Shown here piece after piece: positions 1-64,000 of a stretch of DNA of 64,000 nucleotides. Made by a program: the position numbers and the translations under genes. Below the pieces are notes generated by a model that saw nothing but the letters and a program-made list of their open reading frames with translations, did no database searches and was not told the origin of the DNA. Numbering within the stretch: position 1 is the stretch's first letter; the number at the start of each line of letters is the position of its first letter. Source of the stretch: Cyanophora paradoxa CCMP329 (Eukaryota; Plantae; Glaucophyta). The stretch covers positions 1 through 64,000 of the forward strand of contig QPMI01000068.1 of the NCBI GenBank assembly GCA_004431415.1, written 5' to 3'.

Positions 1-500
1 GCTCAGCCTGCCCCCTGGGGGTACTGCGTTTCCCATTTACATCCAGGCTTCGCTCAAGGGGCTCCTCCTCCCTCTCTCCCTCCGGCCAAGCTCAGCTCCG
101 AGGCTCGCCCCCTGGGGGTAGTTCTGCGTTTCCCATTTACGTCCAGGCTTTGCTCAAAGCTGCCCTCTCTCTCTCTCTCTCTCTCCTCTCTCCCTCCGGC
201 CAAGCTCAGCTCGCCCCCCTGGGGGTACTGCGTTTCCCATTTACGTCCAGGCTTTGCTCAAAGCTGCCCTCTCTCTCCCTCTCTCTCCTCTCGCCCTCCG
301 GCCAAGCTCAGCTCGCCCCCCTGGGGGGTACTGCGTTTCCCATTTACGTCCAGGCTTCGCTCAAGGGGCTCCTCCTCCCTCTCTCCCTCCGGCCACGCCC
401 AGCTCGCCCCCCTGGGGGGTACTGCGTTTCCCATTTACGTCCAGGCTTTGCTCAAAGCTGCCCTCTCTCTCTCTCTCCTCTCTCCCTCTGGCCAAGCTCA
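1..500. repeat. Tandem array of a ~91-bp unit (about 5 copies, open at window start)
   Basis: Repeated ccggccaagctcagctcgcccccctgggggtactgcgtttcccatttacgtccaggctttgctcaa plus variable CT tracts; same unit as 11722-12297. Confidence 0.95.
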
Positions 501-2269
501 AGCACCAGCTCGACACGAATACTAGCTGTAGCACTCTTGTCATCTATCTCCTCCTGCAGTCAGCATCCCAGTATCCGGTAGGCGAGGAGGGGGACTGTTG
601 TCAAGTGTGTACGAATGCAACAGGCTTTCCAAAAAAAAAGCCTATCAAACCATATAAGATAAATATAGCGACTCGGATGGCCCGCGTGAAAGTGCGGCTG
701 CACTGCATATGAACCTCTGTGCGACACGCGTACGCTCGAGCTCGTGCGTATGCCGGCGCCGTCTACATGTATGTACTACGGGATACGGGATGCGCGAGCT
801 CCATTCGCCTACTCTCCGACTCGTAGAGCATGCGCGTCGCCGTCGGCGTCCACCTCGACGCGGATCGCCCCCGCGTCACCAGCGCGCGGCTCGCCGGAGA
901 TCGCCGAAAAATCCTCTGTGAGTTCGCGCATCACCCGCAGCTTCTTGCTCACCCCGCTGCTGCGGCACTTGGACTCGAGGAGCATCTGAAAAGCTTTGGC
1001 GACGTTTTCGTTCGGGAATCCGTGCGCGACGGCCCGAATCTTCCAGGGGCCTCGGTCGCGCGTCATGTCCAGGAGCCCCGACCCGCGCAGCTCCGCAAAT
1101 TTGCGCTTGAGATTGCAGCAGCAACCCCGTAGGCAGAGCTGGGCTTGGCGCCGCCGAGGAGAAACACGACGGGCTGCTTGCAGCCAATTTCGCGGAGAGC
1201 TCGCCGCGCCGAGAGATTGGCGGCGGGAGCTCTGTCGGTGCGCATGCCGTCCACGTTCGCGCGGGCGGGCCTGCCGGGACACCCGCGCTAGCGCTGTGGG
1301 CGCCGGAGTCCGAATTAGAATTCGGAGCTTGCAGATCCGGCCGATGACTGCGCGCGCCGGAGATTGCGCGCCGCGCATGCGTTTGCTGATCATGAATCAT
1401 GACTGGCCATGGCGCACCGCGATGTTACCCTCTTGATCGGTGCAGACGTCGACGTGCGCGCCGAATCCGACGGTGCTCCCGGCCTCCTCGCGCTCGTGCC
1501 TGAGCTTGTCGCGATCGGCGTCGACATCTGCGGTCCGACTCCGGCTCGCGATCGGCCTCCGATCGTGGACGCCGGTCGCAGCGGTAACTGCAGCTGCGCG
1601 CAGCCTCGGGCTTGAGGTCGCCCTCTTCCGCGCCGCCCGTGCTCGCGCACGTGCTTGCAAGCGCCGACGTCGGCACATGCACATGCACATGTGCATCGGC
1701 ACGGACGGGCTCGAGAAGATTGTCCTTGCCTGACAGCGGAGATCCAGATTCGAGCTCGAGCTCGCGATCGTCGATGCGCGTACGCCAGAGTCGATGTCCC
1801 TATTTTGTGCGAGCGTCGCGACAGCGCCTGCAGCATGCACGGGAAAAGTGCGTGCGTCAGGGCGGGGGGCCCAGGGGCTGGAAGGTCTGCTGGCCATGGT
1901 CGTGCACGTGCCAGCGGGATTAATATTCTTGCGATGCGTGCCGACTTGGTCATCATCCGATCCGCACACAGCACCCGTGCCTCGACGTCTAGATCTGGCC
2001 ATAGGCGGCCCTGGTGCTTATAGCCACGTGCACCGACGTCGCCTCCCAGAGTCTGCTCTCGCCCCGGGCCGAGCTCGAGGACGACATCTACATTCCAGCC
2101 CTGCGCGTTCTTATATTATGATGACATCGCATGTATACATATTGAGTATACGTTCGAATTCATTGTTTCAATCAACACATGCCCACGCCTTTGTCGGCGT
2201 TGCAACTGGCCCTCTGCACCGGGATATAAGCGTGTCGAGCACTGCCATCCATCATTCCACAGTCCGGAA

Positions 2270-2799
2270 ATGCAAGCCAAGACCTGCCCGCACCCTTTCG
2301 TCGCGTCCACGCCCGAGGGCCGGTGTGCACCGTCTGCGGCGCGTGCGTGGCGTCGCGTTCGAATTCGAGTTTGAGGGCGAGGATACGCAGGCTCTAGGGT
2401 CGTCGATTCGTTCAACGAACGCGACGCGCACGGGCCCGGAACCGACGGCCGCGGCGGCGGCTCGACGACGTCGCCCAATTGCAAGGCCACCGAGACGGCC
2501 GAGATCTAGAGCTGCTGACCGCCTTGCGCGAGACGGCGGAGCGCATGTCGCTCCACGGCCGAGGAGCGCCGCGCGCCGGCCCTCGGCATCCTGAACGAGT
2601 CGGGTCCCACGTCAACTCTGACGCGGAGCGGATGGCCATGGCAATGGGCGCACCGCCGGCCGCGCGTACGGGGCCTCGCCCTCCGTGCCGCCCTCTACGA
2701 GGCCGCTCGGCTCCGTGCCGTGTCTCGCGCAGACCGTACCCCTCGCTGCTCGCATATGCACGCGTAGCCTTGTACACGTGTGTCGAAATTTTCATTTAG
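2270..2799 (+). pseudogene. TFIIB-like, copy 1 (Zn-ribbon remnant plus first cyclin repeat, frameshifted/truncated)
   Basis: MQAKTCPHP..., LLTALRETAERMSL; paralog of 3962-4860; gatataag ~45 bp upstream. Confidence 0.6.
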
Positions 2800-3178
2800 A
2801 CGTGGAAACAAAACCGTTTGAACGGAATTCACCTGCTTTGTTCTCGTCACACGACCGGCATGCGGCAGCGATTCTTCGAGTCGTTGGCGTCGTGCACGTG
2901 CACGTGCACGCGGCCCATGCATATGACCACGTGCACATATCCGGGTCGCCAGCGCTGATCGTATAATGCGTATACATGAGCACGCTCGAGGACGACATTA
3001 CATTCACCCTGCGCGTTCTTATATTATAATGACATCGCATGTATACATATTGAGTATACGTTTGATTCATTGTTTCAATCAAACACGTGCCCACGCCTTT
3101 TGTCGCGTTGCAACTGGCCCTCTGGCACCGGGATATAAGCGTGTCGAGCACTGCCATCCATCATTCCACAGTCCGGAA

Positions 3179-3700
3179 ATGCAAGCCAAGACCTGCCCGC
3201 ACCCTTTCGTCGCGTCCACGCCCGAGGGCCGGTGTGCACCGTCTGCGCGCGTGCGTGGCGTCGCGTTCGAATTCGAGTTTGAGGGGCGAGGATACGCAGC
3301 TCTAGGGTCGTCGATTCGTTCAACGAACGCGACGCGCACGGGCCCGGAACGACGGCCGCGCGGCGGCTCGACGACGTCGCCCAATTGCAAGCCCACCGAG
3401 ACGGCCGAGATCTAGAGCTGCTGACCGCCTTGCGCGAGACGGCGGAGCGCATGTCGCTCCCGCGGCCGAGGAGCGCCGCGCGCCGGGCCCTCGGCATCCT
3501 GAACGAGTCGGGGTCCCACATCAACTCTGACGCGGAGCCGGATGGCCATGGGCGCACCGCCGGCGCGCGTACGGGGCCTCGCCCTCCGTGCCGCCTCTAC
3601 GAGGCTGCTCGGCTCCGTGCGTGTCTCGCGCAGACCGTACCCTCGCTGCTCGCATATGCACGCGTAGCCTTGTACATGTACACGTGTGTCGAATTTTCAT
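3179..3700 (+). pseudogene. TFIIB-like, copy 2 (frameshifted/truncated)
   Basis: MQAKTCPHPFVASTPEG, ETAERMSLPRPRSAARRALGIL; duplicate of copy 1. Confidence 0.6.
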
Positions 3701-3961
3701 TTAGACTGGAAACAACGGAATTCACCTGCTTTGTTCCGTCACACGACCGTGCATGCGGCAGCGATTCTTCGAGTCGTTGGCGTCGTGCACGTGCACGCGG
3801 CCCATGCATATGACCACGTATGCCGGGTCGCCAGCGCTGATCGTATGATGCGCATACATGACCACGCGCGAACTGGAACTTTGATTTCTGACGCGGTCGG
3901 CCCGATTGCAGCGAGGATAAAGACGACGCGATCTCTCTCGTACCGCATTTCACAGACCGGA

Positions 3962-4860
3962 ATGGAATCCAAGACCTGCCCGCACCCTTTCGTCGCGTCC
4001 ACGCCCGAGGGGCCGGTGTGCACCGTTTGCGGCGCGTGCGTGGGCGTCGCGTTCGAGGGCCCGGCGCTGCGCACGTACACGCGGGCATGGGGATGTGCGT
4101 GGAATGCACATGGGCAAGCACGTGCACGTGTGCTTTGCAACGCCAATGCGGCGCGCTCGCGGGCGACGGACGCCTCGGCGCGGCGCCGGCCAGAGGCGAG
4201 CTCGAGGCGGGGCGCGGTGCCGAGCGCGCTCCGCGTGCGCGGACCGCCAGAACCTGCTCGCGACCGTGCACGATATTGCGGAGCGCATGTCGCTTCCCGA
4301 GAGCGTCGCGCTCCAGGCCTTTGAAATTCTGTGCGAGTCCGACGAGCGCACGGAATCGTCAACGGGCGCGCTACGACGTCCTCGCATCGCCGCGCTGTAC
4401 GCCGCCGTCCAGTTCGCGGGATCCCCGCTCCTCCGGAGTTTCTGGAGCAGGGCGACCTGTGCGCGTGCGGCGGCACGGCCTCTTTCACTCGGGCGAGCTG
4501 CAGCGCATGATCCGCTCCCTGAGCGCACAATTCGGTCAGCAAATGGTGGCAGGGTACGGCATGACGGAAGAGATCATCCGTTCCATAGGACGACGCATTG
4601 AATTCGACCGAGCGACCATTGCCCGCGCGCAGGAGCTCTTCCGAACCGCAGCGAGCCGTGCCCCCCGCCCATTTTCGAGGTCGCCCGAAAGTCTCGCCGT
4701 CGCCGCCTGGCCCTTGCGAGCAAGCCGTCGACGCCGCGAGCGCAATCGACGTCGGCTTTGACCCGACGCTGGAGCTTTCGCAGGATCTCGCACGCGGCGG
4801 GAGTCTCGCCGACGGCGGTGCGCGGCCGCGCGCGATTTCAAGGAGCGGTTAGCGGCGCAG
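3962..4860 (+). pseudogene. TFIIB-like transcription initiation factor, most complete copy (several frameshifts; end approximate)
   Basis: Zn ribbon CPH-x11-CTVCG; cyclin repeat 1 IAERMSLPESVALQAFEIL...AALYAA; repeat 2 IARAQELFR...RSPESLAVAA; C-terminal HTH RRISHAAGVSPTAVR. Confidence 0.75.
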
Positions 4861-5049
4861 GACACTCGGCCATGCCCAGCCGCGGCCGCGCCGCGGGCGC
4901 CGCCGTACCGTAGTGCGCGTGAGCGAGGCGGCTGGCGATATCGATGGCGATCGCGCGCGAGGCTGAGCTCGCGCATGCGTGTGATCGCGAATCGCGAGGC
5001 TCGGGAGGAGGGCAGGCGCGCTTCTACAGCTAGCCATATGTATTTATGC

Positions 5050-5417
5050 AGATGCCGTCGCCCGCCACGACACCGCCCTCCAGCGCCGCACCCTCGAGCT
5101 CTCGAGGGCGACGAGCTCCTCGGCCCTTTAAAAACACTTGTCGGGGCGTACCAGATCCTCTGCGCGCACCCGCGTCCGCATCGCGGTCCTCGCCGACGTG
5201 GACGCGTAGAGCTGTAGATGTAGGCCCGTGTATCCGAGGCCCCGCGTGTAATCGATATCGGAAATCGGACTCGATTTCGTTGCGATTAATTGGACTCTTG
5301 AATGCCAGTACTAGTGGAGGCGCTGTGCACGCAGCCGCCCTCGCCGACGTGGAGGCGTAGAGCTCTAGATCTCCTGTGCACTCACACTCGCAATTGCAAT
5401 CGACTCTGTTGGGCCAT
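5050..5417. repeat. ~370-bp direct repeat, second copy at ~6290-6625
   Basis: ctcgagggcgacgagctc...ggcgtaccagatcctctgcgcgcacc...cgactctgttgggccatg occurs at both positions. Confidence 0.9.
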
Positions 5418-5628
5418 GGCGTCGGGCCGACGCCCCCGATCGGGAGCTCGTCCGATGGTCTCTGAATTCGCACGCGCGTCCGCGTGTAGCTGTATATAGG
5501 AGTTCGAACGCGGGCGCTCGTATGATCGTCGACGCAGGGCCGTCCGATCATGAGCGACCGCGAGGGCGTACCCGTCCCCGTCAACTCTTTGGAAATTCGA
5601 ATTCTCGCGGGGCCGCCGCGGCCCGCAG

Positions 5629-5636
5629 TATAAAAG
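5629..5636 (+). promoter_or_regulatory. TATA box (TATAAAAG) upstream of the helicase-like ORF
   Basis: Consensus TATAAAAG in GC-rich context ~110 bp before the ATG at 5747. Confidence 0.5.
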
Positions 5637-5746
5637 GCGGCCCCGAGCGAGCTCCGCACTGCAAACCGCGGCCGTGCACCCTAGCACGCTCGCACCCGTC
5701 GCGTCAACGTTTCCAAGTTAGCGCGACGCGCCGAGCCATCACGATC

Positions 5747-6436
5747 ATGGCGATCGCGACGCCGCGTTGGAACATCGACCTCGCAAACCCTGGCGACGCG
5801 GTGTACGTCGGGCGCGCCGACACCGTTCTCGTCCGCGTGCTACGCGACCAGGGCTTTGCCGACAGGCGGATCCTCGCCGTCTTCGCCCTCTACGGCCGCG
5901 CCCTCGTCGGCGGAGGCAACGACGGCTTCCGAAAGACGGCGCTCTCCATCGAGGGGCTCACCGTCACGGGAAAGACGCTCGCCGTCAACTGCCTGACCAC
6001 CGTCGCCAAGCTGCTGCTGCCCGGCGGGGCCGACGCCGTCGTGGATGTCGGCGAGAAAGAGATGAAGAACCGCAAGTTTGCGCAATGGACCACGACGCGC
6101 TGCGAGACGGCGCGCGCGCTCGTCGTGCGCGAGGAGCCGCTGTTCTCCACCGCGCGCCTGGGCCGCATCTGGGACGGCGTGACGAAGACGCTCGTCGTCG
6201 TCTCGAACAGAGGGCTCGCGTTCCAGCGCGCCGCCGCCGCCGCCGCCGCCTACGAGCACCGCTTCCTCCGCATCCGGTTCGGCACCCCATCGCCGTCCAC
6301 GACACCTCCTCGAGAGCCGCATCCCTCTCGAGGGCGACGAGCTCCGCGGCGCCTTTGTCGAGGCGTACCAGATCCTCTGCGCGCACCCCGCCGTCCGCAT
6401 CGCGGTCCTCGACGACGTGGACGCGTAGAGCTGTAG
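5747..6436 (+). CDS. D5-like superfamily 3 helicase domain, short and divergent, no primase domain
   Basis: YGRALVG...SIEGLTVTGKT (Walker A), LVVREE (Walker B), LVVVSN (motif C), RFLRIRF (Arg-finger region). Confidence 0.6.
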   Translation: MAIATPRWNIDLANPGDAVYVGRADTVLVRVLRDQGFADRRILAVFALYGRALVGGGNDGFRKTALSIEGLTVTGKTLAVNCLTTVAKLLLPGGADAVVDVGEKEMKNRKFAQWTTTRCETARALVVREEPLFSTARLGRIWDGVTKTLVVVSNRGLAFQRAAAAAAAYEHRFLRIRFGTPSPSTTPPREPHPSRGRRAPRRLCRGVPDPLRAPRRPHRGPRRRGRVEL

Positions 6437-7554
6437 ATGTAGGCCCGTGTATCCGAGGCCCGCGTGTAATCGATATCGGAAATCGGACTCGATTTCGTTG
6501 CGATTGGACTCTTGAATGCCAGTACTAGTGGAGGCGCTGTGCACGCAGCCGCCCTCGCCGACGTGGAGGCGTAGAGCTCTAGATCTCCTGTGCACTCACA
6601 CTCGCAATCGACTCTGTTGGGCCATGAGCGATAACAATCGACTCTGTTGGGCCATGAGTGATAATTGTAGGCCGGGAGGCAAACTTAGAGGTCGGTTTCT
6701 GTCGACGTCTCTGCGCTGGCAATTGTTTGCGTAATTGAGAACATCGACTTGCAATTGCGAAACATACATATGCATATGTGCGGGTTGAGCTTGCAGATGT
6801 CTAATCGATAACAATAATACATCGCAGCAGCTGTAGCTGTAGCTACAGCTATCTAAATGCGTCGGATGTGAATTCGAGGTGAGCATGAATTCGAGCGAAT
6901 TCAACTCTGAGCATGAGCAAACATCGAATTATGTAGCCAGGTAATAATGTGAGCGTTCAAATTAATAATATTTGAATGTGGCCAGGTGCAGACATACGAA
7001 ACCGTCCATGCATCTGGGAGCCCGAGCGCGGCTAAAAGCAGGCGTGCCGGACGCATGTGCAGGCCGTTCTAGACGTGCGAGGTGGCACAAAATCAACGCG
7101 TGCTCCAGCTCGCCGATCGCGGTCGAGCTCCCCGCAGTGCACGTGCACCCCGGTTTATATAGCTACGCCCGCACACGCATACAATTGCAAGGAGCCCAAG
7201 TCAGCAGCAGCGGTCAACGTTGCACCCGCAACCGTTGAACGTCGACGCAGTGAAACGATCCATGATCCCACTGCGAGCCTCGCGCTTGAATTCGAAGCGA
7301 CGCACCCGCACACGCCGACCGTGATCGCCCGCTTCAAATTCAGACGTCGACGCGAATTGTAAAACAGCAAGATACAAAACACATACACATGTCGACTGGA
7401 AAGGGCCCGCCGGCGCCTCCGGATCCGGATCCACCGCGAGCCCGAACTCGAAGCGGGGCGCCGGCGTCGCGGCCGCTGGCGCTGGGCCTCGAGCCCACCG
7501 TCCGCCCACGCTCTCGCGCTCGCGCGGCCGTCGTTTGACGGCCGACCGGCCAAG

Positions 7555-9558
7555 GTGCAGCTTCCGACGTTTATAAGCATTGGACGGGATCCGAGCCGTG
7601 CGTTTCGCCCCTCGTGCGCGCGGTGCGGCCTGGAGAGCGTGACGCCGCCGGCGTACCTCCTCCCCTGCGCCGCGGCCCGCGTCCTGGCCGCTCGGGGCCT
7701 CGTCCCTCGGCGAGGCGCTCGAGACGCACCCCAGCCCGACGCTGGAGGACCTGCGCGGGGCGCGTCCTCCTCGTTCGTGTGCCTCACGTGCGCCCTCACC
7801 CTCGTCTCCGGCGCCGTACCCGATCGCCATCGCGACCCATGGCCACCCGCCGCAAACGCGGATGCGGGGTCGACGTCCAATTTGAATCCAAAGCCGACGA
7901 CGACGACGACGGAGGACGCGCCCGCGCATGCCCGCCGCTCGTTCACGTGCCCCGCGTGCAAGGAGGGCACAGGGCCCCGGAGGATCTGCTGACGTCCTCC
8001 CGCATCGACGCCTACCTGGCGTACATGTCCTTTATCGAGGAAGGGCCGGCAGCGCGCAGAGCTGGATCTCGTCCGAAATCGTCGCCAGGCAGGCGCTCGT
8101 CTCCGTCTGCGAGCGCGTCGCGCAGCTCGAGCTCGAGCTGCAGCATGCGCACGCGCAGCAGACTCTGAGTTCCGGATCCGCCGGCGCCGATCGCGATCCG
8201 CCCACGCACGCGCCGGCCTCGGAGGCGTCCGGCGAGCCCAAGGGCGCGGATCCAGAGGTTCCTCCGAAAGAGGCAGACGCGACGGCCTCCACCTCCGTGG
8301 CCAGCGCGAGCTCTGCGCATGCAGGCGATTGCAAGCTCAAGGCCGCCGCAAGCTCCGATCCCGATCGCGCCGGCCCCGGCTCGAGCGCCTGGAAGGGCAA
8401 GGCGCCGGTGACGCGATCTCCCGCCAATCCGAATTCCACCGCGGACCCGGCCGCAGCCGCAGCGCCCGCCCTCCCCGCAGACTCGAGCGGAGCGCTGCGA
8501 GCGCTGCAGGGAAAGATCCGGCGGCGGATCCGGACGATGGTCGCGCCGCCGCCGCAGCTGCAGCGACGGAGAGGCTGCGAAAACGAAAGAAGCCGGATTC
8601 GGACGCGGCGGCGGCCGTGGCCTCCAGCTCCAATTCCGGCCCAGCGCTGCTAGCTCGAGCTCGCGATCGCGATCGCGATCGGCCACGGGGGCCGGGGGCC
8701 GTGGGGCCGGGGCCGCGGGTGCCGGTACCCCCGCGAAACGCGCGCGCAGCAAGTGGGGGGCGGGGAGGACGGAGCGCAAACCCTACGAGAGCGACAAGCT
8801 CGTCAAAATCCTCTACTGCGCGTACACCCACCCCGCAGAGAATCCGGAGGCCTCGGGCTCCGAGGAGGAGGCCGGGCCGCCTGCGGCTGCAGCGGCAGGT
8901 GAAGCCGACCAAGGGGCCGAGGCGTCGACGGATCCCAAAGGCGCGGCGGCGGCCCGGCGGCGGCGGCGCTGCAGCTGGCGGGGCCGGTCGCGAGCTCGAG
9001 CGGCGGCGGAAAGCGGCCGCGGGGGGGTCGGGGGGCCGACAAAGGGGCCCGTTCGGACGCCGACGCGTCCGATTCCCCGTCCGCTTCGAACTCCAATCCG
9101 GGCTCGGGCTCCGACTCGCGCGCCGGCAGCCCCGATCACGACGCCGACCCCCGCGAGGCCGAGCTCGCGGCCGCGTGGGAAGCGGCGCTCGCGACGGCCG
9201 CCGAAGGCCCGCAGGGAGACGAGGACGAGCTCGAGGGGGGCCTCGAGGGGGCCGCCGCGGGGGAGGACTCCAAGGTGGACCCCGAGAGCCTGCCCGCGTA
9301 CGAGATGGGCCTGTCGGCCGGCGTGGACATTGCCCTCGTCGGAAGGCGCCTCGACGGAAACGCCGAGGCGCGGGCGGAGCTGCTGGAGCGCGTCCAGCAG
9401 CTGGGGCGCGATCGGATCCGGGCCATCATGCTCGTCGCCGCCGCCGTGCTCGGCGCCTACGAAAAGTACAGGGACCAGCACGGAAACAACCGAAAGCTTT
9501 GGGGTACTGGAGGAAGACGCACGTCGAAAGCAAGTACAATTCCATCCTCGGTACGTGA
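7555..9558 (+). pseudogene. RING-finger-like N-terminus followed by a long Ala/Pro/Glu-rich region (frameshifted; start uncertain)
   Basis: CARC...YLLPC...FVCLTC...FTCPAC, with the His ligand missing and an insertion; protein-like sequence continues across frames to ...ESKYNSILGT*. Confidence 0.4.
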
Positions 9559-10402
9559 TCGTGAGGGTGATCGCTCGCGCACGTGCACGTTTTGAATTTT
9601 GGTTTCGATTCGCTTTCGTTTCGGTCGAGATCGTCAAGTCGCTGAGCGCACGCCGCGCACTTTACGATTTCCGGGTTTCTCGCCTGCATTTAAATCTATA
9701 TATATAGATCCGCGCACATCTACGCATCCCCGTTTACGCTGACTCGCAAATTTACACGCCGGCGCAGAGGCGGTCGGCTTCCGGCTCGAGCTTCCCGCGC
9801 AGAGGACGGAAATCTACACGGATCTGAGGAACCTCGCCGAAACCATCCGCCGCTTCCCGGGCCTGGCTCGCGTCACGGGAACGGGAATCAGCGCCATCGA
9901 CTTTGTCTCGACCGTCCCGCTTCTTCGAACCGCCGACGCCGAGGGCGCCAAGCGCGTCTCGGCGCGCATCTTGGACGCCGTGCGGAGCGCCGAGGCTACA
10001 CGTTTGACGAAACCGTGCTGGCGCTCGCCTCGGGGCGAGACGAAGACGACGACAAGGGGAGGAGGGGGCGGAGAACGCGGCGACGAGGCCTCCGAGGCCG
10101 GATCCGCGTCCGGGTCGGGAGCGGGTGACGCGCGGGCCAATAACTACATATCGTAGTATGCGACCCGTGTTCGAGATTCGGTTCTAGTCTGAATTTTCGG
10201 CGGCCGGCGGCGGCATGCAGCATGCACATGCCCACGATCGCGAGTCCGAGTCTCCATCTCGCCGCACGCGCTCAATGGATCGAATACTCATTTCATTTGT
10301 ATACGTACACAGGGCGGGCCGGGGAGCGAGACCTCTTAAGCTTCCGCCCCCGCCCCCTCCCCGCCGCCGGCTACATACACACACACACACGTGCACGGCA
10401 TC

Positions 10403-11107
10403 ATGAGCACCTCCACGCACACCGCATGCGCACCCCACCTCGCGCTCTCGCCCCGGGCGCTACCCCCGCAGACTCTACATCTGCCGCCCCGGCCCGCTGC
10501 GCGCGCGCCGGCCCCGCCCCTGGATCTCGATCTTGGTCCCGCCCTCGTGGCGCGCTGCACCCCCGACGGCGAGAGCGTGCCCCTCTGCGCCGCCCTCGTG
10601 GGGTACTCGCGGCTGCTCGGGTCGGTGCTCGAGTGCAGCGACGCCGTCGCGGCGGCCGGGTCCGGATCCGGGACGGTCCCCGTCGACCTCCCCGCCTCGG
10701 CGGCCACCGTGCGCCTCGCCAACGCCGCCGCGTTTGGAACGTGGCCCCCCGAGCGCGAGCCGCCCGACCTCGGGGCGTACTTTGAGCTCCTCGACCTGCT
10801 CATGTTCCTCGACGCGTACCAGGGCCCGCTCGGCAGCCGCATCGTCCAGCGGGCGGCACGCCAGCTCTCCACCCAGTACGCGTCCGACCCGGGCGCGGTC
10901 CTGCGCGCGCTGGACGCCCGCTGGGGGCGCCGCGGCGCGAGCTCGAGCTCGCAATCGGCGGGCGCCGCGCGGGCCCGGCCCCCGAAGAAGCGCAAGCGAC
11001 CGGAATCCCCGGGCCCCGCGGATCCAGATCTAGAAGAGATCGAGCCCGGTCGCGGATCGAACCCGAGGCCTCGAGCTCTCTATATCTGCAGGGCGCCCCG
11101 GCCATAG
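10403..11107 (+). CDS. SKP1/BTB-POZ-like protein with a C-terminal NLS-like PPKKRKRP
   Basis: TPDGESVPL..YSRLLGSVLE / VPVDLPASAATV / YFELLDLLMFLD parallel SKP1 SSDGETF..SxTIKxMLE / IPLPNV / LFELILAANYLD. Confidence 0.6.
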   Translation: MSTSTHTACAPHLALSPRALPPQTLHLPPRPAARAPAPPLDLDLGPALVARCTPDGESVPLCAALVGYSRLLGSVLECSDAVAAAGSGSGTVPVDLPASAATVRLANAAAFGTWPPEREPPDLGAYFELLDLLMFLDAYQGPLGSRIVQRAARQLSTQYASDPGAVLRALDARWGRRGASSSSQSAGAARARPPKKRKRPESPGPADPDLEEIEPGRGSNPRPRALYICRAPRP

Positions 11108-11390
11108 GGGAGCCCTGGACGATAATGGGAAACGCTGTATCCCACGCCCCTCCTCTCTGCGGAGCGCCCCCGCCATAGGGGAGCCCTGGACGATAATGGG
11201 AAACGATGTACCCCCGCAGATCTCCTCTCTGCGGGGCAGCCCCCGCCATAGGGAGGCCTGGACGATAATGGGAAACGCTGTACCCCGGGGCCCTCCTCTC
11301 TGCAGATCCGGAGCGTTCCCGGCCCGCCATAGGGGAGGCCTGGACGATAATGGGAAACTTCGTACCCCGGGACCCTCCTCTCTGCGGAGG
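11095..11390. repeat. Four 70-85-bp tandem repeats carrying the satellite core motif in inverted orientation
   Basis: gccatagggga..cctggacgataatgggaaac at ~11101, 11172, 11246, 11326. Confidence 0.9.
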
Positions 11391-11721
11391 AGAGTTGCCA
11401 GAAGTTTGATTTCACAACAAAAGATTCGACTTTGGACAGCGGCAATATATATCGAAATCGATCATGAGCTTGAAATTAAAAAGCGAGAGACGGACCATAG
11501 GAGAAAGAAGGCCTAGGGCTAATTGAAATCTAGGTGCTGATCGTGAGGCTCAGAAGCTGGAAGTTCTAGATAAGATGAGTATCGGGACCGTTCGCTTGTG
11601 CAGGTAATATTGATCATGATGACTATCGCCGATCGTGTGCTCCGTTTGGCTGATGGGAGGAGGAGAGGGGAGGGGGGAGCTCGCCTGGGGCCCTGCATTT
11701 CTCTGCTCCCCCCCTCTCCCG

Positions 11722-12170
11722 TCTCTCCCTCCGGCCACGCTCAGCTCGCCCCCCTGGGGGTACTGCGTTTCCCATTTACGTCCAGGCTTTGCTCAAGGCC
11801 GCCCCTCCCCCCTCTCTCCCTCCGGCCACGCTCAGCTCGCCCCCCTGGGGGTACTGCGTTTCCCATTTACGTCCAGGCTTTGCTCAAGGCCGCCCCCTCC
11901 CCCCTCTCTCCCTCCGGCCAAGCTCAGCTCGCCCCCCTGGGGGTACAGCGTTTCCCATTTACGTCCAGGCTTCGCTCAAGGCCGCCCCTCCCCCCTCTCT
12001 CCTCTCTCCCTCCGGCCAAGCTCAGCTCGCCCCCCTGGGGGTACTGCGTTTCCCATTTACGTCCAGGCTTTGCTCAAGGCCGCCCCTCCCCCCTCTCTCC
12101 CTCCGGCCAAGCTCAGCTCGCCCCCCTGGGGGTACTGCGTTTCCCATTTACGTCCAGGCTTTGCTCAAAG

Positions 12171-12211
<41 letters not shown>

Positions 12212-12297
12212 TCCCCTCTCTCCCTCCGGCCAAGCTCAGCTCGCCCCCCTGGGGGTACTGCGTTTCCCATTTACGTCCAGGCTTCGCTCAAGTCCGC
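11722..12297. repeat. Six copies of the ~91-bp unit, including a C36 run at 12174-12209
   Basis: Units begin near 11731, 11822, 11914, 12012, 12103, 12225. Confidence 0.95.
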
Positions 12298-12633
12298 CCT
12301 CTTAGACGCGCGCCTCCTAGACAGTGCCCGGGGGGTATGCGTGCGGTGTGGTCATTGCTGCACAGAAGCAGCGGTGCTCTCGCACGAGGGAGAGGACGGC
12401 GAGTCGGGAGAGAAACAGGAGGGGGGAAAGGGGGGGGGGGGAGAGAAGGGGCGAGGGAGGGCGACGCCAGGCTCGCCGGCTCTCGGCCAAGCCCGGAGCT
12501 GGCCACGGCCGCGCGCGCCGGTGAGGCTCGGCGTGGGGGGGGTACGGGAAAGGGGGCGAAGGAAGAGGAGGGCAGGGGCGACGGACCGAGACGGGCCTCT
12601 GCGCAGACCGTTGTTGGACCGCCGCCGTCGCGA

Positions 12634-13888
12634 TCAGGAGGCCGTGGGCTCCGTCGCAGGCTCGCCGCGGATGCGGCGGGCGAGCTGAATGTCCTGGACG
12701 GACCGGAGCGCGCGGGCAGGGGTCGGGCGCAGGAGGCTTGGTGGTGGCGGGGGCCGCACCTTGGGCTGGATGGTGATGCGCCTGCGGTGGATCGCCAAGA
12801 GGTTCGCCTCCTCAAAGTGCTTGATGAGTTGCTGCGCAGAGGGGGCAAAGCGAGCGTGGGAAGCGCGCCCTCGGGGTCAAGGGGGCGGGGCCGGGGCGCA
12901 AACGCGGCGGACCATCTCGCTGGCCTCGCGCAGGCACTCGATGGCCTCGCGCGTCCAGCGGAGCTCGATCTTGGGTCTGCCCCCTCCTCGTTCTTCTCCT
13001 TGGCAATCTCGCTCCCGATCTCCTGCACCTGCGCCGCGCGGGCGCGAAAACGACGTGGCGGGGAGCGCGGGGGTGCGGCGGGAAAAGGGGGCGGGAAGGC
13101 GGACGAGGCGCTTAAAGGGCGCGTAGGGGATCAGCGGGTTCGTCGTCTGCGTCCGCGGTCTCAGTCGAACGATCCCGGGGCCACGGGGCCCGGGCCCCGC
13201 GGCGGCGGGCCGGCGGCAGCGCGGCGGCAGCGCCCACCTTTTGGTACTTGCGGATCTGCGATGCGACGCGGGATCAGGCGGCGCGCAGGCGCAGAGTCGG
13301 CTCAGCTACGGTAGGCTCGGCATGCATGCGCACCTCGCGGAGCGCCACCGTGCCTTTCCGTCGCCGCCGCCGCCCGACGACCGGCGCGGTACGCGCGTCA
13401 GGAATCGGTGAGAGCGAGCGAGAGAGAGAGAGAGGCCGGAGCGGCGCGCGCGGGCGGGGTGCATCTATAGCTAGCTATAGCTGCGTGTATGCGTGCATGC
13501 ATGCATGTGGCGTAGCTTGCATTGAGCTAGAGCGCGGCCGCGGGGCGGGGAGGGAGACGACCAGGGCGGTAGCGGTGCGGCTTCTTCACCTGCGGTGCGC
13601 ATGCGCACACGTTAGACGCGCCGGCCGCGGGATGCGGCGCCGGCGCTCCGGCTGGGACGCGACGCGCGCTGCGACATCACGCACCCCGCCTGCCGCCGGA
13701 GCCGAGCGGCGGGCCGCCTTGGTAGCCAGCTTCTTGCGCGGCGCCTTGCCGCCGGTGCTCTTCTTTGCCTGCGAGAGACGGCGGACATGAGACACGATGC
13801 ATATGATCGGCTGCAAGGCGGACGACGAGGACGAGGAGAAGAGCGCGGGGCGGGCGCTCTCGCTCACCGTCTGCTTGATGCGGGCCAT
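12634..13888 (-). CDS. Histone H3 variant, 9 exons: 13888-13868, 13768-13685, 13589-13562, 13353-13334, 13255-13238, 13146-13105, 13028-12913, 12831-12760, 12693-12634
   Basis: Eight GT-AG introns give MARIKQT|[28 protein letters not shown]|[10 protein letters not shown]|TVALRE|IRKYQK|[14 protein letters not shown]|[39 protein letters not shown]|[24 protein letters not shown]|[19 protein letters not shown]; exon 7 is 1 nt short at a homopolymer near 12975. Confidence 0.92.
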
Positions 13889-14392
13889 CCTCCGAGAGCG
13901 TCTGCGGGTGCGGACCTCGTGGAGCGCGCCGAGGAGCCGACTCGCTCGGGTCCCTTTTCAACGCGCGCACGCGCACGGGGCGCGCCGAGAGAGCGACGCC
14001 GCGGCCGAGGAGCATGGCTATTGGCGTGGAAAGCGCCGCTCTGCTCGCAGGACAAAAGTCTCCCGCCGGGATTCGAACCCATGATTCGAAGATGAGAGCC
14101 TCCCGCAGAACCGCACGCGTACCCCGGCCCGCACGAAGAAGGGTGCCGGCAGCCTCTGCGCGTTCATCCCTGTTGATAGCCGCGCTCTCGACTCCTGGCG
14201 GTGCGTTTGGGCCGGCGCCCGCCCTAGGAACGGTTTCCGAGGGGGTCCCCGGGGGCCGCCGGCGAGACCCGATTTCCGATCCGCTGGGCACCGAGCTCGA
14301 ATTCGGCATGCAGGGACCCGCTTTACTCTTAAAAAGTGGCTTAGTGCGGATCGGATCGATCCCGCTCATTTAACAAAACGATAATCAAAAGG

Positions 14393-14680
14393 AAGTTTGC
14401 CCCGGCGACTTTGCCCCGGCGACTTTGCCCGGGGGGAACTACGCGCAGGGGGGTACCCGTCCGACCACCACACTAGCAAGGCTCCAACGGCGGCACCCGG
14501 CGGTCGGAGAACTAGCTAGAGCACGCGATCTAGCTAGCTAGAGGCTTTAGCACCGCCGGCTACCTCGGCGGCGCTCGGTCTGAGCGTTCGGTACGCGGCC
14601 ATCGGTCTCGAGCTCGAGACCACCAACTTGGCGCTCGTAGTTCGTTTGTAAAGTAGCTGAGATCGATGCTTACCGCATGG
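14393..14680. repeat. ~290-bp direct repeat (second copy 17074-17362) starting with 14-bp actttgccccggcg units
   Basis: Near-identical text, both copies ending at atgcttaccgcat. Confidence 0.9.
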
Positions 14681-15315
14681 GGAAAACGTATTCGAAAACA
14701 GCTCGTTACTTCACGGAAGCCGCGGTCGGCGCCACCAGTACCAGAGCCAACAGAAGAGCAGGTCGCCGAGTCGGAAGCGCTGATTGCTCTGTACGCGCCG
14801 CGATCGCGGCTCGAGAACGCGGGCAGCTCTGTCGAGGTGCGCGTTCTCGGGGACTGCCGGCCCCTTCCGGTGGGCATCACTGATATGACAGGTGCGACCA
14901 CGGTTGCATCGATGCCTTAAGCTTGTGCCCTAATCTAAACAGCGCAGGGCCTGTTAGATTGAAGATCTATGTTTCAGAGACGTGGCAGACAGATCTTCTG
15001 GAGGCTGCGTACCGTGAACTCGTCCGCAGCACATACCACGCGCACCCTGATGCGCTGATGATGTATCGATACGACCCAGCAAGTCGGTGCTTCATTTACC
15101 TCGAGTTCTTTGCCGAGTACTTCGAGCCGGTGCAAGATATCTTTCCGTCTTCCCTCGATTTCTGATCATGATGCGGCATTCGCGAATTCACGCTTGCGCG
15201 TGCACAGAGGTCGAGTCCAGGGCCATCCCCGGATGATCTGTACTACGTCGCGAGGGATTCGGTGATCCCAGAAGTCGAGCACGCGCCCTTCCTGGCGACC
15301 GTTTTCGGATCCTAG
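14666..15315 (+). CDS. Hypothetical spliced protein (introns 14892-14947 and 15130-15207), one copy of an unknown ~120-aa domain
   Basis: Splicing gives ...SSVEVRVLGD...GPVRLKIYVSETWQTDLL...YRYDPAS...FEP|RSSPGPSPDDLYYV...; paralogous to the minus-strand gene. Confidence 0.55.
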
Positions 15316-15706
15316 CTATTGCCCGTTTCAAGGCCCCTAGCGGCCCGACAGCTGCATCTTATTCGAAGTCGTGGCCGCCGGCGCCATGCACGCTATAGCT
15401 AGCCGCTGAGCGGAACAGAGATTCGAATTCGTCTGCGCAGAGATTGCTGTATTTTTCTTAATTCGAATCCTTTGCCGCAAATGAGCGTATCGGCCTTGGG
15501 ACAACGCTGCCGCGGAGCGCTAGCGGTCGCATAAATCGAAGAGTTCGAATTCTCTAGAGAGCCATGTATGCGAAAACCACTAGAGAATATACATGCTGGT
15601 CGAATTCGTATTCGAGACGAAGCCGGCGCCGTACGCGTAGTGCATCAGGAATAATGAAGCTAGCTAGCACTATACGTCGCCATTGAGCGGATGTTTTCCA
15701 GAGCAA

Positions 15707-16800
15707 TCATGGCTCGCATTCGCGACAGGTAGTTCGAGGCCTGCGCTCGTTCTCCGGATCCCCGCGGGAACTGGTCGCCCGCGAGGTAGAAGAAATCACC
15801 CGGTGATGGTCCCTGAGGTTTCGATGTCTGTGCACATGCACGCGCACGCGTGAATTCGCGGATCCGGAAGCCGCATCAGAAATCATCGTCAGACGCAAAG
15901 AAAGCTTGCACCGGCCGCTCGAATCCACTGGTTTCTGGGTTGAACCAATACAGCGCTACATTGTTTTTCGGTACGAGAAACTCGCTGCACGCCCGCGCCA
16001 GCAGCGCGTCCGGCCACGACCCCGAATCCGGATCATTGACTTGCACAAGATCTGCACAGGCCCATTAATTCTGTAAGAAATGTCTCTGAAACGGGATAAA
16101 TGGGCACCTGACATAATTCTCCAATCGTCCGCTACAACATGCACCGCTACGGAGCTGTTTCCTTCATTAATATTCTCGACTGGTGGCGTCGCGCGCAGAC
16201 AAAGGAGTCCGCGCGTGTCGAGCGGTGGCGGCACGAGCGAAGTTATATCTAGAGCATCGCTGTTCTGCGTCGCTGCCGTCGCTGGTGCCTTTGAGAAACG
16301 GGCGGCCAATCTTGCCAGGTATCGTGCGGGCTCCGCTCCCGGCGGAAATTGGTCGCCCGTGAGGTAGAAGAGATCGCCTGGAGATGGTCCCTGTGGTTTC
16401 GATGTCTGTGCGCATGCACGCGCACGCGTGAATTCGCGGAAGCCGCATCAGAAATCATCGTCAGACGCAAGGAACTTTCGCACCGGCCGCTCGAATCCAT
16501 TGGTTTCTGGGTTGTACCAATACAGCGCTACATTGGATTTGGGCACGAAATACTCACGGCACACATCGGCCACTAACGCTTCCGGCCACGACTCCGAAAC
16601 ATTGATCGTGAATCGCACAGCCATGCCTCGCACAGGAACTGCACAGGGGTTTTCTATGGTATGGCATCCTGGTCGCAAAAGCGACAAGTACCTTGCGTCT
16701 CTTCAGGGTCCTGGATGCCCCACGGGTAGTACCGCAAGTCCGCGAAAACGCTCACCTCGACGGAGCGGTTTGGCTCCGCCGACATCGCAGTAGCGATCGC
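15707..16800 (-). CDS. Hypothetical spliced protein with two tandem copies of the same domain (ends approximate; second copy frameshifted)
   Basis: AVRFTINVSESWPEALV...VALYWYNPETNGFERP|TSKPQGPSPGDLFYL and SWPDALL...VALYWFNPETSGFERP; intron positions shared with 14666-15315. Confidence 0.5.
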
Positions 16801-17746
16801 CGAGACCGCCGCGCCTGAAGAAGCAGCCGACTGCCTACTCCGCTGTCGGAGCTGCCCCGCGCGAGAGACGCTCCTGTCAAGGGAGGCCGCACGGACGCAC
16901 GCGCAAGGCCGCTATGGGTGCGGAAAGAAGGCCTCCGGCGCACCTTTTCGAGCGCCACGTGCCACGCTTCCACGCCGACAGCACTTTGACCGCTTGCCAC
17001 GCCGACAGCACTTGGACGCTAGCAGAACACAGCTCCAGATCCTGCGCTCCGGAAACCGCGACTTCGCCCCGGCAAGTTTGCCCCGGCGACTTTGCCCCGG
17101 CGACTTTGCCCGGGGGGAACTACTCGCAGGGGGTACCCGTCCGACCACCGCACCAGCAAGGCTCCAACGGCGGCACCCGGCGGTCGGAGAACTAGCTAGA
17201 GCACGCGATCTAGCTAGCTAGAGGCGTTAGCACCGCCGGCTACCTCGGCGGCGCTCGGTCTGAGCGTTCGGTACGCAACCATTGGCAGCCATCGGTCTCA
17301 AGAGCACCGATGTGGCAGCCGTACTTCGGTTGTAACGTAGCTGAAATCAATGCTTACCGCATTCAAAGCGCTGTGCGCTGCGCCCCAGCTCATAATGGTC
17401 GGGCCTGGGTGAAGTTGGCCGAGGTCGGGCCGCCCAACAACCTCCCTTAAAAGCTGCAAATCGTCTCTAAACGACCTTTTAGAACACTTGAACCAGTCAA
17501 GGCAGCCCGCATGCGTCGCTCTCTTGACGAGTTGTGCTCGCATCCACGACGGACCACAGAAGCTACCGGGCCATCGGCGCTCAATGGATCCCATGCACTT
17601 ATGCCTAGCTAAGCACATTTAGCACGGCAGCAGTGCTCCCCCGCGCGGCTTTCCTAGGTGGGGTAAAGACAGGTGTGGTAAAGTCAGCCCTAAGTGAGTG
17701 AAGTTGCAAGTTTACCATGTGGTAAACTTAATTCCTGGCTCCCAGT

Positions 17747-18036
17747 GTAAGGAGGATCATAAGGGATATTGAGGCCCAGGATGGCGATACAGTCTCACTT
17801 CGTGTGAGGTTTTATAGAATTCCTGAAGACTTTAATAACCTCCCAAACAACTACGATGTTGTTATCCACGAAGACACACCATATATTGAAACACAAAAAT
17901 CTGGAAAACGTGCATTGATGCTTTCCTGCCCCAAGCAAGTGCTGGTTAGATTGCTTGAACAGGTGCAAGAGGACTTTAATAACTTCCTTGCATTGTGGAC
18001 TCTGAACGAGATTGCTTCCTTCCTGATTTCTATTGG
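17747..18036 (+). pseudogene. N-terminal fragment of the PLV-A PolB-helicase gene, left of the LINE
   Basis: DTVSLRVRFYR...PYIETQK...CPKQ...VQEDFNNF...EIASFLISIG aligns with PLV-D NMVTLNVRLFR...TYIESKR...CTKA...VQSTFNTF...VIAEFI and continues in frame at 29091. Confidence 0.85.
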
Positions 18037-18495
18037 CCTTGGCGATTTGCATTAGCACACAACAACAACTACTAGGAGTTTCACATCGCCCAATTTATCT
18101 CTCCGACTAGATAACACTGAGGACCGTCGAGTGCTGTGCTCTGTCTAAATGGTAGGTTTGGTGCTGGGCTATCTGTATATCTAGCTACACTGGAGGTCTG
18201 AAATAGGTTTGTAGCTAGCTGTAGCTATAGGTAGCTATTTATCTGTCGCTAGCGCTAAGTCTGATCTGCAGCTATTTTGATTTGTATACTAGGGTCCCTG
18301 AAAGTGAAAAGGAAAGGAAAGTAGCTAGGGATCCCGGCTCCCGTCTGCAGGTGTATACACCCCGATCGATTTTCGCTGCTCCTCGCCAGCCCCAGCCGGG
18401 TGGGCTACTGGCTCGCCTCCGCCTCCGCTGTCTTGGTGTTGCCTCCCCCGTGCCCCTTATGAGACCCCCCCCCAGATAGCGCCCATTTTATCCCT

Positions 18496-21400
18496 TCAGC
18501 GCGGCCTGGTCCGCGCCGTGCCCACGCCCCAATCATACCTGTTGGTGTGGTCGTACAGCTGCATCGCTTCGGCAGCCGCTGCCCAGCCGTAGTCCTCCGG
18601 GGGACAGTTCAGCGATGCGTATTCCAGGTTTTCCCCACCGCCGCGGTGCCTGGACATTAGCGCGTGGCACGCGGCGCACCGTTCTGTGCACCGCTCCTTG
18701 GTCGGCTGGCCTCGGCGCTGCCGGGATGGCCCTGCCGCGGATTGATCAGACTCGCCTGCCGCCTCGCGGACGCGCGCCTCGGTGCGTCTTCGCTTCGCGC
18801 GGCGCTCTTTCATCACCTTCGTGATCCCGCACTCTTTCTCCCACTCAGCGTAGGCCTTGCAGCGGGCGGCCCACGTCTTGTGGGCCTGCTCGCCTATCGC
18901 CGTCGTCAGCTTCCGCGTGACCTTGGCCGCCAGCTTCTCGTCCGGGATCGTCTCCCGGACCATGTCGGTGAGGCCCGCAGGCGGCAATCCACGGAGCACA
19001 CAGATCTGTGTTCGTCGTTCTAGCGGCGTGAGCGTCGGCTCGTTCACGCGCGTCACCTTGAGCGAGTTGCAGAGCGCTTGCGGGAGCGACCGCTGGAGCG
19101 GCTTCGCGAGCGCACCGCTTACAACGGCTGATATGCTTGCTTCTGCCGCAGCGCGCGCTTCCACCGCTACCGCGCTGAGGCACGTGAGCATGTGCTCGAG
19201 CGTCTCCTCCGTACCAGCGACTAGCCTGGGGCGGCCGGCAATGTCTTGCTGCCGTGTGCCGCAGAGCACGCACAGCCCGTTTGGGTTCACCTCGCTGTAC
19301 AGCTCTGGCGCGTCCCGCTTGCGGACCAGGGCCGTCGCCACGGTACCCAGCACCAGTTTCACATGCGTACCCCGGTAGCAGTTGCTTTCCCGGCTCACCC
19401 CGACGCGGCGGGGTCCCATCGCCATCTGATCGTACACAGCGCCGTGATCGACCGGCTCCCGCAGCCACTGGCCTGCCTGCGCCTGATTCGACCAGGCGAA
19501 GTGCGTATGATGCGCATGCAGCACTGCGGCGTGCCTCCGGGGATCGCCTTCGACCCGCCTCGCGGTTCCGTCCGACCCCTCGATCGTCAGGACCGCCGGC
19601 ATGCTGAACTCCGGCGGCAGGAAGATGCCCTCATCGATCTCCGGCTGGTCGAGCTCCCTGGCGAGCTTCGCGGCGGCGTCGGCACGGTTGTTCATCTCAT
19701 CAGTGCCGTGCGCTTTGACCTTGACTAGCTCGATTTCCCGGCTGTGCTCACGCTTCGCCAGGATGGCCCGGAATCTGGACCAAGCGTAGAGCTCGGCGCT
19801 GCACGGGTGGCGGACGTAGTCGCGCGCGTGCTTGTGGTGCGCATTCTGAACGAACTGTTTGTACCACGTGCAGACGTTCTGACTGTCCGTGTGCAGCCGC
19901 AGACCTGTAGGCGCGAGCACGTCGGCGACGATCGCCGCCTGGAGCTCTGCCTTGTTGATCTCCTGGAGGCCGCGGAGCCGGCCGTACAGCGTGGACTCCT
20001 CTCCTTCCGGATTGAGGGGCGCAACATCCGGTGCGCGGGCCGGAATCACTATTCCAAACCCCGCTCGGGCATCCGCTGTCTGACCGGCCCCCAGGCTCCC
20101 GTCCGTCCAGATGTTCAGCTTTCCTTCCGTCTCGGCGTACCGAGCGAGTTGTTCCGTCTCTGCCTTGGGCCACACTTCCAGCAGGTGCTGCCAGTAAAAG
20201 TTTTCGGTCCCGCCGTGCTGCAGATCGCGTGTCCATGTCTTGGGCCCCCCGCCCGTGTAGTAAAGGTCGCGCCGTTCCGCAGATTTCGACACGGGGCGGG
20301 CCTCGTCCCTCGGCTCCGTGCTCGGCGCCGCCGCCGCCGCCGCGTCCAAGGCTACGCGCAGGTCCTCCTCGGCCTCGGGGCTCAGCTCCTCGCGGAGGAA
20401 ACGTGGGTCCTCGTCCTGGACCGCCTTCACGCGGGCCTGGCGGAGGAGCTGCTGGCGTCTCTCGTCTTCATTCAGTCCGGGATCGTAGTACTCGAGCGTC
20501 ATCCGCCCAGCGGCCCCCTTGCGCCCTCGTCGCGACTTCGTCTCCCGGCTCTCTCCGGCGACTAGATACGTCTCGGGTTCGCCGCCCAAGCTCAGGAGGG
20601 TGTCCTCTTCCTCCCACCAACCCTCACCGTTTGTCCAAGGGCCGTCGCACTGACTCATTTCCGGGCAGCGTGCCGGGATCGGGTGCTTACACCGCTCGTC
20701 GTGGTGCCAGTACATCTTTCCGGAGCCGGGGACTGCCGTGTACGTTTCCGGGCGCCCCTTCACCTTCTCGTGCCTGCAGTGACCGTCGCACCGGCAGTAG
20801 AGTCCGGGCTCGCTCCCGTCGGCTTCGGGGTCCGCGCCGCTCGGTATCGGCACCCAGTGCTCAAGCAGGTATTCGAACGCAACGATGCTGCCCTCCGGCG
20901 CCCTCCCTCTGACTACCCGGCCCACGTAGGGCAATGCAGCTTCATCGTGGAGCGCCTCCGCCTCGAAGACGGCTACGAAAGTCCCCGGCGTCCACTTGAC
21001 CTTGCGGGCCCCGCCGGGGAGCGAGGCCATGGCCGACGCGCGCGTGCCCGCCCTTCGCATCGGGTGCCGCAGCTTCTTTCCGTCTACCGTGAGCGCGCCC
21101 ACCAACTCTCGCCACCACGCAGGCTCGCTCTGCTGCAGCGTATCCTTGGGGGCCTGCGTCTGCAAGTCTCGCCAGGTGCGCACGGTCTCGCCGTCCGCAG
21201 CGGTCACCGCATCCATCGTCACTGCGCCCGCCTTGTACAGCGCGGGGGCCGCTACTCCAAAGATCGAGCTCGGTATGTGCGTCGCGACGACGTAGCGTCG
21301 GTCGAGCCGCTCCGGATCAGGCCAAGGCGTCGTCCCGGGCATGGTGCGGAACGCCGCGTAGCGCGCGTGGTTCGACACCAGCCTGTACTTACGCCGCTGC

Positions 21401-24400
21401 ATCTGCGGCATGATCGCAGCCAGGGAGTTCCCGCGGGCCAGTCCGCTGGAGACGGGCGCATTCAGGAACTCGGTCGGGAGCAGCGGCACGCCGAGGTCCT
21501 CCTGCAGCGCGCGCACTCGGTGCCGGACCGCCTGGGCGAGCAGCGAGCCCTCGGGTGCGCAGAGGCGGATCTGTGCCTCCGCGATCTGAGCCTCGGCCTG
21601 CAGGTGCTCGGTCCTTTTTAGGCTGTACCCCCCGTGGCTCCAGATCACGTAATTCGTCGTCGAGGCGGCGAGGTTCGCGTGGTGCTTGACCACCCTTAGC
21701 CAGATGCGATCTAGCTCCTGGCACTGACCCTCGCTCAGGGTCATGAGCTTCAAGCCGTACGCGATTCGGGCCTGGACTACGGCCTCGACAAGGTAGCAGG
21801 CCTCGTTCGCGGTGAGCTTTTTACGCTCTATCAGCGCCACGGCTCCTCGCGCCTGATCGCAGATGTACTGCCACTGACGATCCCAGTTCAGGTTCGCGCT
21901 CATATGCACCCCGAGGAGCTTGAAGTGCTCGTGGGGCTGGCGGACGAGCCCGACGGGGGTACCGTTAATCTTCGGCGGGGAGGGCCGCTTCTCCTTCTTC
22001 TTCGCGGCGGGGTGGGCCCCCGGTTTGCTCTCAGTCTCGCGGCGTGCGTTGTTCCACGTGAAGATCGTCTTCTTCGCGTTGACCTCGATATCGTGCAGGC
22101 GGAAAAACTCGCCGGCTACGTCGGCCTGGGCCTGCAGCCCCCGCAGGCTGCCGCTCATCCACTTCGTGTCGTCGGCGTATGCCACGCCGCTGACGCGGGC
22201 CCGGCCCGCGCGCTCCGCGGCGTCTGTCTCTCGCGGGTTCCCCATCACGTACGCTGTACCCGGCTCCTCCGCCGTCTCGGGGTGAGCATAGTGCTCCATC
22301 GTTTTCGCTACCTTCTTGCCTCGCTCTCGCTCGTGCTGATCCAGGCGCTCTTGCGCGCAGAGGAGCGCATCGTAGAAGATCAGCCAGTGCAGCGGCGACT
22401 CGACGCCGCCCTGCGGCAGCCCGCACTCGAGCTCGAACTCGTCGGAGAGGCCGTGCCCCGAGATCGCCCTGGTTCGGCGGCGCCGGAATATGTTTCTGTG
22501 GAGCTCGATGTACCCTTCCGGTACGCGCAGCCTCCGCATCGAGAGTTCCATGCTCTCCCACGAGACTGAATCGTACGCGCGCCTGATATCCTGCAGCAGG
22601 ACGTAGACGGGCTTCTTGTACTGCTTCGCGTCCTCGAGGACTGCGTTAAAGACGTGGAGGGCGTCGTCCGTCGAGCAACCAGGTCTGAAGCCGTAGTTGG
22701 CGCCCCTCAGGAACCCGTTCTCATGTATGGTCCGGGACAGGCGCGCGTTCAGGAGGCCCGTGGTCAGCTTCAGGGCGACCTCCTGGAGGGTGATCGGCCG
22801 CAGGTTGTTATCGATGTCTCCGTCCCATTCCCCTTGCTTCGTGATGCCAAGGATGTTGCCCTGACACACGGCGTCCGGCATGTCCCGCAGGCGGATCGCC
22901 TCCGCCACCAGCGAGAGCAGCAGCTTCCGGCCCCAGTGGACCGGCTCGCCCTCGGCAGCCCCGTCGGGGCCCCCATCCTCCTGTTCGGGGCGGGCGGGGG
23001 CCGCGCCCCCTGCCCCTTTGCCTTCGCCTTCCTCCTTTTTCTTGGGCACTTCCGCCCACAGAAACTTCACCATAGCGTACGAGAAGTTAGACGGCCCTGC
23101 CGCCGTGTTCCCCAGCGTCTTAATGTACTCTCCGAGCTCATGTTCGCTCGGCTCGGCCATGTCCCTCTCGTATTTGGCGGGGTCAACGTAGTCTTTCGGC
23201 TCGTATTCGAGCCTCCAGAAATCGAGCAGTGCCCTCCCCGCGCTGTCTTTCAGCACGCTTTGAGGCAGTGTTTCCACCGTGCCCCCCACTCTGGGTTGCC
23301 GGCGCTTGCACCAGGATCGCCAGTGCTCTTTCAGTAGCCGCTTCACTTCGGCAGGCTCGTTGTAGATCTCGTACGTTTTTCCGTCTCCTGAAACTCGAGT
23401 GATATGCATGATCGGCCGGTTTCTGGGCTTCTCTAGGACCGAGGCGATGTAGGAGCCTAGTCGGCGCCCATCCATGAAGTTGTCTAGCCTGCTTTTGAGG
23501 GCCTTCTCTATTTCGCCTGCCTGCAACGCGCGGCGGATCCTCTGCAGATCGTGCCGCGTTCGGTTCTGCCATGTCTTGAGCTCTCTAAAGAAGGTCGCCC
23601 AGTCTTCTTTCAGCTGCCGTCGGCGCGCAGCGGCCCAGTCATTGTCAACTTCAACGTCGACGTCCGCATTCGAAGTTGAAGTCGAATTCGGCGACGGTGG
23701 GGGGGAGGACTGGGACGGGGGGGACGAAGTTGGGGTACCGCCTGCAGCCGGTGGCGGAGATCGAGATCCGCTCGAGCTTTGGGAGTTACTTGTGCCGTCC
23801 TGGCCCTGGCTTTGGGGCCACGAGCCTTGTGCACGAGCCCGCCTTTCAGCCGGCCTCAGCGGGAACGGCCGCAGACCTTCCTTGTCCGTCACGTAGTTCT
23901 GCAGCTTTTCTACTGCCAGGATCGTCTGTTCCGACGGAACCCCGTTGGGTTCCTTGTTCCAGGCTGCCAATATGCGGGCGACCTTTGAGTCCACCTTCGC
24001 CTGCCACGGCAGGTTGCGCGGCTTGGTCGGCTTCCCGCCCCGGCGTCTCATGAATAGATGCTCCTTTGCCACCTCCTGAACAAGTGCGGCGCTCGCAGCG
24101 TGGATCCGGGCCAGGCGGTCGAGGCGCTCCTCCGGCGTTCCCTGGCCGACCGACTCCAGGTCCGACCCCAGTGCTTCCCCGAGCTTTTTGTTAAGCTCTC
24201 GCTTCAGCTCGTCCTTATGCTTCAGCGTCCGCTTCAGGCCGTCTGGGTCGAAGACCGGCGGACCTGGCTTCGGGGTGAGCATCGGTCCCACCGGCGCGAT
24301 CAGCCCGGCGCGCTCCAGGTCGAAGTCCGCGAGCACCGGGAAGTGATCTGAGTCGTGTGGCGCATCGACCCAAGTCGGGCAGGCGTGCACGCTGAGGAGC

Positions 24401-25476
24401 GCATCGTCGAGCGCCTTCGACACCACCACCGCATCGATGCGCGCCGCGTGCCAGAGTGCATCCTTCGGCAGATTCGCGGGGGCTTCCTCTTCTGCGTGTT
24501 CCGTTCCTTCTGACTCGACGGCGCCGGCAGGCTGCGGCGGGTCTGCCTCGGCCGCCGGGCCCTGCTTCGCACCGTGCGGTGTGCGGTGCGTAACCTCGCG
24601 CGCCGAGCGCCAGGTCCCATTATCATGATCGTGGGAGTGCTGAAGCGCTGTATCGCGCAGGTCCCATGAATCTGTGAACGTGTTCCACCATTTCCTCTCC
24701 GCCGTCCTGCTCGGGACCATGGTCCCGTTGCGGATCCGCGACAGTTCGGGGATCGCTACGGAGTTCCAGTCGCCCAGCAGTATCAGGTGCGCGTGCTGCC
24801 GAGCGCTGAAGTCGCCGTGCATCTTTGTCAGCTCCTCGACGATCTTCTCCTGATCCTGGCGGTGCGCAGCCTTGCTCACGGTCGCGGGCATGTACACGCT
24901 TGCCACGAATAGCTGGATGTTCCCTTGGAACCGGAGCTCGAAGCCGATCAGCCGGCCCGGCACTTCGTACTTCTTCGTCAGGTGCTTGACCCACTGCGGC
25001 GCCACCCAGAGCGCCGCGCCGCTTCCCCGCGTTCCATCGCCTGACTTCAGCGTGTACAGCAGCTTCCCGTGCGTGATTGCGCCTTCCGGCTGGAGCGGGT
25101 CCTCCCCATCCGATCGAAGTGCGGCTGCCATCTGGGGCCTAGTCATCGACAGCTCTTGCGCTCCCGCAATATCCACGTCCCAGCGCCGGCAGAATTCTTC
25201 CATTTGCTGCAGTTTGGCAGCGTTCGACCCTCTCGTGTTGAAGGTCATCGCTCTTAAGACACCGTTCGCTTTTGTTTTAGATATTGTTGGCGCCGCCCCT
25301 ATGTGGTCCCCATCCTCCGGGAAATCCACTGTCGGAAAAATATCTTTAAGCCGGAGTTTCATGTTTGTCTCGAGCTCATTGGTGCCGGCGGCTGCCGCCC
25401 GCTTCGTCTTCTCTAGTTTGGCCTGGTTACTTTTTTCTTTCTTCTTCATTTTGGTGTTAGCTTTGGGCCTGGACAT
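18496..25476 (-). CDS. LINE ORF2: AP endonuclease, reverse transcriptase, Cys/His insert, RNase H, CCHC Zn finger
   Basis: APE: TFNTRG, AQE, GDWN, RID, SDHFPV; RT: LRPITL, YGFRPG, DIRRAYDSV, GLPQG, YADD; RNase H: WTDGS, NKAELQA, TDSQ, KVKAH..NNRADAAAK; CVLC...ETLEHMLTC. Confidence 0.97.
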   Translation of the reverse strand: MSRPKANTKMKKKEKSNQAKLEKTKRAAAAGTNELETNMKLRLKDIFPTVDFPEDGDHIGAAPTISKTKANGVLRAMTFNTRGSNAAKLQQMEEFCRRWDVDIAGAQELSMTRPQMAAALRSDGEDPLQPEGAITHGKLLYTLKSGDGTRGSGAALWVAPQWVKHLTKKYEVPGRLIGFELRFQGNIQLFVASVYMPATVSKAAHRQDQEKIVEELTKMHGDFSARQHAHLILLGDWNSVAIPELSRIRNGTMVPSRTAERKWWNTFTDSWDLRDTALQHSHDHDNGTWRSAREVTHRTPHGAKQGPAAEADPPQPAGAVESEGTEHAEEEAPANLPKDALWHAARIDAVVVSKALDDALLSVHACPTWVDAPHDSDHFPVLADFDLERAGLIAPVGPMLTPKPGPPVFDPDGLKRTLKHKDELKRELNKKLGEALGSDLESVGQGTPEERLDRLARIHAASAALVQEVAKEHLFMRRRGGKPTKPRNLPWQAKVDSKVARILAAWNKEPNGVPSEQTILAVEKLQNYVTDKEGLRPFPLRPAERRARAQGSWPQSQGQDGTSNSQSSSGSRSPPPAAGGTPTSSPPSQSSPPPSPNSTSTSNADVDVEVDNDWAAARRRQLKEDWATFFRELKTWQNRTRHDLQRIRRALQAGEIEKALKSRLDNFMDGRRLGSYIASVLEKPRNRPIMHITRVSGDGKTYEIYNEPAEVKRLLKEHWRSWCKRRQPRVGGTVETLPQSVLKDSAGRALLDFWRLEYEPKDYVDPAKYERDMAEPSEHELGEYIKTLGNTAAGPSNFSYAMVKFLWAEVPKKKEEGEGKGAGGAAPARPEQEDGGPDGAAEGEPVHWGRKLLLSLVAEAIRLRDMPDAVCQGNILGITKQGEWDGDIDNNLRPITLQEVALKLTTGLLNARLSRTIHENGFLRGANYGFRPGCSTDDALHVFNAVLEDAKQYKKPVYVLLQDIRRAYDSVSWESMELSMRRLRVPEGYIELHRNIFRRRRTRAISGHGLSDEFELECGLPQGGVESPLHWLIFYDALLCAQERLDQHERERGKKVAKTMEHYAHPETAEEPGTAYVMGNPRETDAAERAGRARVSGVAYADDTKWMSGSLRGLQAQADVAGEFFRLHDIEVNAKKTIFTWNNARRETESKPGAHPAAKKKEKRPSPPKINGTPVGLVRQPHEHFKLLGVHMSANLNWDRQWQYICDQARGAVALIERKKLTANEACYLVEAVVQARIAYGLKLMTLSEGQCQELDRIWLRVVKHHANLAASTTNYVIWSHGGYSLKRTEHLQAEAQIAEAQIRLCAPEGSLLAQAVRHRVRALQEDLGVPLLPTEFLNAPVSSGLARGNSLAAIMPQMQRRKYRLVSNHARYAAFRTMPGTTPWPDPERLDRRYVVATHIPSSIFGVAAPALYKAGAVTMDAVTAADGETVRTWRDLQTQAPKDTLQQSEPAWWRELVGALTVDGKKLRHPMRRAGTRASAMASLPGGARKVKWTPGTFVAVFEAEALHDEAALPYVGRVVRGRAPEGSIVAFEYLLEHWVPIPSGADPEADGSEPGLYCRCDGHCRHEKVKGRPETYTAVPGSGKMYWHHDERCKHPIPARCPEMSQCDGPWTNGEGWWEEEDTLLSLGGEPETYLVAGESRETKSRRGRKGAAGRMTLEYYDPGLNEDERRQQLLRQARVKAVQDEDPRFLREELSPEAEEDLRVALDAAAAAAPSTEPRDEARPVSKSAERRDLYYTGGGPKTWTRDLQHGGTENFYWQHLLEVWPKAETEQLARYAETEGKLNIWTDGSLGAGQTADARAGFGIVIPARAPDVAPLNPEGEESTLYGRLRGLQEINKAELQAAIVADVLAPTGLRLHTDSQNVCTWYKQFVQNAHHKHARDYVRHPCSAELYAWSRFRAILAKREHSREIELVKVKAHGTDEMNNRADAAAKLARELDQPEIDEGIFLPPEFSMPAVLTIEGSDGTARRVEGDPRRHAAVLHAHHTHFAWSNQAQAGQWLREPVDHGAVYDQMAMGPRRVGVSRESNCYRGTHVKLVLGTVATALVRKRDAPELYSEVNPNGLCVLCGTRQQDIAGRPRLVAGTEETLEHMLTCLSAVAVEARAAAEASISAVVSGALAKPLQRSLPQALCNSLKVTRVNEPTLTPLERRTQICVLRGLPPAGLTDMVRETIPDEKLAAKVTRKLTTAIGEQAHKTWAARCKAYAEWEKECGITKVMKERRAKRRRTEARVREAAGESDQSAAGPSRQRRGQPTKERCTERCAACHALMSRHRGGGENLEYASLNCPPEDYGWAAAAEAMQLYDHTNRYDWGVGTARTRPR

Positions 25477-25599
25477 CCTAGTTGTTTCTTGCAGTGCTCT
25501 AGCCAAAATTGATCATCTGGTGATTGGTTTATGAAACAAACAAAGTAAACGATGCACGGCCAGAACAAAAGAGGAAATGAAGGAGCTGTTGCTCTAGTT

Positions 25600-28500
25600 C
25601 TAGTCCTGGCTGTGGGCTGGGCGCTTGGCCGCTCGCGGCCGCGGGATGCTGTCGACCTCCGGTCCCTGGTCACGGGCGGCCTGAAGGTAAGATCGGGCAG
25701 GGCGGCTCCGGCCCCCGTGGGGCCTGGCAGCGGGGCGCGCTGAGGATTCTGCCGGGAGGGAGCGGACTCCCATGCTTGCTGCAAGGGCTGCGTCGGCGGC
25801 CTGCTGCTGTGCGCTCTCCGCCGCCCGCTTCTTGCAGTCCGCCTCCCGCTTCTCCTGCTTCTGGGCGCGGGCGGCTGCCCGCTCACGTTCCCGGGCTGCG
25901 TGCTCCTCCTGCTCCGCTGCGGACGCTGCGTCCCGCCGTGTGTCCACCTCGCGCCTTGCGGCCTCGAAGGCGTTCTCCGCCTTGTCGGCCGCTTGCTTCC
26001 TGTGCAGCGGGGCGCACTGCATGTCGCGCTGCTTGTGGCTGCCTGGCAGGTCGACCGATCGGTGGACGAGGGTGTAGCCACGCTCGGCGAGGATGCGCGC
26101 CACTTTCCGCGCGTAATCCGATGGCGCTGCGCACTTGGTGCACGGGAATAGGCTCTGTTGGCAGACGTTAGCTTTTGACGGCAGAGGCTCGCGTTTCTAA
26201 GCCGCGTACCTCGTACGGCACGGCCGCCAGCGTGCCAAGCTGTTGATACGCGCCCGGTCGAGACACAGCGTTCATTGGCGTCGGCTGGCTCCGCGGCGCT
26301 GACGGGTAGGGGTCGAAGGGGCTTGGGAGAGGTGCCGCTCTCCAGATCCCGCCGAGGAGGCCCTCCAGCGCAGCCTGCGCGTCCTTCTGCTCGAGGACGA
26401 CGTGGAAGTAGTTGAGTCTGCGCCACTCCTTGGAGGTAAACATCGGGTCGGGGGCCTTTGCCGCTCGTGCTTCGGCCACCGATTTCTCGTTGATGAAGCT
26501 GTTCTCCACTTTCGACATCCAGATGACCCGGGCCTGCACCCGCCGTCAGCCATATCCCAGCGAGCAGCAAACAAGCGGTTTCTAGCGTCAGGCATACCGC
26601 TCCCAGGTCCTTGAGGCGGCTGCCGAAGCTCGGCTCCGGGCGTCCTGTGAGCACGCTCGGCTCCGGGTCTGGGGTCCCTGTTAGCATGAAGTTCGGCTCC
26701 GCGTGGAAGACCGTGAAGGCGTTGGCCGGCGTAGGCTCCGGTGGAGCCACCGCGCCGCGTACAATGCGAACGATCGCGCTGCGCTCCTTCCAGAGGAAGA
26801 TCTCCTTTGTGAGAAGCTCGAGCACTTGCTCCGTGCACGGTACGACGCAGATCAGCTGCCAGGTTGTTAGCTGTGGAGTGAGTCGGGGGCCACGCGGTTT
26901 CAGACACGGTCGCACCCGGTAGTGGTTGCCTTGAGCGAGCATTGACCGTTTCGGCATGTACTTGGCGCAGCGCTCGTGCACCAAGACCGGATTCACGTCT
27001 AGGACTGCTTGTAAACGTTTAACACTCTTGAGGGCCTGCTCTGTGCTCAGTCGCCGCTGCGTGAGATCGGCGACGCGTTCACGCACGATTTCGACTTGTT
27101 GCTCGACGAACTTGGTGGCAGCTTCGACGTCGACGTCCATGGGCACGTCGATCAGCTGGATGCAGTTCGGCTTGTGCTGGCTGATGCCGTCACGGAAGGG
27201 CTCTCGGAAGACAGCCCGACGCTGTCCCTTCGCGCCCCGACCGACGAAGTCTGGGCGGCCGTTCACGTCCCGACTGACGAAGGGCAGCCGGATGAGCTTG
27301 AGCTGATCCTCCTTAGATGTCATAGCAATCTGCACAGTGCGGGTGGACGCGAAGGTGGACGTAGTGGCTGAGCCTGCGATGGGAAGAATCCCGCAGGATT
27401 CGCACACGTCCATGATCCACTTCTTGGCCTCCATCGGGCCAGCGGGCCTGTTGCCTGTGATCATCTCGATGTCGTCGACTGAGAACTCCGCCACGAAGGA
27501 CGATGAGGTCACCGCCGGTCCAGTGAAGGACTTGAGCGCGCTCACTGCTGTGGTGGCTGGCCCTGCGCCAGGCGCCTTCAGCGGATGTCTGAGCGCATAC
27601 GTCTTTGTATTTAGAGCCTGCGCACCTTGCTGTGGTCCCAGTTGATGCTCGCTTGGCCCGCTCTCGCGGAGGCCAGCCAGGGCCGCGTTCAGCCCCGACG
27701 GGCCCGCTGTGTCAGCGTCAGCGCGGTTTTCCTTCCGGCGTGAAAGCAGATTTTGCTCACCTTTCGGTGCCGTGGAGTCGTTCGCTGGTGCTGCGGGTGT
27801 GGCAGGCTTCCGCGGTATCGGAGTGCTTGCGATGAGCGCGGTGAGATGATCTACAGCATCTGGCGCTGCTGTTGGGCGCCGTGAAGAGCCAGGTGTGAGC
27901 TTCGCGTCTGCGATCCGCGCCCACGCGTTCGCATCTGCCTCCTTGAGGCCGAAGTGCTCCCAGCAGGCCTTGCTCATTGCATAGAAGTCTGTTGCCTTGA
28001 CCTGTTCTTCCGACAGGTCGGCTAGGTTCATGAACTGGCGGACAGTCAGTGCTGGATGTGCCGCAGCCGTGACCTTGCGCATGCGAGCAGTTTCGCGCAC
28101 CGGCTCGCTATTCGCGAGGGCGAAGAAGATGACCTCCGGCGGCGCGGCGAGCGGTACCTGCCCTTCCGTCGCCGGAAGGCAGCACAGGGGCGCCATCTTG
28201 TCGATGAACTCGCGGGCGACTGCCGGCAGGCTGGTAAAGAGAGAGCGGGGCGTCTCCGGCGGGGGGCTGGCCGGCGCGGGCAACGAGTTGAGCTGCTGCC
28301 ATTCTGCTGCGCATTGCTTTCGGAGACGCTTGATACCTGCTTCGCTGAGGTAGCGAGCATTGGAGTCGTGCTCGCCTCCAAGCTGCACATCACCGAGACT
28401 GGAGTCGCCTTCGCAGTCGACCGCTGCCGCGGCCGCTGCTGGTTCCTCATGATCACGCTCACAATCGTTCCGCTTCGGGGTTCTCTGCGCGAACAGGGCA

Positions 28501-28919
28501 GCGTACGCGTCCGAGGTCAGAAATTGATCTCGATGGATTCGACAGGAATGATCTGGGCAGAGCCTGCCACAATCGGGGGAGCATAGGATCGAGGGATTCG
28601 AGGCACTGGCTTGAATTTTGGCGAAATTGCAGGACACGAAATGTGTTCTTAACGGATGATGGGCCCGCCGGGCTCCCAAAGGCATCAACCGGCCGAAGCC
28701 GCAGGCACCACCGACCATTAAGGCCGTAAGGATCATTGCAATTGACAGGGCCATGAACACCGCGCTCCATTTTAAAGTTGGCGCGAAGGAGGATTCAAAT
28801 TTTTCTATCGCTCCGGCGCGCCGTGCGGCGGACACGCACGCTTCCGGAGGTCTAGTAATTATTGGGGAGGTTCCGAGCGCGGCGGCGCTCGTGAGAGAGG
28901 CGGAGCGGGGACTGTTCAT
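25600..28919 (-). CDS. LINE ORF1 (apparent frameshifts near 26540 and 26170)
   Basis: Long ORF upstream of ORF2 on the same strand inside the TSD-defined element; best protein-like reading passes from the 25446..29108 frame to the 26168..26539 and 25600..26103 frames. Confidence 0.7.
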
Positions 28920-29090
28920 ACCTTCGTCATCGCTTTGGGACCTGGGTGGCCGAACAGCTAGCCCTAGTGCTCCTAATACTATTCCCGCGGGTTTCCCGCG
29001 GCGGCGGTCGCCTGAGGGCTCAGGAAGGGCTTCCGACGGATCGAGCTGAAATTCCCGGGGATACCGGAATGCTCTCCTGATTTCTATTGG

Positions 29091-32000
29091 GCAAAGCAAC
29101 CCTCGCAATGGAGACTATCAATTCGTTAAGGTTTTCACGAATGATGCGCCCAATGGATCAGACATCAAGTATCCAGAGGTGATGACAATCGAGGAGATTA
29201 TTGTCAGCGATAACAAAACAGTATACCCTTTGAATGAACGAGTTCTGCGAGATGGTCAGGCTCCAAAAATCGTTTCTCGTTTCGTGAAATACACCCTCAA
29301 TGGTCAGGCCAAATGTGTAATGGATCAAATATGTCCCGATGATTCACTGGCCATCAAAGATTGCTTGATCGAAGCATTACACCAGGTTCTCTGCAAAGGG
29401 TTTGAGTATGCCCGCAGCATCAAGAAGTATAAGAAGGTCAACTACTCCAAAGACTGGCTCTTTGCTCAGATCAAGGGATATGAACCTAAGCCTGATTCCG
29501 ATTGGGGAGTGAGTTTTGATGAGCTTCTTCCTTTCTTGAAAAAGTGGCGCATCAGGTTCATTGCAATTGGAAAGGATGACAAGGTTATTCATACTCTTTC
29601 CTTCAAACCGAATCGAACCAACTCTCACTTAGTTCCCGCAAGTGTTTATGTGCAGATTGCAAACGACCACGTTTATGTATTAAATAAGGATCTCAGTAAA
29701 CTGGTTCGTTCTTTCAATGGAACTGGCGCCCGTGAAACCAAGAAGAGTATGGGTTCAGCAGCCATGAAATACAAGATCAAAACACAGTTCAACGATAACA
29801 GCTTCTTTGCTTACAGCGAGGAGGATATCATCAAGATCATTGCCAGAGAGAAAGATAGCAATTCCGAAAAAATTAAGATCACATACAACAAGCCGTTACT
29901 TGAGTTGTTGGGAAGCTTCCGAAAGGCTAATCACGAGGTTCACACTTCCATTACTGATGAGGGAAAAATAACATACATTCACTACACAATAGAGGATAAA
30001 GATGTAATTATCCTTCCACCAGGCAACATGGTGGATATGGAAAATATTGATGTGAACCTTGCAGATGATGCCCATCGCAAGTTGTTTGATGAGATGAGTC
30101 AGATGATGTATAGGGCGCTTATCAACAAACCCTACAAAAGCAAATATAATCCAGAAATATATGCAGCATTTACTAAAGGGCAACAGAGTGCATTGACTGG
30201 GTTCTTTGGATCTGCCTCTGAGGTCCGAACAATGGTAGAGAACATTGCCTATGGATCCATTGATACTCACAAGCTTGACATTTCCAAAGCTTACACACAC
30301 ATCGTTTCGAAAGTGCTTAAGGTGTTTCCAGTTTTCAGTTCATTTGATAAATTCGAAAAAGTCAAAGTGTCTTGCAGCTCGGACATCGAAGACAATTCGT
30401 TCTATTCCGTGAAAGTGAAAGCCAAACACTTCAAAGCATTCAGAAATTATGGTGAGGCGAATACCTTGAATCAATACAAGAGGCTTCTCGTCGATTCAAA
30501 GTATAACCTGATGTATGGCGAGGTTTTGAAAGAGTTTTACGAGGATATTAAGGATGACATCAGCATTGAGGCAGTTCTAAGACCTTATCGGATTGCCGAG
30601 AATGTCACCTTGCAGGCTTTCAAGCAGTTGTATGCAAGTCAGCTTTCGACCAAGGAGAAGAAAGACATTGCCAACCATCACATTGGTCTATTTGGTAAGA
30701 AGTCCCAGCGAAAAGCAACCACCTACACCTTTTTCAATAAAAATGATGCTCTGAATTTCATTGAAGAGAATGGAGGGACCCTGAAGTTTATAAGTTTCGA
30801 TCAAGAGAAGCCAACACACACATCAGTTAAGAATGAGAAGGACATTAAATCGCCCATGATTTGGTATGTGAACCAGGAAGAACAAGAACGGGCTTTCATT
30901 GATGGTTTCCTGCCAATGCAGTGCGTGATTTACTCCACCATGCGAGGCATCATGTATCGCCTATGCAAGAAATTGCTCTCTGAGGGAGTGGGAGTCCTTG
31001 CAATCAAGACCGATGAGTTGACAATTGATAGACCATATCCATTTGAGCAGTTTGACCGAAACCTATTCGAGAACACTGGAAAGTTTGATGTGAAGCCAGC
31101 AAACATGAACTCAATTACCCATAGTAAGAGGACTTCGAGGAAACCAAAGAGCCACATGATCACATTTGATCGACTCAAAACTCGCTCCAAACCTTTCATC
31201 AATGTTGAAAAGATTGTTCACAAGGTTCACAAGTTCCAGGATGAGTATGACCTCCCAGCAATTGTTAATGCTTTGGATGGGCAAGGTAATGTGCTGATTA
31301 AAGGAGTGAAACCGGGAACTGGTAAGACTACTTTGGCAAAGGCAATGGCCAAGAAGTATGGTAAGAAATGCTTGTTTGTTGCGCCTACTAATAAGAGATG
31401 CAAGGATTTGCGAATGGAACTAAAAGCAGAGTGGGCCAAGATGCTCCCGAGGTGATGACTATTTATCGAGCCTTGAATTTGAATGTTGATGATGAGAGAA
31501 TGAAGGGAAATGTAGGGAAGAAGGTATCGGAATTATCGAAGTACGATTGCTTTGTTATTGATGAGATCTACCAGTTTGAGATTAGGGAATTGGAATCTCT
31601 GTGCGATGTGATGACTGTGCAGTTCCCAGACAAACTCTACATCGCAACAGGCGACCCCTACCAGAACCCACCCATCCAATTCATAACAGTCAATCAACGA
31701 GATTACTACAACAAGATCTTCGATAGACTATTCAAGAATGAGGTTTACCTGCAGGTTGGAAAGCGTCATAAACTGGCTGCAGATCAGAAGAAATTAGACC
31801 AGTTATGGGAGGACTTATTCAGGACTGAACTACCAGTTTCTATTGCTGCCAGACGATTGGGCTTGAAAGTAGTTGATACATTGGAGAAGGGTGATATCTC
31901 AGTATGCAATTCAAACCGCAAGTGTGCAGAGGTGAACAACAAAATGCATAAAATGATTCATGGAGAGGATCCTGTATATAAGACAGGTGTGGAGCTGATT

Positions 32001-32596
32001 GCAAAGGTGCGAATGACAACAAGTGAGGGCATCATTCAGCGGGGCTTTGTTTACGAAGTGGTCGAATACAAAGCCAAGGAAATTCTCACTCTCAAAGACA
32101 TTGATTCGGGTGAAGTGCATACTCTAAAAAGCGAAGATATCAAGTATTTCGCATTGACCCATGCTTTCACCTGTCACATCATTCAGGGTGACACAATCAG
32201 GGATTCTCGTGTTGTAATTCACGAGACTGGGTCCCCATATGTTACTGCTGAGTGGTTCTATGTTGCAGCCACTCGAACCCAGAAACTCTCGGATACCGTG
32301 ATTTTCGTTGATAAATCCGAGGCGGCTACAATGGTGAAAACGAAGGAGGATCAAGCTCAGAAAATCGATTCCTACAAATCCCAGGACAAACAAGCCAATC
32401 GGGAGTTCTCCTTGGCAGAGTATGTTGATTGGGACTGGTTCAAAAAGCAGTATGGGAAGCAATTGGGCGATGCAGAAGGTGCTTTGATATTATGGATTTC
32501 GAAGAAGCTACTGTCGATCGGGAGAACAATGCTATCGCTCACATTTCTCGAAACTGTTTCTTGTCACATTGTAGGTGTAACTGTTCAGCCCAGTAA
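29091..32596 (+). pseudogene. PLV-A vOTU-PolB palm-SF1 helicase-HNH fusion, C-terminal part (frameshifts near 31430 and 32465)
   Basis: DCLIEAL/NDHVY; DISKAY, KKDIANHHIG, KTDE; GVKPGTGKT, VIDEI, TGDPYQNPP, TCHIIQGDT, YVAATR; in the shifted frame CRRC...VDRENN..H..NC..HCRCN. Confidence 0.88.
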
Positions 32597-33652
32597 TGGA
32601 GAATATTCTATCATACAAAAAATACAAACAGAAGCTCATTAGTGAAGGGAAGGAATTTGATGAGGCGGAACTGAGAAACAAGTATAAGAATTCCGAACTG
32701 CATCAAATTTTCAAGAAGCCTAGGAAAAAGACTACGTTTTTAAGAATAGTTGCCCAGCCATACTCATTTCAGGTTGATGTCATGTTTTTCAGAAAGTTTA
32801 AGACAGCAAATTATGGATATATTAAAGCGCTTAGTTTCATTGACATTCTAAGTAGAAAGGCATTTGTGTATGCTTTCAAGACCAGCGAAGAGATTCCGGG
32901 AATACTTAATAAATTCAAGGGCGAAGCAGGTAAGGTTGTAGGATTGGCAGGGATAATGAGTTTTCCAGTGCGGTTTATCGAACTTGGTGCAGTGAAAATG
33001 GTGTCGAATTGTATACAGATGTTGCGAAAGAAGATCACATTTCTGCTGGGAATAAACTTGGATAATCGATCGATTCACTCGAACCTTCAAACAATACATG
33101 AACAAACTCATGGTCTCGAGGAATACTTCGAAGTGGGTCGAATTAATCCCAGATGTGCTAAAGGCTTACAATAACTCGCCTCATTCATCACTGAACAATG
33201 ATTCCCCAAACCAAGTGTTTGCAAGTCCACAGAAGCAAATGTTTATTTTCCTAAAAACCACCAAGCATAACATGGATGTTAAAGAGAATCAACCCGATAA
33301 AATCAAACCAGGAGATACTGTAAGAGTTTTAGAGGAGAGAGGTGCATTCTCAAAGGAAGGCCCCAGGTTTAGTCAGAAGATTTACAAAGTAGCTGGGAAA
33401 GATGCTAATCGATTCAAGGTGCTTGAAGATAATGGAGATGATGCAGAGGAATTAAAGAGACGTTTTAAGCAACAAGAGTTACAGAAAGTGAAACGAGATG
33501 AGATAATGAAAATTCCACAGCAAATGAGGATTCAAGCTGTAAAGAAAACAAACACAGTGAATCGAAAAGTTGCAAAAGAGGGAATCAAACCAAATCGCAG
33601 CAAAGTTGTTAGAAAAAGGTATCAATTAAGAAGCGGATTAACTAAAAGGTAG
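32596..33652 (+). pseudogene. PLV-A rve/DDE integrase (frameshifted)
   Basis: FQVDVMF, IDILSRK, GDNEF (shifted frame), YNNSPHSSL, GDTVRV; close homolog of 55052-56113. Confidence 0.9.
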
Positions 33653-33843
33653 TTGGGTGTAATGCATATAACTTCGATTGATTAGATTTTAGATATAACT
33701 TCGATTAAATAAAATAGATTGTGACTGAGGCTTACTGAGATTTACTGAGATTGGGGATTGGGTTACTGGGAATCATGCGGATATTGCTTGAAGGGGCAAA
33801 TTATATTGGGGTAATTTTTGGGTGTAATGCTCACAGCTCAGCT
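33653..33843. repeat. PLV-A terminal (TIR-like) region
   Basis: actgaggcttactgagatttactga...ttgggttactgggaat and atataacttcgatt match 54716-54800 in reverse complement; ttgggtgtaatgc repeated. Confidence 0.8.
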
Positions 33844-33891
33844 CTCATGCGCACCGCAGAGAGCTCGAGCAGACCCCACTCGAGGTCCGCT

Positions 33892-35030
33892 TCATCCATG
33901 TCCATCTCGAGATCCCCGTCCTCCGCTTCCACCTGCGAGTCCACGGCCAACGAGCCCGGGGTTTAGCTGCGCGTGCGCGCGCGCGCAGCACGGCAGCGCG
34001 GCGAGCTCGAGCTCGAGAAGGTCCCACACTTGAACAGCTTCGTCGAGGCGCGAGTAGTCGTACATCTGCCTGAAGACGCAAGCCCCGCGGGTGCTGACTC
34101 TCCAGTCGGAGGGCGGCAGCCAGGCCTTGGCCTCCATGACGCGCTGTTGATAATTGCGGGCAAGCTTATAGTTGGCATTACGCGAATTCATAAACATGTG
34201 AAGCCCACGCCTCACGAAAATACACTCCATGCCCAGATATCCAAGCTTTTTCGCAGCTGCGCGCAGGGCAGGGGCATAAGCAGGGATCGCGAGCCGCTTG
34301 CGGCTGCGAACGCAAGCACAGCGCACGCTTCGACATTATCCGACTCGAAGCTGAATCTGCCGTCGCGGCAAGCCACCGATCGCGAGTCGTCGTAGCACTC
34401 GTACACGGTCTTCGTTGTCGAGCGGGGGGTGCAGCCAAGCTCCTTCCCGAGCCATGTCTGCTTTGACATAGAGACGCTCTTTGCCTTCTGGATGATCCAT
34501 TCGGCTTTGCTGAGGTTTCTGCCGAACGCCGCCGGATCGTAGAAATATTTTTTTTAATTGCGATTGCAGGCCTTCTCGATGGCAGCGTACAGCCTGTCGC
34601 GGTCCGTGCCGTCGCTGCGGTGCTCGAAGAGCTGGTCGTATGTGTCGAAGTCTTTGTCGCGCGCAATGCCGACTGCAAGATCGATGAGAGTTCTTGCTTC
34701 GTTGTCCGAAAGGCTGTGGACTTTCAGCCCGTTCGCCCAGTTCTTTTCCTGTTTCGAATTCAGCGGCCGTTTTTCCGATTTAATCAAGCAACGGCGCGCT
34801 GTCTAGCAGGGGAAGTTACCGCTTCAATGTAGGCGTTCGAGTTTCGGTCGTTGTTCTGCATGGCGAGAAGGGCATTCTGCATGCTGGGAGCCATGGGCCA
34901 CATCCAGTACGGGCTCTGCATTGCCCCAGATACATCCTGCGGAAAATAGTGCACATTCTTGTTGAGAAGCGCCAAGATCTTGGTCTCCTTCACATCTCGT
35001 TCATAATTCGTCAAAGCCGAACAGTTGTCA
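33892..35030 (-). pseudogene. Degenerate ORF of unknown function, broken by stops and frameshifts
   Basis: Consecutive minus-strand ORFs (34784, 34554, 34212, 33892) read as one protein-like sequence. Confidence 0.35.
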
Positions 35031-35794
35031 TAAGGACAAGCAGGGGGGCAAGCCCCCCCGCACCCCCCCATTTATTGAACTTGTATAATCTGCAATATCG
35101 ATATCAATGAATCGCAAATCTCGCAATTTCGCGAACGCGTACGTGAATCGCAGGGCTTCTCCAGTACTAGTCTCTGTGTGTGAAGTCTCTGTACATGTGT
35201 GAACGTGAATCGCGCCGCGGCACCATGAATTGTAATCGCGATATTCGCACTGCTGTCTCTGGTGGGCAGGTGCCACGCGTACGGTGCTTTATAATTTATT
35301 TTGCGCATGCGCTCTCATCGGAGCATGATTAGAATTAATAACTGCACGTGCACATGTTGGGCGCCGGCCTCGTCATCGATATATATCGTCACTATCGTGG
35401 CAGTCTGCGCATGCCAGGCATACTCGTGGCAAAAGAATAATCACGATCCTAGGGCTCACTGAGTCATGATCAGCTTCGTCTTCAAATTTCTACAGCCGCG
35501 CTACTTCGAATTCAGGGAAGCGGGCGCTTCGCTCAAAAACTAGATTACTAGCAGCACGCGCAGCCCGTTCACGTGCACAGATCTAGAAGGTCCGGTGCAG
35601 CATGCGCAGTTGCAGCACCCCTGTACATGTGTGTACGCGGTTGTTCAGCCAACGACAACTGCAAGCTGTAGCTGCTGTACAGCCCGTACTACGCCCGCGG
35701 TAGTACGCCCGCGGCCATATGCATGCATGAATGCAGCTGCAGCCTACAGGCTACAGCCTACAGGCTACAGCTTATACCAGTAATTACTCCGGTG

Positions 35795-35880
35795 CGCGTT
35801 TCCGTTACTTTCGGGTACTTGCCGGCGTTTCCGTTACTTTCCGTTAACGTTATCCGCCACCTTCCGTTACTTTCGGTTAT
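35795..35880. repeat. Short tandem motif ttccgttact/ttcggttat, about 6 copies
   Basis: Directly visible. Confidence 0.7.
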
Positions 35881-36610
35881 CCACCAGTGACCGCCACGGC
35901 GCCACAGTGTCCGCGCGCCACTAGCTATATATATATATAGGACTTTTCGTGCACGTCACCAGTGACACCACTGGGTGGCACTAGTACTGGGCCTACTACT
36001 GGCCAGCTTAAGGCCTTAAACTGTTCGGAACTTCTTCGAAGTCGCAATTCCGGTACCTTGTACCGGACTCCGGGAGCAACTTCCGATGATAACAATGAAC
36101 GTCATCGGGATATTGGACCGATTCGTACGGGGAATCGTACCGCATCGCGTCGCGATCGATTTCAACTTGGCAAAGTTGGCAACGACCGATCGGACGGATT
36201 CAGCTGGCCAGCTGGCCAGCGCCCGGGCGGCGCCGCTGCCGGCGCGCGCGGCGCCGGCCGCGTCGCCCGGTGCCAGCGCGCCGGCTGGACGGCGGGCGCG
36301 CGCGGGCGCCGGCTGTGCGGCTGGGCCGCCGGCCGGCGGCCGGTAGGGTTGCCGGCCCGGAGTTCCGGGGCACTGAAACTCCGTACGGAGTGCGGAGTTC
36401 CGGATCCGGATCCGGGTGGGTGGGCGGAACTCCGTACGGAGCGGAGGCCTCCATACAAAAACCCGGGTTCGAACCCTGCAGCGCCAGTCGCCCAGAAGGC
36501 CGGAGAGTCAGCAATCCGAGCGCTACAATTAGCGCCGAGCAGCAGGAGCGATCCGATCGAGTTGCCAGACGGCGAGAGGCTGCGAAACATGCACGGCCAG
36601 GGGGGGGTAC

Positions 36611-36908
36611 CACACATAGACAATGCCCGCGTTTTATCCCTCGGCTAAGTTTAATTATAATTTGTTTATATTTTACCTATATTTCTTGCATATTTAACGA
36701 TATTTATGTGTATTTTATCCTTTATTCTTGTCTTTTATGTGCGTATTTTATATATAATCCTAATCAAACCCTTACTTAAACTTAATTTACTCGTATCTCC
36801 GATGTATTTTACCTCTATCTCTCGTAATCATTTGTATTTGAGGTGGATTTTAAACTTAGATAAATTATATCACGCCTCCTGATAAAACGCGGGCATTGTC
36901 TATGTGTG
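36611..36908. repeat. Perfect 28-bp inverted repeat around an AT-rich core (MITE-like or PLV terminal structure)
   Basis: cacacatagacaatgcccgcgttttatc (36611-36638) and gataaaacgcgggcattgtctatgtgtg (36881-36908); no TSD seen. Confidence 0.85.
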
Positions 36909-37237
36909 ATATTACGCATTATCGTGTATAATGATATGGAAATAATATGTGTATGTATTGTGATTGAAAATATGTAAAATATGTAAAATGTATCAAAAGA
37001 AATATGTATGAAATTCTAACGGAATTCCGTCGAAAAATAATAAAATGTTCTTTTGGATATAATGCGAGGAGAATATGGAGCTGATATGGCGCCGCATTAT
37101 AACGTAAACAACTACAATGTGCTGCGTGGGAAGCGGAGTGTATATTATAAGAAAGATACTATATGATACTTGATGATATTATATGATTATTTATGACTGA
37201 TATTATGTTATTTTATTGGGTTCTTACTGAAAATGGT

Positions 37238-37334
37238 TAGTGTAACAGGTGTAACGGGTTCATCCCAAACTTTCCCCTAGGAGGAGGTCGGCGGCTTGGA
37301 ACTTTGGGGAGAACCTGTTACACCTGTTACACTA
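37238..37334. repeat. 32-bp imperfect inverted repeat with TGTAAC iterons
   Basis: tagtgtaacaggtgtaacgggttcatcccaaa versus tttggggagaacctgttacacctgttacacta. Confidence 0.85.
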
Positions 37335-37381
37335 CACTGAATCACAATTAATTAACCTGTTACATCTTCTTTTACCACTTA

Positions 37382-37783
37382 TTACCGTGTCGGAAATCTC
37401 GATACTTTATGTCTCTCCGTATGCGGAGATCCACCAAAGATACCTATTATCCTCTCTTCTATTAACGATGATATATTACATGTCTTTCGCTCCGCGTGCC
37501 TTCCGCAACTGAATATATCGATTGCTAACATGCCCTCGTCTGAGTAACAGTGTGCGGTGCAATGACTCTCATCTAATAGGAGAACTAATGTAAACCCAGG
37601 AGGTGAAAGACCACCATCGAAAATCTCGTAATGCTTGTGGACTACTCGTATACCTTGTTCTTGTATAATATCTTGTAAAAAATGCATTAACCATTTCGTT
37701 GTGGTCTCTAAGTTGTCCACTCCTGTAATTAGTGGACTCGAAAACTTGTGATCTAACATCACATGGAAGCCCCGATGGTTCAT
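37382..37783 (-). CDS. speD: S-adenosylmethionine decarboxylase proenzyme, small prokaryotic-type (pyruvoyl)
   Basis: GFHVMLD...PPGFTLVLLLDESHCTAHCYSDEGMLAIDIFSCG; ESH autocleavage motif. Confidence 0.88.
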   Translation of the reverse strand: MNHRGFHVMLDHKFSSPLITGVDNLETTTKWLMHFLQDIIQEQGIRVVHKHYEIFDGGLSPPGFTLVLLLDESHCTAHCYSDEGMLAIDIFSCGRHAERKTCNISSLIEERIIGIFGGSPHTERHKVSRFPTR

Positions 37784-37827
37784 TTGTGAATTATATAGAA
37801 AAATTAAATTACGGAAATAAGGTAAAG

Positions 37828-39228
37828 ATGCCGTCAGCACAGATAGGATTACGACCCATTCCTAAGATCGTAAAGAAGAGCATGAAAGAAGATCAGGGTA
37901 ACATGCTACCTATAACCATTCCGATAGAACAGAAAAACACACGAATTTTAAAGAAGTCTGAGATAGTTAAAGAACTGATCCCGGAGGCATTGCCTGCTGA
38001 GACTGTAACGAAAGAATCTAAGATTGCTAAGAAGTTTTACGATCCGCGCACCGGATACAAGGGTTTCGGAGCTATGAGGAAGGAGTTACCAGATGAAGAC
38101 TATAAGAAGATGAAAGAATGGTATGATAAACAGGAAGTTGTTCAGATCAACGCGCCGACCCTTTCAAGAAAGAGAGACCCGATGATACCAATTAGGCAGC
38201 CTCTCGATACCTACGTTATAGATCTTCTGTTTTTCCCGGCTTACAAGAAGCAGAATGACGGATACGATACGTTTATGTCGGCTATGGAATCAACGCTTAG
38301 AACAGGTTATATAATTCCGATGAGAGATAAGAGCGCTATTACGACTCTTGCCGCTTTCGAACAGCTACAAAAGAGAGTGCCACGACCTATTGCACGCGTC
38401 CAAAGTGATAGCGGTAGCGAATTTACGAATACTATGTTTACTAATTACCTTGCTAAGAAGTTCATCGACCATCAGATTAGCGATGTCGCAGATCATCGGA
38501 GTCAGGGTAGAATAGAAGCGTTTATCAGGCAGATCAAGCGGCTTATTACGAACTATTGCATAGCAAATAACACGGCGCGATTCTTTGATGTATTGGGTGA
38601 CATTGAGTATAATTATAACCATACTGTCCATTCAGCGACTAAGAGAAAACCCGCAGAAACCACAGATGAGCATTATAGAGAGATCATAGGTTTAGAAGAC
38701 GAGAAGTTTAAGAAGTCGATGGCTTACTTAGACGGTATTCAAAAGGGTATGTTTGTGCGGGTGAGAATAGAAAAGAACCCATTCGCTAAACAGGGTGTCA
38801 ATTGGTCGCGGATCGTTTATACTGTCGAGGGTAGGGAGGGTTTTAAGTTTCGGTTACGAAATCCGAATGGTGAAATGGTCGATGGGAGGTTTGCTTTCCA
38901 CGAACTGTTACCTATCAAAGGTGTAGAGTATCATGAGGCGCCCACAGGTGATGCATTAAAGCAAGCCAAAGAAGAAGCCCGGATAGATTCGGCGATACGA
39001 AAGGAAGGCATCGAAAAAGCGGATGATGTCCCAGAAGAACCGCTAACACAAGCCAGAACTAAGAAGAAAGGGAAGGCGGAGCGTGAAATTAAGAAATTGG
39101 TCATAGCAGGAACCCAGAAGCTATCAGAGGTCAACAGCCAGAGATGGTATACAGACTTCCAGACCTCAAAAGAGACATATACAGCACCTCAAACCCGGGT
39201 AAATCTAAGAAGCAGTTCACGAAAGTAG
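37828..39228 (+). CDS. PLV-B rve/DDE integrase
   Basis: YVIDLLF, QSDSGSEF, GRIEAFIRQIK, YNHTVHSAT. Confidence 0.92.
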   Translation: MPSAQIGLRPIPKIVKKSMKEDQGNMLPITIPIEQKNTRILKKSEIVKELIPEALPAETVTKESKIAKKFYDPRTGYKGFGAMRKELPDEDYKKMKEWYDKQEVVQINAPTLSRKRDPMIPIRQPLDTYVIDLLFFPAYKKQNDGYDTFMSAMESTLRTGYIIPMRDKSAITTLAAFEQLQKRVPRPIARVQSDSGSEFTNTMFTNYLAKKFIDHQISDVADHRSQGRIEAFIRQIKRLITNYCIANNTARFFDVLGDIEYNYNHTVHSATKRKPAETTDEHYREIIGLEDEKFKKSMAYLDGIQKGMFVRVRIEKNPFAKQGVNWSRIVYTVEGREGFKFRLRNPNGEMVDGRFAFHELLPIKGVEYHEAPTGDALKQAKEEARIDSAIRKEGIEKADDVPEEPLTQARTKKKGKAEREIKKLVIAGTQKLSEVNSQRWYTDFQTSKETYTAPQTRVNLRSSSRK

Positions 39229-39369
39229 CATTGATGTGTAGAGGATGCAAAGAGGATTCCGGCGATGGTCGCGGTTTTGCAAATGGATGAGTTGGTGAAG
39301 AGTTACAGCAGTTTGTATGAATTTTTGGGAATTTTGGGTTCCGGAACCCAAATTTAACTTCTCCCCCAT

Positions 39370-41789
39370 GATGGATACGAAGTGTACCCCCCCGGCGTGG
39401 GCACGCCTGCTCCTGGGCCATCCAGCCACTCGCCTTGGCGTCCTAGCACTGGTTCGTGCTCTCCCTCCTGTCCTCTTCCATCGTGCGCATGCGCCGCATC
39501 CGAATTCGGCATTCGTGCCTTTTACCTCGGCCGTTGTGCCAATCCCCTGCCCGTTGTGGCTACCTCTTTGTCATCTAGTGCCACGTCACCTAGCGACCTT
39601 CTTCACGCACCTCGCCCTTCGCCGGACTTCTCCGATTCGAACTTCCCGCCATCGGATGTGACGCTGACTGTCATACGTGCGGTGGCTTCTTGCGCAGTGC
39701 GCATTGTGCTCCACTACTCATGTCTCGTCAAGCCTCTCGCCGTGACGCGCGGGCGGATGCTCCGTCGGCCAGTATTTCCGTTATGGACCCGTTTGCGGGG
39801 GTCTCTGCAGACTCTGCCTCATCGGCTTCCGGCCCACGTCGCGGTCCTGCTGCTCCTCGCTTTCAGCTTCCCTCTGATGCCCCCGTCACTGGCGGCTGGC
39901 CGGTTTACATCACTTCCCCTGTCCCTCGGAAATATGGCACTTTTGCAGTCTGTCCTTTGGGCCGTGAGGCTCTTGTCGCCGCTCTCTCTCAGTTTACCTC
40001 CAGTGCAGCCCTTGATGTCGAGCTCATGTACTCTTTCACCCCTGTGTGGGGCGAGACTGCTGATGTCCGCCGTATCAAGTCCTTTGATCGTGAAACTTTC
40101 TTCAAATCTCGCAAGGGCTCGCTAGAGGCCCTCTGTCAGTTTCCTGCTTTTTCGGGCTCTTCTGTTACCGCTGAGCAGTCGTTGTCCCAGTCTGAGCCAT
40201 CTTGGATTCACCCCACGACTCAGGAAGCTTTTCCAACCAATCCTCGCCAATGTGATGTTTATCGCTTCCGCCTCCATCCAGCACTTCAGCTTGGTGCAAT
40301 TAATGCTCCTCTCGCCCAGCGCCGCACCATGAATACTTTTTTTGAATTTCTCCCTGAAACTCATGTAGTTTCTCGGAATGTCCGGCAAGCCCATAAAGAC
40401 GCCACTATCCGAGCACTTGATAATTTACCAGCAGCTATTATATCCACTTCGTTTGCTCCTTCCTCCAAAGGTTCTTGTCACTTCTTTTGGTATGAATTTG
40501 GCTATCAGCCTCCTACTTCTGCCATGTCAGAGGCAGATAGCTCTTTGAACCATGTCGGCTTATATTCGCGCGACGACTTTATCACTGAAATTCTTAGCTT
40601 CCAGCATGCTCTTCAGGAGCCGGAATCTATCTTCCTGTCCACTTCTGCGGCGTCGGCTCCCCGCTGGCACATCGATAAGACTCGGACTATCTCTCTTTCT
40701 GATACTCCCATTGACTTCGAAGCCAGCCCTGATGTTTGCCTTGTAGCGTTCCACCAGCCTATCAAGACCTTCCAGCACGTTGTGTCTGCTTCTCCAGACA
40801 GCCGCAGTTTTTCTGTCTTTTGTCGGCCTAACTTCGAATCCTGGGACTCTGTCTCCCCGAATCATCCTTTCAGCTGCCGCTTTAGTCTCCTTGTTCGTGT
40901 CCCTTCTACTCATCCCATTCATAAGGCAGCTATGAAGCAGTATTCTCCTCTTAAGAAGGATGATGGCTCTTCTGCTCGGCTAGTCTCTCTTGGTCTTGTG
41001 GGCACATCCGGTGGCATCAGTCGCTTCCATTTCAATAGCTTCAAACCGGAATTCTCTGCTCTCCAGTATTACATGTCTTTGGCTTCTACTCAGAAATGGT
41101 CTAGCCTCTCCGCTTTTTCCGCTCATTCTGAGGCAGATTGCCCTGTTCCGGCTGCCCAGGAATGCACAGACCTTAATCCTCCCTTTGATACTCCTTACTA
41201 CAGTCTTCGGGCAGCTGGTGATAAGCGTGTCTTGTACCACTTTCATCGAGATCCTGTTTTCTATTTCTTGAGCTCTACTACTCGTGAGGAGATCATTCGT
41301 TTCCATTCCATTCAGCGTGCTTTTGCCACTGCTCAGCAGATTACTCGTGAGTCCGCAGCAGCACAGGCTCAGGCCCAGTCTTCTGATGCTCCTGCTAGCA
41401 AGGGTACTCGTCTTTCTGATCCTGAGTCTAATAACTCTTCTGTTGGTATGGCAGATGCTGCTTTTAATGAGTAATCCTGAGTACTACATGACCGTATATT
41501 TTTCTTTGTCCCTGTGGGGCCTCCTGATACCCTCGGGCCGCCCGACAGGGAGCGGGCCGTCACGGGGATTCAGGCCCTTCCTATGTGGCGCCGTCGGGTG
41601 TCCACATAGGTTGGCTTTCCATTCTGCTGGCGCCCTGGGGGTGGTGGCCCAGGGTCCTGTATGCGGCTCCACTCACTCCCCATGCTAGTGGGTCCCTGAC
41701 GGGCCTTGCACGTCCCATTCGGGGCCTCTGCGGCTTTGTCATACCCAGTCTTGCTGGCATGGATGTGTCTACTGCATTTCTCTCTCTCT
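39370..41789 (+). mobile_element. 2.4-kb single-ORF insertion with a (TC)n 3' tail; candidate non-autonomous retroposon
   Basis: 12-bp direct repeat cttctcccccat at 39358-39369 and 41790-41801; C/T-rich composition unlike the surrounding PLV; ends tttctctctctct. Confidence 0.65.
39783..41474 (+). CDS. Hypothetical ~563-aa protein of the inserted element
   Basis: Long uninterrupted ORF; no RT, endonuclease or transposase motif recognised. Confidence 0.75.
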   Translation: MDPFAGVSADSASSASGPRRGPAAPRFQLPSDAPVTGGWPVYITSPVPRKYGTFAVCPLGREALVAALSQFTSSAALDVELMYSFTPVWGETADVRRIKSFDRETFFKSRKGSLEALCQFPAFSGSSVTAEQSLSQSEPSWIHPTTQEAFPTNPRQCDVYRFRLHPALQLGAINAPLAQRRTMNTFFEFLPETHVVSRNVRQAHKDATIRALDNLPAAIISTSFAPSSKGSCHFFWYEFGYQPPTSAMSEADSSLNHVGLYSRDDFITEILSFQHALQEPESIFLSTSAASAPRWHIDKTRTISLSDTPIDFEASPDVCLVAFHQPIKTFQHVVSASPDSRSFSVFCRPNFESWDSVSPNHPFSCRFSLLVRVPSTHPIHKAAMKQYSPLKKDDGSSARLVSLGLVGTSGGISRFHFNSFKPEFSALQYYMSLASTQKWSSLSAFSAHSEADCPVPAAQECTDLNPPFDTPYYSLRAAGDKRVLYHFHRDPVFYFLSSTTREEIIRFHSIQRAFATAQQITRESAAAQAQAQSSDAPASKGTRLSDPESNNSSVGMADAAFNE

Positions 41790-41876
41790 CTTCTCCCCCA
41801 TTGTAACCAAACTTCTCCCCCATTGTAACCAAACTTCTCCCCCCTTGTAACCAAACTTCTCCCCCCTTGTAACCAT
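41790..41876. repeat. 22-bp tandem repeat tgtaaccaaacttctccccc(a/c)t, about 4 copies
   Basis: Directly visible; a partial first unit remains at 39356-39369. Confidence 0.9.
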
Positions 41877-42042
41877 GTGTATATGTATACCATATATACA
41901 CGACATATATATACTATATATACCAAAACCTCCGTAATGCCGTTTGACCGAGAAAAAATGTTTGGCAAAATAATAAATAATATTATTATATATACATATA
42001 CATATATATAATCAAAAAATCGGAAAAAATTCCCTCTTTTTT

Positions 42043-43050
42043 CTATCGTATAAATGCGCCCGTTACATCGACTCTCATAGTCGGAGCATTTATATATACC
42101 AGCGGATAAATTCGAATATATCGTGTTCTTAGTGGAAAACCGATGTAGAAAACATCGTTTATTGCAAGCGGAAAGCCCCCGTTATATGATACATCGCCAG
42201 AGTTATTAGCATTATTTATATTCTCACATACAAACATTCTATTTACACCCTCATATTTGATAAATGACCATGTTATACCATCTTGCGATAGTTTTAATAA
42301 ACGCAGTTGTTATACCTGACCCATAAGCAATTATAGAAGCGACCTCAAATGTATATGGGAAGGCTATTTGCAAATATTCAGTAGGCGTTTCCCATATTCC
42401 GTTTATGGCGGATGCATTCGCTTCCCATCCAGTTAATGATGGGCGGGCTTTAAATGCCTCTTTTCCGAATTTTGCAGAAGAAGCGGTAAACGCATTATCC
42501 GATAGAAGATACCAATTAGCATCGATAGGAGGTATGTTATTAAGGGTGGAAGATACATAGGATCTTACAGGGTTTTTAATCTCATAGTTTGTTACAAGTA
42601 ACTCACAGAGTCGATTTATCATGGCGTCGTTTGCTTGTATATACGTTTCAGTCGCCGCGATCATGTCCGGAATCTTAGAGGTATCATCAAGAGAATTTAA
42701 GATATCTTTCGGGAGCGGCACAGAGATACGGTAGTATCGCGCATATCCTTGGTCATCATTATATGGTAAAAACTCTTGCATCTTTTCAAGAGCCGATAAT
42801 TCACTTGCAGCCATTAGCATATTGATTAATGGACTTCCTGAGGTGGAAGCAATCCATGATAGAATACCCCAGGTATTCACACTTTCGTAAGAGTAACCCA
42901 CATTTGGTGCGTCGGTTTCGTTAACCTCACCACATGATATGCTAATAACTATAATATCGTCATCGTTATCATATATCTTTTTTGCGTGACTATAACCACA
43001 AACACTTGGGTTATTGTTACCTGATATAGCACCATCTATTAAACACATCC
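42043..43050 (-). pseudogene. Patatin-like phospholipase C-terminal half fused to a discoidin (F5/8 type C) domain; 5' part missing, frameshift near 42280
   Basis: LIDGAISGNNNP, IIVISISCG, WGILSW, YYRI, LDD (patatin); AFTASS..GWEA..EYLQIAF and RTRYIRIYP..TMRVDVTG (discoidin). Confidence 0.8.
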
Positions 43051-43635
43051 CGCTCGCTGGGAGGTGAACCCCACTACTTGCGCGCCACCACTTTCAATAA
43101 GCACATTACCCATCATCAAAATTCTCAGTCACAAATTAATAAAATCGCTGTAATTCGCACTGAGTCACACTGTCTTTTTCAATACATTCACCCATCCTTA
43201 CTGAAACCAATCACAAAAACCTACATTTCATCTTCTCTCCGATCTCTTACCATTCTCAGTAAGCCCTAAACCCGTCTCCCGATCTCTCAGTAAGGACAGT
43301 AAGACCGAATTTTTACGAAATGTTCCCGATTGTTGCGGGACTGTTTTCAGTAATCCAAAAAGAAAACCGAGGTGAACCCCACTGAGAGAGTACAATGATA
43401 AAGTACCATGATAAAGTACGATTGAGTTCGCGAGTTTGTGCTGCCGAAAATGCCCACCTGCACAAACTCGCGAATTCGATCGTAATGTACGAATCGAAAT
43501 GTACGATTAGCATATTTACGACAAAGTACGACGATAGACCACGTTAAAATACACTCGCGCCCCGCCCACTATGCAAGATACATGCAAACTACATGCGATA
43601 TACATATATAAATTGTTTTTCTCTTCCTATAATAA

Positions 43636-44439
43636 ATGAAGACTCACTTTTACCATAAGTATGTCGGTAATAAATACAATGAAATGGATACAATCAATCC
43701 TTTTATCGATTTAGAAGGCATAAATAAAATAATAGAACCATTTTGTGGTTCAGGTGCATTTAGTTTCTATCTTTGGGAAAAGCATAAAGAACGTTTTGAT
43801 TACTTTATGAATGATAACGACGAAACACATATACTGTTCTTGAATACAATGAAAGACCCAAACAGTAAAGTAAAACTTTTAGATAGTCTTCAACAGTTCG
43901 AAGCAGTAAGCAATATAGAAGAGCATAAAGAAGTCTATAAGAAGTTTCTACAACATGATCGTAAAGATGTAATGGATTACTTAGCCCATCATTTCTATCT
44001 TCTTAAAAATAGCATTTTAAATGTTAAAACCCTCCGTCATTTCAAAAAACGAAACGCGAAGGTGAGTGCATATACAACTCTTAAAAAGAAGATACCATAC
44101 GATGATTTCCTACAAGATGTGAACTTATCTCTTGGGGATTATCGGGATATTGTGTTGAAATACAAAGATGATGATGATGCATTCATATTTCTTGATCCTC
44201 CATACGTTAATAGCAATAATGACTTTTATGAAAATGTAGAATTTGATATGGAAAAGTTCTTTTTGGATTTGGAAGACCTATTTAAGACAGCGAAATGCAA
44301 GGTTATGATGGTTGTAAATGATGCTCTTTTAATGAAACTCCTATTTAAACCCTATATTCGCCATACGTATGGCAAAGTGTATGGTATAACAAAACGAAAA
44401 AGGAACCATATCATAATGACTAACTATGAACTCGGCTAA
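43636..44439 (+). CDS. D12-class (Dam-like) N6-adenine DNA methyltransferase
   Basis: YVGNK, IEPFCGSG, NDND, FIFLDPPY. Confidence 0.92.
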   Translation: MKTHFYHKYVGNKYNEMDTINPFIDLEGINKIIEPFCGSGAFSFYLWEKHKERFDYFMNDNDETHILFLNTMKDPNSKVKLLDSLQQFEAVSNIEEHKEVYKKFLQHDRKDVMDYLAHHFYLLKNSILNVKTLRHFKKRNAKVSAYTTLKKKIPYDDFLQDVNLSLGDYRDIVLKYKDDDDAFIFLDPPYVNSNNDFYENVEFDMEKFFLDLEDLFKTAKCKVMMVVNDALLMKLLFKPYIRHTYGKVYGITKRKRNHIIMTNYELG

Positions 44440-44491
44440 CACGACCATGTAAGTATCATAGGGTCATTAAATATTTGTTTTATAATTAATA

Positions 44492-44884
44492 ATGGATTCC
44501 CAATACCGCGGCTATCACGTTATGCTCGACTATATAACTGACCCGTTCACCGAGTCCCCGGAGGCATGCGCCGAGTGGATCACAGCGAACCTGTCGCAAT
44601 ATATAACAGATCGCAAGATGCGCATCGTGCATCAGCACACATGCATTTTCGACGGCTCTATTTCCCCTCCCGGTTTCGCGATTGGCTTTCTATTAGATGA
44701 GTCACACGCCACAGCTCACTCTTATAGCGACCAGGGGCTATTGGCAATCGATATCTTTACATGCGGCTCAAATGCCGAAGCGAAGACAATGAGTATAGCA
44801 CGGGACATTAACGAACTCATACAGGAACGACTAAAAGTACGAAAGTGGGACTTACAGGTTGAGCAAAGGTTCCCAGTTTCATAA
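44492..44884 (+). CDS. speD: S-adenosylmethionine decarboxylase proenzyme
   Basis: GYHVMLD...PPGFAIGFLLDESHATAHSYSDQGLLAIDIFTCG. Confidence 0.88.
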   Translation: MDSQYRGYHVMLDYITDPFTESPEACAEWITANLSQYITDRKMRIVHQHTCIFDGSISPPGFAIGFLLDESHATAHSYSDQGLLAIDIFTCGSNAEAKTMSIARDINELIQERLKVRKWDLQVEQRFPVS

Positions 44885-44909
44885 AAAATGAAAAAAACGA
44901 CATATACAT

Positions 44910-45224
44910 TTAATGCTCCTTGATCGGAAACTTGCCCATTAGCGGGTGATCGAGACCCATGACATACCAGCATCGCATAACGGGATCCCAGCGGGCTCTC
45001 TCAGCCTTCGCTTGATCCTTAAATTCATAAGGAATATCGAGGTAAACCTTCACGTTTCTTTGATGCACTTGCTCATAGCTTAGAGTTTTGAACTGAGAGC
45101 ATAGGGGGTGATCTTTCTTCGTGACATACCAGCATGAATTCTCACGATCCCACTTTCCACCGAGGGATTTCGCAACGTCTTTTTTATCATAGGGAATGTC
45201 AACGAAATGCTTTTCACCCTCCAT
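44910..45224 (-). CDS. Tandem DUF5710-like domain protein
   Basis: Two repeats: VDIPYDKKDVAKSLGGKWD..CWYV and LDIPYEFKDQAKAERARWD..CWYV. Confidence 0.8.
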   Translation of the reverse strand: MEGEKHFVDIPYDKKDVAKSLGGKWDRENSCWYVTKKDHPLCSQFKTLSYEQVHQRNVKVYLDIPYEFKDQAKAERARWDPVMRCWYVMGLDHPLMGKFPIKEH

Positions 45225-45263
45225 CGCTTTTATATTTACCGGAGAAAATAATTTCGGGGTTTG

Positions 45264-46646
45264 TTATGAACGAGATGACCGAAGAATGCGCGTAGTAGGG
45301 GCTGTATAGCTTGCGCTCTGATTCTTGAATGATTTATACCACCTCTGACTGTTTACCTCTGAGAGCTTCTCAGTTCCCGCGATCGTTAATTTAGCGAGCT
45401 CTCTCAGCGCCCTCTTTGTCTTTTCTGCGCGATCTTCCAATAATGCGCCTTTTGGAACACTTGCGGCGACATCTATACCTTCCTTTTGAACCTGCCGGAT
45501 AGAGGCGGCTTCTATTTCGGCTGCTTTGATTGCGTTGCCTGATGGTTCCACCACAGCCTCGACCTCTGTAATGATTTGCAATTCGTGCGGCTTAAAAAGC
45601 TTCGGCATAACGTTCCCCGCTGCATCTTGCACCTCTATCGCGTTTCCTCTCCTTCCCGCAATTTTGTAGACCTCTCGGCTATACCTTTGAGTCGCCCCTT
45701 TATCGAATTTTGATCTCGGCAATAACAGGCGGACGTGGAGACCCGGCTTAAAGTCGCTGAATATATCCTTGACGATTGTGTTCTTCCTTGAAATAATAGC
45801 CGCTCGGATCCGCTCCATATCTGAGAGCTTAACATCACCGGGTTTCATTCCTATTGTTCTGTGAATTGTGTTATTGTAATTAAAAACGAAGTCGTCCAAT
45901 TTGTCCATAAATCGCACAGTGTTATAAGCGACACAGTAATTGTTTATCATCGTTTTTAGGGTCAAATGAAAGCGATTCATTATTCCCAGCGAAGTGTGAT
46001 CTCCGACCTGTTTAAAGCGGTGCTCTATTCCATTATTTTTCACGATCTCCTGAAACTCCTTCGCGACGAATTCTGAACCGTTATCTGTCTCTAATCGAAC
46101 CATTGGAGCCGGGAGCTCTGTGAGCATCTCCGCAAAAGCGGCGGCAACACTTGCGCCCTCTTTATTCTTTAATTTCTTGGCATATGCTTTTCGGCTCGTC
46201 ATCTCGATGAGAGTAAGGACTGCAATGTAGCCGGAATTATAGTTGCCATAAGAGAGATAAAAGATGAGATCCGCTTGGTAACACCACGGCGGGGCTGTGA
46301 TGGGAATAAAAGCGGTTTGGGTTGGTGCGGGGGGCTTCTTGTTGATCTGCATAAATTCTTGTTTCGCTGCGACATCTTGCACTTCTTTCAATGTGAGGGT
46401 CTTGTCCTCTTTTCTCAGCTCTTCGTACAATGCCGATGGGTTCTTAAAACCCATCTTTGGGTCATACATGCGTCGCACGATCTTAGAGGACGGGTTAGCA
46501 ATGCTAAAAGGAACGTCTCCTAATAAATTGGATTTTGCTTGGCGTTTTGTAATTTTTTGGAGGACTTGCTCAGTTTCAGGAACCGCGATAGGTAGTATGG
46601 TAGTCTCTGTTTCCTCGCCCGCTACCCTTCTAACGATCCGTGACAT
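45264..46646 (-). CDS. PLV-C rve/DDE integrase
   Basis: YQADLIF, ETDNGSEF, GIMNRFHLTLK (expected third acidic residue appears as N), YNNTIHRTIGMKP. Confidence 0.92.
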   Translation of the reverse strand: MSRIVRRVAGEETETTILPIAVPETEQVLQKITKRQAKSNLLGDVPFSIANPSSKIVRRMYDPKMGFKNPSALYEELRKEDKTLTLKEVQDVAAKQEFMQINKKPPAPTQTAFIPITAPPWCYQADLIFYLSYGNYNSGYIAVLTLIEMTSRKAYAKKLKNKEGASVAAAFAEMLTELPAPMVRLETDNGSEFVAKEFQEIVKNNGIEHRFKQVGDHTSLGIMNRFHLTLKTMINNYCVAYNTVRFMDKLDDFVFNYNNTIHRTIGMKPGDVKLSDMERIRAAIISRKNTIVKDIFSDFKPGLHVRLLLPRSKFDKGATQRYSREVYKIAGRRGNAIEVQDAAGNVMPKLFKPHELQIITEVEAVVEPSGNAIKAAEIEAASIRQVQKEGIDVAASVPKGALLEDRAEKTKRALRELAKLTIAGTEKLSEVNSQRWYKSFKNQSASYTAPTTRILRSSRS

Positions 46647-46664
46647 TTTTCTAATTAAACCTGT

Positions 46665-49600
46665 TTATTTTTTGCTGCAATTGCACCCGTGATGCACGAG
46701 CTGGCAATTGTCTTGAAGGTGTGGGCGCCTGTTGTTAATGCGATCCACGACGAGCTTGTAATTCGGATCTTGTGGCTCTGTCGGAATAGGAAGGGAACAG
46801 ATCGCACAGGCGCCCTTCTGTTGCTTCTTGCGCTCTAATATCCACTCCGGCGTAATATAATCCGCCTCGTCGAAATCGCGCCCGGCGCGCTGATCCTGGC
46901 ATTTATATCCGCGGATCTTCGTTTTCAGATATTCGATGTAGTCGCTCTTTCCTTGGAATCTGTGAATCGGTGTATAAATCAGCACAGTAGACAGATCGCG
47001 GTTACGAGTGAGCGCGGTATAGAACCATTCGCGAGTGGTATAGCGGAACGTAGCCTCACAAATGACAATGCCCGAATCAAGTGTGAGACCTTGCGTTGAA
47101 TGACCTGTTCCTGCATAAGGGAGAGAAAAATGTTCTAACATCGCGCACGGAACCTCAAACGTGACACCATCGAAAACGTCCGTTAATGTGACCATTTGCT
47201 TTGTGATTTTGGTGATTTGATAGGTGAAATTCGTGTATGCGTTTATAGACTCGCCCTCAGACCGCGAAATGCGTAGATACTTGCGGCAAACGACTTCCAA
47301 ACCCTTGTAGAATTTGATGCCATTGACCTCTACGGTTGGGATATTTACTTTTCGTCTATCGTGCATCAGTTTGTTATAGGCTAAGGTCATTTCGTTTCTG
47401 TAAGCGATGCCAAAGTAGCCGTTGGGAATAGCGCTTAGATCATTAATTGTCGGCAACCCGTATTTCGAGATAATCTGTGCGGCTTCGAGTCCGTTCTCGA
47501 AGAGATCCTCTTTGATTGCCCGAATTAATTCACGGTCTGTTTGCTTCTTGTGTCGCTTGTTAATGCGAAGACTTAGAACGTTTGGAAACATGCTTTGCAC
47601 CGCGCGCTTATAGTAGCCCTTGCGATCAGAAACCGAGAGGTCGTCATTAATTGGTTCGTTCTGATAGGTATCCCATTAGCCAAATATTTGATATCGGGAT
47701 AGCGATCGATAAACGACTTGATCTTAGCGAGATCTTTTACGGAATACGCGAATATCTCGTCGAACATAATGTGACTGAACTCGGAGACGAACGCCCTCTG
47801 GTCTTTTTCGCTCATAGCCTCTTCGTAGGTCTGATCATTTGAGACACGGATCCCGAGAACATTATACAAAGTACGAACGGTAATATTCTCGATGCCGCGG
47901 ACTTTGAGAGAGTCCCTCAGCTCCGCGCACTGTTTGTTATAGGGGCAAATAATCAAGCAATTCGATTTTTGGGAGGCGAAACAGTTAACTCCGAGGGTCG
48001 ATTTTCCACTACCGGGCATGTCAGCAAGGACAAGCATACGATTATGGAGCTCCGCAACCCGATTAAAGCACTCCGGATTAAATTCGTCCCTTAGCGAGAA
48101 CCGGTTAATGAGTGTCTCGGGATCCTGAAATGCGAGAGTTACACCCCGTGGTGGGCGGAGTATATTTTCAGGGCATCTTTTCCCGGGAATATAGCTGAAT
48201 TTGCCCATGTTCTCAAACGCATTTCGGTCGAACTCTTTCTTACTTGTCCATGAACCTTCGATATATAGGCAATCCGTTCTGATCCCGGCAACCTTGTGCC
48301 CGCGCGCTGTCAGGCGCTTGTATTGCGCAAACATATTAGCGCGGTTGCGATCGTAAATATGAAAGTGGATTGGAAGGAACCCGTTAACAAGCTCGCGGTG
48401 AGAGCTGATCTTAACGAAATAGATGTGACCTTCGAATTCGCTGAGCTCTTTGACGCGTTTCGAATTTTTGGGGTGGAAGGTAAACACCTCTACTGTTCCT
48501 CCGCATTCTTGGGCAAACCTTTCAGCCTCGGCACGGTTGTAGAACATTTTCGTGGACGTTTGCATGTCTTGGAATTTGCCGAGCATTCCGATCTCTTTCA
48601 CTAAAATGTGCTTCTTGTCTGTGGTTTGAATGTCACTTGAAAGTACTTTCTTCATCTCGGAGATCGACGTATTGGGCACCAAATGCGAAGGCTCCGCGAC
48701 CGCGATAATCTCTATCTTGTCCTTTACGTCCGCCCAATGCATGGAGAGAGTGTAGCCTGTGATGAAATTGTAGCAGCGACCGCTCACGGAAAATGCGCGA
48801 TCCAGAATAATTTCGATTCCATCAATCTTGCGAGACATGGCGGCATCATAATCTACATCCTCATCGTCGGCGAAAGTCGCTTGCTCTCTCTCAAACGCAA
48901 CCACATGCACGTAGTAGATCGCATATTCGAGAATATCGCTTCCCGCTTTAAAGGGAACGAAATCATCAAACACATTGTACTTCGGAAGATATTGCATGCC
49001 TTTCAGTATCGAAGGGTAGCACTTCGCCATATCGACAGCTGTGTAGGTGGTGTTTGGGTTCGGCTTATAGAAATAGCCACTGAGTGCGGATCGCTTGTAG
49101 TGCGTGAGAATTTCGCGCATGTTCGGGCTGTAATGTGAGATATTCGTCGCATTTAGTAGCGACTCGCGGAACCCCTTACCGATTTCACAGACCTTATTAT
49201 AATACTCCTCTGTTTCGAAATCTTGCTCAATAAAATGGTCGGTTGTGCGTGGGTCTTTGATCGAGAACATCGACCCATTGGCTTTGAATGTAATGCTTTC
49301 GATCTGTTTCGACGGTGTTAACTTCACAGCGGGCTCATATCGCATTTTCAGGAACGTAAATAGAAGACCTTCCAGACCTTCACGCCCAGTGTAAAGAATG
49401 CGAATGAAACTGCGCTCGTCAGGTAATAGTTTTAATTGCGTGATCTTTAACAGATCCTTGGATGTGTGCGCGAAGATATCGTGAGTAAGACCCGTTGGTA
49501 TTTTGTATAGGGCTACCGAAGAGGTCGACTTAGGAACTTGGTAATCAAGCTCTTCGACCTCCATCTTAGCCATGCGCATTTCGAGCGACTTGATGTTATC

Positions 49601-50980
49601 GTTGAATATATAGATATGCTTGTTGTGAATCATGAAGTGAATATTACGGGGATTGATGTTTTTGTTAATCGAGTCCGCCGCGAATTTGTATGCTAACTTT
49701 CCGTCGACATCAAAGACGCGAAAGCCTGTCTGAATCCTCTTACAGAATTTCTCGATATGGCGGAGCGTGAGAGCCAGAGAGTCGCCAGGTGTGCGTTCAC
49801 GACCGTGAAAGAATTTATAGAGACCGTCGTACGACATAGTTAAGTCAGTATACTGCGGTTTTGGCGCCTCCTGACACTTCTTAATGGACGCTCCCCATGT
49901 GGAGATGATCATATCATAGCCGCAAGCGTTAGATGTCGATGATTTGGGAAGCTCAATAACATCTTCAAACTCAGACGCGTTTGGATTTAATGTATAGTCT
50001 GTGAATTTGCTCATAATCGCGGTGCATCGCATGCTGTCCATTAGCTCCTCATCCAGAAACGCATAGCGATTTCCAGGTATAGCACCGGCTCCATCGTCCT
50101 CGACACCTTCGTCCCCATCGATCGCGATCTCATGAACAGTTATAAAGGCATCATCGATACTGCCGCCGAAATCATCAAACATTAGGCGTAGTCTTTTCTG
50201 TTCCGCGGTTGGTGGTGTCTTAAAGAAGAACTCTTCGTATGCTTCGCCGAAAGTTTTAAGTCCTATAGCCAATTCATCGTAGTTTTCGAGTAAATAGAAG
50301 ATTGATTCTCTCTCTTCCGAATAATAACGATTTTGATCAGGTCGAATGAGAACTCCATACGCTTTATCGATTTTTGCCAGAGCAAAGCTTCGCAACACAC
50401 TCACCGAAACTGTCTCTCTTATATTGCGGTAGGTGACAAAGGTTCTATCTGGTATATTTAATTCGGGAATTCCGGGAAGAACAAGCATATCCGACGACCG
50501 AGCACCGGATCCGGGCGCCCACATCTTGAACGTAATTGTTGCGAGAGTTTCCGGATCGTATGCGGCGATTGGATCGAGAATAGTGCGTTTAATCGCATCT
50601 TCTACCGCTTTTTGTTGTCCTCTCAGTTGCTTCGCTTCAAGCTTGGCTTCTTTCGCCCGTTTCTGTGCTTGCTTGCGATCGAAGCGCTGTAAACGCTTAG
50701 CCTCTTGTTCTTTTTGCTTTTGCTTTTCTATATTAACTTGGGTGCGAGCGGCGCGCTTCTCTTTCCGCTCTGCCCTGCGGAAAACGCGGGGATTAATGAT
50801 TCCATTCAGAGTATCCCGAATGTCGATCAGCGTTTGGAGCTTGGGCTTCCGATTCATTGTGCTGTTCATCGCCCAATGCGCCTGTTCTTCGGTCAGCAAA
50901 TCCTGACTCAATCCCTGCATAATGTATCCGATAATCTCCTCCCGAACATAGTTAGCGATTCTGTTGGCTGCGCGCGGCAT
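46665..50980 (-). CDS. PLV-C TP-vOTU-PolB palm-SF1 helicase-HNH fusion (frameshifted at ~47600-47670)
   Basis: NACGY/NKHIY; DMAKCYP, KKHILVKEIG, RTDC; ADMPGSGKS, MFDEI, TGHSTQGLT, YTALTR; CAIC...VDRINNRRPHLQDNCQLVHHGCN. Confidence 0.9.
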
Positions 50981-51150
50981 CTCTATTAGTTCTTTTAAAA
51001 TAACCGGAGAAAATAATTTTAGCGCAATCTACCAAATCCTCCTTTTCATACCCTTGTTGTTAATTCCTTAAATGCTTTTTTGACCGATACGGGGAATAAA
51101 AAGGGAGGTAAAAAATTAATCATTTTTTTGCATCGTACGGATACTTTCCG

Positions 51151-51564
51151 CTACGAATTGTTCGCGTTCTCTACGACATGCTTTCGGGGTCTTCCAGCGG
51201 GCTTTTGCGGTTGGGGTTTCACCGGCGGATTCAGCTTTCGTTCCGTCCTCTTTCTGCGTTGGTATTCGCGTGCCTTTTCTCTGATTTTCTCCCGATACTC
51301 TTCATCGTCTTGGTATCGCTGCTGTTTACGAATTGCAATCTTTTGTAGCTGCTCCGGGGTAAATACAGTCGCTTCTCCTGCGGCTAATCGCTCTTGCTTT
51401 TGTCTCTGATGCTTGTTTCGCTGCCGCTCGGCATCTTTCTCGCGTTTTAGTCTTAATCTCTCCGCCTTCTCCTCTTCTGTGATCATCTTCTTTGGTCGCC
51501 CAGGTCTGCGCTTTTCCTGCTGTGCCGCCATTGCCTCTTGGTTTGAAATCTTGGGTTTCGCCAT
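51151..51564 (-). CDS. Basic putative DNA-binding protein with AT-hook-like motifs
   Basis: RRPGRPKK, PAGRPRK, RYQDDEEYRE. Confidence 0.7.
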   Translation of the reverse strand: MAKPKISNQEAMAAQQEKRRPGRPKKMITEEEKAERLRLKREKDAERQRNKHQRQKQERLAAGEATVFTPEQLQKIAIRKQQRYQDDEEYREKIREKAREYQRRKRTERKLNPPVKPQPQKPAGRPRKHVVENANNS

Positions 51565-51688
51565 TTACTATAACCGGAGAAAATAGTTTTTTGTCACTCT
51601 GTATTATTTCCCTTGCCCTTATATACCTTTTACCGAAACCGTCATTTTTTGCCCTCGACTCGATACAAGCACCACCGAAATTCACCGC

Positions 51689-52234
51689 TCAATAACCATT
51701 CCAGACGGTTCGTTCTTGTTGCTGAGGATATACATAAGGGTTTGTTAAGCTGTCATCGTCGCCTAATGCCATTTGATCCAATCTATACATCGGATAAGGC
51801 GAATCAGCGCGAATATGCCCTTCCACAAATTCGGGACATGAGCGCCTCCTAACATACTCTATTTGTACATCCTCTATCTGAGCGGTTTCGATATTAGAAC
51901 TCATAGCCGCGGGCACAGGCGAGGGCGATCGAGATCGTGGGTGGTTGTGATTGTCGCTGTGGTTAGAATATACAGAAAGGCGCCTACCTCCATTATTCTC
52001 ATCGGAAATATCAACCTCTACGGTTGTGTCGCAGCAGGAGTTGTGGCACGTGCTTGTAAAATGCAAGTAAAACATCTCAATGCATTGTGTGATGAAATTC
52101 ATCGACCCTACAAGGAAGCAACGTATTAAATATTGGAGAAAATAAAAGGGAATGAGTCTGTTGCTTGCGTGCCGCTTCAGACCCGCTCTAAATACGGGCG
52201 GGTTCATCTTTGTCTTGCAGATATTCACAGCCAT
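51689..52234 (-). CDS. Hypothetical PLV protein (start uncertain)
   Basis: ORF in the co-oriented gene run; STCHNSCC cluster. Confidence 0.45.
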   Translation of the reverse strand: MAVNICKTKMNPPVFRAGLKRHASNRLIPFYFLQYLIRCFLVGSMNFITQCIEMFYLHFTSTCHNSCCDTTVEVDISDENNGGRRLSVYSNHSDNHNHPRSRSPSPVPAAMSSNIETAQIEDVQIEYVRRRSCPEFVEGHIRADSPYPMYRLDQMALGDDDSLTNPYVYPQQQERTVWNGY

Positions 52235-52472
52235 ATTTAACCGGTCTCCCTCTATTCCTCACCACATCTTTCTGTTCTCTTCGTCAGTAATATGATGCTA
52301 AGGCTTGCTGTTTCGCACGCTCTCTATATACCGGGTCTTCCCTATATCGTTTTTGCTTCACTAAAACGCTTCTTATGTATCTGTCAGCAACAGGTTCATC
52401 ACCGGTAAATTCGATTACACTAATAGTATCGTCCATTTATATTAGCCATGGAAAAAACATTTTTGAACGACT

Positions 52473-52848
52473 TTAAAGCCAAACTCTCCGCTTGTATACT
52501 GTCGGCGCTACGGCTTTCTCTACTTCCGCTTTGGTAGCACCAGGTTCAACAGTTCCCTTTTGGGTCTTTGTCTTCAACTCATCCACCGCTTGCTCATCTA
52601 TTTGTGTCTCTTTCTTACCAATGAATTGCTTATCGGGAAGTCCGGTTATCCCCATACGGAATACTTCTTTACGCAGCATCTCCTTAATTTTAGCGCGTTC
52701 TTTCTTCTCTGTTACATACTGTTCAAGCGCGCTTGACTTCGCTTGACTTCGCTTCGAATTTCATCGGTGTAGTATTGAGAGATCCGTAACTTTCACCGCC
52801 GGAATATGAAATAGCACCAGCGGGAACACCTCTACGTTTCGGCGGCAT
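52473..52848 (-). pseudogene. Small basic PLV protein frameshifted by a 10-bp tandem duplication
   Basis: MPPKRRG...; gcttgacttc duplicated at 52731-52750; removing one copy restores the frame into MLRKEVF. Confidence 0.6.
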
Positions 52849-52876
52849 TGTATCTTTAATAATAATGAAGATAATT

Positions 52877-53659
52877 TTAAAGTCCTCTCTTATATCGCAT
52901 CAACTTATTAGTATGAACAGCGCTCTTTATCTCTTTTGGCGCTTCCTCTTGCTCAGGAGGTTTTAATTCGTCTTCTTTCTTTTTAGGCTTCCAATGAAAC
53001 CGCGGAAATCCAAAGTTTTTAACCAGTTCCGCTTTATCTACATAATACTTTACCGAATAATCAGCGGATGACCAAATGAGAAACTGATATGAATGAACGT
53101 ATTCCTCAAACATCTTATAAAAAGCGTCTTTATCCCGCATTATATTGTATTCTTCCTCAATGGCTTCCAGTTCTTTGCGATTGGCGGCACTGAGGAACAT
53201 TGCATAATCCGAATTGACGCGAATGGTTGATGAAACCTTACGCAGTTTCTGAGTTATGCAGAAAATACTAATTTGGGAATGGCGCCCGCGCGAATATACA
53301 GAGCCAATAATTTTATCACGGGTTAGGTCTACAATCTCATTGTCTATAAGATCATCGAGAACTACACATAATTGGTTTACAGGTTCTCCTTTCTCAATCT
53401 TCTCTTGTCTTTCATCGAGAAGTTTAGCAATGTAAGGAGCATCCCATTTACCGAGCTGTAATGTTGCGACATCATCCCAAAAATGATTGAATGATGTCCC
53501 ACTTATAACAAGAACAACATCTAACTTTTTCGCATCATGTAACTGTTTTAACCAATATTTTACCGCTTCTGATTTACCTGTCGCGCTTTTTCCGATTGCA
53601 AGGACACGGAAAGGTGGTTTTATCATTTCGCCAGCGTTAAATTCGGGGACGTCATCCAT
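52877..53659 (-). CDS. A32/FtsK-like genome packaging ATPase
   Basis: GKSATGKS, VVLDDL, RGRHSQIS, ITQ, IRVNSDY. Confidence 0.95.
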   Translation of the reverse strand: MDDVPEFNAGEMIKPPFRVLAIGKSATGKSEAVKYWLKQLHDAKKLDVVLVISGTSFNHFWDDVATLQLGKWDAPYIAKLLDERQEKIEKGEPVNQLCVVLDDLIDNEIVDLTRDKIIGSVYSRGRHSQISIFCITQKLRKVSSTIRVNSDYAMFLSAANRKELEAIEEEYNIMRDKDAFYKMFEEYVHSYQFLIWSSADYSVKYYVDKAELVKNFGFPRFHWKPKKKEDELKPPEQEEAPKEIKSAVHTNKLMRYKRGL

Positions 53660-53719
53660 GGTGTTGTAGATCTTCTTAATAAAGATAGATAAAAATAACG
53701 ATCTCTTACTAATAATGGT

Positions 53720-54646
53720 TTACATATTAATTCTACGAATTCCATCGCGGTCACAAATTATGAACGAGTGCATGAGAGCGCGAACGTTAACAGTAATTTT
53801 GCGATCCGCAGGGAGATACAGGGTTAGGAACGATGACGAAGAGTTCGTAAGGTCAACATATCCACTCTGTGCAATATTGCGAATCGCCTTCTCACCGTCC
53901 GTGCAGAAAGGTAGACCTGTTAGAACGTAACGGTTCGCTTCTTTGTCCATGTTCGAGCATTTGAATGTATCGGCGATGAGTTCCGCACCTTTGAGTAGCG
54001 GGATTGGCTCCGTCGAATAAAGACGCTGTCCGTTGATCTCACAAGTCATCGTGATATCCTTCGCATTCGCAAGCGTTTTAAGAACGCTGTGAGAACCGTT
54101 GGAAGAATCGACACCTTCATCATCACGTACAGAGACAAGAAGAGCATAAACCAGACCGGAGATTTGGCTAAGGTTAATTCGGTTGGGTTGAGTGTTTCCT
54201 TTCGCAGCAACGCCAATAGCATCGACAAAACCAATGTCAAGTGATGGAATCGCCATACCGGTAGTCTTGACCTTCTCAATAACCGTAGCAAACAGCTCGT
54301 CGGAGACATTGATAGCGTGCATGTAGAGGCGAGGAGACTTAATGGAGATGTAATGGGTCATTGGTGGAACAGTTCCGGCAACTTCGAACCCAGTAATAGT
54401 ACCAGTGGTGATGTTCTGACCAACATTAGCAAGAGTTACATTAGCAGCGCTTCCGAGACCGTCATTTTCGGTTTGATCCGCAGCAGCACCAACAACCGGA
54501 AGAGCGCGACCGCCGTAAGAAGTTTCAAGATATCCCTTGTTAGCTTCTTTGAACCAAACAGTAACAACCATCTCACCAGAGAGCGCACCGAGTGGTAGGT
54601 AACTGTTTAACCACGGTACCGGGATCTCAACAAAGAAAGCGCCACC
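53720..54646 (-). pseudogene. PLV-C double jelly-roll major capsid protein, C-terminal part
   Basis: Frame open to 54646 (GGAFFVEIPVPWLNSYLPLGAL); SGLVYALLVSVR and GYVDLTNSSSS match the PLV-D MCP. Confidence 0.85.
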
Positions 54647-55046
54647 AGCTCAGCACTGCGCCGTGTCTCCAAAAAAATACCCGCGAAAAAATCAAAAACA
54701 AATCAGAAAACAAACCATTCCCAGTAACCCAATCTTGAATATCAGTAAATCTCAGTAAGCCTCAGTAACCAAAATTGAATTAATCGAAGTTATATCATAA
54801 TCTCGATTAATTATATCTTATCGAAGTTATATCTTTTTTATGCGCCGTGTCTCCAAAACAATTCCCAAGAAAAACAAACCATTCACAGTAACCCAATTCC
54901 AAATCTCACTAAATCTCAGTAAGCCTCAGTAACAAAAATCGAATTAATCGAAGTTATATCTTAAATCTTATTTATCGAAGTTATATCATAATCTCGATTA
55001 ATTATATTTAATCGAAGTTATATCCTTTTTATCCGCCGTGTCTCCC
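54647..55046. repeat. PLV-D terminal (TIR-like) region built from two ~185-bp direct repeats
   Basis: cgccgtgtctcc at ~54659, 54843, 55034; aatctcagtaagcctcagtaac twice; atcgaagttatatc five times. Confidence 0.88.
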
Positions 55047-55051
55047 ATGAT

Positions 55052-56113
55052 TTAGCGTTTGGTTAAACCACTTCTCAAATTGTATCTTCTCCTTACAACA
55101 TTACTTCGATTGGGTTTTATGCCTTCCTTTGCTACCAATCGATTCACTTTATTCGTTTTATTAACCTGCTGAATTCGTTTTTGTGATGGGATCTTAATGA
55201 TATCATCTTTATTCACCTTTTGCAATTCTTGTTTCTTAAATCTCCTCTTCACTTCTTTTGTTTCCTCACCATCATTATCTTCAAGGACTTTGAAACGATT
55301 CCTATCAGCCTTTGCAACAGTGTAGACCTTTTGACTGAATTGCGCACCTTCTTTTTCAAATAATCCCTTTGGTTGCAAAACTCGAACTGTGTCTCCTGGT
55401 TTCACTTGATTAGTATCAGCCTCCTTTACACGATTGTTGTGAACAGTATCCCTCATGTAAATAAATAACTGTTTATCTTCATTTGTATACACTGCATTCG
55501 GTGAGTCATTTTTCAATGCCGAATGGGGACTGCTATTATACAAGTCAATTACATCACTAAGTAGATCGATCCATTTCGTGGTTCCTTTTGCTGTCATCGT
55601 TTTCCTGAGATATTGTTTGAAAGTCCTAGTGAACCTATCAATTATCCCCAGTTTATCTCCTACTGTGATGTGGTCATCCTTTGCCACATCTGTGTAAAGC
55701 ATTACACCATGTTCACTGCACCAATTTCGGTATACTGCCTGGGAAAACTCATTATCCCCAGAGAGAGCATTAACTTTGCCTGCATCTTGCTTGAACCTAT
55801 TTAAAATGTTCGGGATCTCACTGCTGTTTTTAAAAGGATAAACAAATCCTTTGCGACTAAGTATGTCTACGAAACTGAGCATTTTGAAAATGCCATTGTT
55901 GGCAGTCTGAAACCCTCTGAAATATGTTATATCGATTTGAAACGATCTAGGCTTTGCTACTATGCGAAGAAACGATTTGGGTTTCCTTGGTTTCTTGTAG
56001 ATTTGCTGGAGTTCTGAATTTTTGAATTTCTTTTTCAACTCTTTCTCATCAAAACTCACCTTTTCATTAATAAGTTTCTGCCTATACTTCTTGAATGATA
56101 ATACACTATCCAT
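55052..56113 (-). CDS. PLV-D rve/DDE integrase
   Basis: FQIDITY, VDILSRK, SGDNEF, GIIDRFTRTFK, YNSSPHSAL. Confidence 0.93.
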   Translation of the reverse strand: MDSVLSFKKYRQKLINEKVSFDEKELKKKFKNSELQQIYKKPRKPKSFLRIVAKPRSFQIDITYFRGFQTANNGIFKMLSFVDILSRKGFVYPFKNSSEIPNILNRFKQDAGKVNALSGDNEFSQAVYRNWCSEHGVMLYTDVAKDDHITVGDKLGIIDRFTRTFKQYLRKTMTAKGTTKWIDLLSDVIDLYNSSPHSALKNDSPNAVYTNEDKQLFIYMRDTVHNNRVKEADTNQVKPGDTVRVLQPKGLFEKEGAQFSQKVYTVAKADRNRFKVLEDNDGEETKEVKRRFKKQELQKVNKDDIIKIPSQKRIQQVNKTNKVNRLVAKEGIKPNRSNVVRRRYNLRSGLTKR

Positions 56114-59100
56114 TATTGGGCGGCACAGTTACACTTAATATGAGATAGGAAACAATTTTTGGTAATATGAGCCACAGCATTATTGATTCGATCTACCGAG
56201 ATATCTTCGAAGTCCATGGCATTGTAGCATCGCAGGCAATGCCCATACTGCTTCCCATATCGCTGCTTGATCCAGTCCCATGTGATGTAATCATGCTCAT
56301 CGAATTGTCTATTTGCTGCTCGGTCCTGATCCTTGTAAGTCGATATCTTCTCGTTATTCTCTCTCTTCCACACTTTCCAGTGAGCCATTTCGAAATTATC
56401 ATGGTAAATAACAACATCATCCAGCCTTGTGGTTCGAGTGAGAGCAACATAGAGCCACTTCTTTGAAACAAATGGCGCCCCAGTTTCAAACACGACTACC
56501 CTGTTCCCTTTGCAGCGAATCGTATCACCTTGAACAACATGGCAGGTGTTTGCATAAGCCAGGGCGAAATGTTTGACTGCATCCCTGCTGAGAACGATCT
56601 CATCTTTCTTGTTGGCAATGTCAGCAATAATGAAACTGTCCTTTGAGAGCTTGACAATCTTGTAGACAAATCCATTATGAACTATTTTTCCGCCCTTTGC
56701 AATACGAGTCTTTGCAACAACTTTGATGCCGCCAGCATAAATGGAAACATTATCCCCGTAGTTCATTTTGTGAAGGGCTAGGTTCACCTCTGCACCCTTG
56801 CGGTTTGTGTAAACAATGCCAATATCAGTCTTTTCCAATTCGTCCACAACCTTGAACCCATACTTTGCAAGGACCTCACTTACACTCAAACCTTTCTCGA
56901 ATAAATCAATTCGAATTTGCTCAACCTTCCTGCGATCTTCCTCAGTCTCATGTCGCTTGTTCACTTGGAGTAACAATTCGTTGGGGAACAGGCGATGGAG
57001 GATATCGAGGTAATACTCATCTTGGTCAACACTCATATCTTGGATGGGTGGGTTTTGGTACGGGTCCCCTGTGGCAATGTATACCTTATCTGGGAACTGC
57101 TCATTCATGATGTGGTCCAAGGCTGCCAGTTCCCCAATCTTAAACTGACAGATCTCATCAATAACAATGCAATCAAATTCTACCAAACCAGAGGCATTTC
57201 CTCCTACAATTTCATCCATGTTTGACTCATCAATTTTAAGGTGAAGGGCATCATAGATTGTCTTCACATTTTTCAATCCTTGCTCTTTCATTTCTTTCAC
57301 TCGCTTGTTGGTTGGAACAATGTAGAGGGGATTTCTGAAACGCTTTCCATATTCAACTGTCATGTGAGTCTTTCCCACTCCCGGAACTGATCCGAGAAGA
57401 ACCCATCGTTTTTGTGTAGCCAGCAAATCACAAATCGCGGTTGTGTCATACTCATCAACCACAGAGTGTTTGGTATAACTGTAGTTCTCGATTTTCACAA
57501 AGTCAGTCGCCCTCTCAAACTTTCCGTAACGAATTCGTTTTGCCTCGAGGTCTTTCTTCTCACCTGAAAACTTTTTAGAAAAATTGGGGCAGCATTTCAC
57601 ACTGAATTTTCCAATATTCTCAAAGGCATTGCGATCGAATGACACTGGGGCAATGGGTTCATAAGCGATCCCATAAACACAATCGGTGTTCAAAGCGAGT
57701 GGTCGGATTTGCTGTTTAGCGAGTTCGACACACTTCTCATACATACACATCCTCATAATTGACAAGAGGGTAGTGTACAATGGCATGAAGCCATCAATGA
57801 GCTGCTTTTCTGCTACCTGATTGACATAGTAGATATGGGGTTCGGTCATCTCTTCCTCACACAGAACGAACTCTGTCTCCTCATAAGTGGCAAGAGTCTC
57901 ACCAAAGAGGTAAATCTTAACCTCCCCTCCGTTCTGTTTCTGGAACTCGATCGCATCGTCTCTGTTGTGGAAAATGGTGGTTTTCACTCTGCTATTTCGT
58001 TGCTTTCCAGTTTGCCCAATCGCACTCACTAAGATCTGCTTCTTATCAACAGGATCGAGGTCGCTATCTAAGATTCGAGCAACTGTGTTGCCTGCAAGGT
58101 TGGGAATGAGTTTGTAAGGTCGCAGAACCGCTTTGATGGAGATGTCATCCTTGAAATCCTCGAAATGCTTTTTGAGAACCAAACCAGGAACGACATTGTA
58201 CTTGGAATCAATGATCATCCTCTTGTATCTGTTGTAGGTGTTTGCTTCGTACTCCTTTCCGTTCTTGTCTTTGGCTTTGAAAAAGTATTTGTCGTCCAGT
58301 TTCACGTAATAGAAGCTGTATTCCTCGATTTGCTCTGCATCTGTGATTGTCACACTCTTGAAGACATCGAACTTGCTGAGAACAGGAACGAATTTGATCA
58401 TCAAGGCTACAATGTAAGGGTATGCTTTGCACATATCGAACTCGTAAATATCTGTGTTATAGCGAATTTCATCAAAGGTCTCCTCATCCACATCAAAGAG
58501 ACCACGAAGGGCAGTCTGCACTCCATTCTTGAATGCATTTATGGTTTGCTCATTGTAAGTACTCTTGTTGGAAGTGTTGATTAGAGACCTATACATATCC
58601 AGATTTAGTTTCTCGAATTTATCTCTGTACTCAGCATTCTTGAAGCTAATCTCGAAAGCTGTTTCTACATCTGTATCGTTACCAGGTGGGGTCACGACAA
58701 CATCCTTATCGTCAATAGTGAAACGAATATGGGTTGCCTTTCCGATTTGGGAGAACCCAGGTTGGACCTGATAATTATGCACCACAATGAACTCTCTGAG
58801 TAGCTCATCCAGTGAACCACCATAGCAGATTCGAATGCTCGATTGGTTCTTTGGATTGTCAGACCTGACAATTCTCAGAATGTCATCGGGATTTGTGGCA
58901 AACTCCTTGAACCTTCTTTGCTTTATAATCTTGTAACGAGAACTGAGTGGAACATTGGTATCTTTTGGCTTGGAGCCATTGAAGGACTGTGTGAGAGCCT
59001 TAATATTGTGATTTAACAAATACATGTGACCATTCTCAATCTTCACATATGCAACAGAAGGGGTCAAGTGTGTGTTCCTGGTCTTGGGCAGGAAAGTCAG

Positions 59101-60201
59101 TTCAGGGACAGGGGTCCTGTCGTCCTTTCCAATTGTAACCATGCCTAGGCGCAGTGGGTCAAGAACCTTCTCCGAAATGGACTTGAAAGAAATGCCCCAA
59201 TCATCTCCTTCAACAGGGTCTCGCCCATTCACCATCTTAAACAGTCCGTTGTAAGACCAATCGATGCGCTTGTATTTCCCTTTGGTCTTAGCCTTCTCAA
59301 ATGCTCCTCCAAACCATTTGATGAGGACATCAAAGACACACTTCCCAACCTTGAATGAGTCACCTTTTAAGAACATTTCCTTGAATGTGGTGGCTTGGGG
59401 GTTCCCTTCGTTTTTAATGAAATTCGAAATAATCATGGGAGCGTTTGTATTGTCTCTGAGAACTTGTTCATTTCTTGGGATGTATTCTTCATTATCTGTC
59501 GTGATGACTCTTTCAATTGTCATAATATCGGGGTAGGTATCTTGCTCAATTAGTTTTAGGTAGCGGAAATCTTGATTGGTCGAGTTAAACTCGATGACTG
59601 CTGCAATAAATTCAGCAATGACGGTCCCCTCAACACATGGGAACGTATTGAACGTGGATTGAACCAGACCAAGAGCATTCAGAAAAGCTGCCTTGGTACA
59701 CTGGATACCAAAGGGGCGATTGTTCCGAAGCCTCTTCGATTCGATGTAGGTCACACCATTCTCAGTGACCCTGTTCGCGTTTGCGGGAGCCTGTTCTCCC
59801 TCTTGCAACTCACGGAAGAGTCTCACATTCAGAGTGACCATGTTTCCAGGTGAGTTTTCAACAAACTCACGAAGGTTAGCCATCAATTGCTGGAAAGGAG
59901 TCAAGCGCTTCCGCTCTCTCGCTTGCTCCGCTTTCTTGTTTTGCTTCTCAACATTCTTAGCGGCTCTCTCAGCCCTCTTCTCCTTCTTCTCTTGCTTGCG
60001 ATACAAACGAGGCTCTACGATACCTCTCAGTGTATCTCTGATATCAATCAACTTTGGAATTCTAATTGCTTTGAAAGTAAATTCTCTCAAGAAATAGATA
60101 TCCTGCTCTCGGGTCAATTTGTCTTCTACTTTTGCTTGCATGTAGTAACCAAGAATCTCATCCTGTAAATTCTTCGAAATTCGATTACTTGGTCGAGGCA
60201 T
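56113..60201 (-). CDS. PLV-D TP-vOTU-PolB palm-SF1 helicase-HNH fusion, intact, ~1360 aa
   Basis: GKCVFD/NGHMY; DMCKAYP, KKQILVSAIG, NTDC; GSVPGVGKT, VIDEI, TGDPYQNPP, TCHVVQGDT, YVALTR; CLRC...VDRINNAVAHITKNCFLSHIKCN. Confidence 0.93.
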   Translation of the reverse strand: MPRPSNRISKNLQDEILGYYMQAKVEDKLTREQDIYFLREFTFKAIRIPKLIDIRDTLRGIVEPRLYRKQEKKEKRAERAAKNVEKQNKKAEQARERKRLTPFQQLMANLREFVENSPGNMVTLNVRLFRELQEGEQAPANANRVTENGVTYIESKRLRNNRPFGIQCTKAAFLNALGLVQSTFNTFPCVEGTVIAEFIAAVIEFNSTNQDFRYLKLIEQDTYPDIMTIERVITTDNEEYIPRNEQVLRDNTNAPMIISNFIKNEGNPQATTFKEMFLKGDSFKVGKCVFDVLIKWFGGAFEKAKTKGKYKRIDWSYNGLFKMVNGRDPVEGDDWGISFKSISEKVLDPLRLGMVTIGKDDRTPVPELTFLPKTRNTHLTPSVAYVKIENGHMYLLNHNIKALTQSFNGSKPKDTNVPLSSRYKIIKQRRFKEFATNPDDILRIVRSDNPKNQSSIRICYGGSLDELLREFIVVHNYQVQPGFSQIGKATHIRFTIDDKDVVVTPPGNDTDVETAFEISFKNAEYRDKFEKLNLDMYRSLINTSNKSTYNEQTINAFKNGVQTALRGLFDVDEETFDEIRYNTDIYEFDMCKAYPYIVALMIKFVPVLSKFDVFKSVTITDAEQIEEYSFYYVKLDDKYFFKAKDKNGKEYEANTYNRYKRMIIDSKYNVVPGLVLKKHFEDFKDDISIKAVLRPYKLIPNLAGNTVARILDSDLDPVDKKQILVSAIGQTGKQRNSRVKTTIFHNRDDAIEFQKQNGGEVKIYLFGETLATYEETEFVLCEEEMTEPHIYYVNQVAEKQLIDGFMPLYTTLLSIMRMCMYEKCVELAKQQIRPLALNTDCVYGIAYEPIAPVSFDRNAFENIGKFSVKCCPNFSKKFSGEKKDLEAKRIRYGKFERATDFVKIENYSYTKHSVVDEYDTTAICDLLATQKRWVLLGSVPGVGKTHMTVEYGKRFRNPLYIVPTNKRVKEMKEQGLKNVKTIYDALHLKIDESNMDEIVGGNASGLVEFDCIVIDEICQFKIGELAALDHIMNEQFPDKVYIATGDPYQNPPIQDMSVDQDEYYLDILHRLFPNELLLQVNKRHETEEDRRKVEQIRIDLFEKGLSVSEVLAKYGFKVVDELEKTDIGIVYTNRKGAEVNLALHKMNYGDNVSIYAGGIKVVAKTRIAKGGKIVHNGFVYKIVKLSKDSFIIADIANKKDEIVLSRDAVKHFALAYANTCHVVQGDTIRCKGNRVVVFETGAPFVSKKWLYVALTRTTRLDDVVIYHDNFEMAHWKVWKRENNEKISTYKDQDRAANRQFDEHDYITWDWIKQRYGKQYGHCLRCYNAMDFEDISVDRINNAVAHITKNCFLSHIKCNCAAQ

Positions 60202-60442
60202 TTCTTTGTTCACTCTATTAATATATACCTACAAAAGTTTTCTTTAAATACTTTTATACTCGCGTCAAATTTTACCGGCAAAACCAAAAGTCTCCAACAA
60301 AATATATTTAGTCGAGGGCATTTATAAAAATAACGAAGGGTTGGCTCGATCATCGAACTCTAAAAATAACAGAATGATTTTATTTGTGGTTCCAGCGCGG
60401 TTCCCACGGGTTTCTCAGAGCAGATCGCGCTGAGAAAAACGA

Positions 60443-60700
60443 TTAACAGAGATATTTCGATTTGCGACCACGGTTAGAATACGGGACACCATAGAGATAC
60501 TTCACAAAGCAGACTGCATTGGAAGCATAGAGACGCTGGGAACTCTCAACGATTCTCATGGCTCTGTAACACTCATCAGTATGGTATAAATCACGCATTT
60601 GCTTTGCGAATTTCGCATTATACTTTTTTAAATATTCCTGACCTTTTTCACTTTTACGATAACGATAAGTAGCACGCTTCTGAGCCTCACTGATTGGCAT
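60443..60700 (-). CDS. Small basic protein
   Basis: MPISEAQKRATYRYRK...; upstream motif shared with the PolB gene. Confidence 0.65.
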   Translation of the reverse strand: MPISEAQKRATYRYRKSEKGQEYLKKYNAKFAKQMRDLYHTDECYRAMRIVESSQRLYASNAVCFVKYLYGVPYSNRGRKSKYLC

Positions 60701-61049
60701 TTTGTCTTTTTCTACTCTCTTAATATATGTTAAGAAATCTTTAAGTAGTTTTTCTGTCTGTATATAGCGAATAAACTCCTGTCAAATTTTGGTCCCGATT
60801 GCAGAGCATCCAGTACGAAAGAAGATGCTGGAAAAATGATAAAGCTACCGATACCCAGAAGGTTCACTTGTCGGCTGCAAGTTTCTACCACTGAACCCGG
60901 TAGAACAGGTGATTAAAGTGATTTACCTATGGATATTTCACTTCGCTCTACAACGCCTCCATAAAAATGAAGAAGTTTTGAGCCTACGGGATAGGATTGG
61001 TTACGTAGCGCTAACAATGTTCAAGATTTTTTAAATTCGGAAATGATCC

Positions 61050-61811
61050 TTAACGGCGATATCCAGGTCTGATCCCGAGCTTGGCAAACCCTGAGACCAT
61101 TGGAGCAGCATTTGGAATCGAGTTGACTGGATCAGCCTGCGAAGTGGCAACCCGAAGGATCGATTTATTGAGGACCGGCAAATCCGTTTTGTTGGAGTCT
61201 TGGTAATCGATTGTCTTTGCAATCAATTCGGTTGGTGATTCTTTTACAACTTGAACAGGTTCAGGGATGACTTCATGGGTTACTTCTGGTTTCTTCTCAA
61301 CCTTCTCCTTTGTGATTGGCTGTTCCTTGATCTTGTTTTCGTTTTTGGTCTCTGCTGCAATGCCATCAACAAGACTTTTAGCATACTGATATGTCACAGA
61401 TTTCAGTCCGCCAGTGGTTGAACGAATAAAGTAGCGGTTGCGATGGTCTTTCTCGGAATAGGTCGAGTAGAGCCTCTCGCCACCATCAAGCAGTTTCAGC
61501 AGTGTCGATGATGAGGCAACCTTATCCTTTGTGGATGATTTGAACTGCCCTTTCTTGATTCCTCGTTTGGCTCCGGGCATGCGGTTCAATGGGACTTGGT
61601 CAACCAGGGCATTATCATTGTTGCTGTTTTTCGTAGTGGCTTGGGTGAATTGGTTTCGTTCTTTATGGACTTCTTTATCGAGGTCACCAGTTCCGTATGC
61701 AGCGATTCCCTTCGATTTCTTATACCAGTTCCTTCCAGTCTCACCATTGCCAACATCCGCTTCAGCGGCTGGTTTGGACAAGAAATTCTTGGGCTGAGTC
61801 TTGCGAGCCAT
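61050..61811 (-). CDS. Hypothetical Lys-rich PLV protein
   Basis: 253-aa ORF directly downstream of the penton gene. Confidence 0.7.
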   Translation of the reverse strand: MARKTQPKNFLSKPAAEADVGNGETGRNWYKKSKGIAAYGTGDLDKEVHKERNQFTQATTKNSNNDNALVDQVPLNRMPGAKRGIKKGQFKSSTKDKVASSSTLLKLLDGGERLYSTYSEKDHRNRYFIRSTTGGLKSVTYQYAKSLVDGIAAETKNENKIKEQPITKEKVEKKPEVTHEVIPEPVQVVKESPTELIAKTIDYQDSNKTDLPVLNKSILRVATSQADPVNSIPNAAPMVSGFAKLGIRPGYRR

Positions 61812-61847
61812 TTGTAATATCGAGACAAATTTATTCTACAGTATTTC

Positions 61848-62735
61848 CTATGACCGTGAGAACGGCAGGTAGAGTCCCTCCAACTCTTTTATGACATTCT
61901 TCAATGCTTTCTTCGTCAGATCTTTATCATCTTCAGTAATCAGTTCAAGAGTCATCGACCAGTCGGTAGTAATGTCTGCTGTGGCTCCGTTCCAGTAAGA
62001 AAGTCTCACATCTAGAGTCTCAACCTCAACCAAGCCATTCTGCTCGTGAACGATCATGGAATTATTCGATGAATCATATTTTAATAGACTGCCAACCGTT
62101 TGGTCAATCTCAATTTTTGCAATAGCATTGTTATCTCGTTTGTTATTGCTCACATATCTTCCTTTCAGTGGATCAACATGAAGAAGCAAATAGGAATTAA
62201 ATAGGAGATCTAATGGCATTTCACTATCAATGTAGTGAGCATAAGTAAAGGCTCCAACTGTGACATTAGATGATAGAGGACTCGATTGATAAAGTGTGTT
62301 TGCATTTTCAAAACCGCAGAAATTGGCTAAGAGTTGAGTGTTCATAGTGATTGAGAATGGAACCTCGCACATAAACCTTAGAAGCAATGTTGTGGGATCA
62401 TAGGTTACATAGAAATGGCGAGTGTAAGTTCCGCCACCCGCTTGATTATAGGGCTGGGATCCAATGCGAGCGATCAGATAATTCACCAGTGAATCGGGTG
62501 TATATGCACCTCGGAGGACTTCGTTGTTTCTATTCTTTGGGTTCCCAGCATTATCGAGTGTTTGAGTGGTGAGGGTTCCTACTTCAGAGAGGTTGTAAAG
62601 ATTGTGAAACATCTCAAAGTTCGTTACTCGACAGGCTCTGACCTTTTGGATCGCATAAGGGAGTCTGTATGTGAAATTAGTTGGGGTTCCATCCGATCGG
62701 TCCCTGGAATCAATATTGAGATAGTAACGCGTCAT
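61848..62735 (-). CDS. Minor capsid (penton) protein
   Basis: N-terminal LNIDSRDR..FTYRLP and C-terminal LDVRL..WSMTLEL, typical of PLV/NCLDV single jelly-roll pentons. Confidence 0.82.
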   Translation of the reverse strand: MTRYYLNIDSRDRSDGTPTNFTYRLPYAIQKVRACRVTNFEMFHNLYNLSEVGTLTTQTLDNAGNPKNRNNEVLRGAYTPDSLVNYLIARIGSQPYNQAGGGTYTRHFYVTYDPTTLLLRFMCEVPFSITMNTQLLANFCGFENANTLYQSSPLSSNVTVGAFTYAHYIDSEMPLDLLFNSYLLLHVDPLKGRYVSNNKRDNNAIAKIEIDQTVGSLLKYDSSNNSMIVHEQNGLVEVETLDVRLSYWNGATADITTDWSMTLELITEDDKDLTKKALKNVIKELEGLYLPFSRS

Positions 62736-62787
62736 TCTGTTTAATAAAGCATTTTAAAAATTTCTTTTGGTATTTTAAACATAAGAG

Positions 62788-64000
62788 ATGGCACTCACTG
62801 GAACTACCCTTAAGGAATTACTCGTAACTCCCGGTTCCGATCAAATTTATCTGTCCCCTGGTCTCCAGATTGGAACCAACCCCAAATACAAACCATTCCT
62901 CGAGCAAGTTCGTCCCCGAGGCAATACTTTTGGCTTTAAGAATACCGCTTACTTTGATCTACCTCGCAAGCAACTCCTTGCTGGTGTTTCGCTCTATTTC
63001 AAGATTGCCACTGGTGGTGGTGTAGCCTGCACCCTCCCCAATGGTGGTTCTTCCTATATTAATGAGGTCCGCTTTGTTCATGGTGGTTTCAAGTATATCA
63101 TCCCTGGTGACTGGATTACTGTGAATGCTCTGGTTGATACTGATCACGCTACCATGGGCAGCATGTATGCTTCTCTCGGTTACTTCAAAGAACTTGATCG
63201 TGAAAGCACAGATGAGGCTATGGAATACATTGTTAAAATCCCCGCTGCTTTCTGGGATGATGCTTACTTCCCACTATGCAAACTGGCGGATATGCCAACA
63301 ATTGAGGTTGATTTCCGTGATGCTGCAATTGTCCAGGTTCCCGCCGGTGGATCTGTTACCTTTGCGGATTGCTCTCTGATCTGCCAATTCGTTAACATCG
63401 CTTCGGCTGAGGCTGAGACACTCTTGAAGATGGCGAACGAACAAGGTGGCATTCGCATTCCGATCACAGAGGTCATCCACAAGAAGACCCGAGCGCTCAA
63501 AACCGCTGATGCTGGTGAATCGGTTGAGGTGACACTCGCTAATGTTTCCGGTCTGGTTCATTCGATTCTTATGACTGTTCGAGAGGTGAACAAACTGAAC
63601 ACCTACACTCATTCTGATTTCTGTGGTCATGTTTCGGATGTTAAGATTGATCAGTTCCAGATCTTCCACAACAATCGCTCCCTTGATATCTCCAACAAAC
63701 CCATTTCCGGTTTCCTCTCGGCAATGAATCACATTCCATCCCATTATAAGGGCGTTTCAGTTGGCAATACCACCTATGGATTCGAGTCTGGAAATGTTTA
63801 CGGAATTGTTCTATCCAAATCCGGAAAGGATTCACTCCACAACTCGGTTATGGGTTACCAGGATTTCTTCAACAGCAGTTCGAGTTACATGGATCTCACT
63901 GTTTCCGGATGCACTGATGCCGCTCCTGTTCAGGTTGATATCTATGCCCTCCGACACAATGTTATGGTACTCAATGGCTACAACATCTCTACCCTGAAAG
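62788..64000 (+). CDS. PLV-D double jelly-roll major capsid protein (absent from the ORF track because its stop lies past the window end)
   Basis: 404 open codons: MALTGTTLKE...FGFKNTAYFDLPRKQLL...YFPL...SGLVHSILMTVR...GYQDFFNSSSS...VDIYALRHNVMV. Confidence 0.9.
   Translation, partial: MALTGTTLKELLVTPGSDQIYLSPGLQIGTNPKYKPFLEQVRPRGNTFGFKNTAYFDLPRKQLLAGVSLYFKIATGGGVACTLPNGGSSYINEVRFVHGGFKYIIPGDWITVNALVDTDHATMGSMYASLGYFKELDRESTDEAMEYIVKIPAAFWDDAYFPLCKLADMPTIEVDFRDAAIVQVPAGGSVTFADCSLICQFVNIASAEAETLLKMANEQGGIRIPITEVIHKKTRALKTADAGESVEVTLANVSGLVHSILMTVREVNKLNTYTHSDFCGHVSDVKIDQFQIFHNNRSLDISNKPISGFLSAMNHIPSHYKGVSVGNTTYGFESGNVYGIVLSKSGKDSLHNSVMGYQDFFNSSSSYMDLTVSGCTDAAPVQVDIYALRHNVMVLNGYNISTLK

Follow-up and report, generated by a model that had tools for sequence, protein, structure and literature searches.

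Viral elements and retroposons of the window

The window, that is, the whole 64-kb stretch of Cyanophora paradoxa DNA analysed here, holds four viral elements (A to D), a LINE and other repeats. Its left 28.9 kb is 64% GC, and the coding share of the viral elements is 86–89%. Contigs from four public sequencing runs (X1, X5, X9 and X17) were used for comparison, with contig depth as a rough measure of copy number; by this measure the viral families are multicopy, with many near-identical copies. No related locus was found among the viral contigs or metagenome contigs searched, and nine ORFs of the window have no identical entry in an exact-sequence collection.

Element A is present in two pieces. 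The main piece (29075..33843, + strand) carries a broken polymerase-helicase gene and an integrase gene, and ends in a terminus at 33843. An upstream piece of the polymerase gene lies at 17768..18036 (+), of which 17768–17986 matches residues 114–187 of the D homolog (E 2.6e-8 in a search confined to 17000–18100). Between them, within the A polymerase gene, is an 11-kb LINE (18037..29074, −) encoding endonuclease, RT and RNase H and flanked by a 16-bp duplication (18021–18036 / 29075–29090). No further viral ORF match was found in 1–29100 at E ≤ 0.5. Element A is cut a second time on its left side; the 17 kb there hold no remainder of it, and truncated elements are thus present in the window. 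A preliminary description of this DNA made A a close relative of D. The two are indeed related, sharing 37–48% amino acid identity in the polymerase-helicase and 62–63% in the integrase, but A is not a close copy (66% nucleotide identity over 1.4 kb).

The visible left part of element B (36599..43061) is distinguished by a drop in GC content, to 38–40% outside an insert designated X, and by multicopy depth. Its left end is uncertain, with the AG at 36599 and a run of G at 36600–36601 as the two candidates. The element encodes a 133-aa S-adenosylmethionine decarboxylase (37382..37783, −; Pfam PF02675, E 1.2e-12; 48% identical to that of C), a 466-aa rve integrase in an open frame (37828..39228, +; PF00665, E 7e-4; 35% identical to that of C) ending in an R-x-LRS tail, and the C-terminal half of a patatin with a likely discoidin (F5/8 C) domain (42043..43061, −), the 5′ half of this gene being absent. 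The discoidin part is split across two frames near 42250–42310; it resembles the factor VIII C2 domain (E 0.0045) and is without a Pfam match. Insert X (39370..41789, +) is 2.4 kb long and 54% GC, is bounded by a 12-bp duplication (39358–39369 / 41790–41801), and contains a 584-aa ORF (39720–41474) without known family and a CT-repeat 3′ end. It was probably retroposed, and B alleles without it occur in all four runs (joint 39352→41881). The stretch 36601–39393 was also considered as a small element of its own, bounded by short inverted ends; this was rejected, the right-hand motif falling within insert X. Both this GC-rich insert and the LINE in the A polymerase gene were missed by the preliminary description. 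Each can be read within the window as a clean insertion, with both flanks and a target duplication.

Element C (visible part 43062..54646) is 44% GC and 89% coding. Its terminus, placed by motif, is likely to be AGGTGAAC at 43062; the motif recurs at 43370. A Dam-type methyltransferase (+), an S-adenosylmethionine decarboxylase (+) and a DUF5710 protein (−) are encoded at 43636..45224 (Pfam PF02086, PF02675 and PF18974, respectively). These are followed by a 460-aa rve integrase (45264..46646, −; PF00665, E 8.6e-14) with an R-x-LRS tail and an Asn (aa 224) at the likely third catalytic position. A fusion of a polymerase-like domain and an SF1 helicase (46665..50980, −) aligns in two frames to a 1362-aa protein of D; the frame changes near 47670, and contigs of the family carry one extra base at 47672 in all four runs. 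A small ORF (52455..52848, −) is broken by a 10-bp tandem duplication (52730–52754). The last two visible genes encode a 260-aa A32-type packaging ATPase (52877..53659, −; PF04665, E 1.7e-9) and the 3′ two thirds of a major capsid protein (53720..54646, −), of which the first ~157 codons are absent.

Element D (visible part 54647..64000; 42% GC, 86% coding) begins with the terminus AGCTCAGC, followed by internal subrepeats (54692–55045). The 353-aa rve integrase (55052..56113, −) matches PF00665/PF13683 weakly and has a YNLRS tail. The 1362-aa protein, in an open frame (56113..60201, −), joins a polymerase-like domain to an SF1B helicase (AAA_19, Viral_helicase1; RecD2 E 5.9e-10). The polymerase-like domain has no Pfam or PDB match; by eye it contains what we take to be polymerase motifs A, B and C. 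Two ORFs of 253 and 295 aa (61050..62735, −) have no family match, and the 295-aa ORF, which adjoins the capsid gene, is a candidate minor capsid gene. The double jelly-roll major capsid gene itself (62788..64000, +) is nearly complete at the window edge. Its product is 23% identical to the relative P0001 (E 1e-20) and maps to capsid clusters in the Atlas (0.98, low recognition). A structural model of low confidence (pLDDT 44) matched the PBCV-1 and mavirus capsids in Foldseek (E 1e-7, TM ~0.25), and the matches listed at the top were double jelly-roll capsids or unnamed. A word-index protein search gave no match for this capsid.

In rough terms, the terminal depth of D is 1.9 and 2.1 times that of its integrase contig, and that of C (at 43308) is 1.9 and 2.2 times the internal depth. 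This doubling suggests two ends per element, of which one each lies in the window.

Class of the elements

Tlr1-type Polinton-like viruses (PLVs) are characterized by a capsid protein, a packaging ATPase, an RVE integrase and an inactivated pDNAP-SF1 helicase fusion (Krupovic, Yutin, Koonin 2016, PMC5499653). As outlined there, the fusion is a protein of 1000–1400 aa with a C-terminal SF1 helicase, and the elements have inverted ends and reach tens of copies per genome (PMC5499653). The gene set found here is alike, as far as that account goes, with the difference that our putative polymerase domain was recognised by eye. A double jelly-roll capsid is encoded in C and D and an A32-type ATPase in C; the visible part of B has neither gene, nor does that of A, and the visible part of D lacks the ATPase. 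Element B is nonetheless presumably a complete virus. An RVE integrase is present in B, C and D (PF00665 strong in C, weak in B and D), and the mutual similarity of the integrases includes A. The SF1 helicase is present in the fusion protein, whose 1362 aa fit the expected size. Polintons/Mavericks in the strict sense have a stand-alone protein-primed DNA polymerase and a maturation protease; with a replication protein that is fused to a helicase, the present elements fall outside this definition. No maturation protease was found among the scanned ORFs of these elements, which are partly in view.

Related capsids have been catalogued in the same alga. Bellas et al. 2023 (PMC10120064) count 366 capsid genes in C. 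paradoxa, in two "new" clusters (272 + 94). P0001 appears in their Table S2 as an HHpred-confirmed capsid, and the capsids of that table include close matches, judged by eye, to those of D and C (PMC10120064).

The junctions between B, C and D

The patatin ORF of B matches profile positions 196–343 of 354 (E 1.9e-36, with a profile built from this query's own hits), and its C-terminal assignment is concordant in PADLOC and NCBIfam. Among full-length relatives, the GxSxG motif lies within positions 1–195 in 105 of 107, and the N-terminal half of the patatin is absent in all six frames of the window. The fragment has no usable match in the Atlas or PDB, and longer relatives were not found by word-index protein search. 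Element C had been proposed to start where this gene breaks, at ~43050. The break is real, with ~195 N-terminal profile positions gone, but it is better placed at 43061/43062, because that position carries an AG-start terminus resembling the A and D termini.

The second junction is exact. The start of D had been put at AGCT, position 54647, precisely where the C capsid frame breaks, and both an alignment to P0001 and the terminal contigs agree. The C capsid frame aligns to residues 158–456 of P0001, a full-length relative of 456 aa, with 54% identity, and D-family terminal contigs begin at base 54647 in X5 and X17. The six bases that end at the junction, GCCACC (54641–54646), are the predicted target duplication of D. 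In all four runs, contigs of the C family run on beyond 54646 into different sequence, and intact C capsid genes are found. One X5 contig crosses the C/D junction, with 72 letters on the C side and 26 on the D side, the latter falling short of the 31-letter rule applied. In X1, X9 and X17 all C-side contigs listed stop at the junction, accounting for the entire depth there; the missing junction contigs in these runs were not counted as absence, because contigs drop rare links. A contig crossing from C into D was thus seen in one of the four runs, and X5 is possibly the source run of the window itself.

Of the readings of these two junctions, serial nesting is the likeliest; the right-hand half of the nest would lie beyond the 64-kb window. 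We consider it probable that three different Tlr1-type PLV families are serially nested here, C in the patatin gene of B and D in the capsid gene of C, with left junctions only in view. The stack proposed in the preliminary description is to this extent retained, the two gene breaks being real; the integrase preference for resident PLV DNA that it also proposed is not needed.

Two further patterns had been read into the stack. All three elements (B, C and D) do present the integrase-proximal end to the left, an orientation that is at chance level (p = 0.25). The gradient of lesions is likewise present, with one frame break in B (patatin-discoidin, weakly supported), two in C and none over the 9.35 kb of D. 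As evidence of insertion order it fails, since under uniform lesion density D would be free of all three by chance with a probability of 0.24.

Likely origin and significance of the probable nest

The best explanation, to which we assign about an even chance, is serial integration of three PLV families with passive accumulation of nests. In this reading the linear genome would be integrated by its AG-starting inverted ends through an integrase of the retroviral type, with a duplication of ~6 bp of target. Selection would act against insertions in host genes, and insertion into a resident virus would be free of cost, so that mobile elements of every kind may accumulate in viral DNA. At a coding share of 86–89%, hitting a gene is the default outcome; a newcomer would nearly always break a gene of one copy, with intact copies persisting elsewhere. 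Newcomers had been proposed to disable earlier viruses, a claim contradicted for the C family by its intact capsid genes in all four runs. Retroposons, which do not use PLV integrases, also landed in A and B.

The viral share of the C. paradoxa genome is estimated at 7.3%, with 3.7 capsid genes per Mb (366 in ~100 Mb). A simulation of random insertion, which assumes elements of equal size and a host species identified from protein matches, gave ~10–45 nested elements (about 3–12% of elements). The simulated probability of at least one triple nest was 0.19–0.29 without selection, 0.47–0.62 with half of the host DNA off limits, and 0.87–0.96 with three quarters off limits. Targeting or a trap is thus probably not needed, and nests are likely to build up passively from abundance and dispensable DNA. 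The passive model fits poorly with the AT-rich flanks of D (3/3).

These flanks bear on a reading, in our view rather unlikely, that accepts the nest but has the integrases favour AT-rich DNA or resident-virus chromatin, possibly via a nucleosome-binding tail. The three D flanks readable elsewhere in single contigs are all at 20–40% GC, as against 64% in the left 28.9 kb of the window; 30-mers of ≤40% GC are expected at ~7% under a 7%-viral mixture, giving p~4e-4 for the three. One of the flank contigs is junction-sized, as if entering another repeat. They are nevertheless a handful of at least 30 expected D ends, and, with as many as 3 mismatches allowed, none of them matches the window, its viral DNA included. 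A CACC-like context before several D ends was discarded as a target consensus, window-like flanks being likelier to be sampled. R-x(1,2)-LRS occurs within the last 15 residues of all four integrases, in none of 17 other ORFs (6688 aa) and in 5–7 of 20000 shuffles, and the D tail has YNLR. The same letters occur in the Gag peptide of foamy virus, which directs integration by binding to the acidic patch of the nucleosome (PMC12125541). Against this, the motif was picked after inspection, in four integrases that are homologs; a tether to the acidic patch would not discriminate between nucleosomes, and retroposons land in these viruses as well. No report tying a Polinton integrase to the nucleosome acidic patch was found in the accessible literature. 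The bolder proposal, that the integrases tether by a foamy-virus-like R-x-LRS/YNLR tail, favour AT-rich resident viral DNA, and that D is still jumping in cultures, is quite improbable; the idea of ongoing D movement stems from the D-in-C junction in one of four runs.

It is improbable that the junctions are one-sided, the product of adjacent deletion or recombination among clustered viruses, with the missing halves absent downstream. The left junctions alone are visible in the window, A is truncated at its left, and partial and recombined elements are known from the available account of Halocafeteria (bioRxiv 10.64898/2026.07.28.741278). Yet each of the two breaks coincides with a terminus that starts with AG (exactly for D, by motif for C), and the two fully readable nests in the window are clean insertions with duplications. 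That one or both junctions are an assembly chimera between repeat families is very unlikely: the families have many near-identical copies and three of four runs lack a contig across C/D, but no common sequence that could seed a mis-join was found between the C capsid and the D end or between the B patatin and the C end, the X5 contig spans C/D, and contigs lose low-depth links between deep repeats. A dedicated trap locus, at which the host would capture viruses and archive them to be silenced, is very improbable. In its favour are the presence of four viral elements, a LINE and other repeats within 64 kb and a possible PLV hotspot reported in Tetraselmis; but selection, together with 3.7 capsid genes per Mb, accounts for the density, and the orientation and lesion patterns are at chance level.

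Nested viral elements have precedents. In Halocafeteria seosinensis, viral elements nested in viral elements involve 5 PLVs and 9 virophages, with one three-level nest, and LINE and DNA transposons lie in or near viral elements, a pattern read as "land where tolerated" or safe harbour in the sections available (bioRxiv 10.64898/2026.07.28.741278). The present host belongs to another lineage, and where virophage and PLV are combined there, the layers here belong to related families that carry integrases; left ends only are in view here, the right-hand ends lying beyond the window. Nested Ngaro retrotransposons occur in EMALE virophages of Cafeteria burkhardae (Hackl et al. 2021, PMC8547959), and retrotransposons are nested in cryptophyte PLVs (PMC12220804, PMC12747079). 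These cases have in common with ours GC-rich retroelements within AT-rich integrated viruses; they have rve integrases and short TSDs, with no sequence-specific target reported in the parts available. They differ in that their nested elements are retrotransposons, for which a preference was measured in Ngaro type 1 (91% in EMALEs; PMC8547959). The main text of Bellas et al. 2023 (PMC10120064), as far as available, does not describe nesting in C. paradoxa, and no description of nests was found in the accessible PLV literature on Cyanophora or glaucophytes. Nor was anything found, in a search mostly outside subscription papers, on an endogenous virophage inserted into another Polinton or virophage under such wording. 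Nested viral stacks have thus already been described, and the present case likely extends nested PLVs to a glaucophyte host.

The locus is a clean one, in which two retroposons accompany four viral elements. It also provides a null, since at the present viral load nests should arise even if no targeting takes place. Should the bias to AT-rich flanks and the integrase tail be borne out, they would bear on site choice by PLV integrases and on whether residents are inactivated by superinfecting elements. Many sequencing runs of the alga Cyanophora paradoxa are public, and, if tail tethering and continued movement of D were true, the species would provide a cultured system in which virus-into-virus targeting could be measured directly.

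Element organization and gene content

The left part of the window (1–28900) is GC-rich (64%) and includes a GC-rich tandem repeat family with 90–100 bp units at 11–505 and 11085–12332, with a related inverted set at 11085–11388. Polinton-like virus (PLV) element A occupies an AT-richer block (29070–33843; 41% GC), followed by elements B (36599–43061; 38–40% GC, excluding its insert of 54% GC), C (43062–54646; 44% GC), and D (54647–64000; 42% GC). Part of the C/D stretch is present in 20 public DNA runs of one organism. The elements are 86–89% coding, and therefore gene disruption by a newcomer is the default.

Element C encodes a Dam methylase, SAM decarboxylase, DUF5710 protein, rve integrase, long helicase fusion, A32 ATPase, and partial capsid. 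Besides an integrase, element D encodes a 1362-aa SF1B helicase fusion and a double jelly-roll capsid, the structural model of which is of low confidence (pLDDT 44). These complements match the Tlr1-type PLV set described by Krupovic et al. 2016 (PMC5499653). A polymerase-like domain of the helicase fusion was spotted by eye only, with no match in domain and structure database searches; the helicase-polymerase fusion described by Haro et al. has the opposite domain order. The visible genes of B are limited to a SAM decarboxylase, a patatin fragment, and an integrase that shares 35% identity with that of C; B is therefore a PLV by kinship rather than by hallmark genes in view. The preliminary description called A a close relative of D; A shares the lineage of D but forms a separate family (66% nucleotide identity over 1.4 kb).

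The sole relative found for the C capsid fragment is P0001, a full-length 456-aa capsid (54% identical) from a Cyanophora paradoxa record, which is among the confirmed capsids reported for this species by Bellas et al. 2023 (PMC10120064). Further capsids in that report, compared by eye, are very similar to the D and C capsids. These matches make this glaucophyte alga the probable host. Starrett et al. report adintovirus-like proteins in Cyanophora contigs.

SAM decarboxylase genes lie beside the integrase-proximal end of both B (37382–37783) and C (44492–44884), the latter adding the Dam-type methylase. Three minus-strand genes of C share an upstream repeated motif (family D15; 45227, 50992, and 51562), a candidate viral promoter. 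Two inverted repeats lie near the left end of B, at 36608–36911 (71-nt arms, 72%) and 37238–37334 (35-nt arms, 89%).

Junctions between elements

As the preliminary description held, D begins exactly where the C capsid frame breaks: the frame, corresponding to residues 158–456 of P0001, reaches 54646, and the first base of D-family contigs is 54647 in public sequencing runs X5 and X17. By the rough measure of depth, terminal D-family contigs are covered about twofold relative to the integrase contig, as expected of a terminal repeat. Contigs from four runs (X1, X5, X9, and X17) were aligned over 131 bases at this junction. In all four, C-family contigs run beyond 54646 into other sequence, which, read by eye, encodes the P0001 residues preceding the break; intact capsid genes therefore exist. 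One X5 contig (54575–54672) spans the junction, with 72 letters on the C side and 26 on the D side, the latter below our 31-letter rule for a crossing, and X5 may be the source of the window itself. In X1, X9, and X17, all listed C-side contigs stop at the junction, summing to the whole depth, and none of the aligned contigs bridges it. The insertion may be limited to some cultures, or the bridging contig may have been removed by contig cleaning; possibly, D entered C very recently in a culture-specific event. The nearest capsid allele in X1, X9, and X17 continues intact across 54646/54647.

At the B/C junction (43061/43062), B retains the C-terminal half of a patatin, in an ORF that ends at 42251. 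Most full-length relatives among the 151 listed align from about residue 170–240 onward, and Pfam patatin was confirmed in 10 of 10 relatives scanned. A 354-position profile, built from 107 relatives of 290–400 aa, matches the ORF at positions 196–343 only; searched against the window, it detects no N-terminal half. The patatin is thus cut, as had been proposed; the start of C, previously placed at ~43050, would instead lie at 43062, where there is an AG-start end similar to those of A and D. Depth at 43308 is, as a rough measure, about twice the internal depth of C. The B patatin apparently carries a fused discoidin (F5/8 C) domain (42043–43061), an unusual cargo for such elements.

The overall observation of a nest, D in C and C in B, is largely right. 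Demanding both levels and the right-hand halves, we consider it likely but unproven on the right side; its probability is higher if one-sided remnants count.

Lesions and retroposon insertions

Lesions had been described as decreasing inward and all three integrase-proximal ends as lying to the left. In B, the frame probably shifts within the discoidin tail (discoidin match E 0.0045; no Pfam match). In C, one shift lies near 47670, and a small ORF contains a 10-bp duplication. The visible part of D has no frame break. The orientation is indeed shared. Both patterns are at chance level (P = 0.24 for none of three lesions in D; p = 0.25 for orientation), and therefore neither adds evidence. Compared with the main family contig, the D integrase region of the window has 16 mismatches in 773 letters.

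B contains a GC-rich 2.4-kb insert (39370–41789) that sits where a 22-bp tandem array begins. It has a CT-repeat end, is accompanied by a 12-bp duplication, and carries a 584-aa ORF that belongs to no known family. It is multicopy; a variant without 39437–39751 and B alleles without the insert each occur in 4 of 4 runs. The A polymerase gene is interrupted by an 11-kb LINE that encodes endonuclease, RT, and RNase H and is flanked by a 16-bp duplication (18021–29090 including the duplication). Both pieces of the gene survive, the matching upstream piece on the far side of the LINE, and A is cut once more, further left. The fully readable nests in the window are therefore only retroposons in viral DNA, independent of viral integrases.

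Passive accumulation and site choice

Passive accumulation is the best-supported mechanism. C. paradoxa carries 366 capsid genes in 99.94 Mb, according to Bellas et al. 2023 (PMC10120064), and the viral share of its genome is estimated at 7.3%. Random insertion of 366 elements of 15–20 kb each, simulated in 3000 runs, nested 10–14 elements and produced a triple nest in 19–29% of runs; this share rose to 47–62% when tolerated host DNA was set to 50 Mb and to 87–96% at 25 Mb. The earlier proposal that the integrases prefer resident PLV DNA is not required to account for nests. D flanks elsewhere have 20–40% GC in all three single-contig flanks with readable letters (one two-contig mixed row and one flank without letters were left out, and most D ends are not covered). 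Under a mixture model built from window composition, p is about 4e-4, which counts against pure chance.

Nested viral elements are already known from other hosts, and the window is a likely further case. A Halocafeteria preprint (bioRxiv 10.64898/2026.07.28.741278) describes 14 viral elements within others, including one three-level nest, and interprets nests as safe-harbour. Virophages and PLVs with nested retroelements have also been reported (PMC8547959, PMC12220804, PMC12747079), as has a possible PLV hotspot in Tetraselmis.

All four integrases (C-termini at 33652, 39228, 45264, and 55052) end in R-x(1,2)-LRS, a motif chosen post hoc, preceded in B and C by about 50 extra residues. The C integrase has Asn at the likely third catalytic position (45975–45977), versus Glu in B and Asp in D, which may be either a lesion of this copy or a trait of its family. 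The YNLR of the D tail resembles the chromatin-binding sequence of the foamy virus Gag nucleosome tether (PMC12125541) and might act similarly; a literature search of limited coverage found no paper linking Polinton integrases to the acidic patch. Together, the integrase tail and the AT-rich D flanks are leads on the site choice proposed in the preliminary description.
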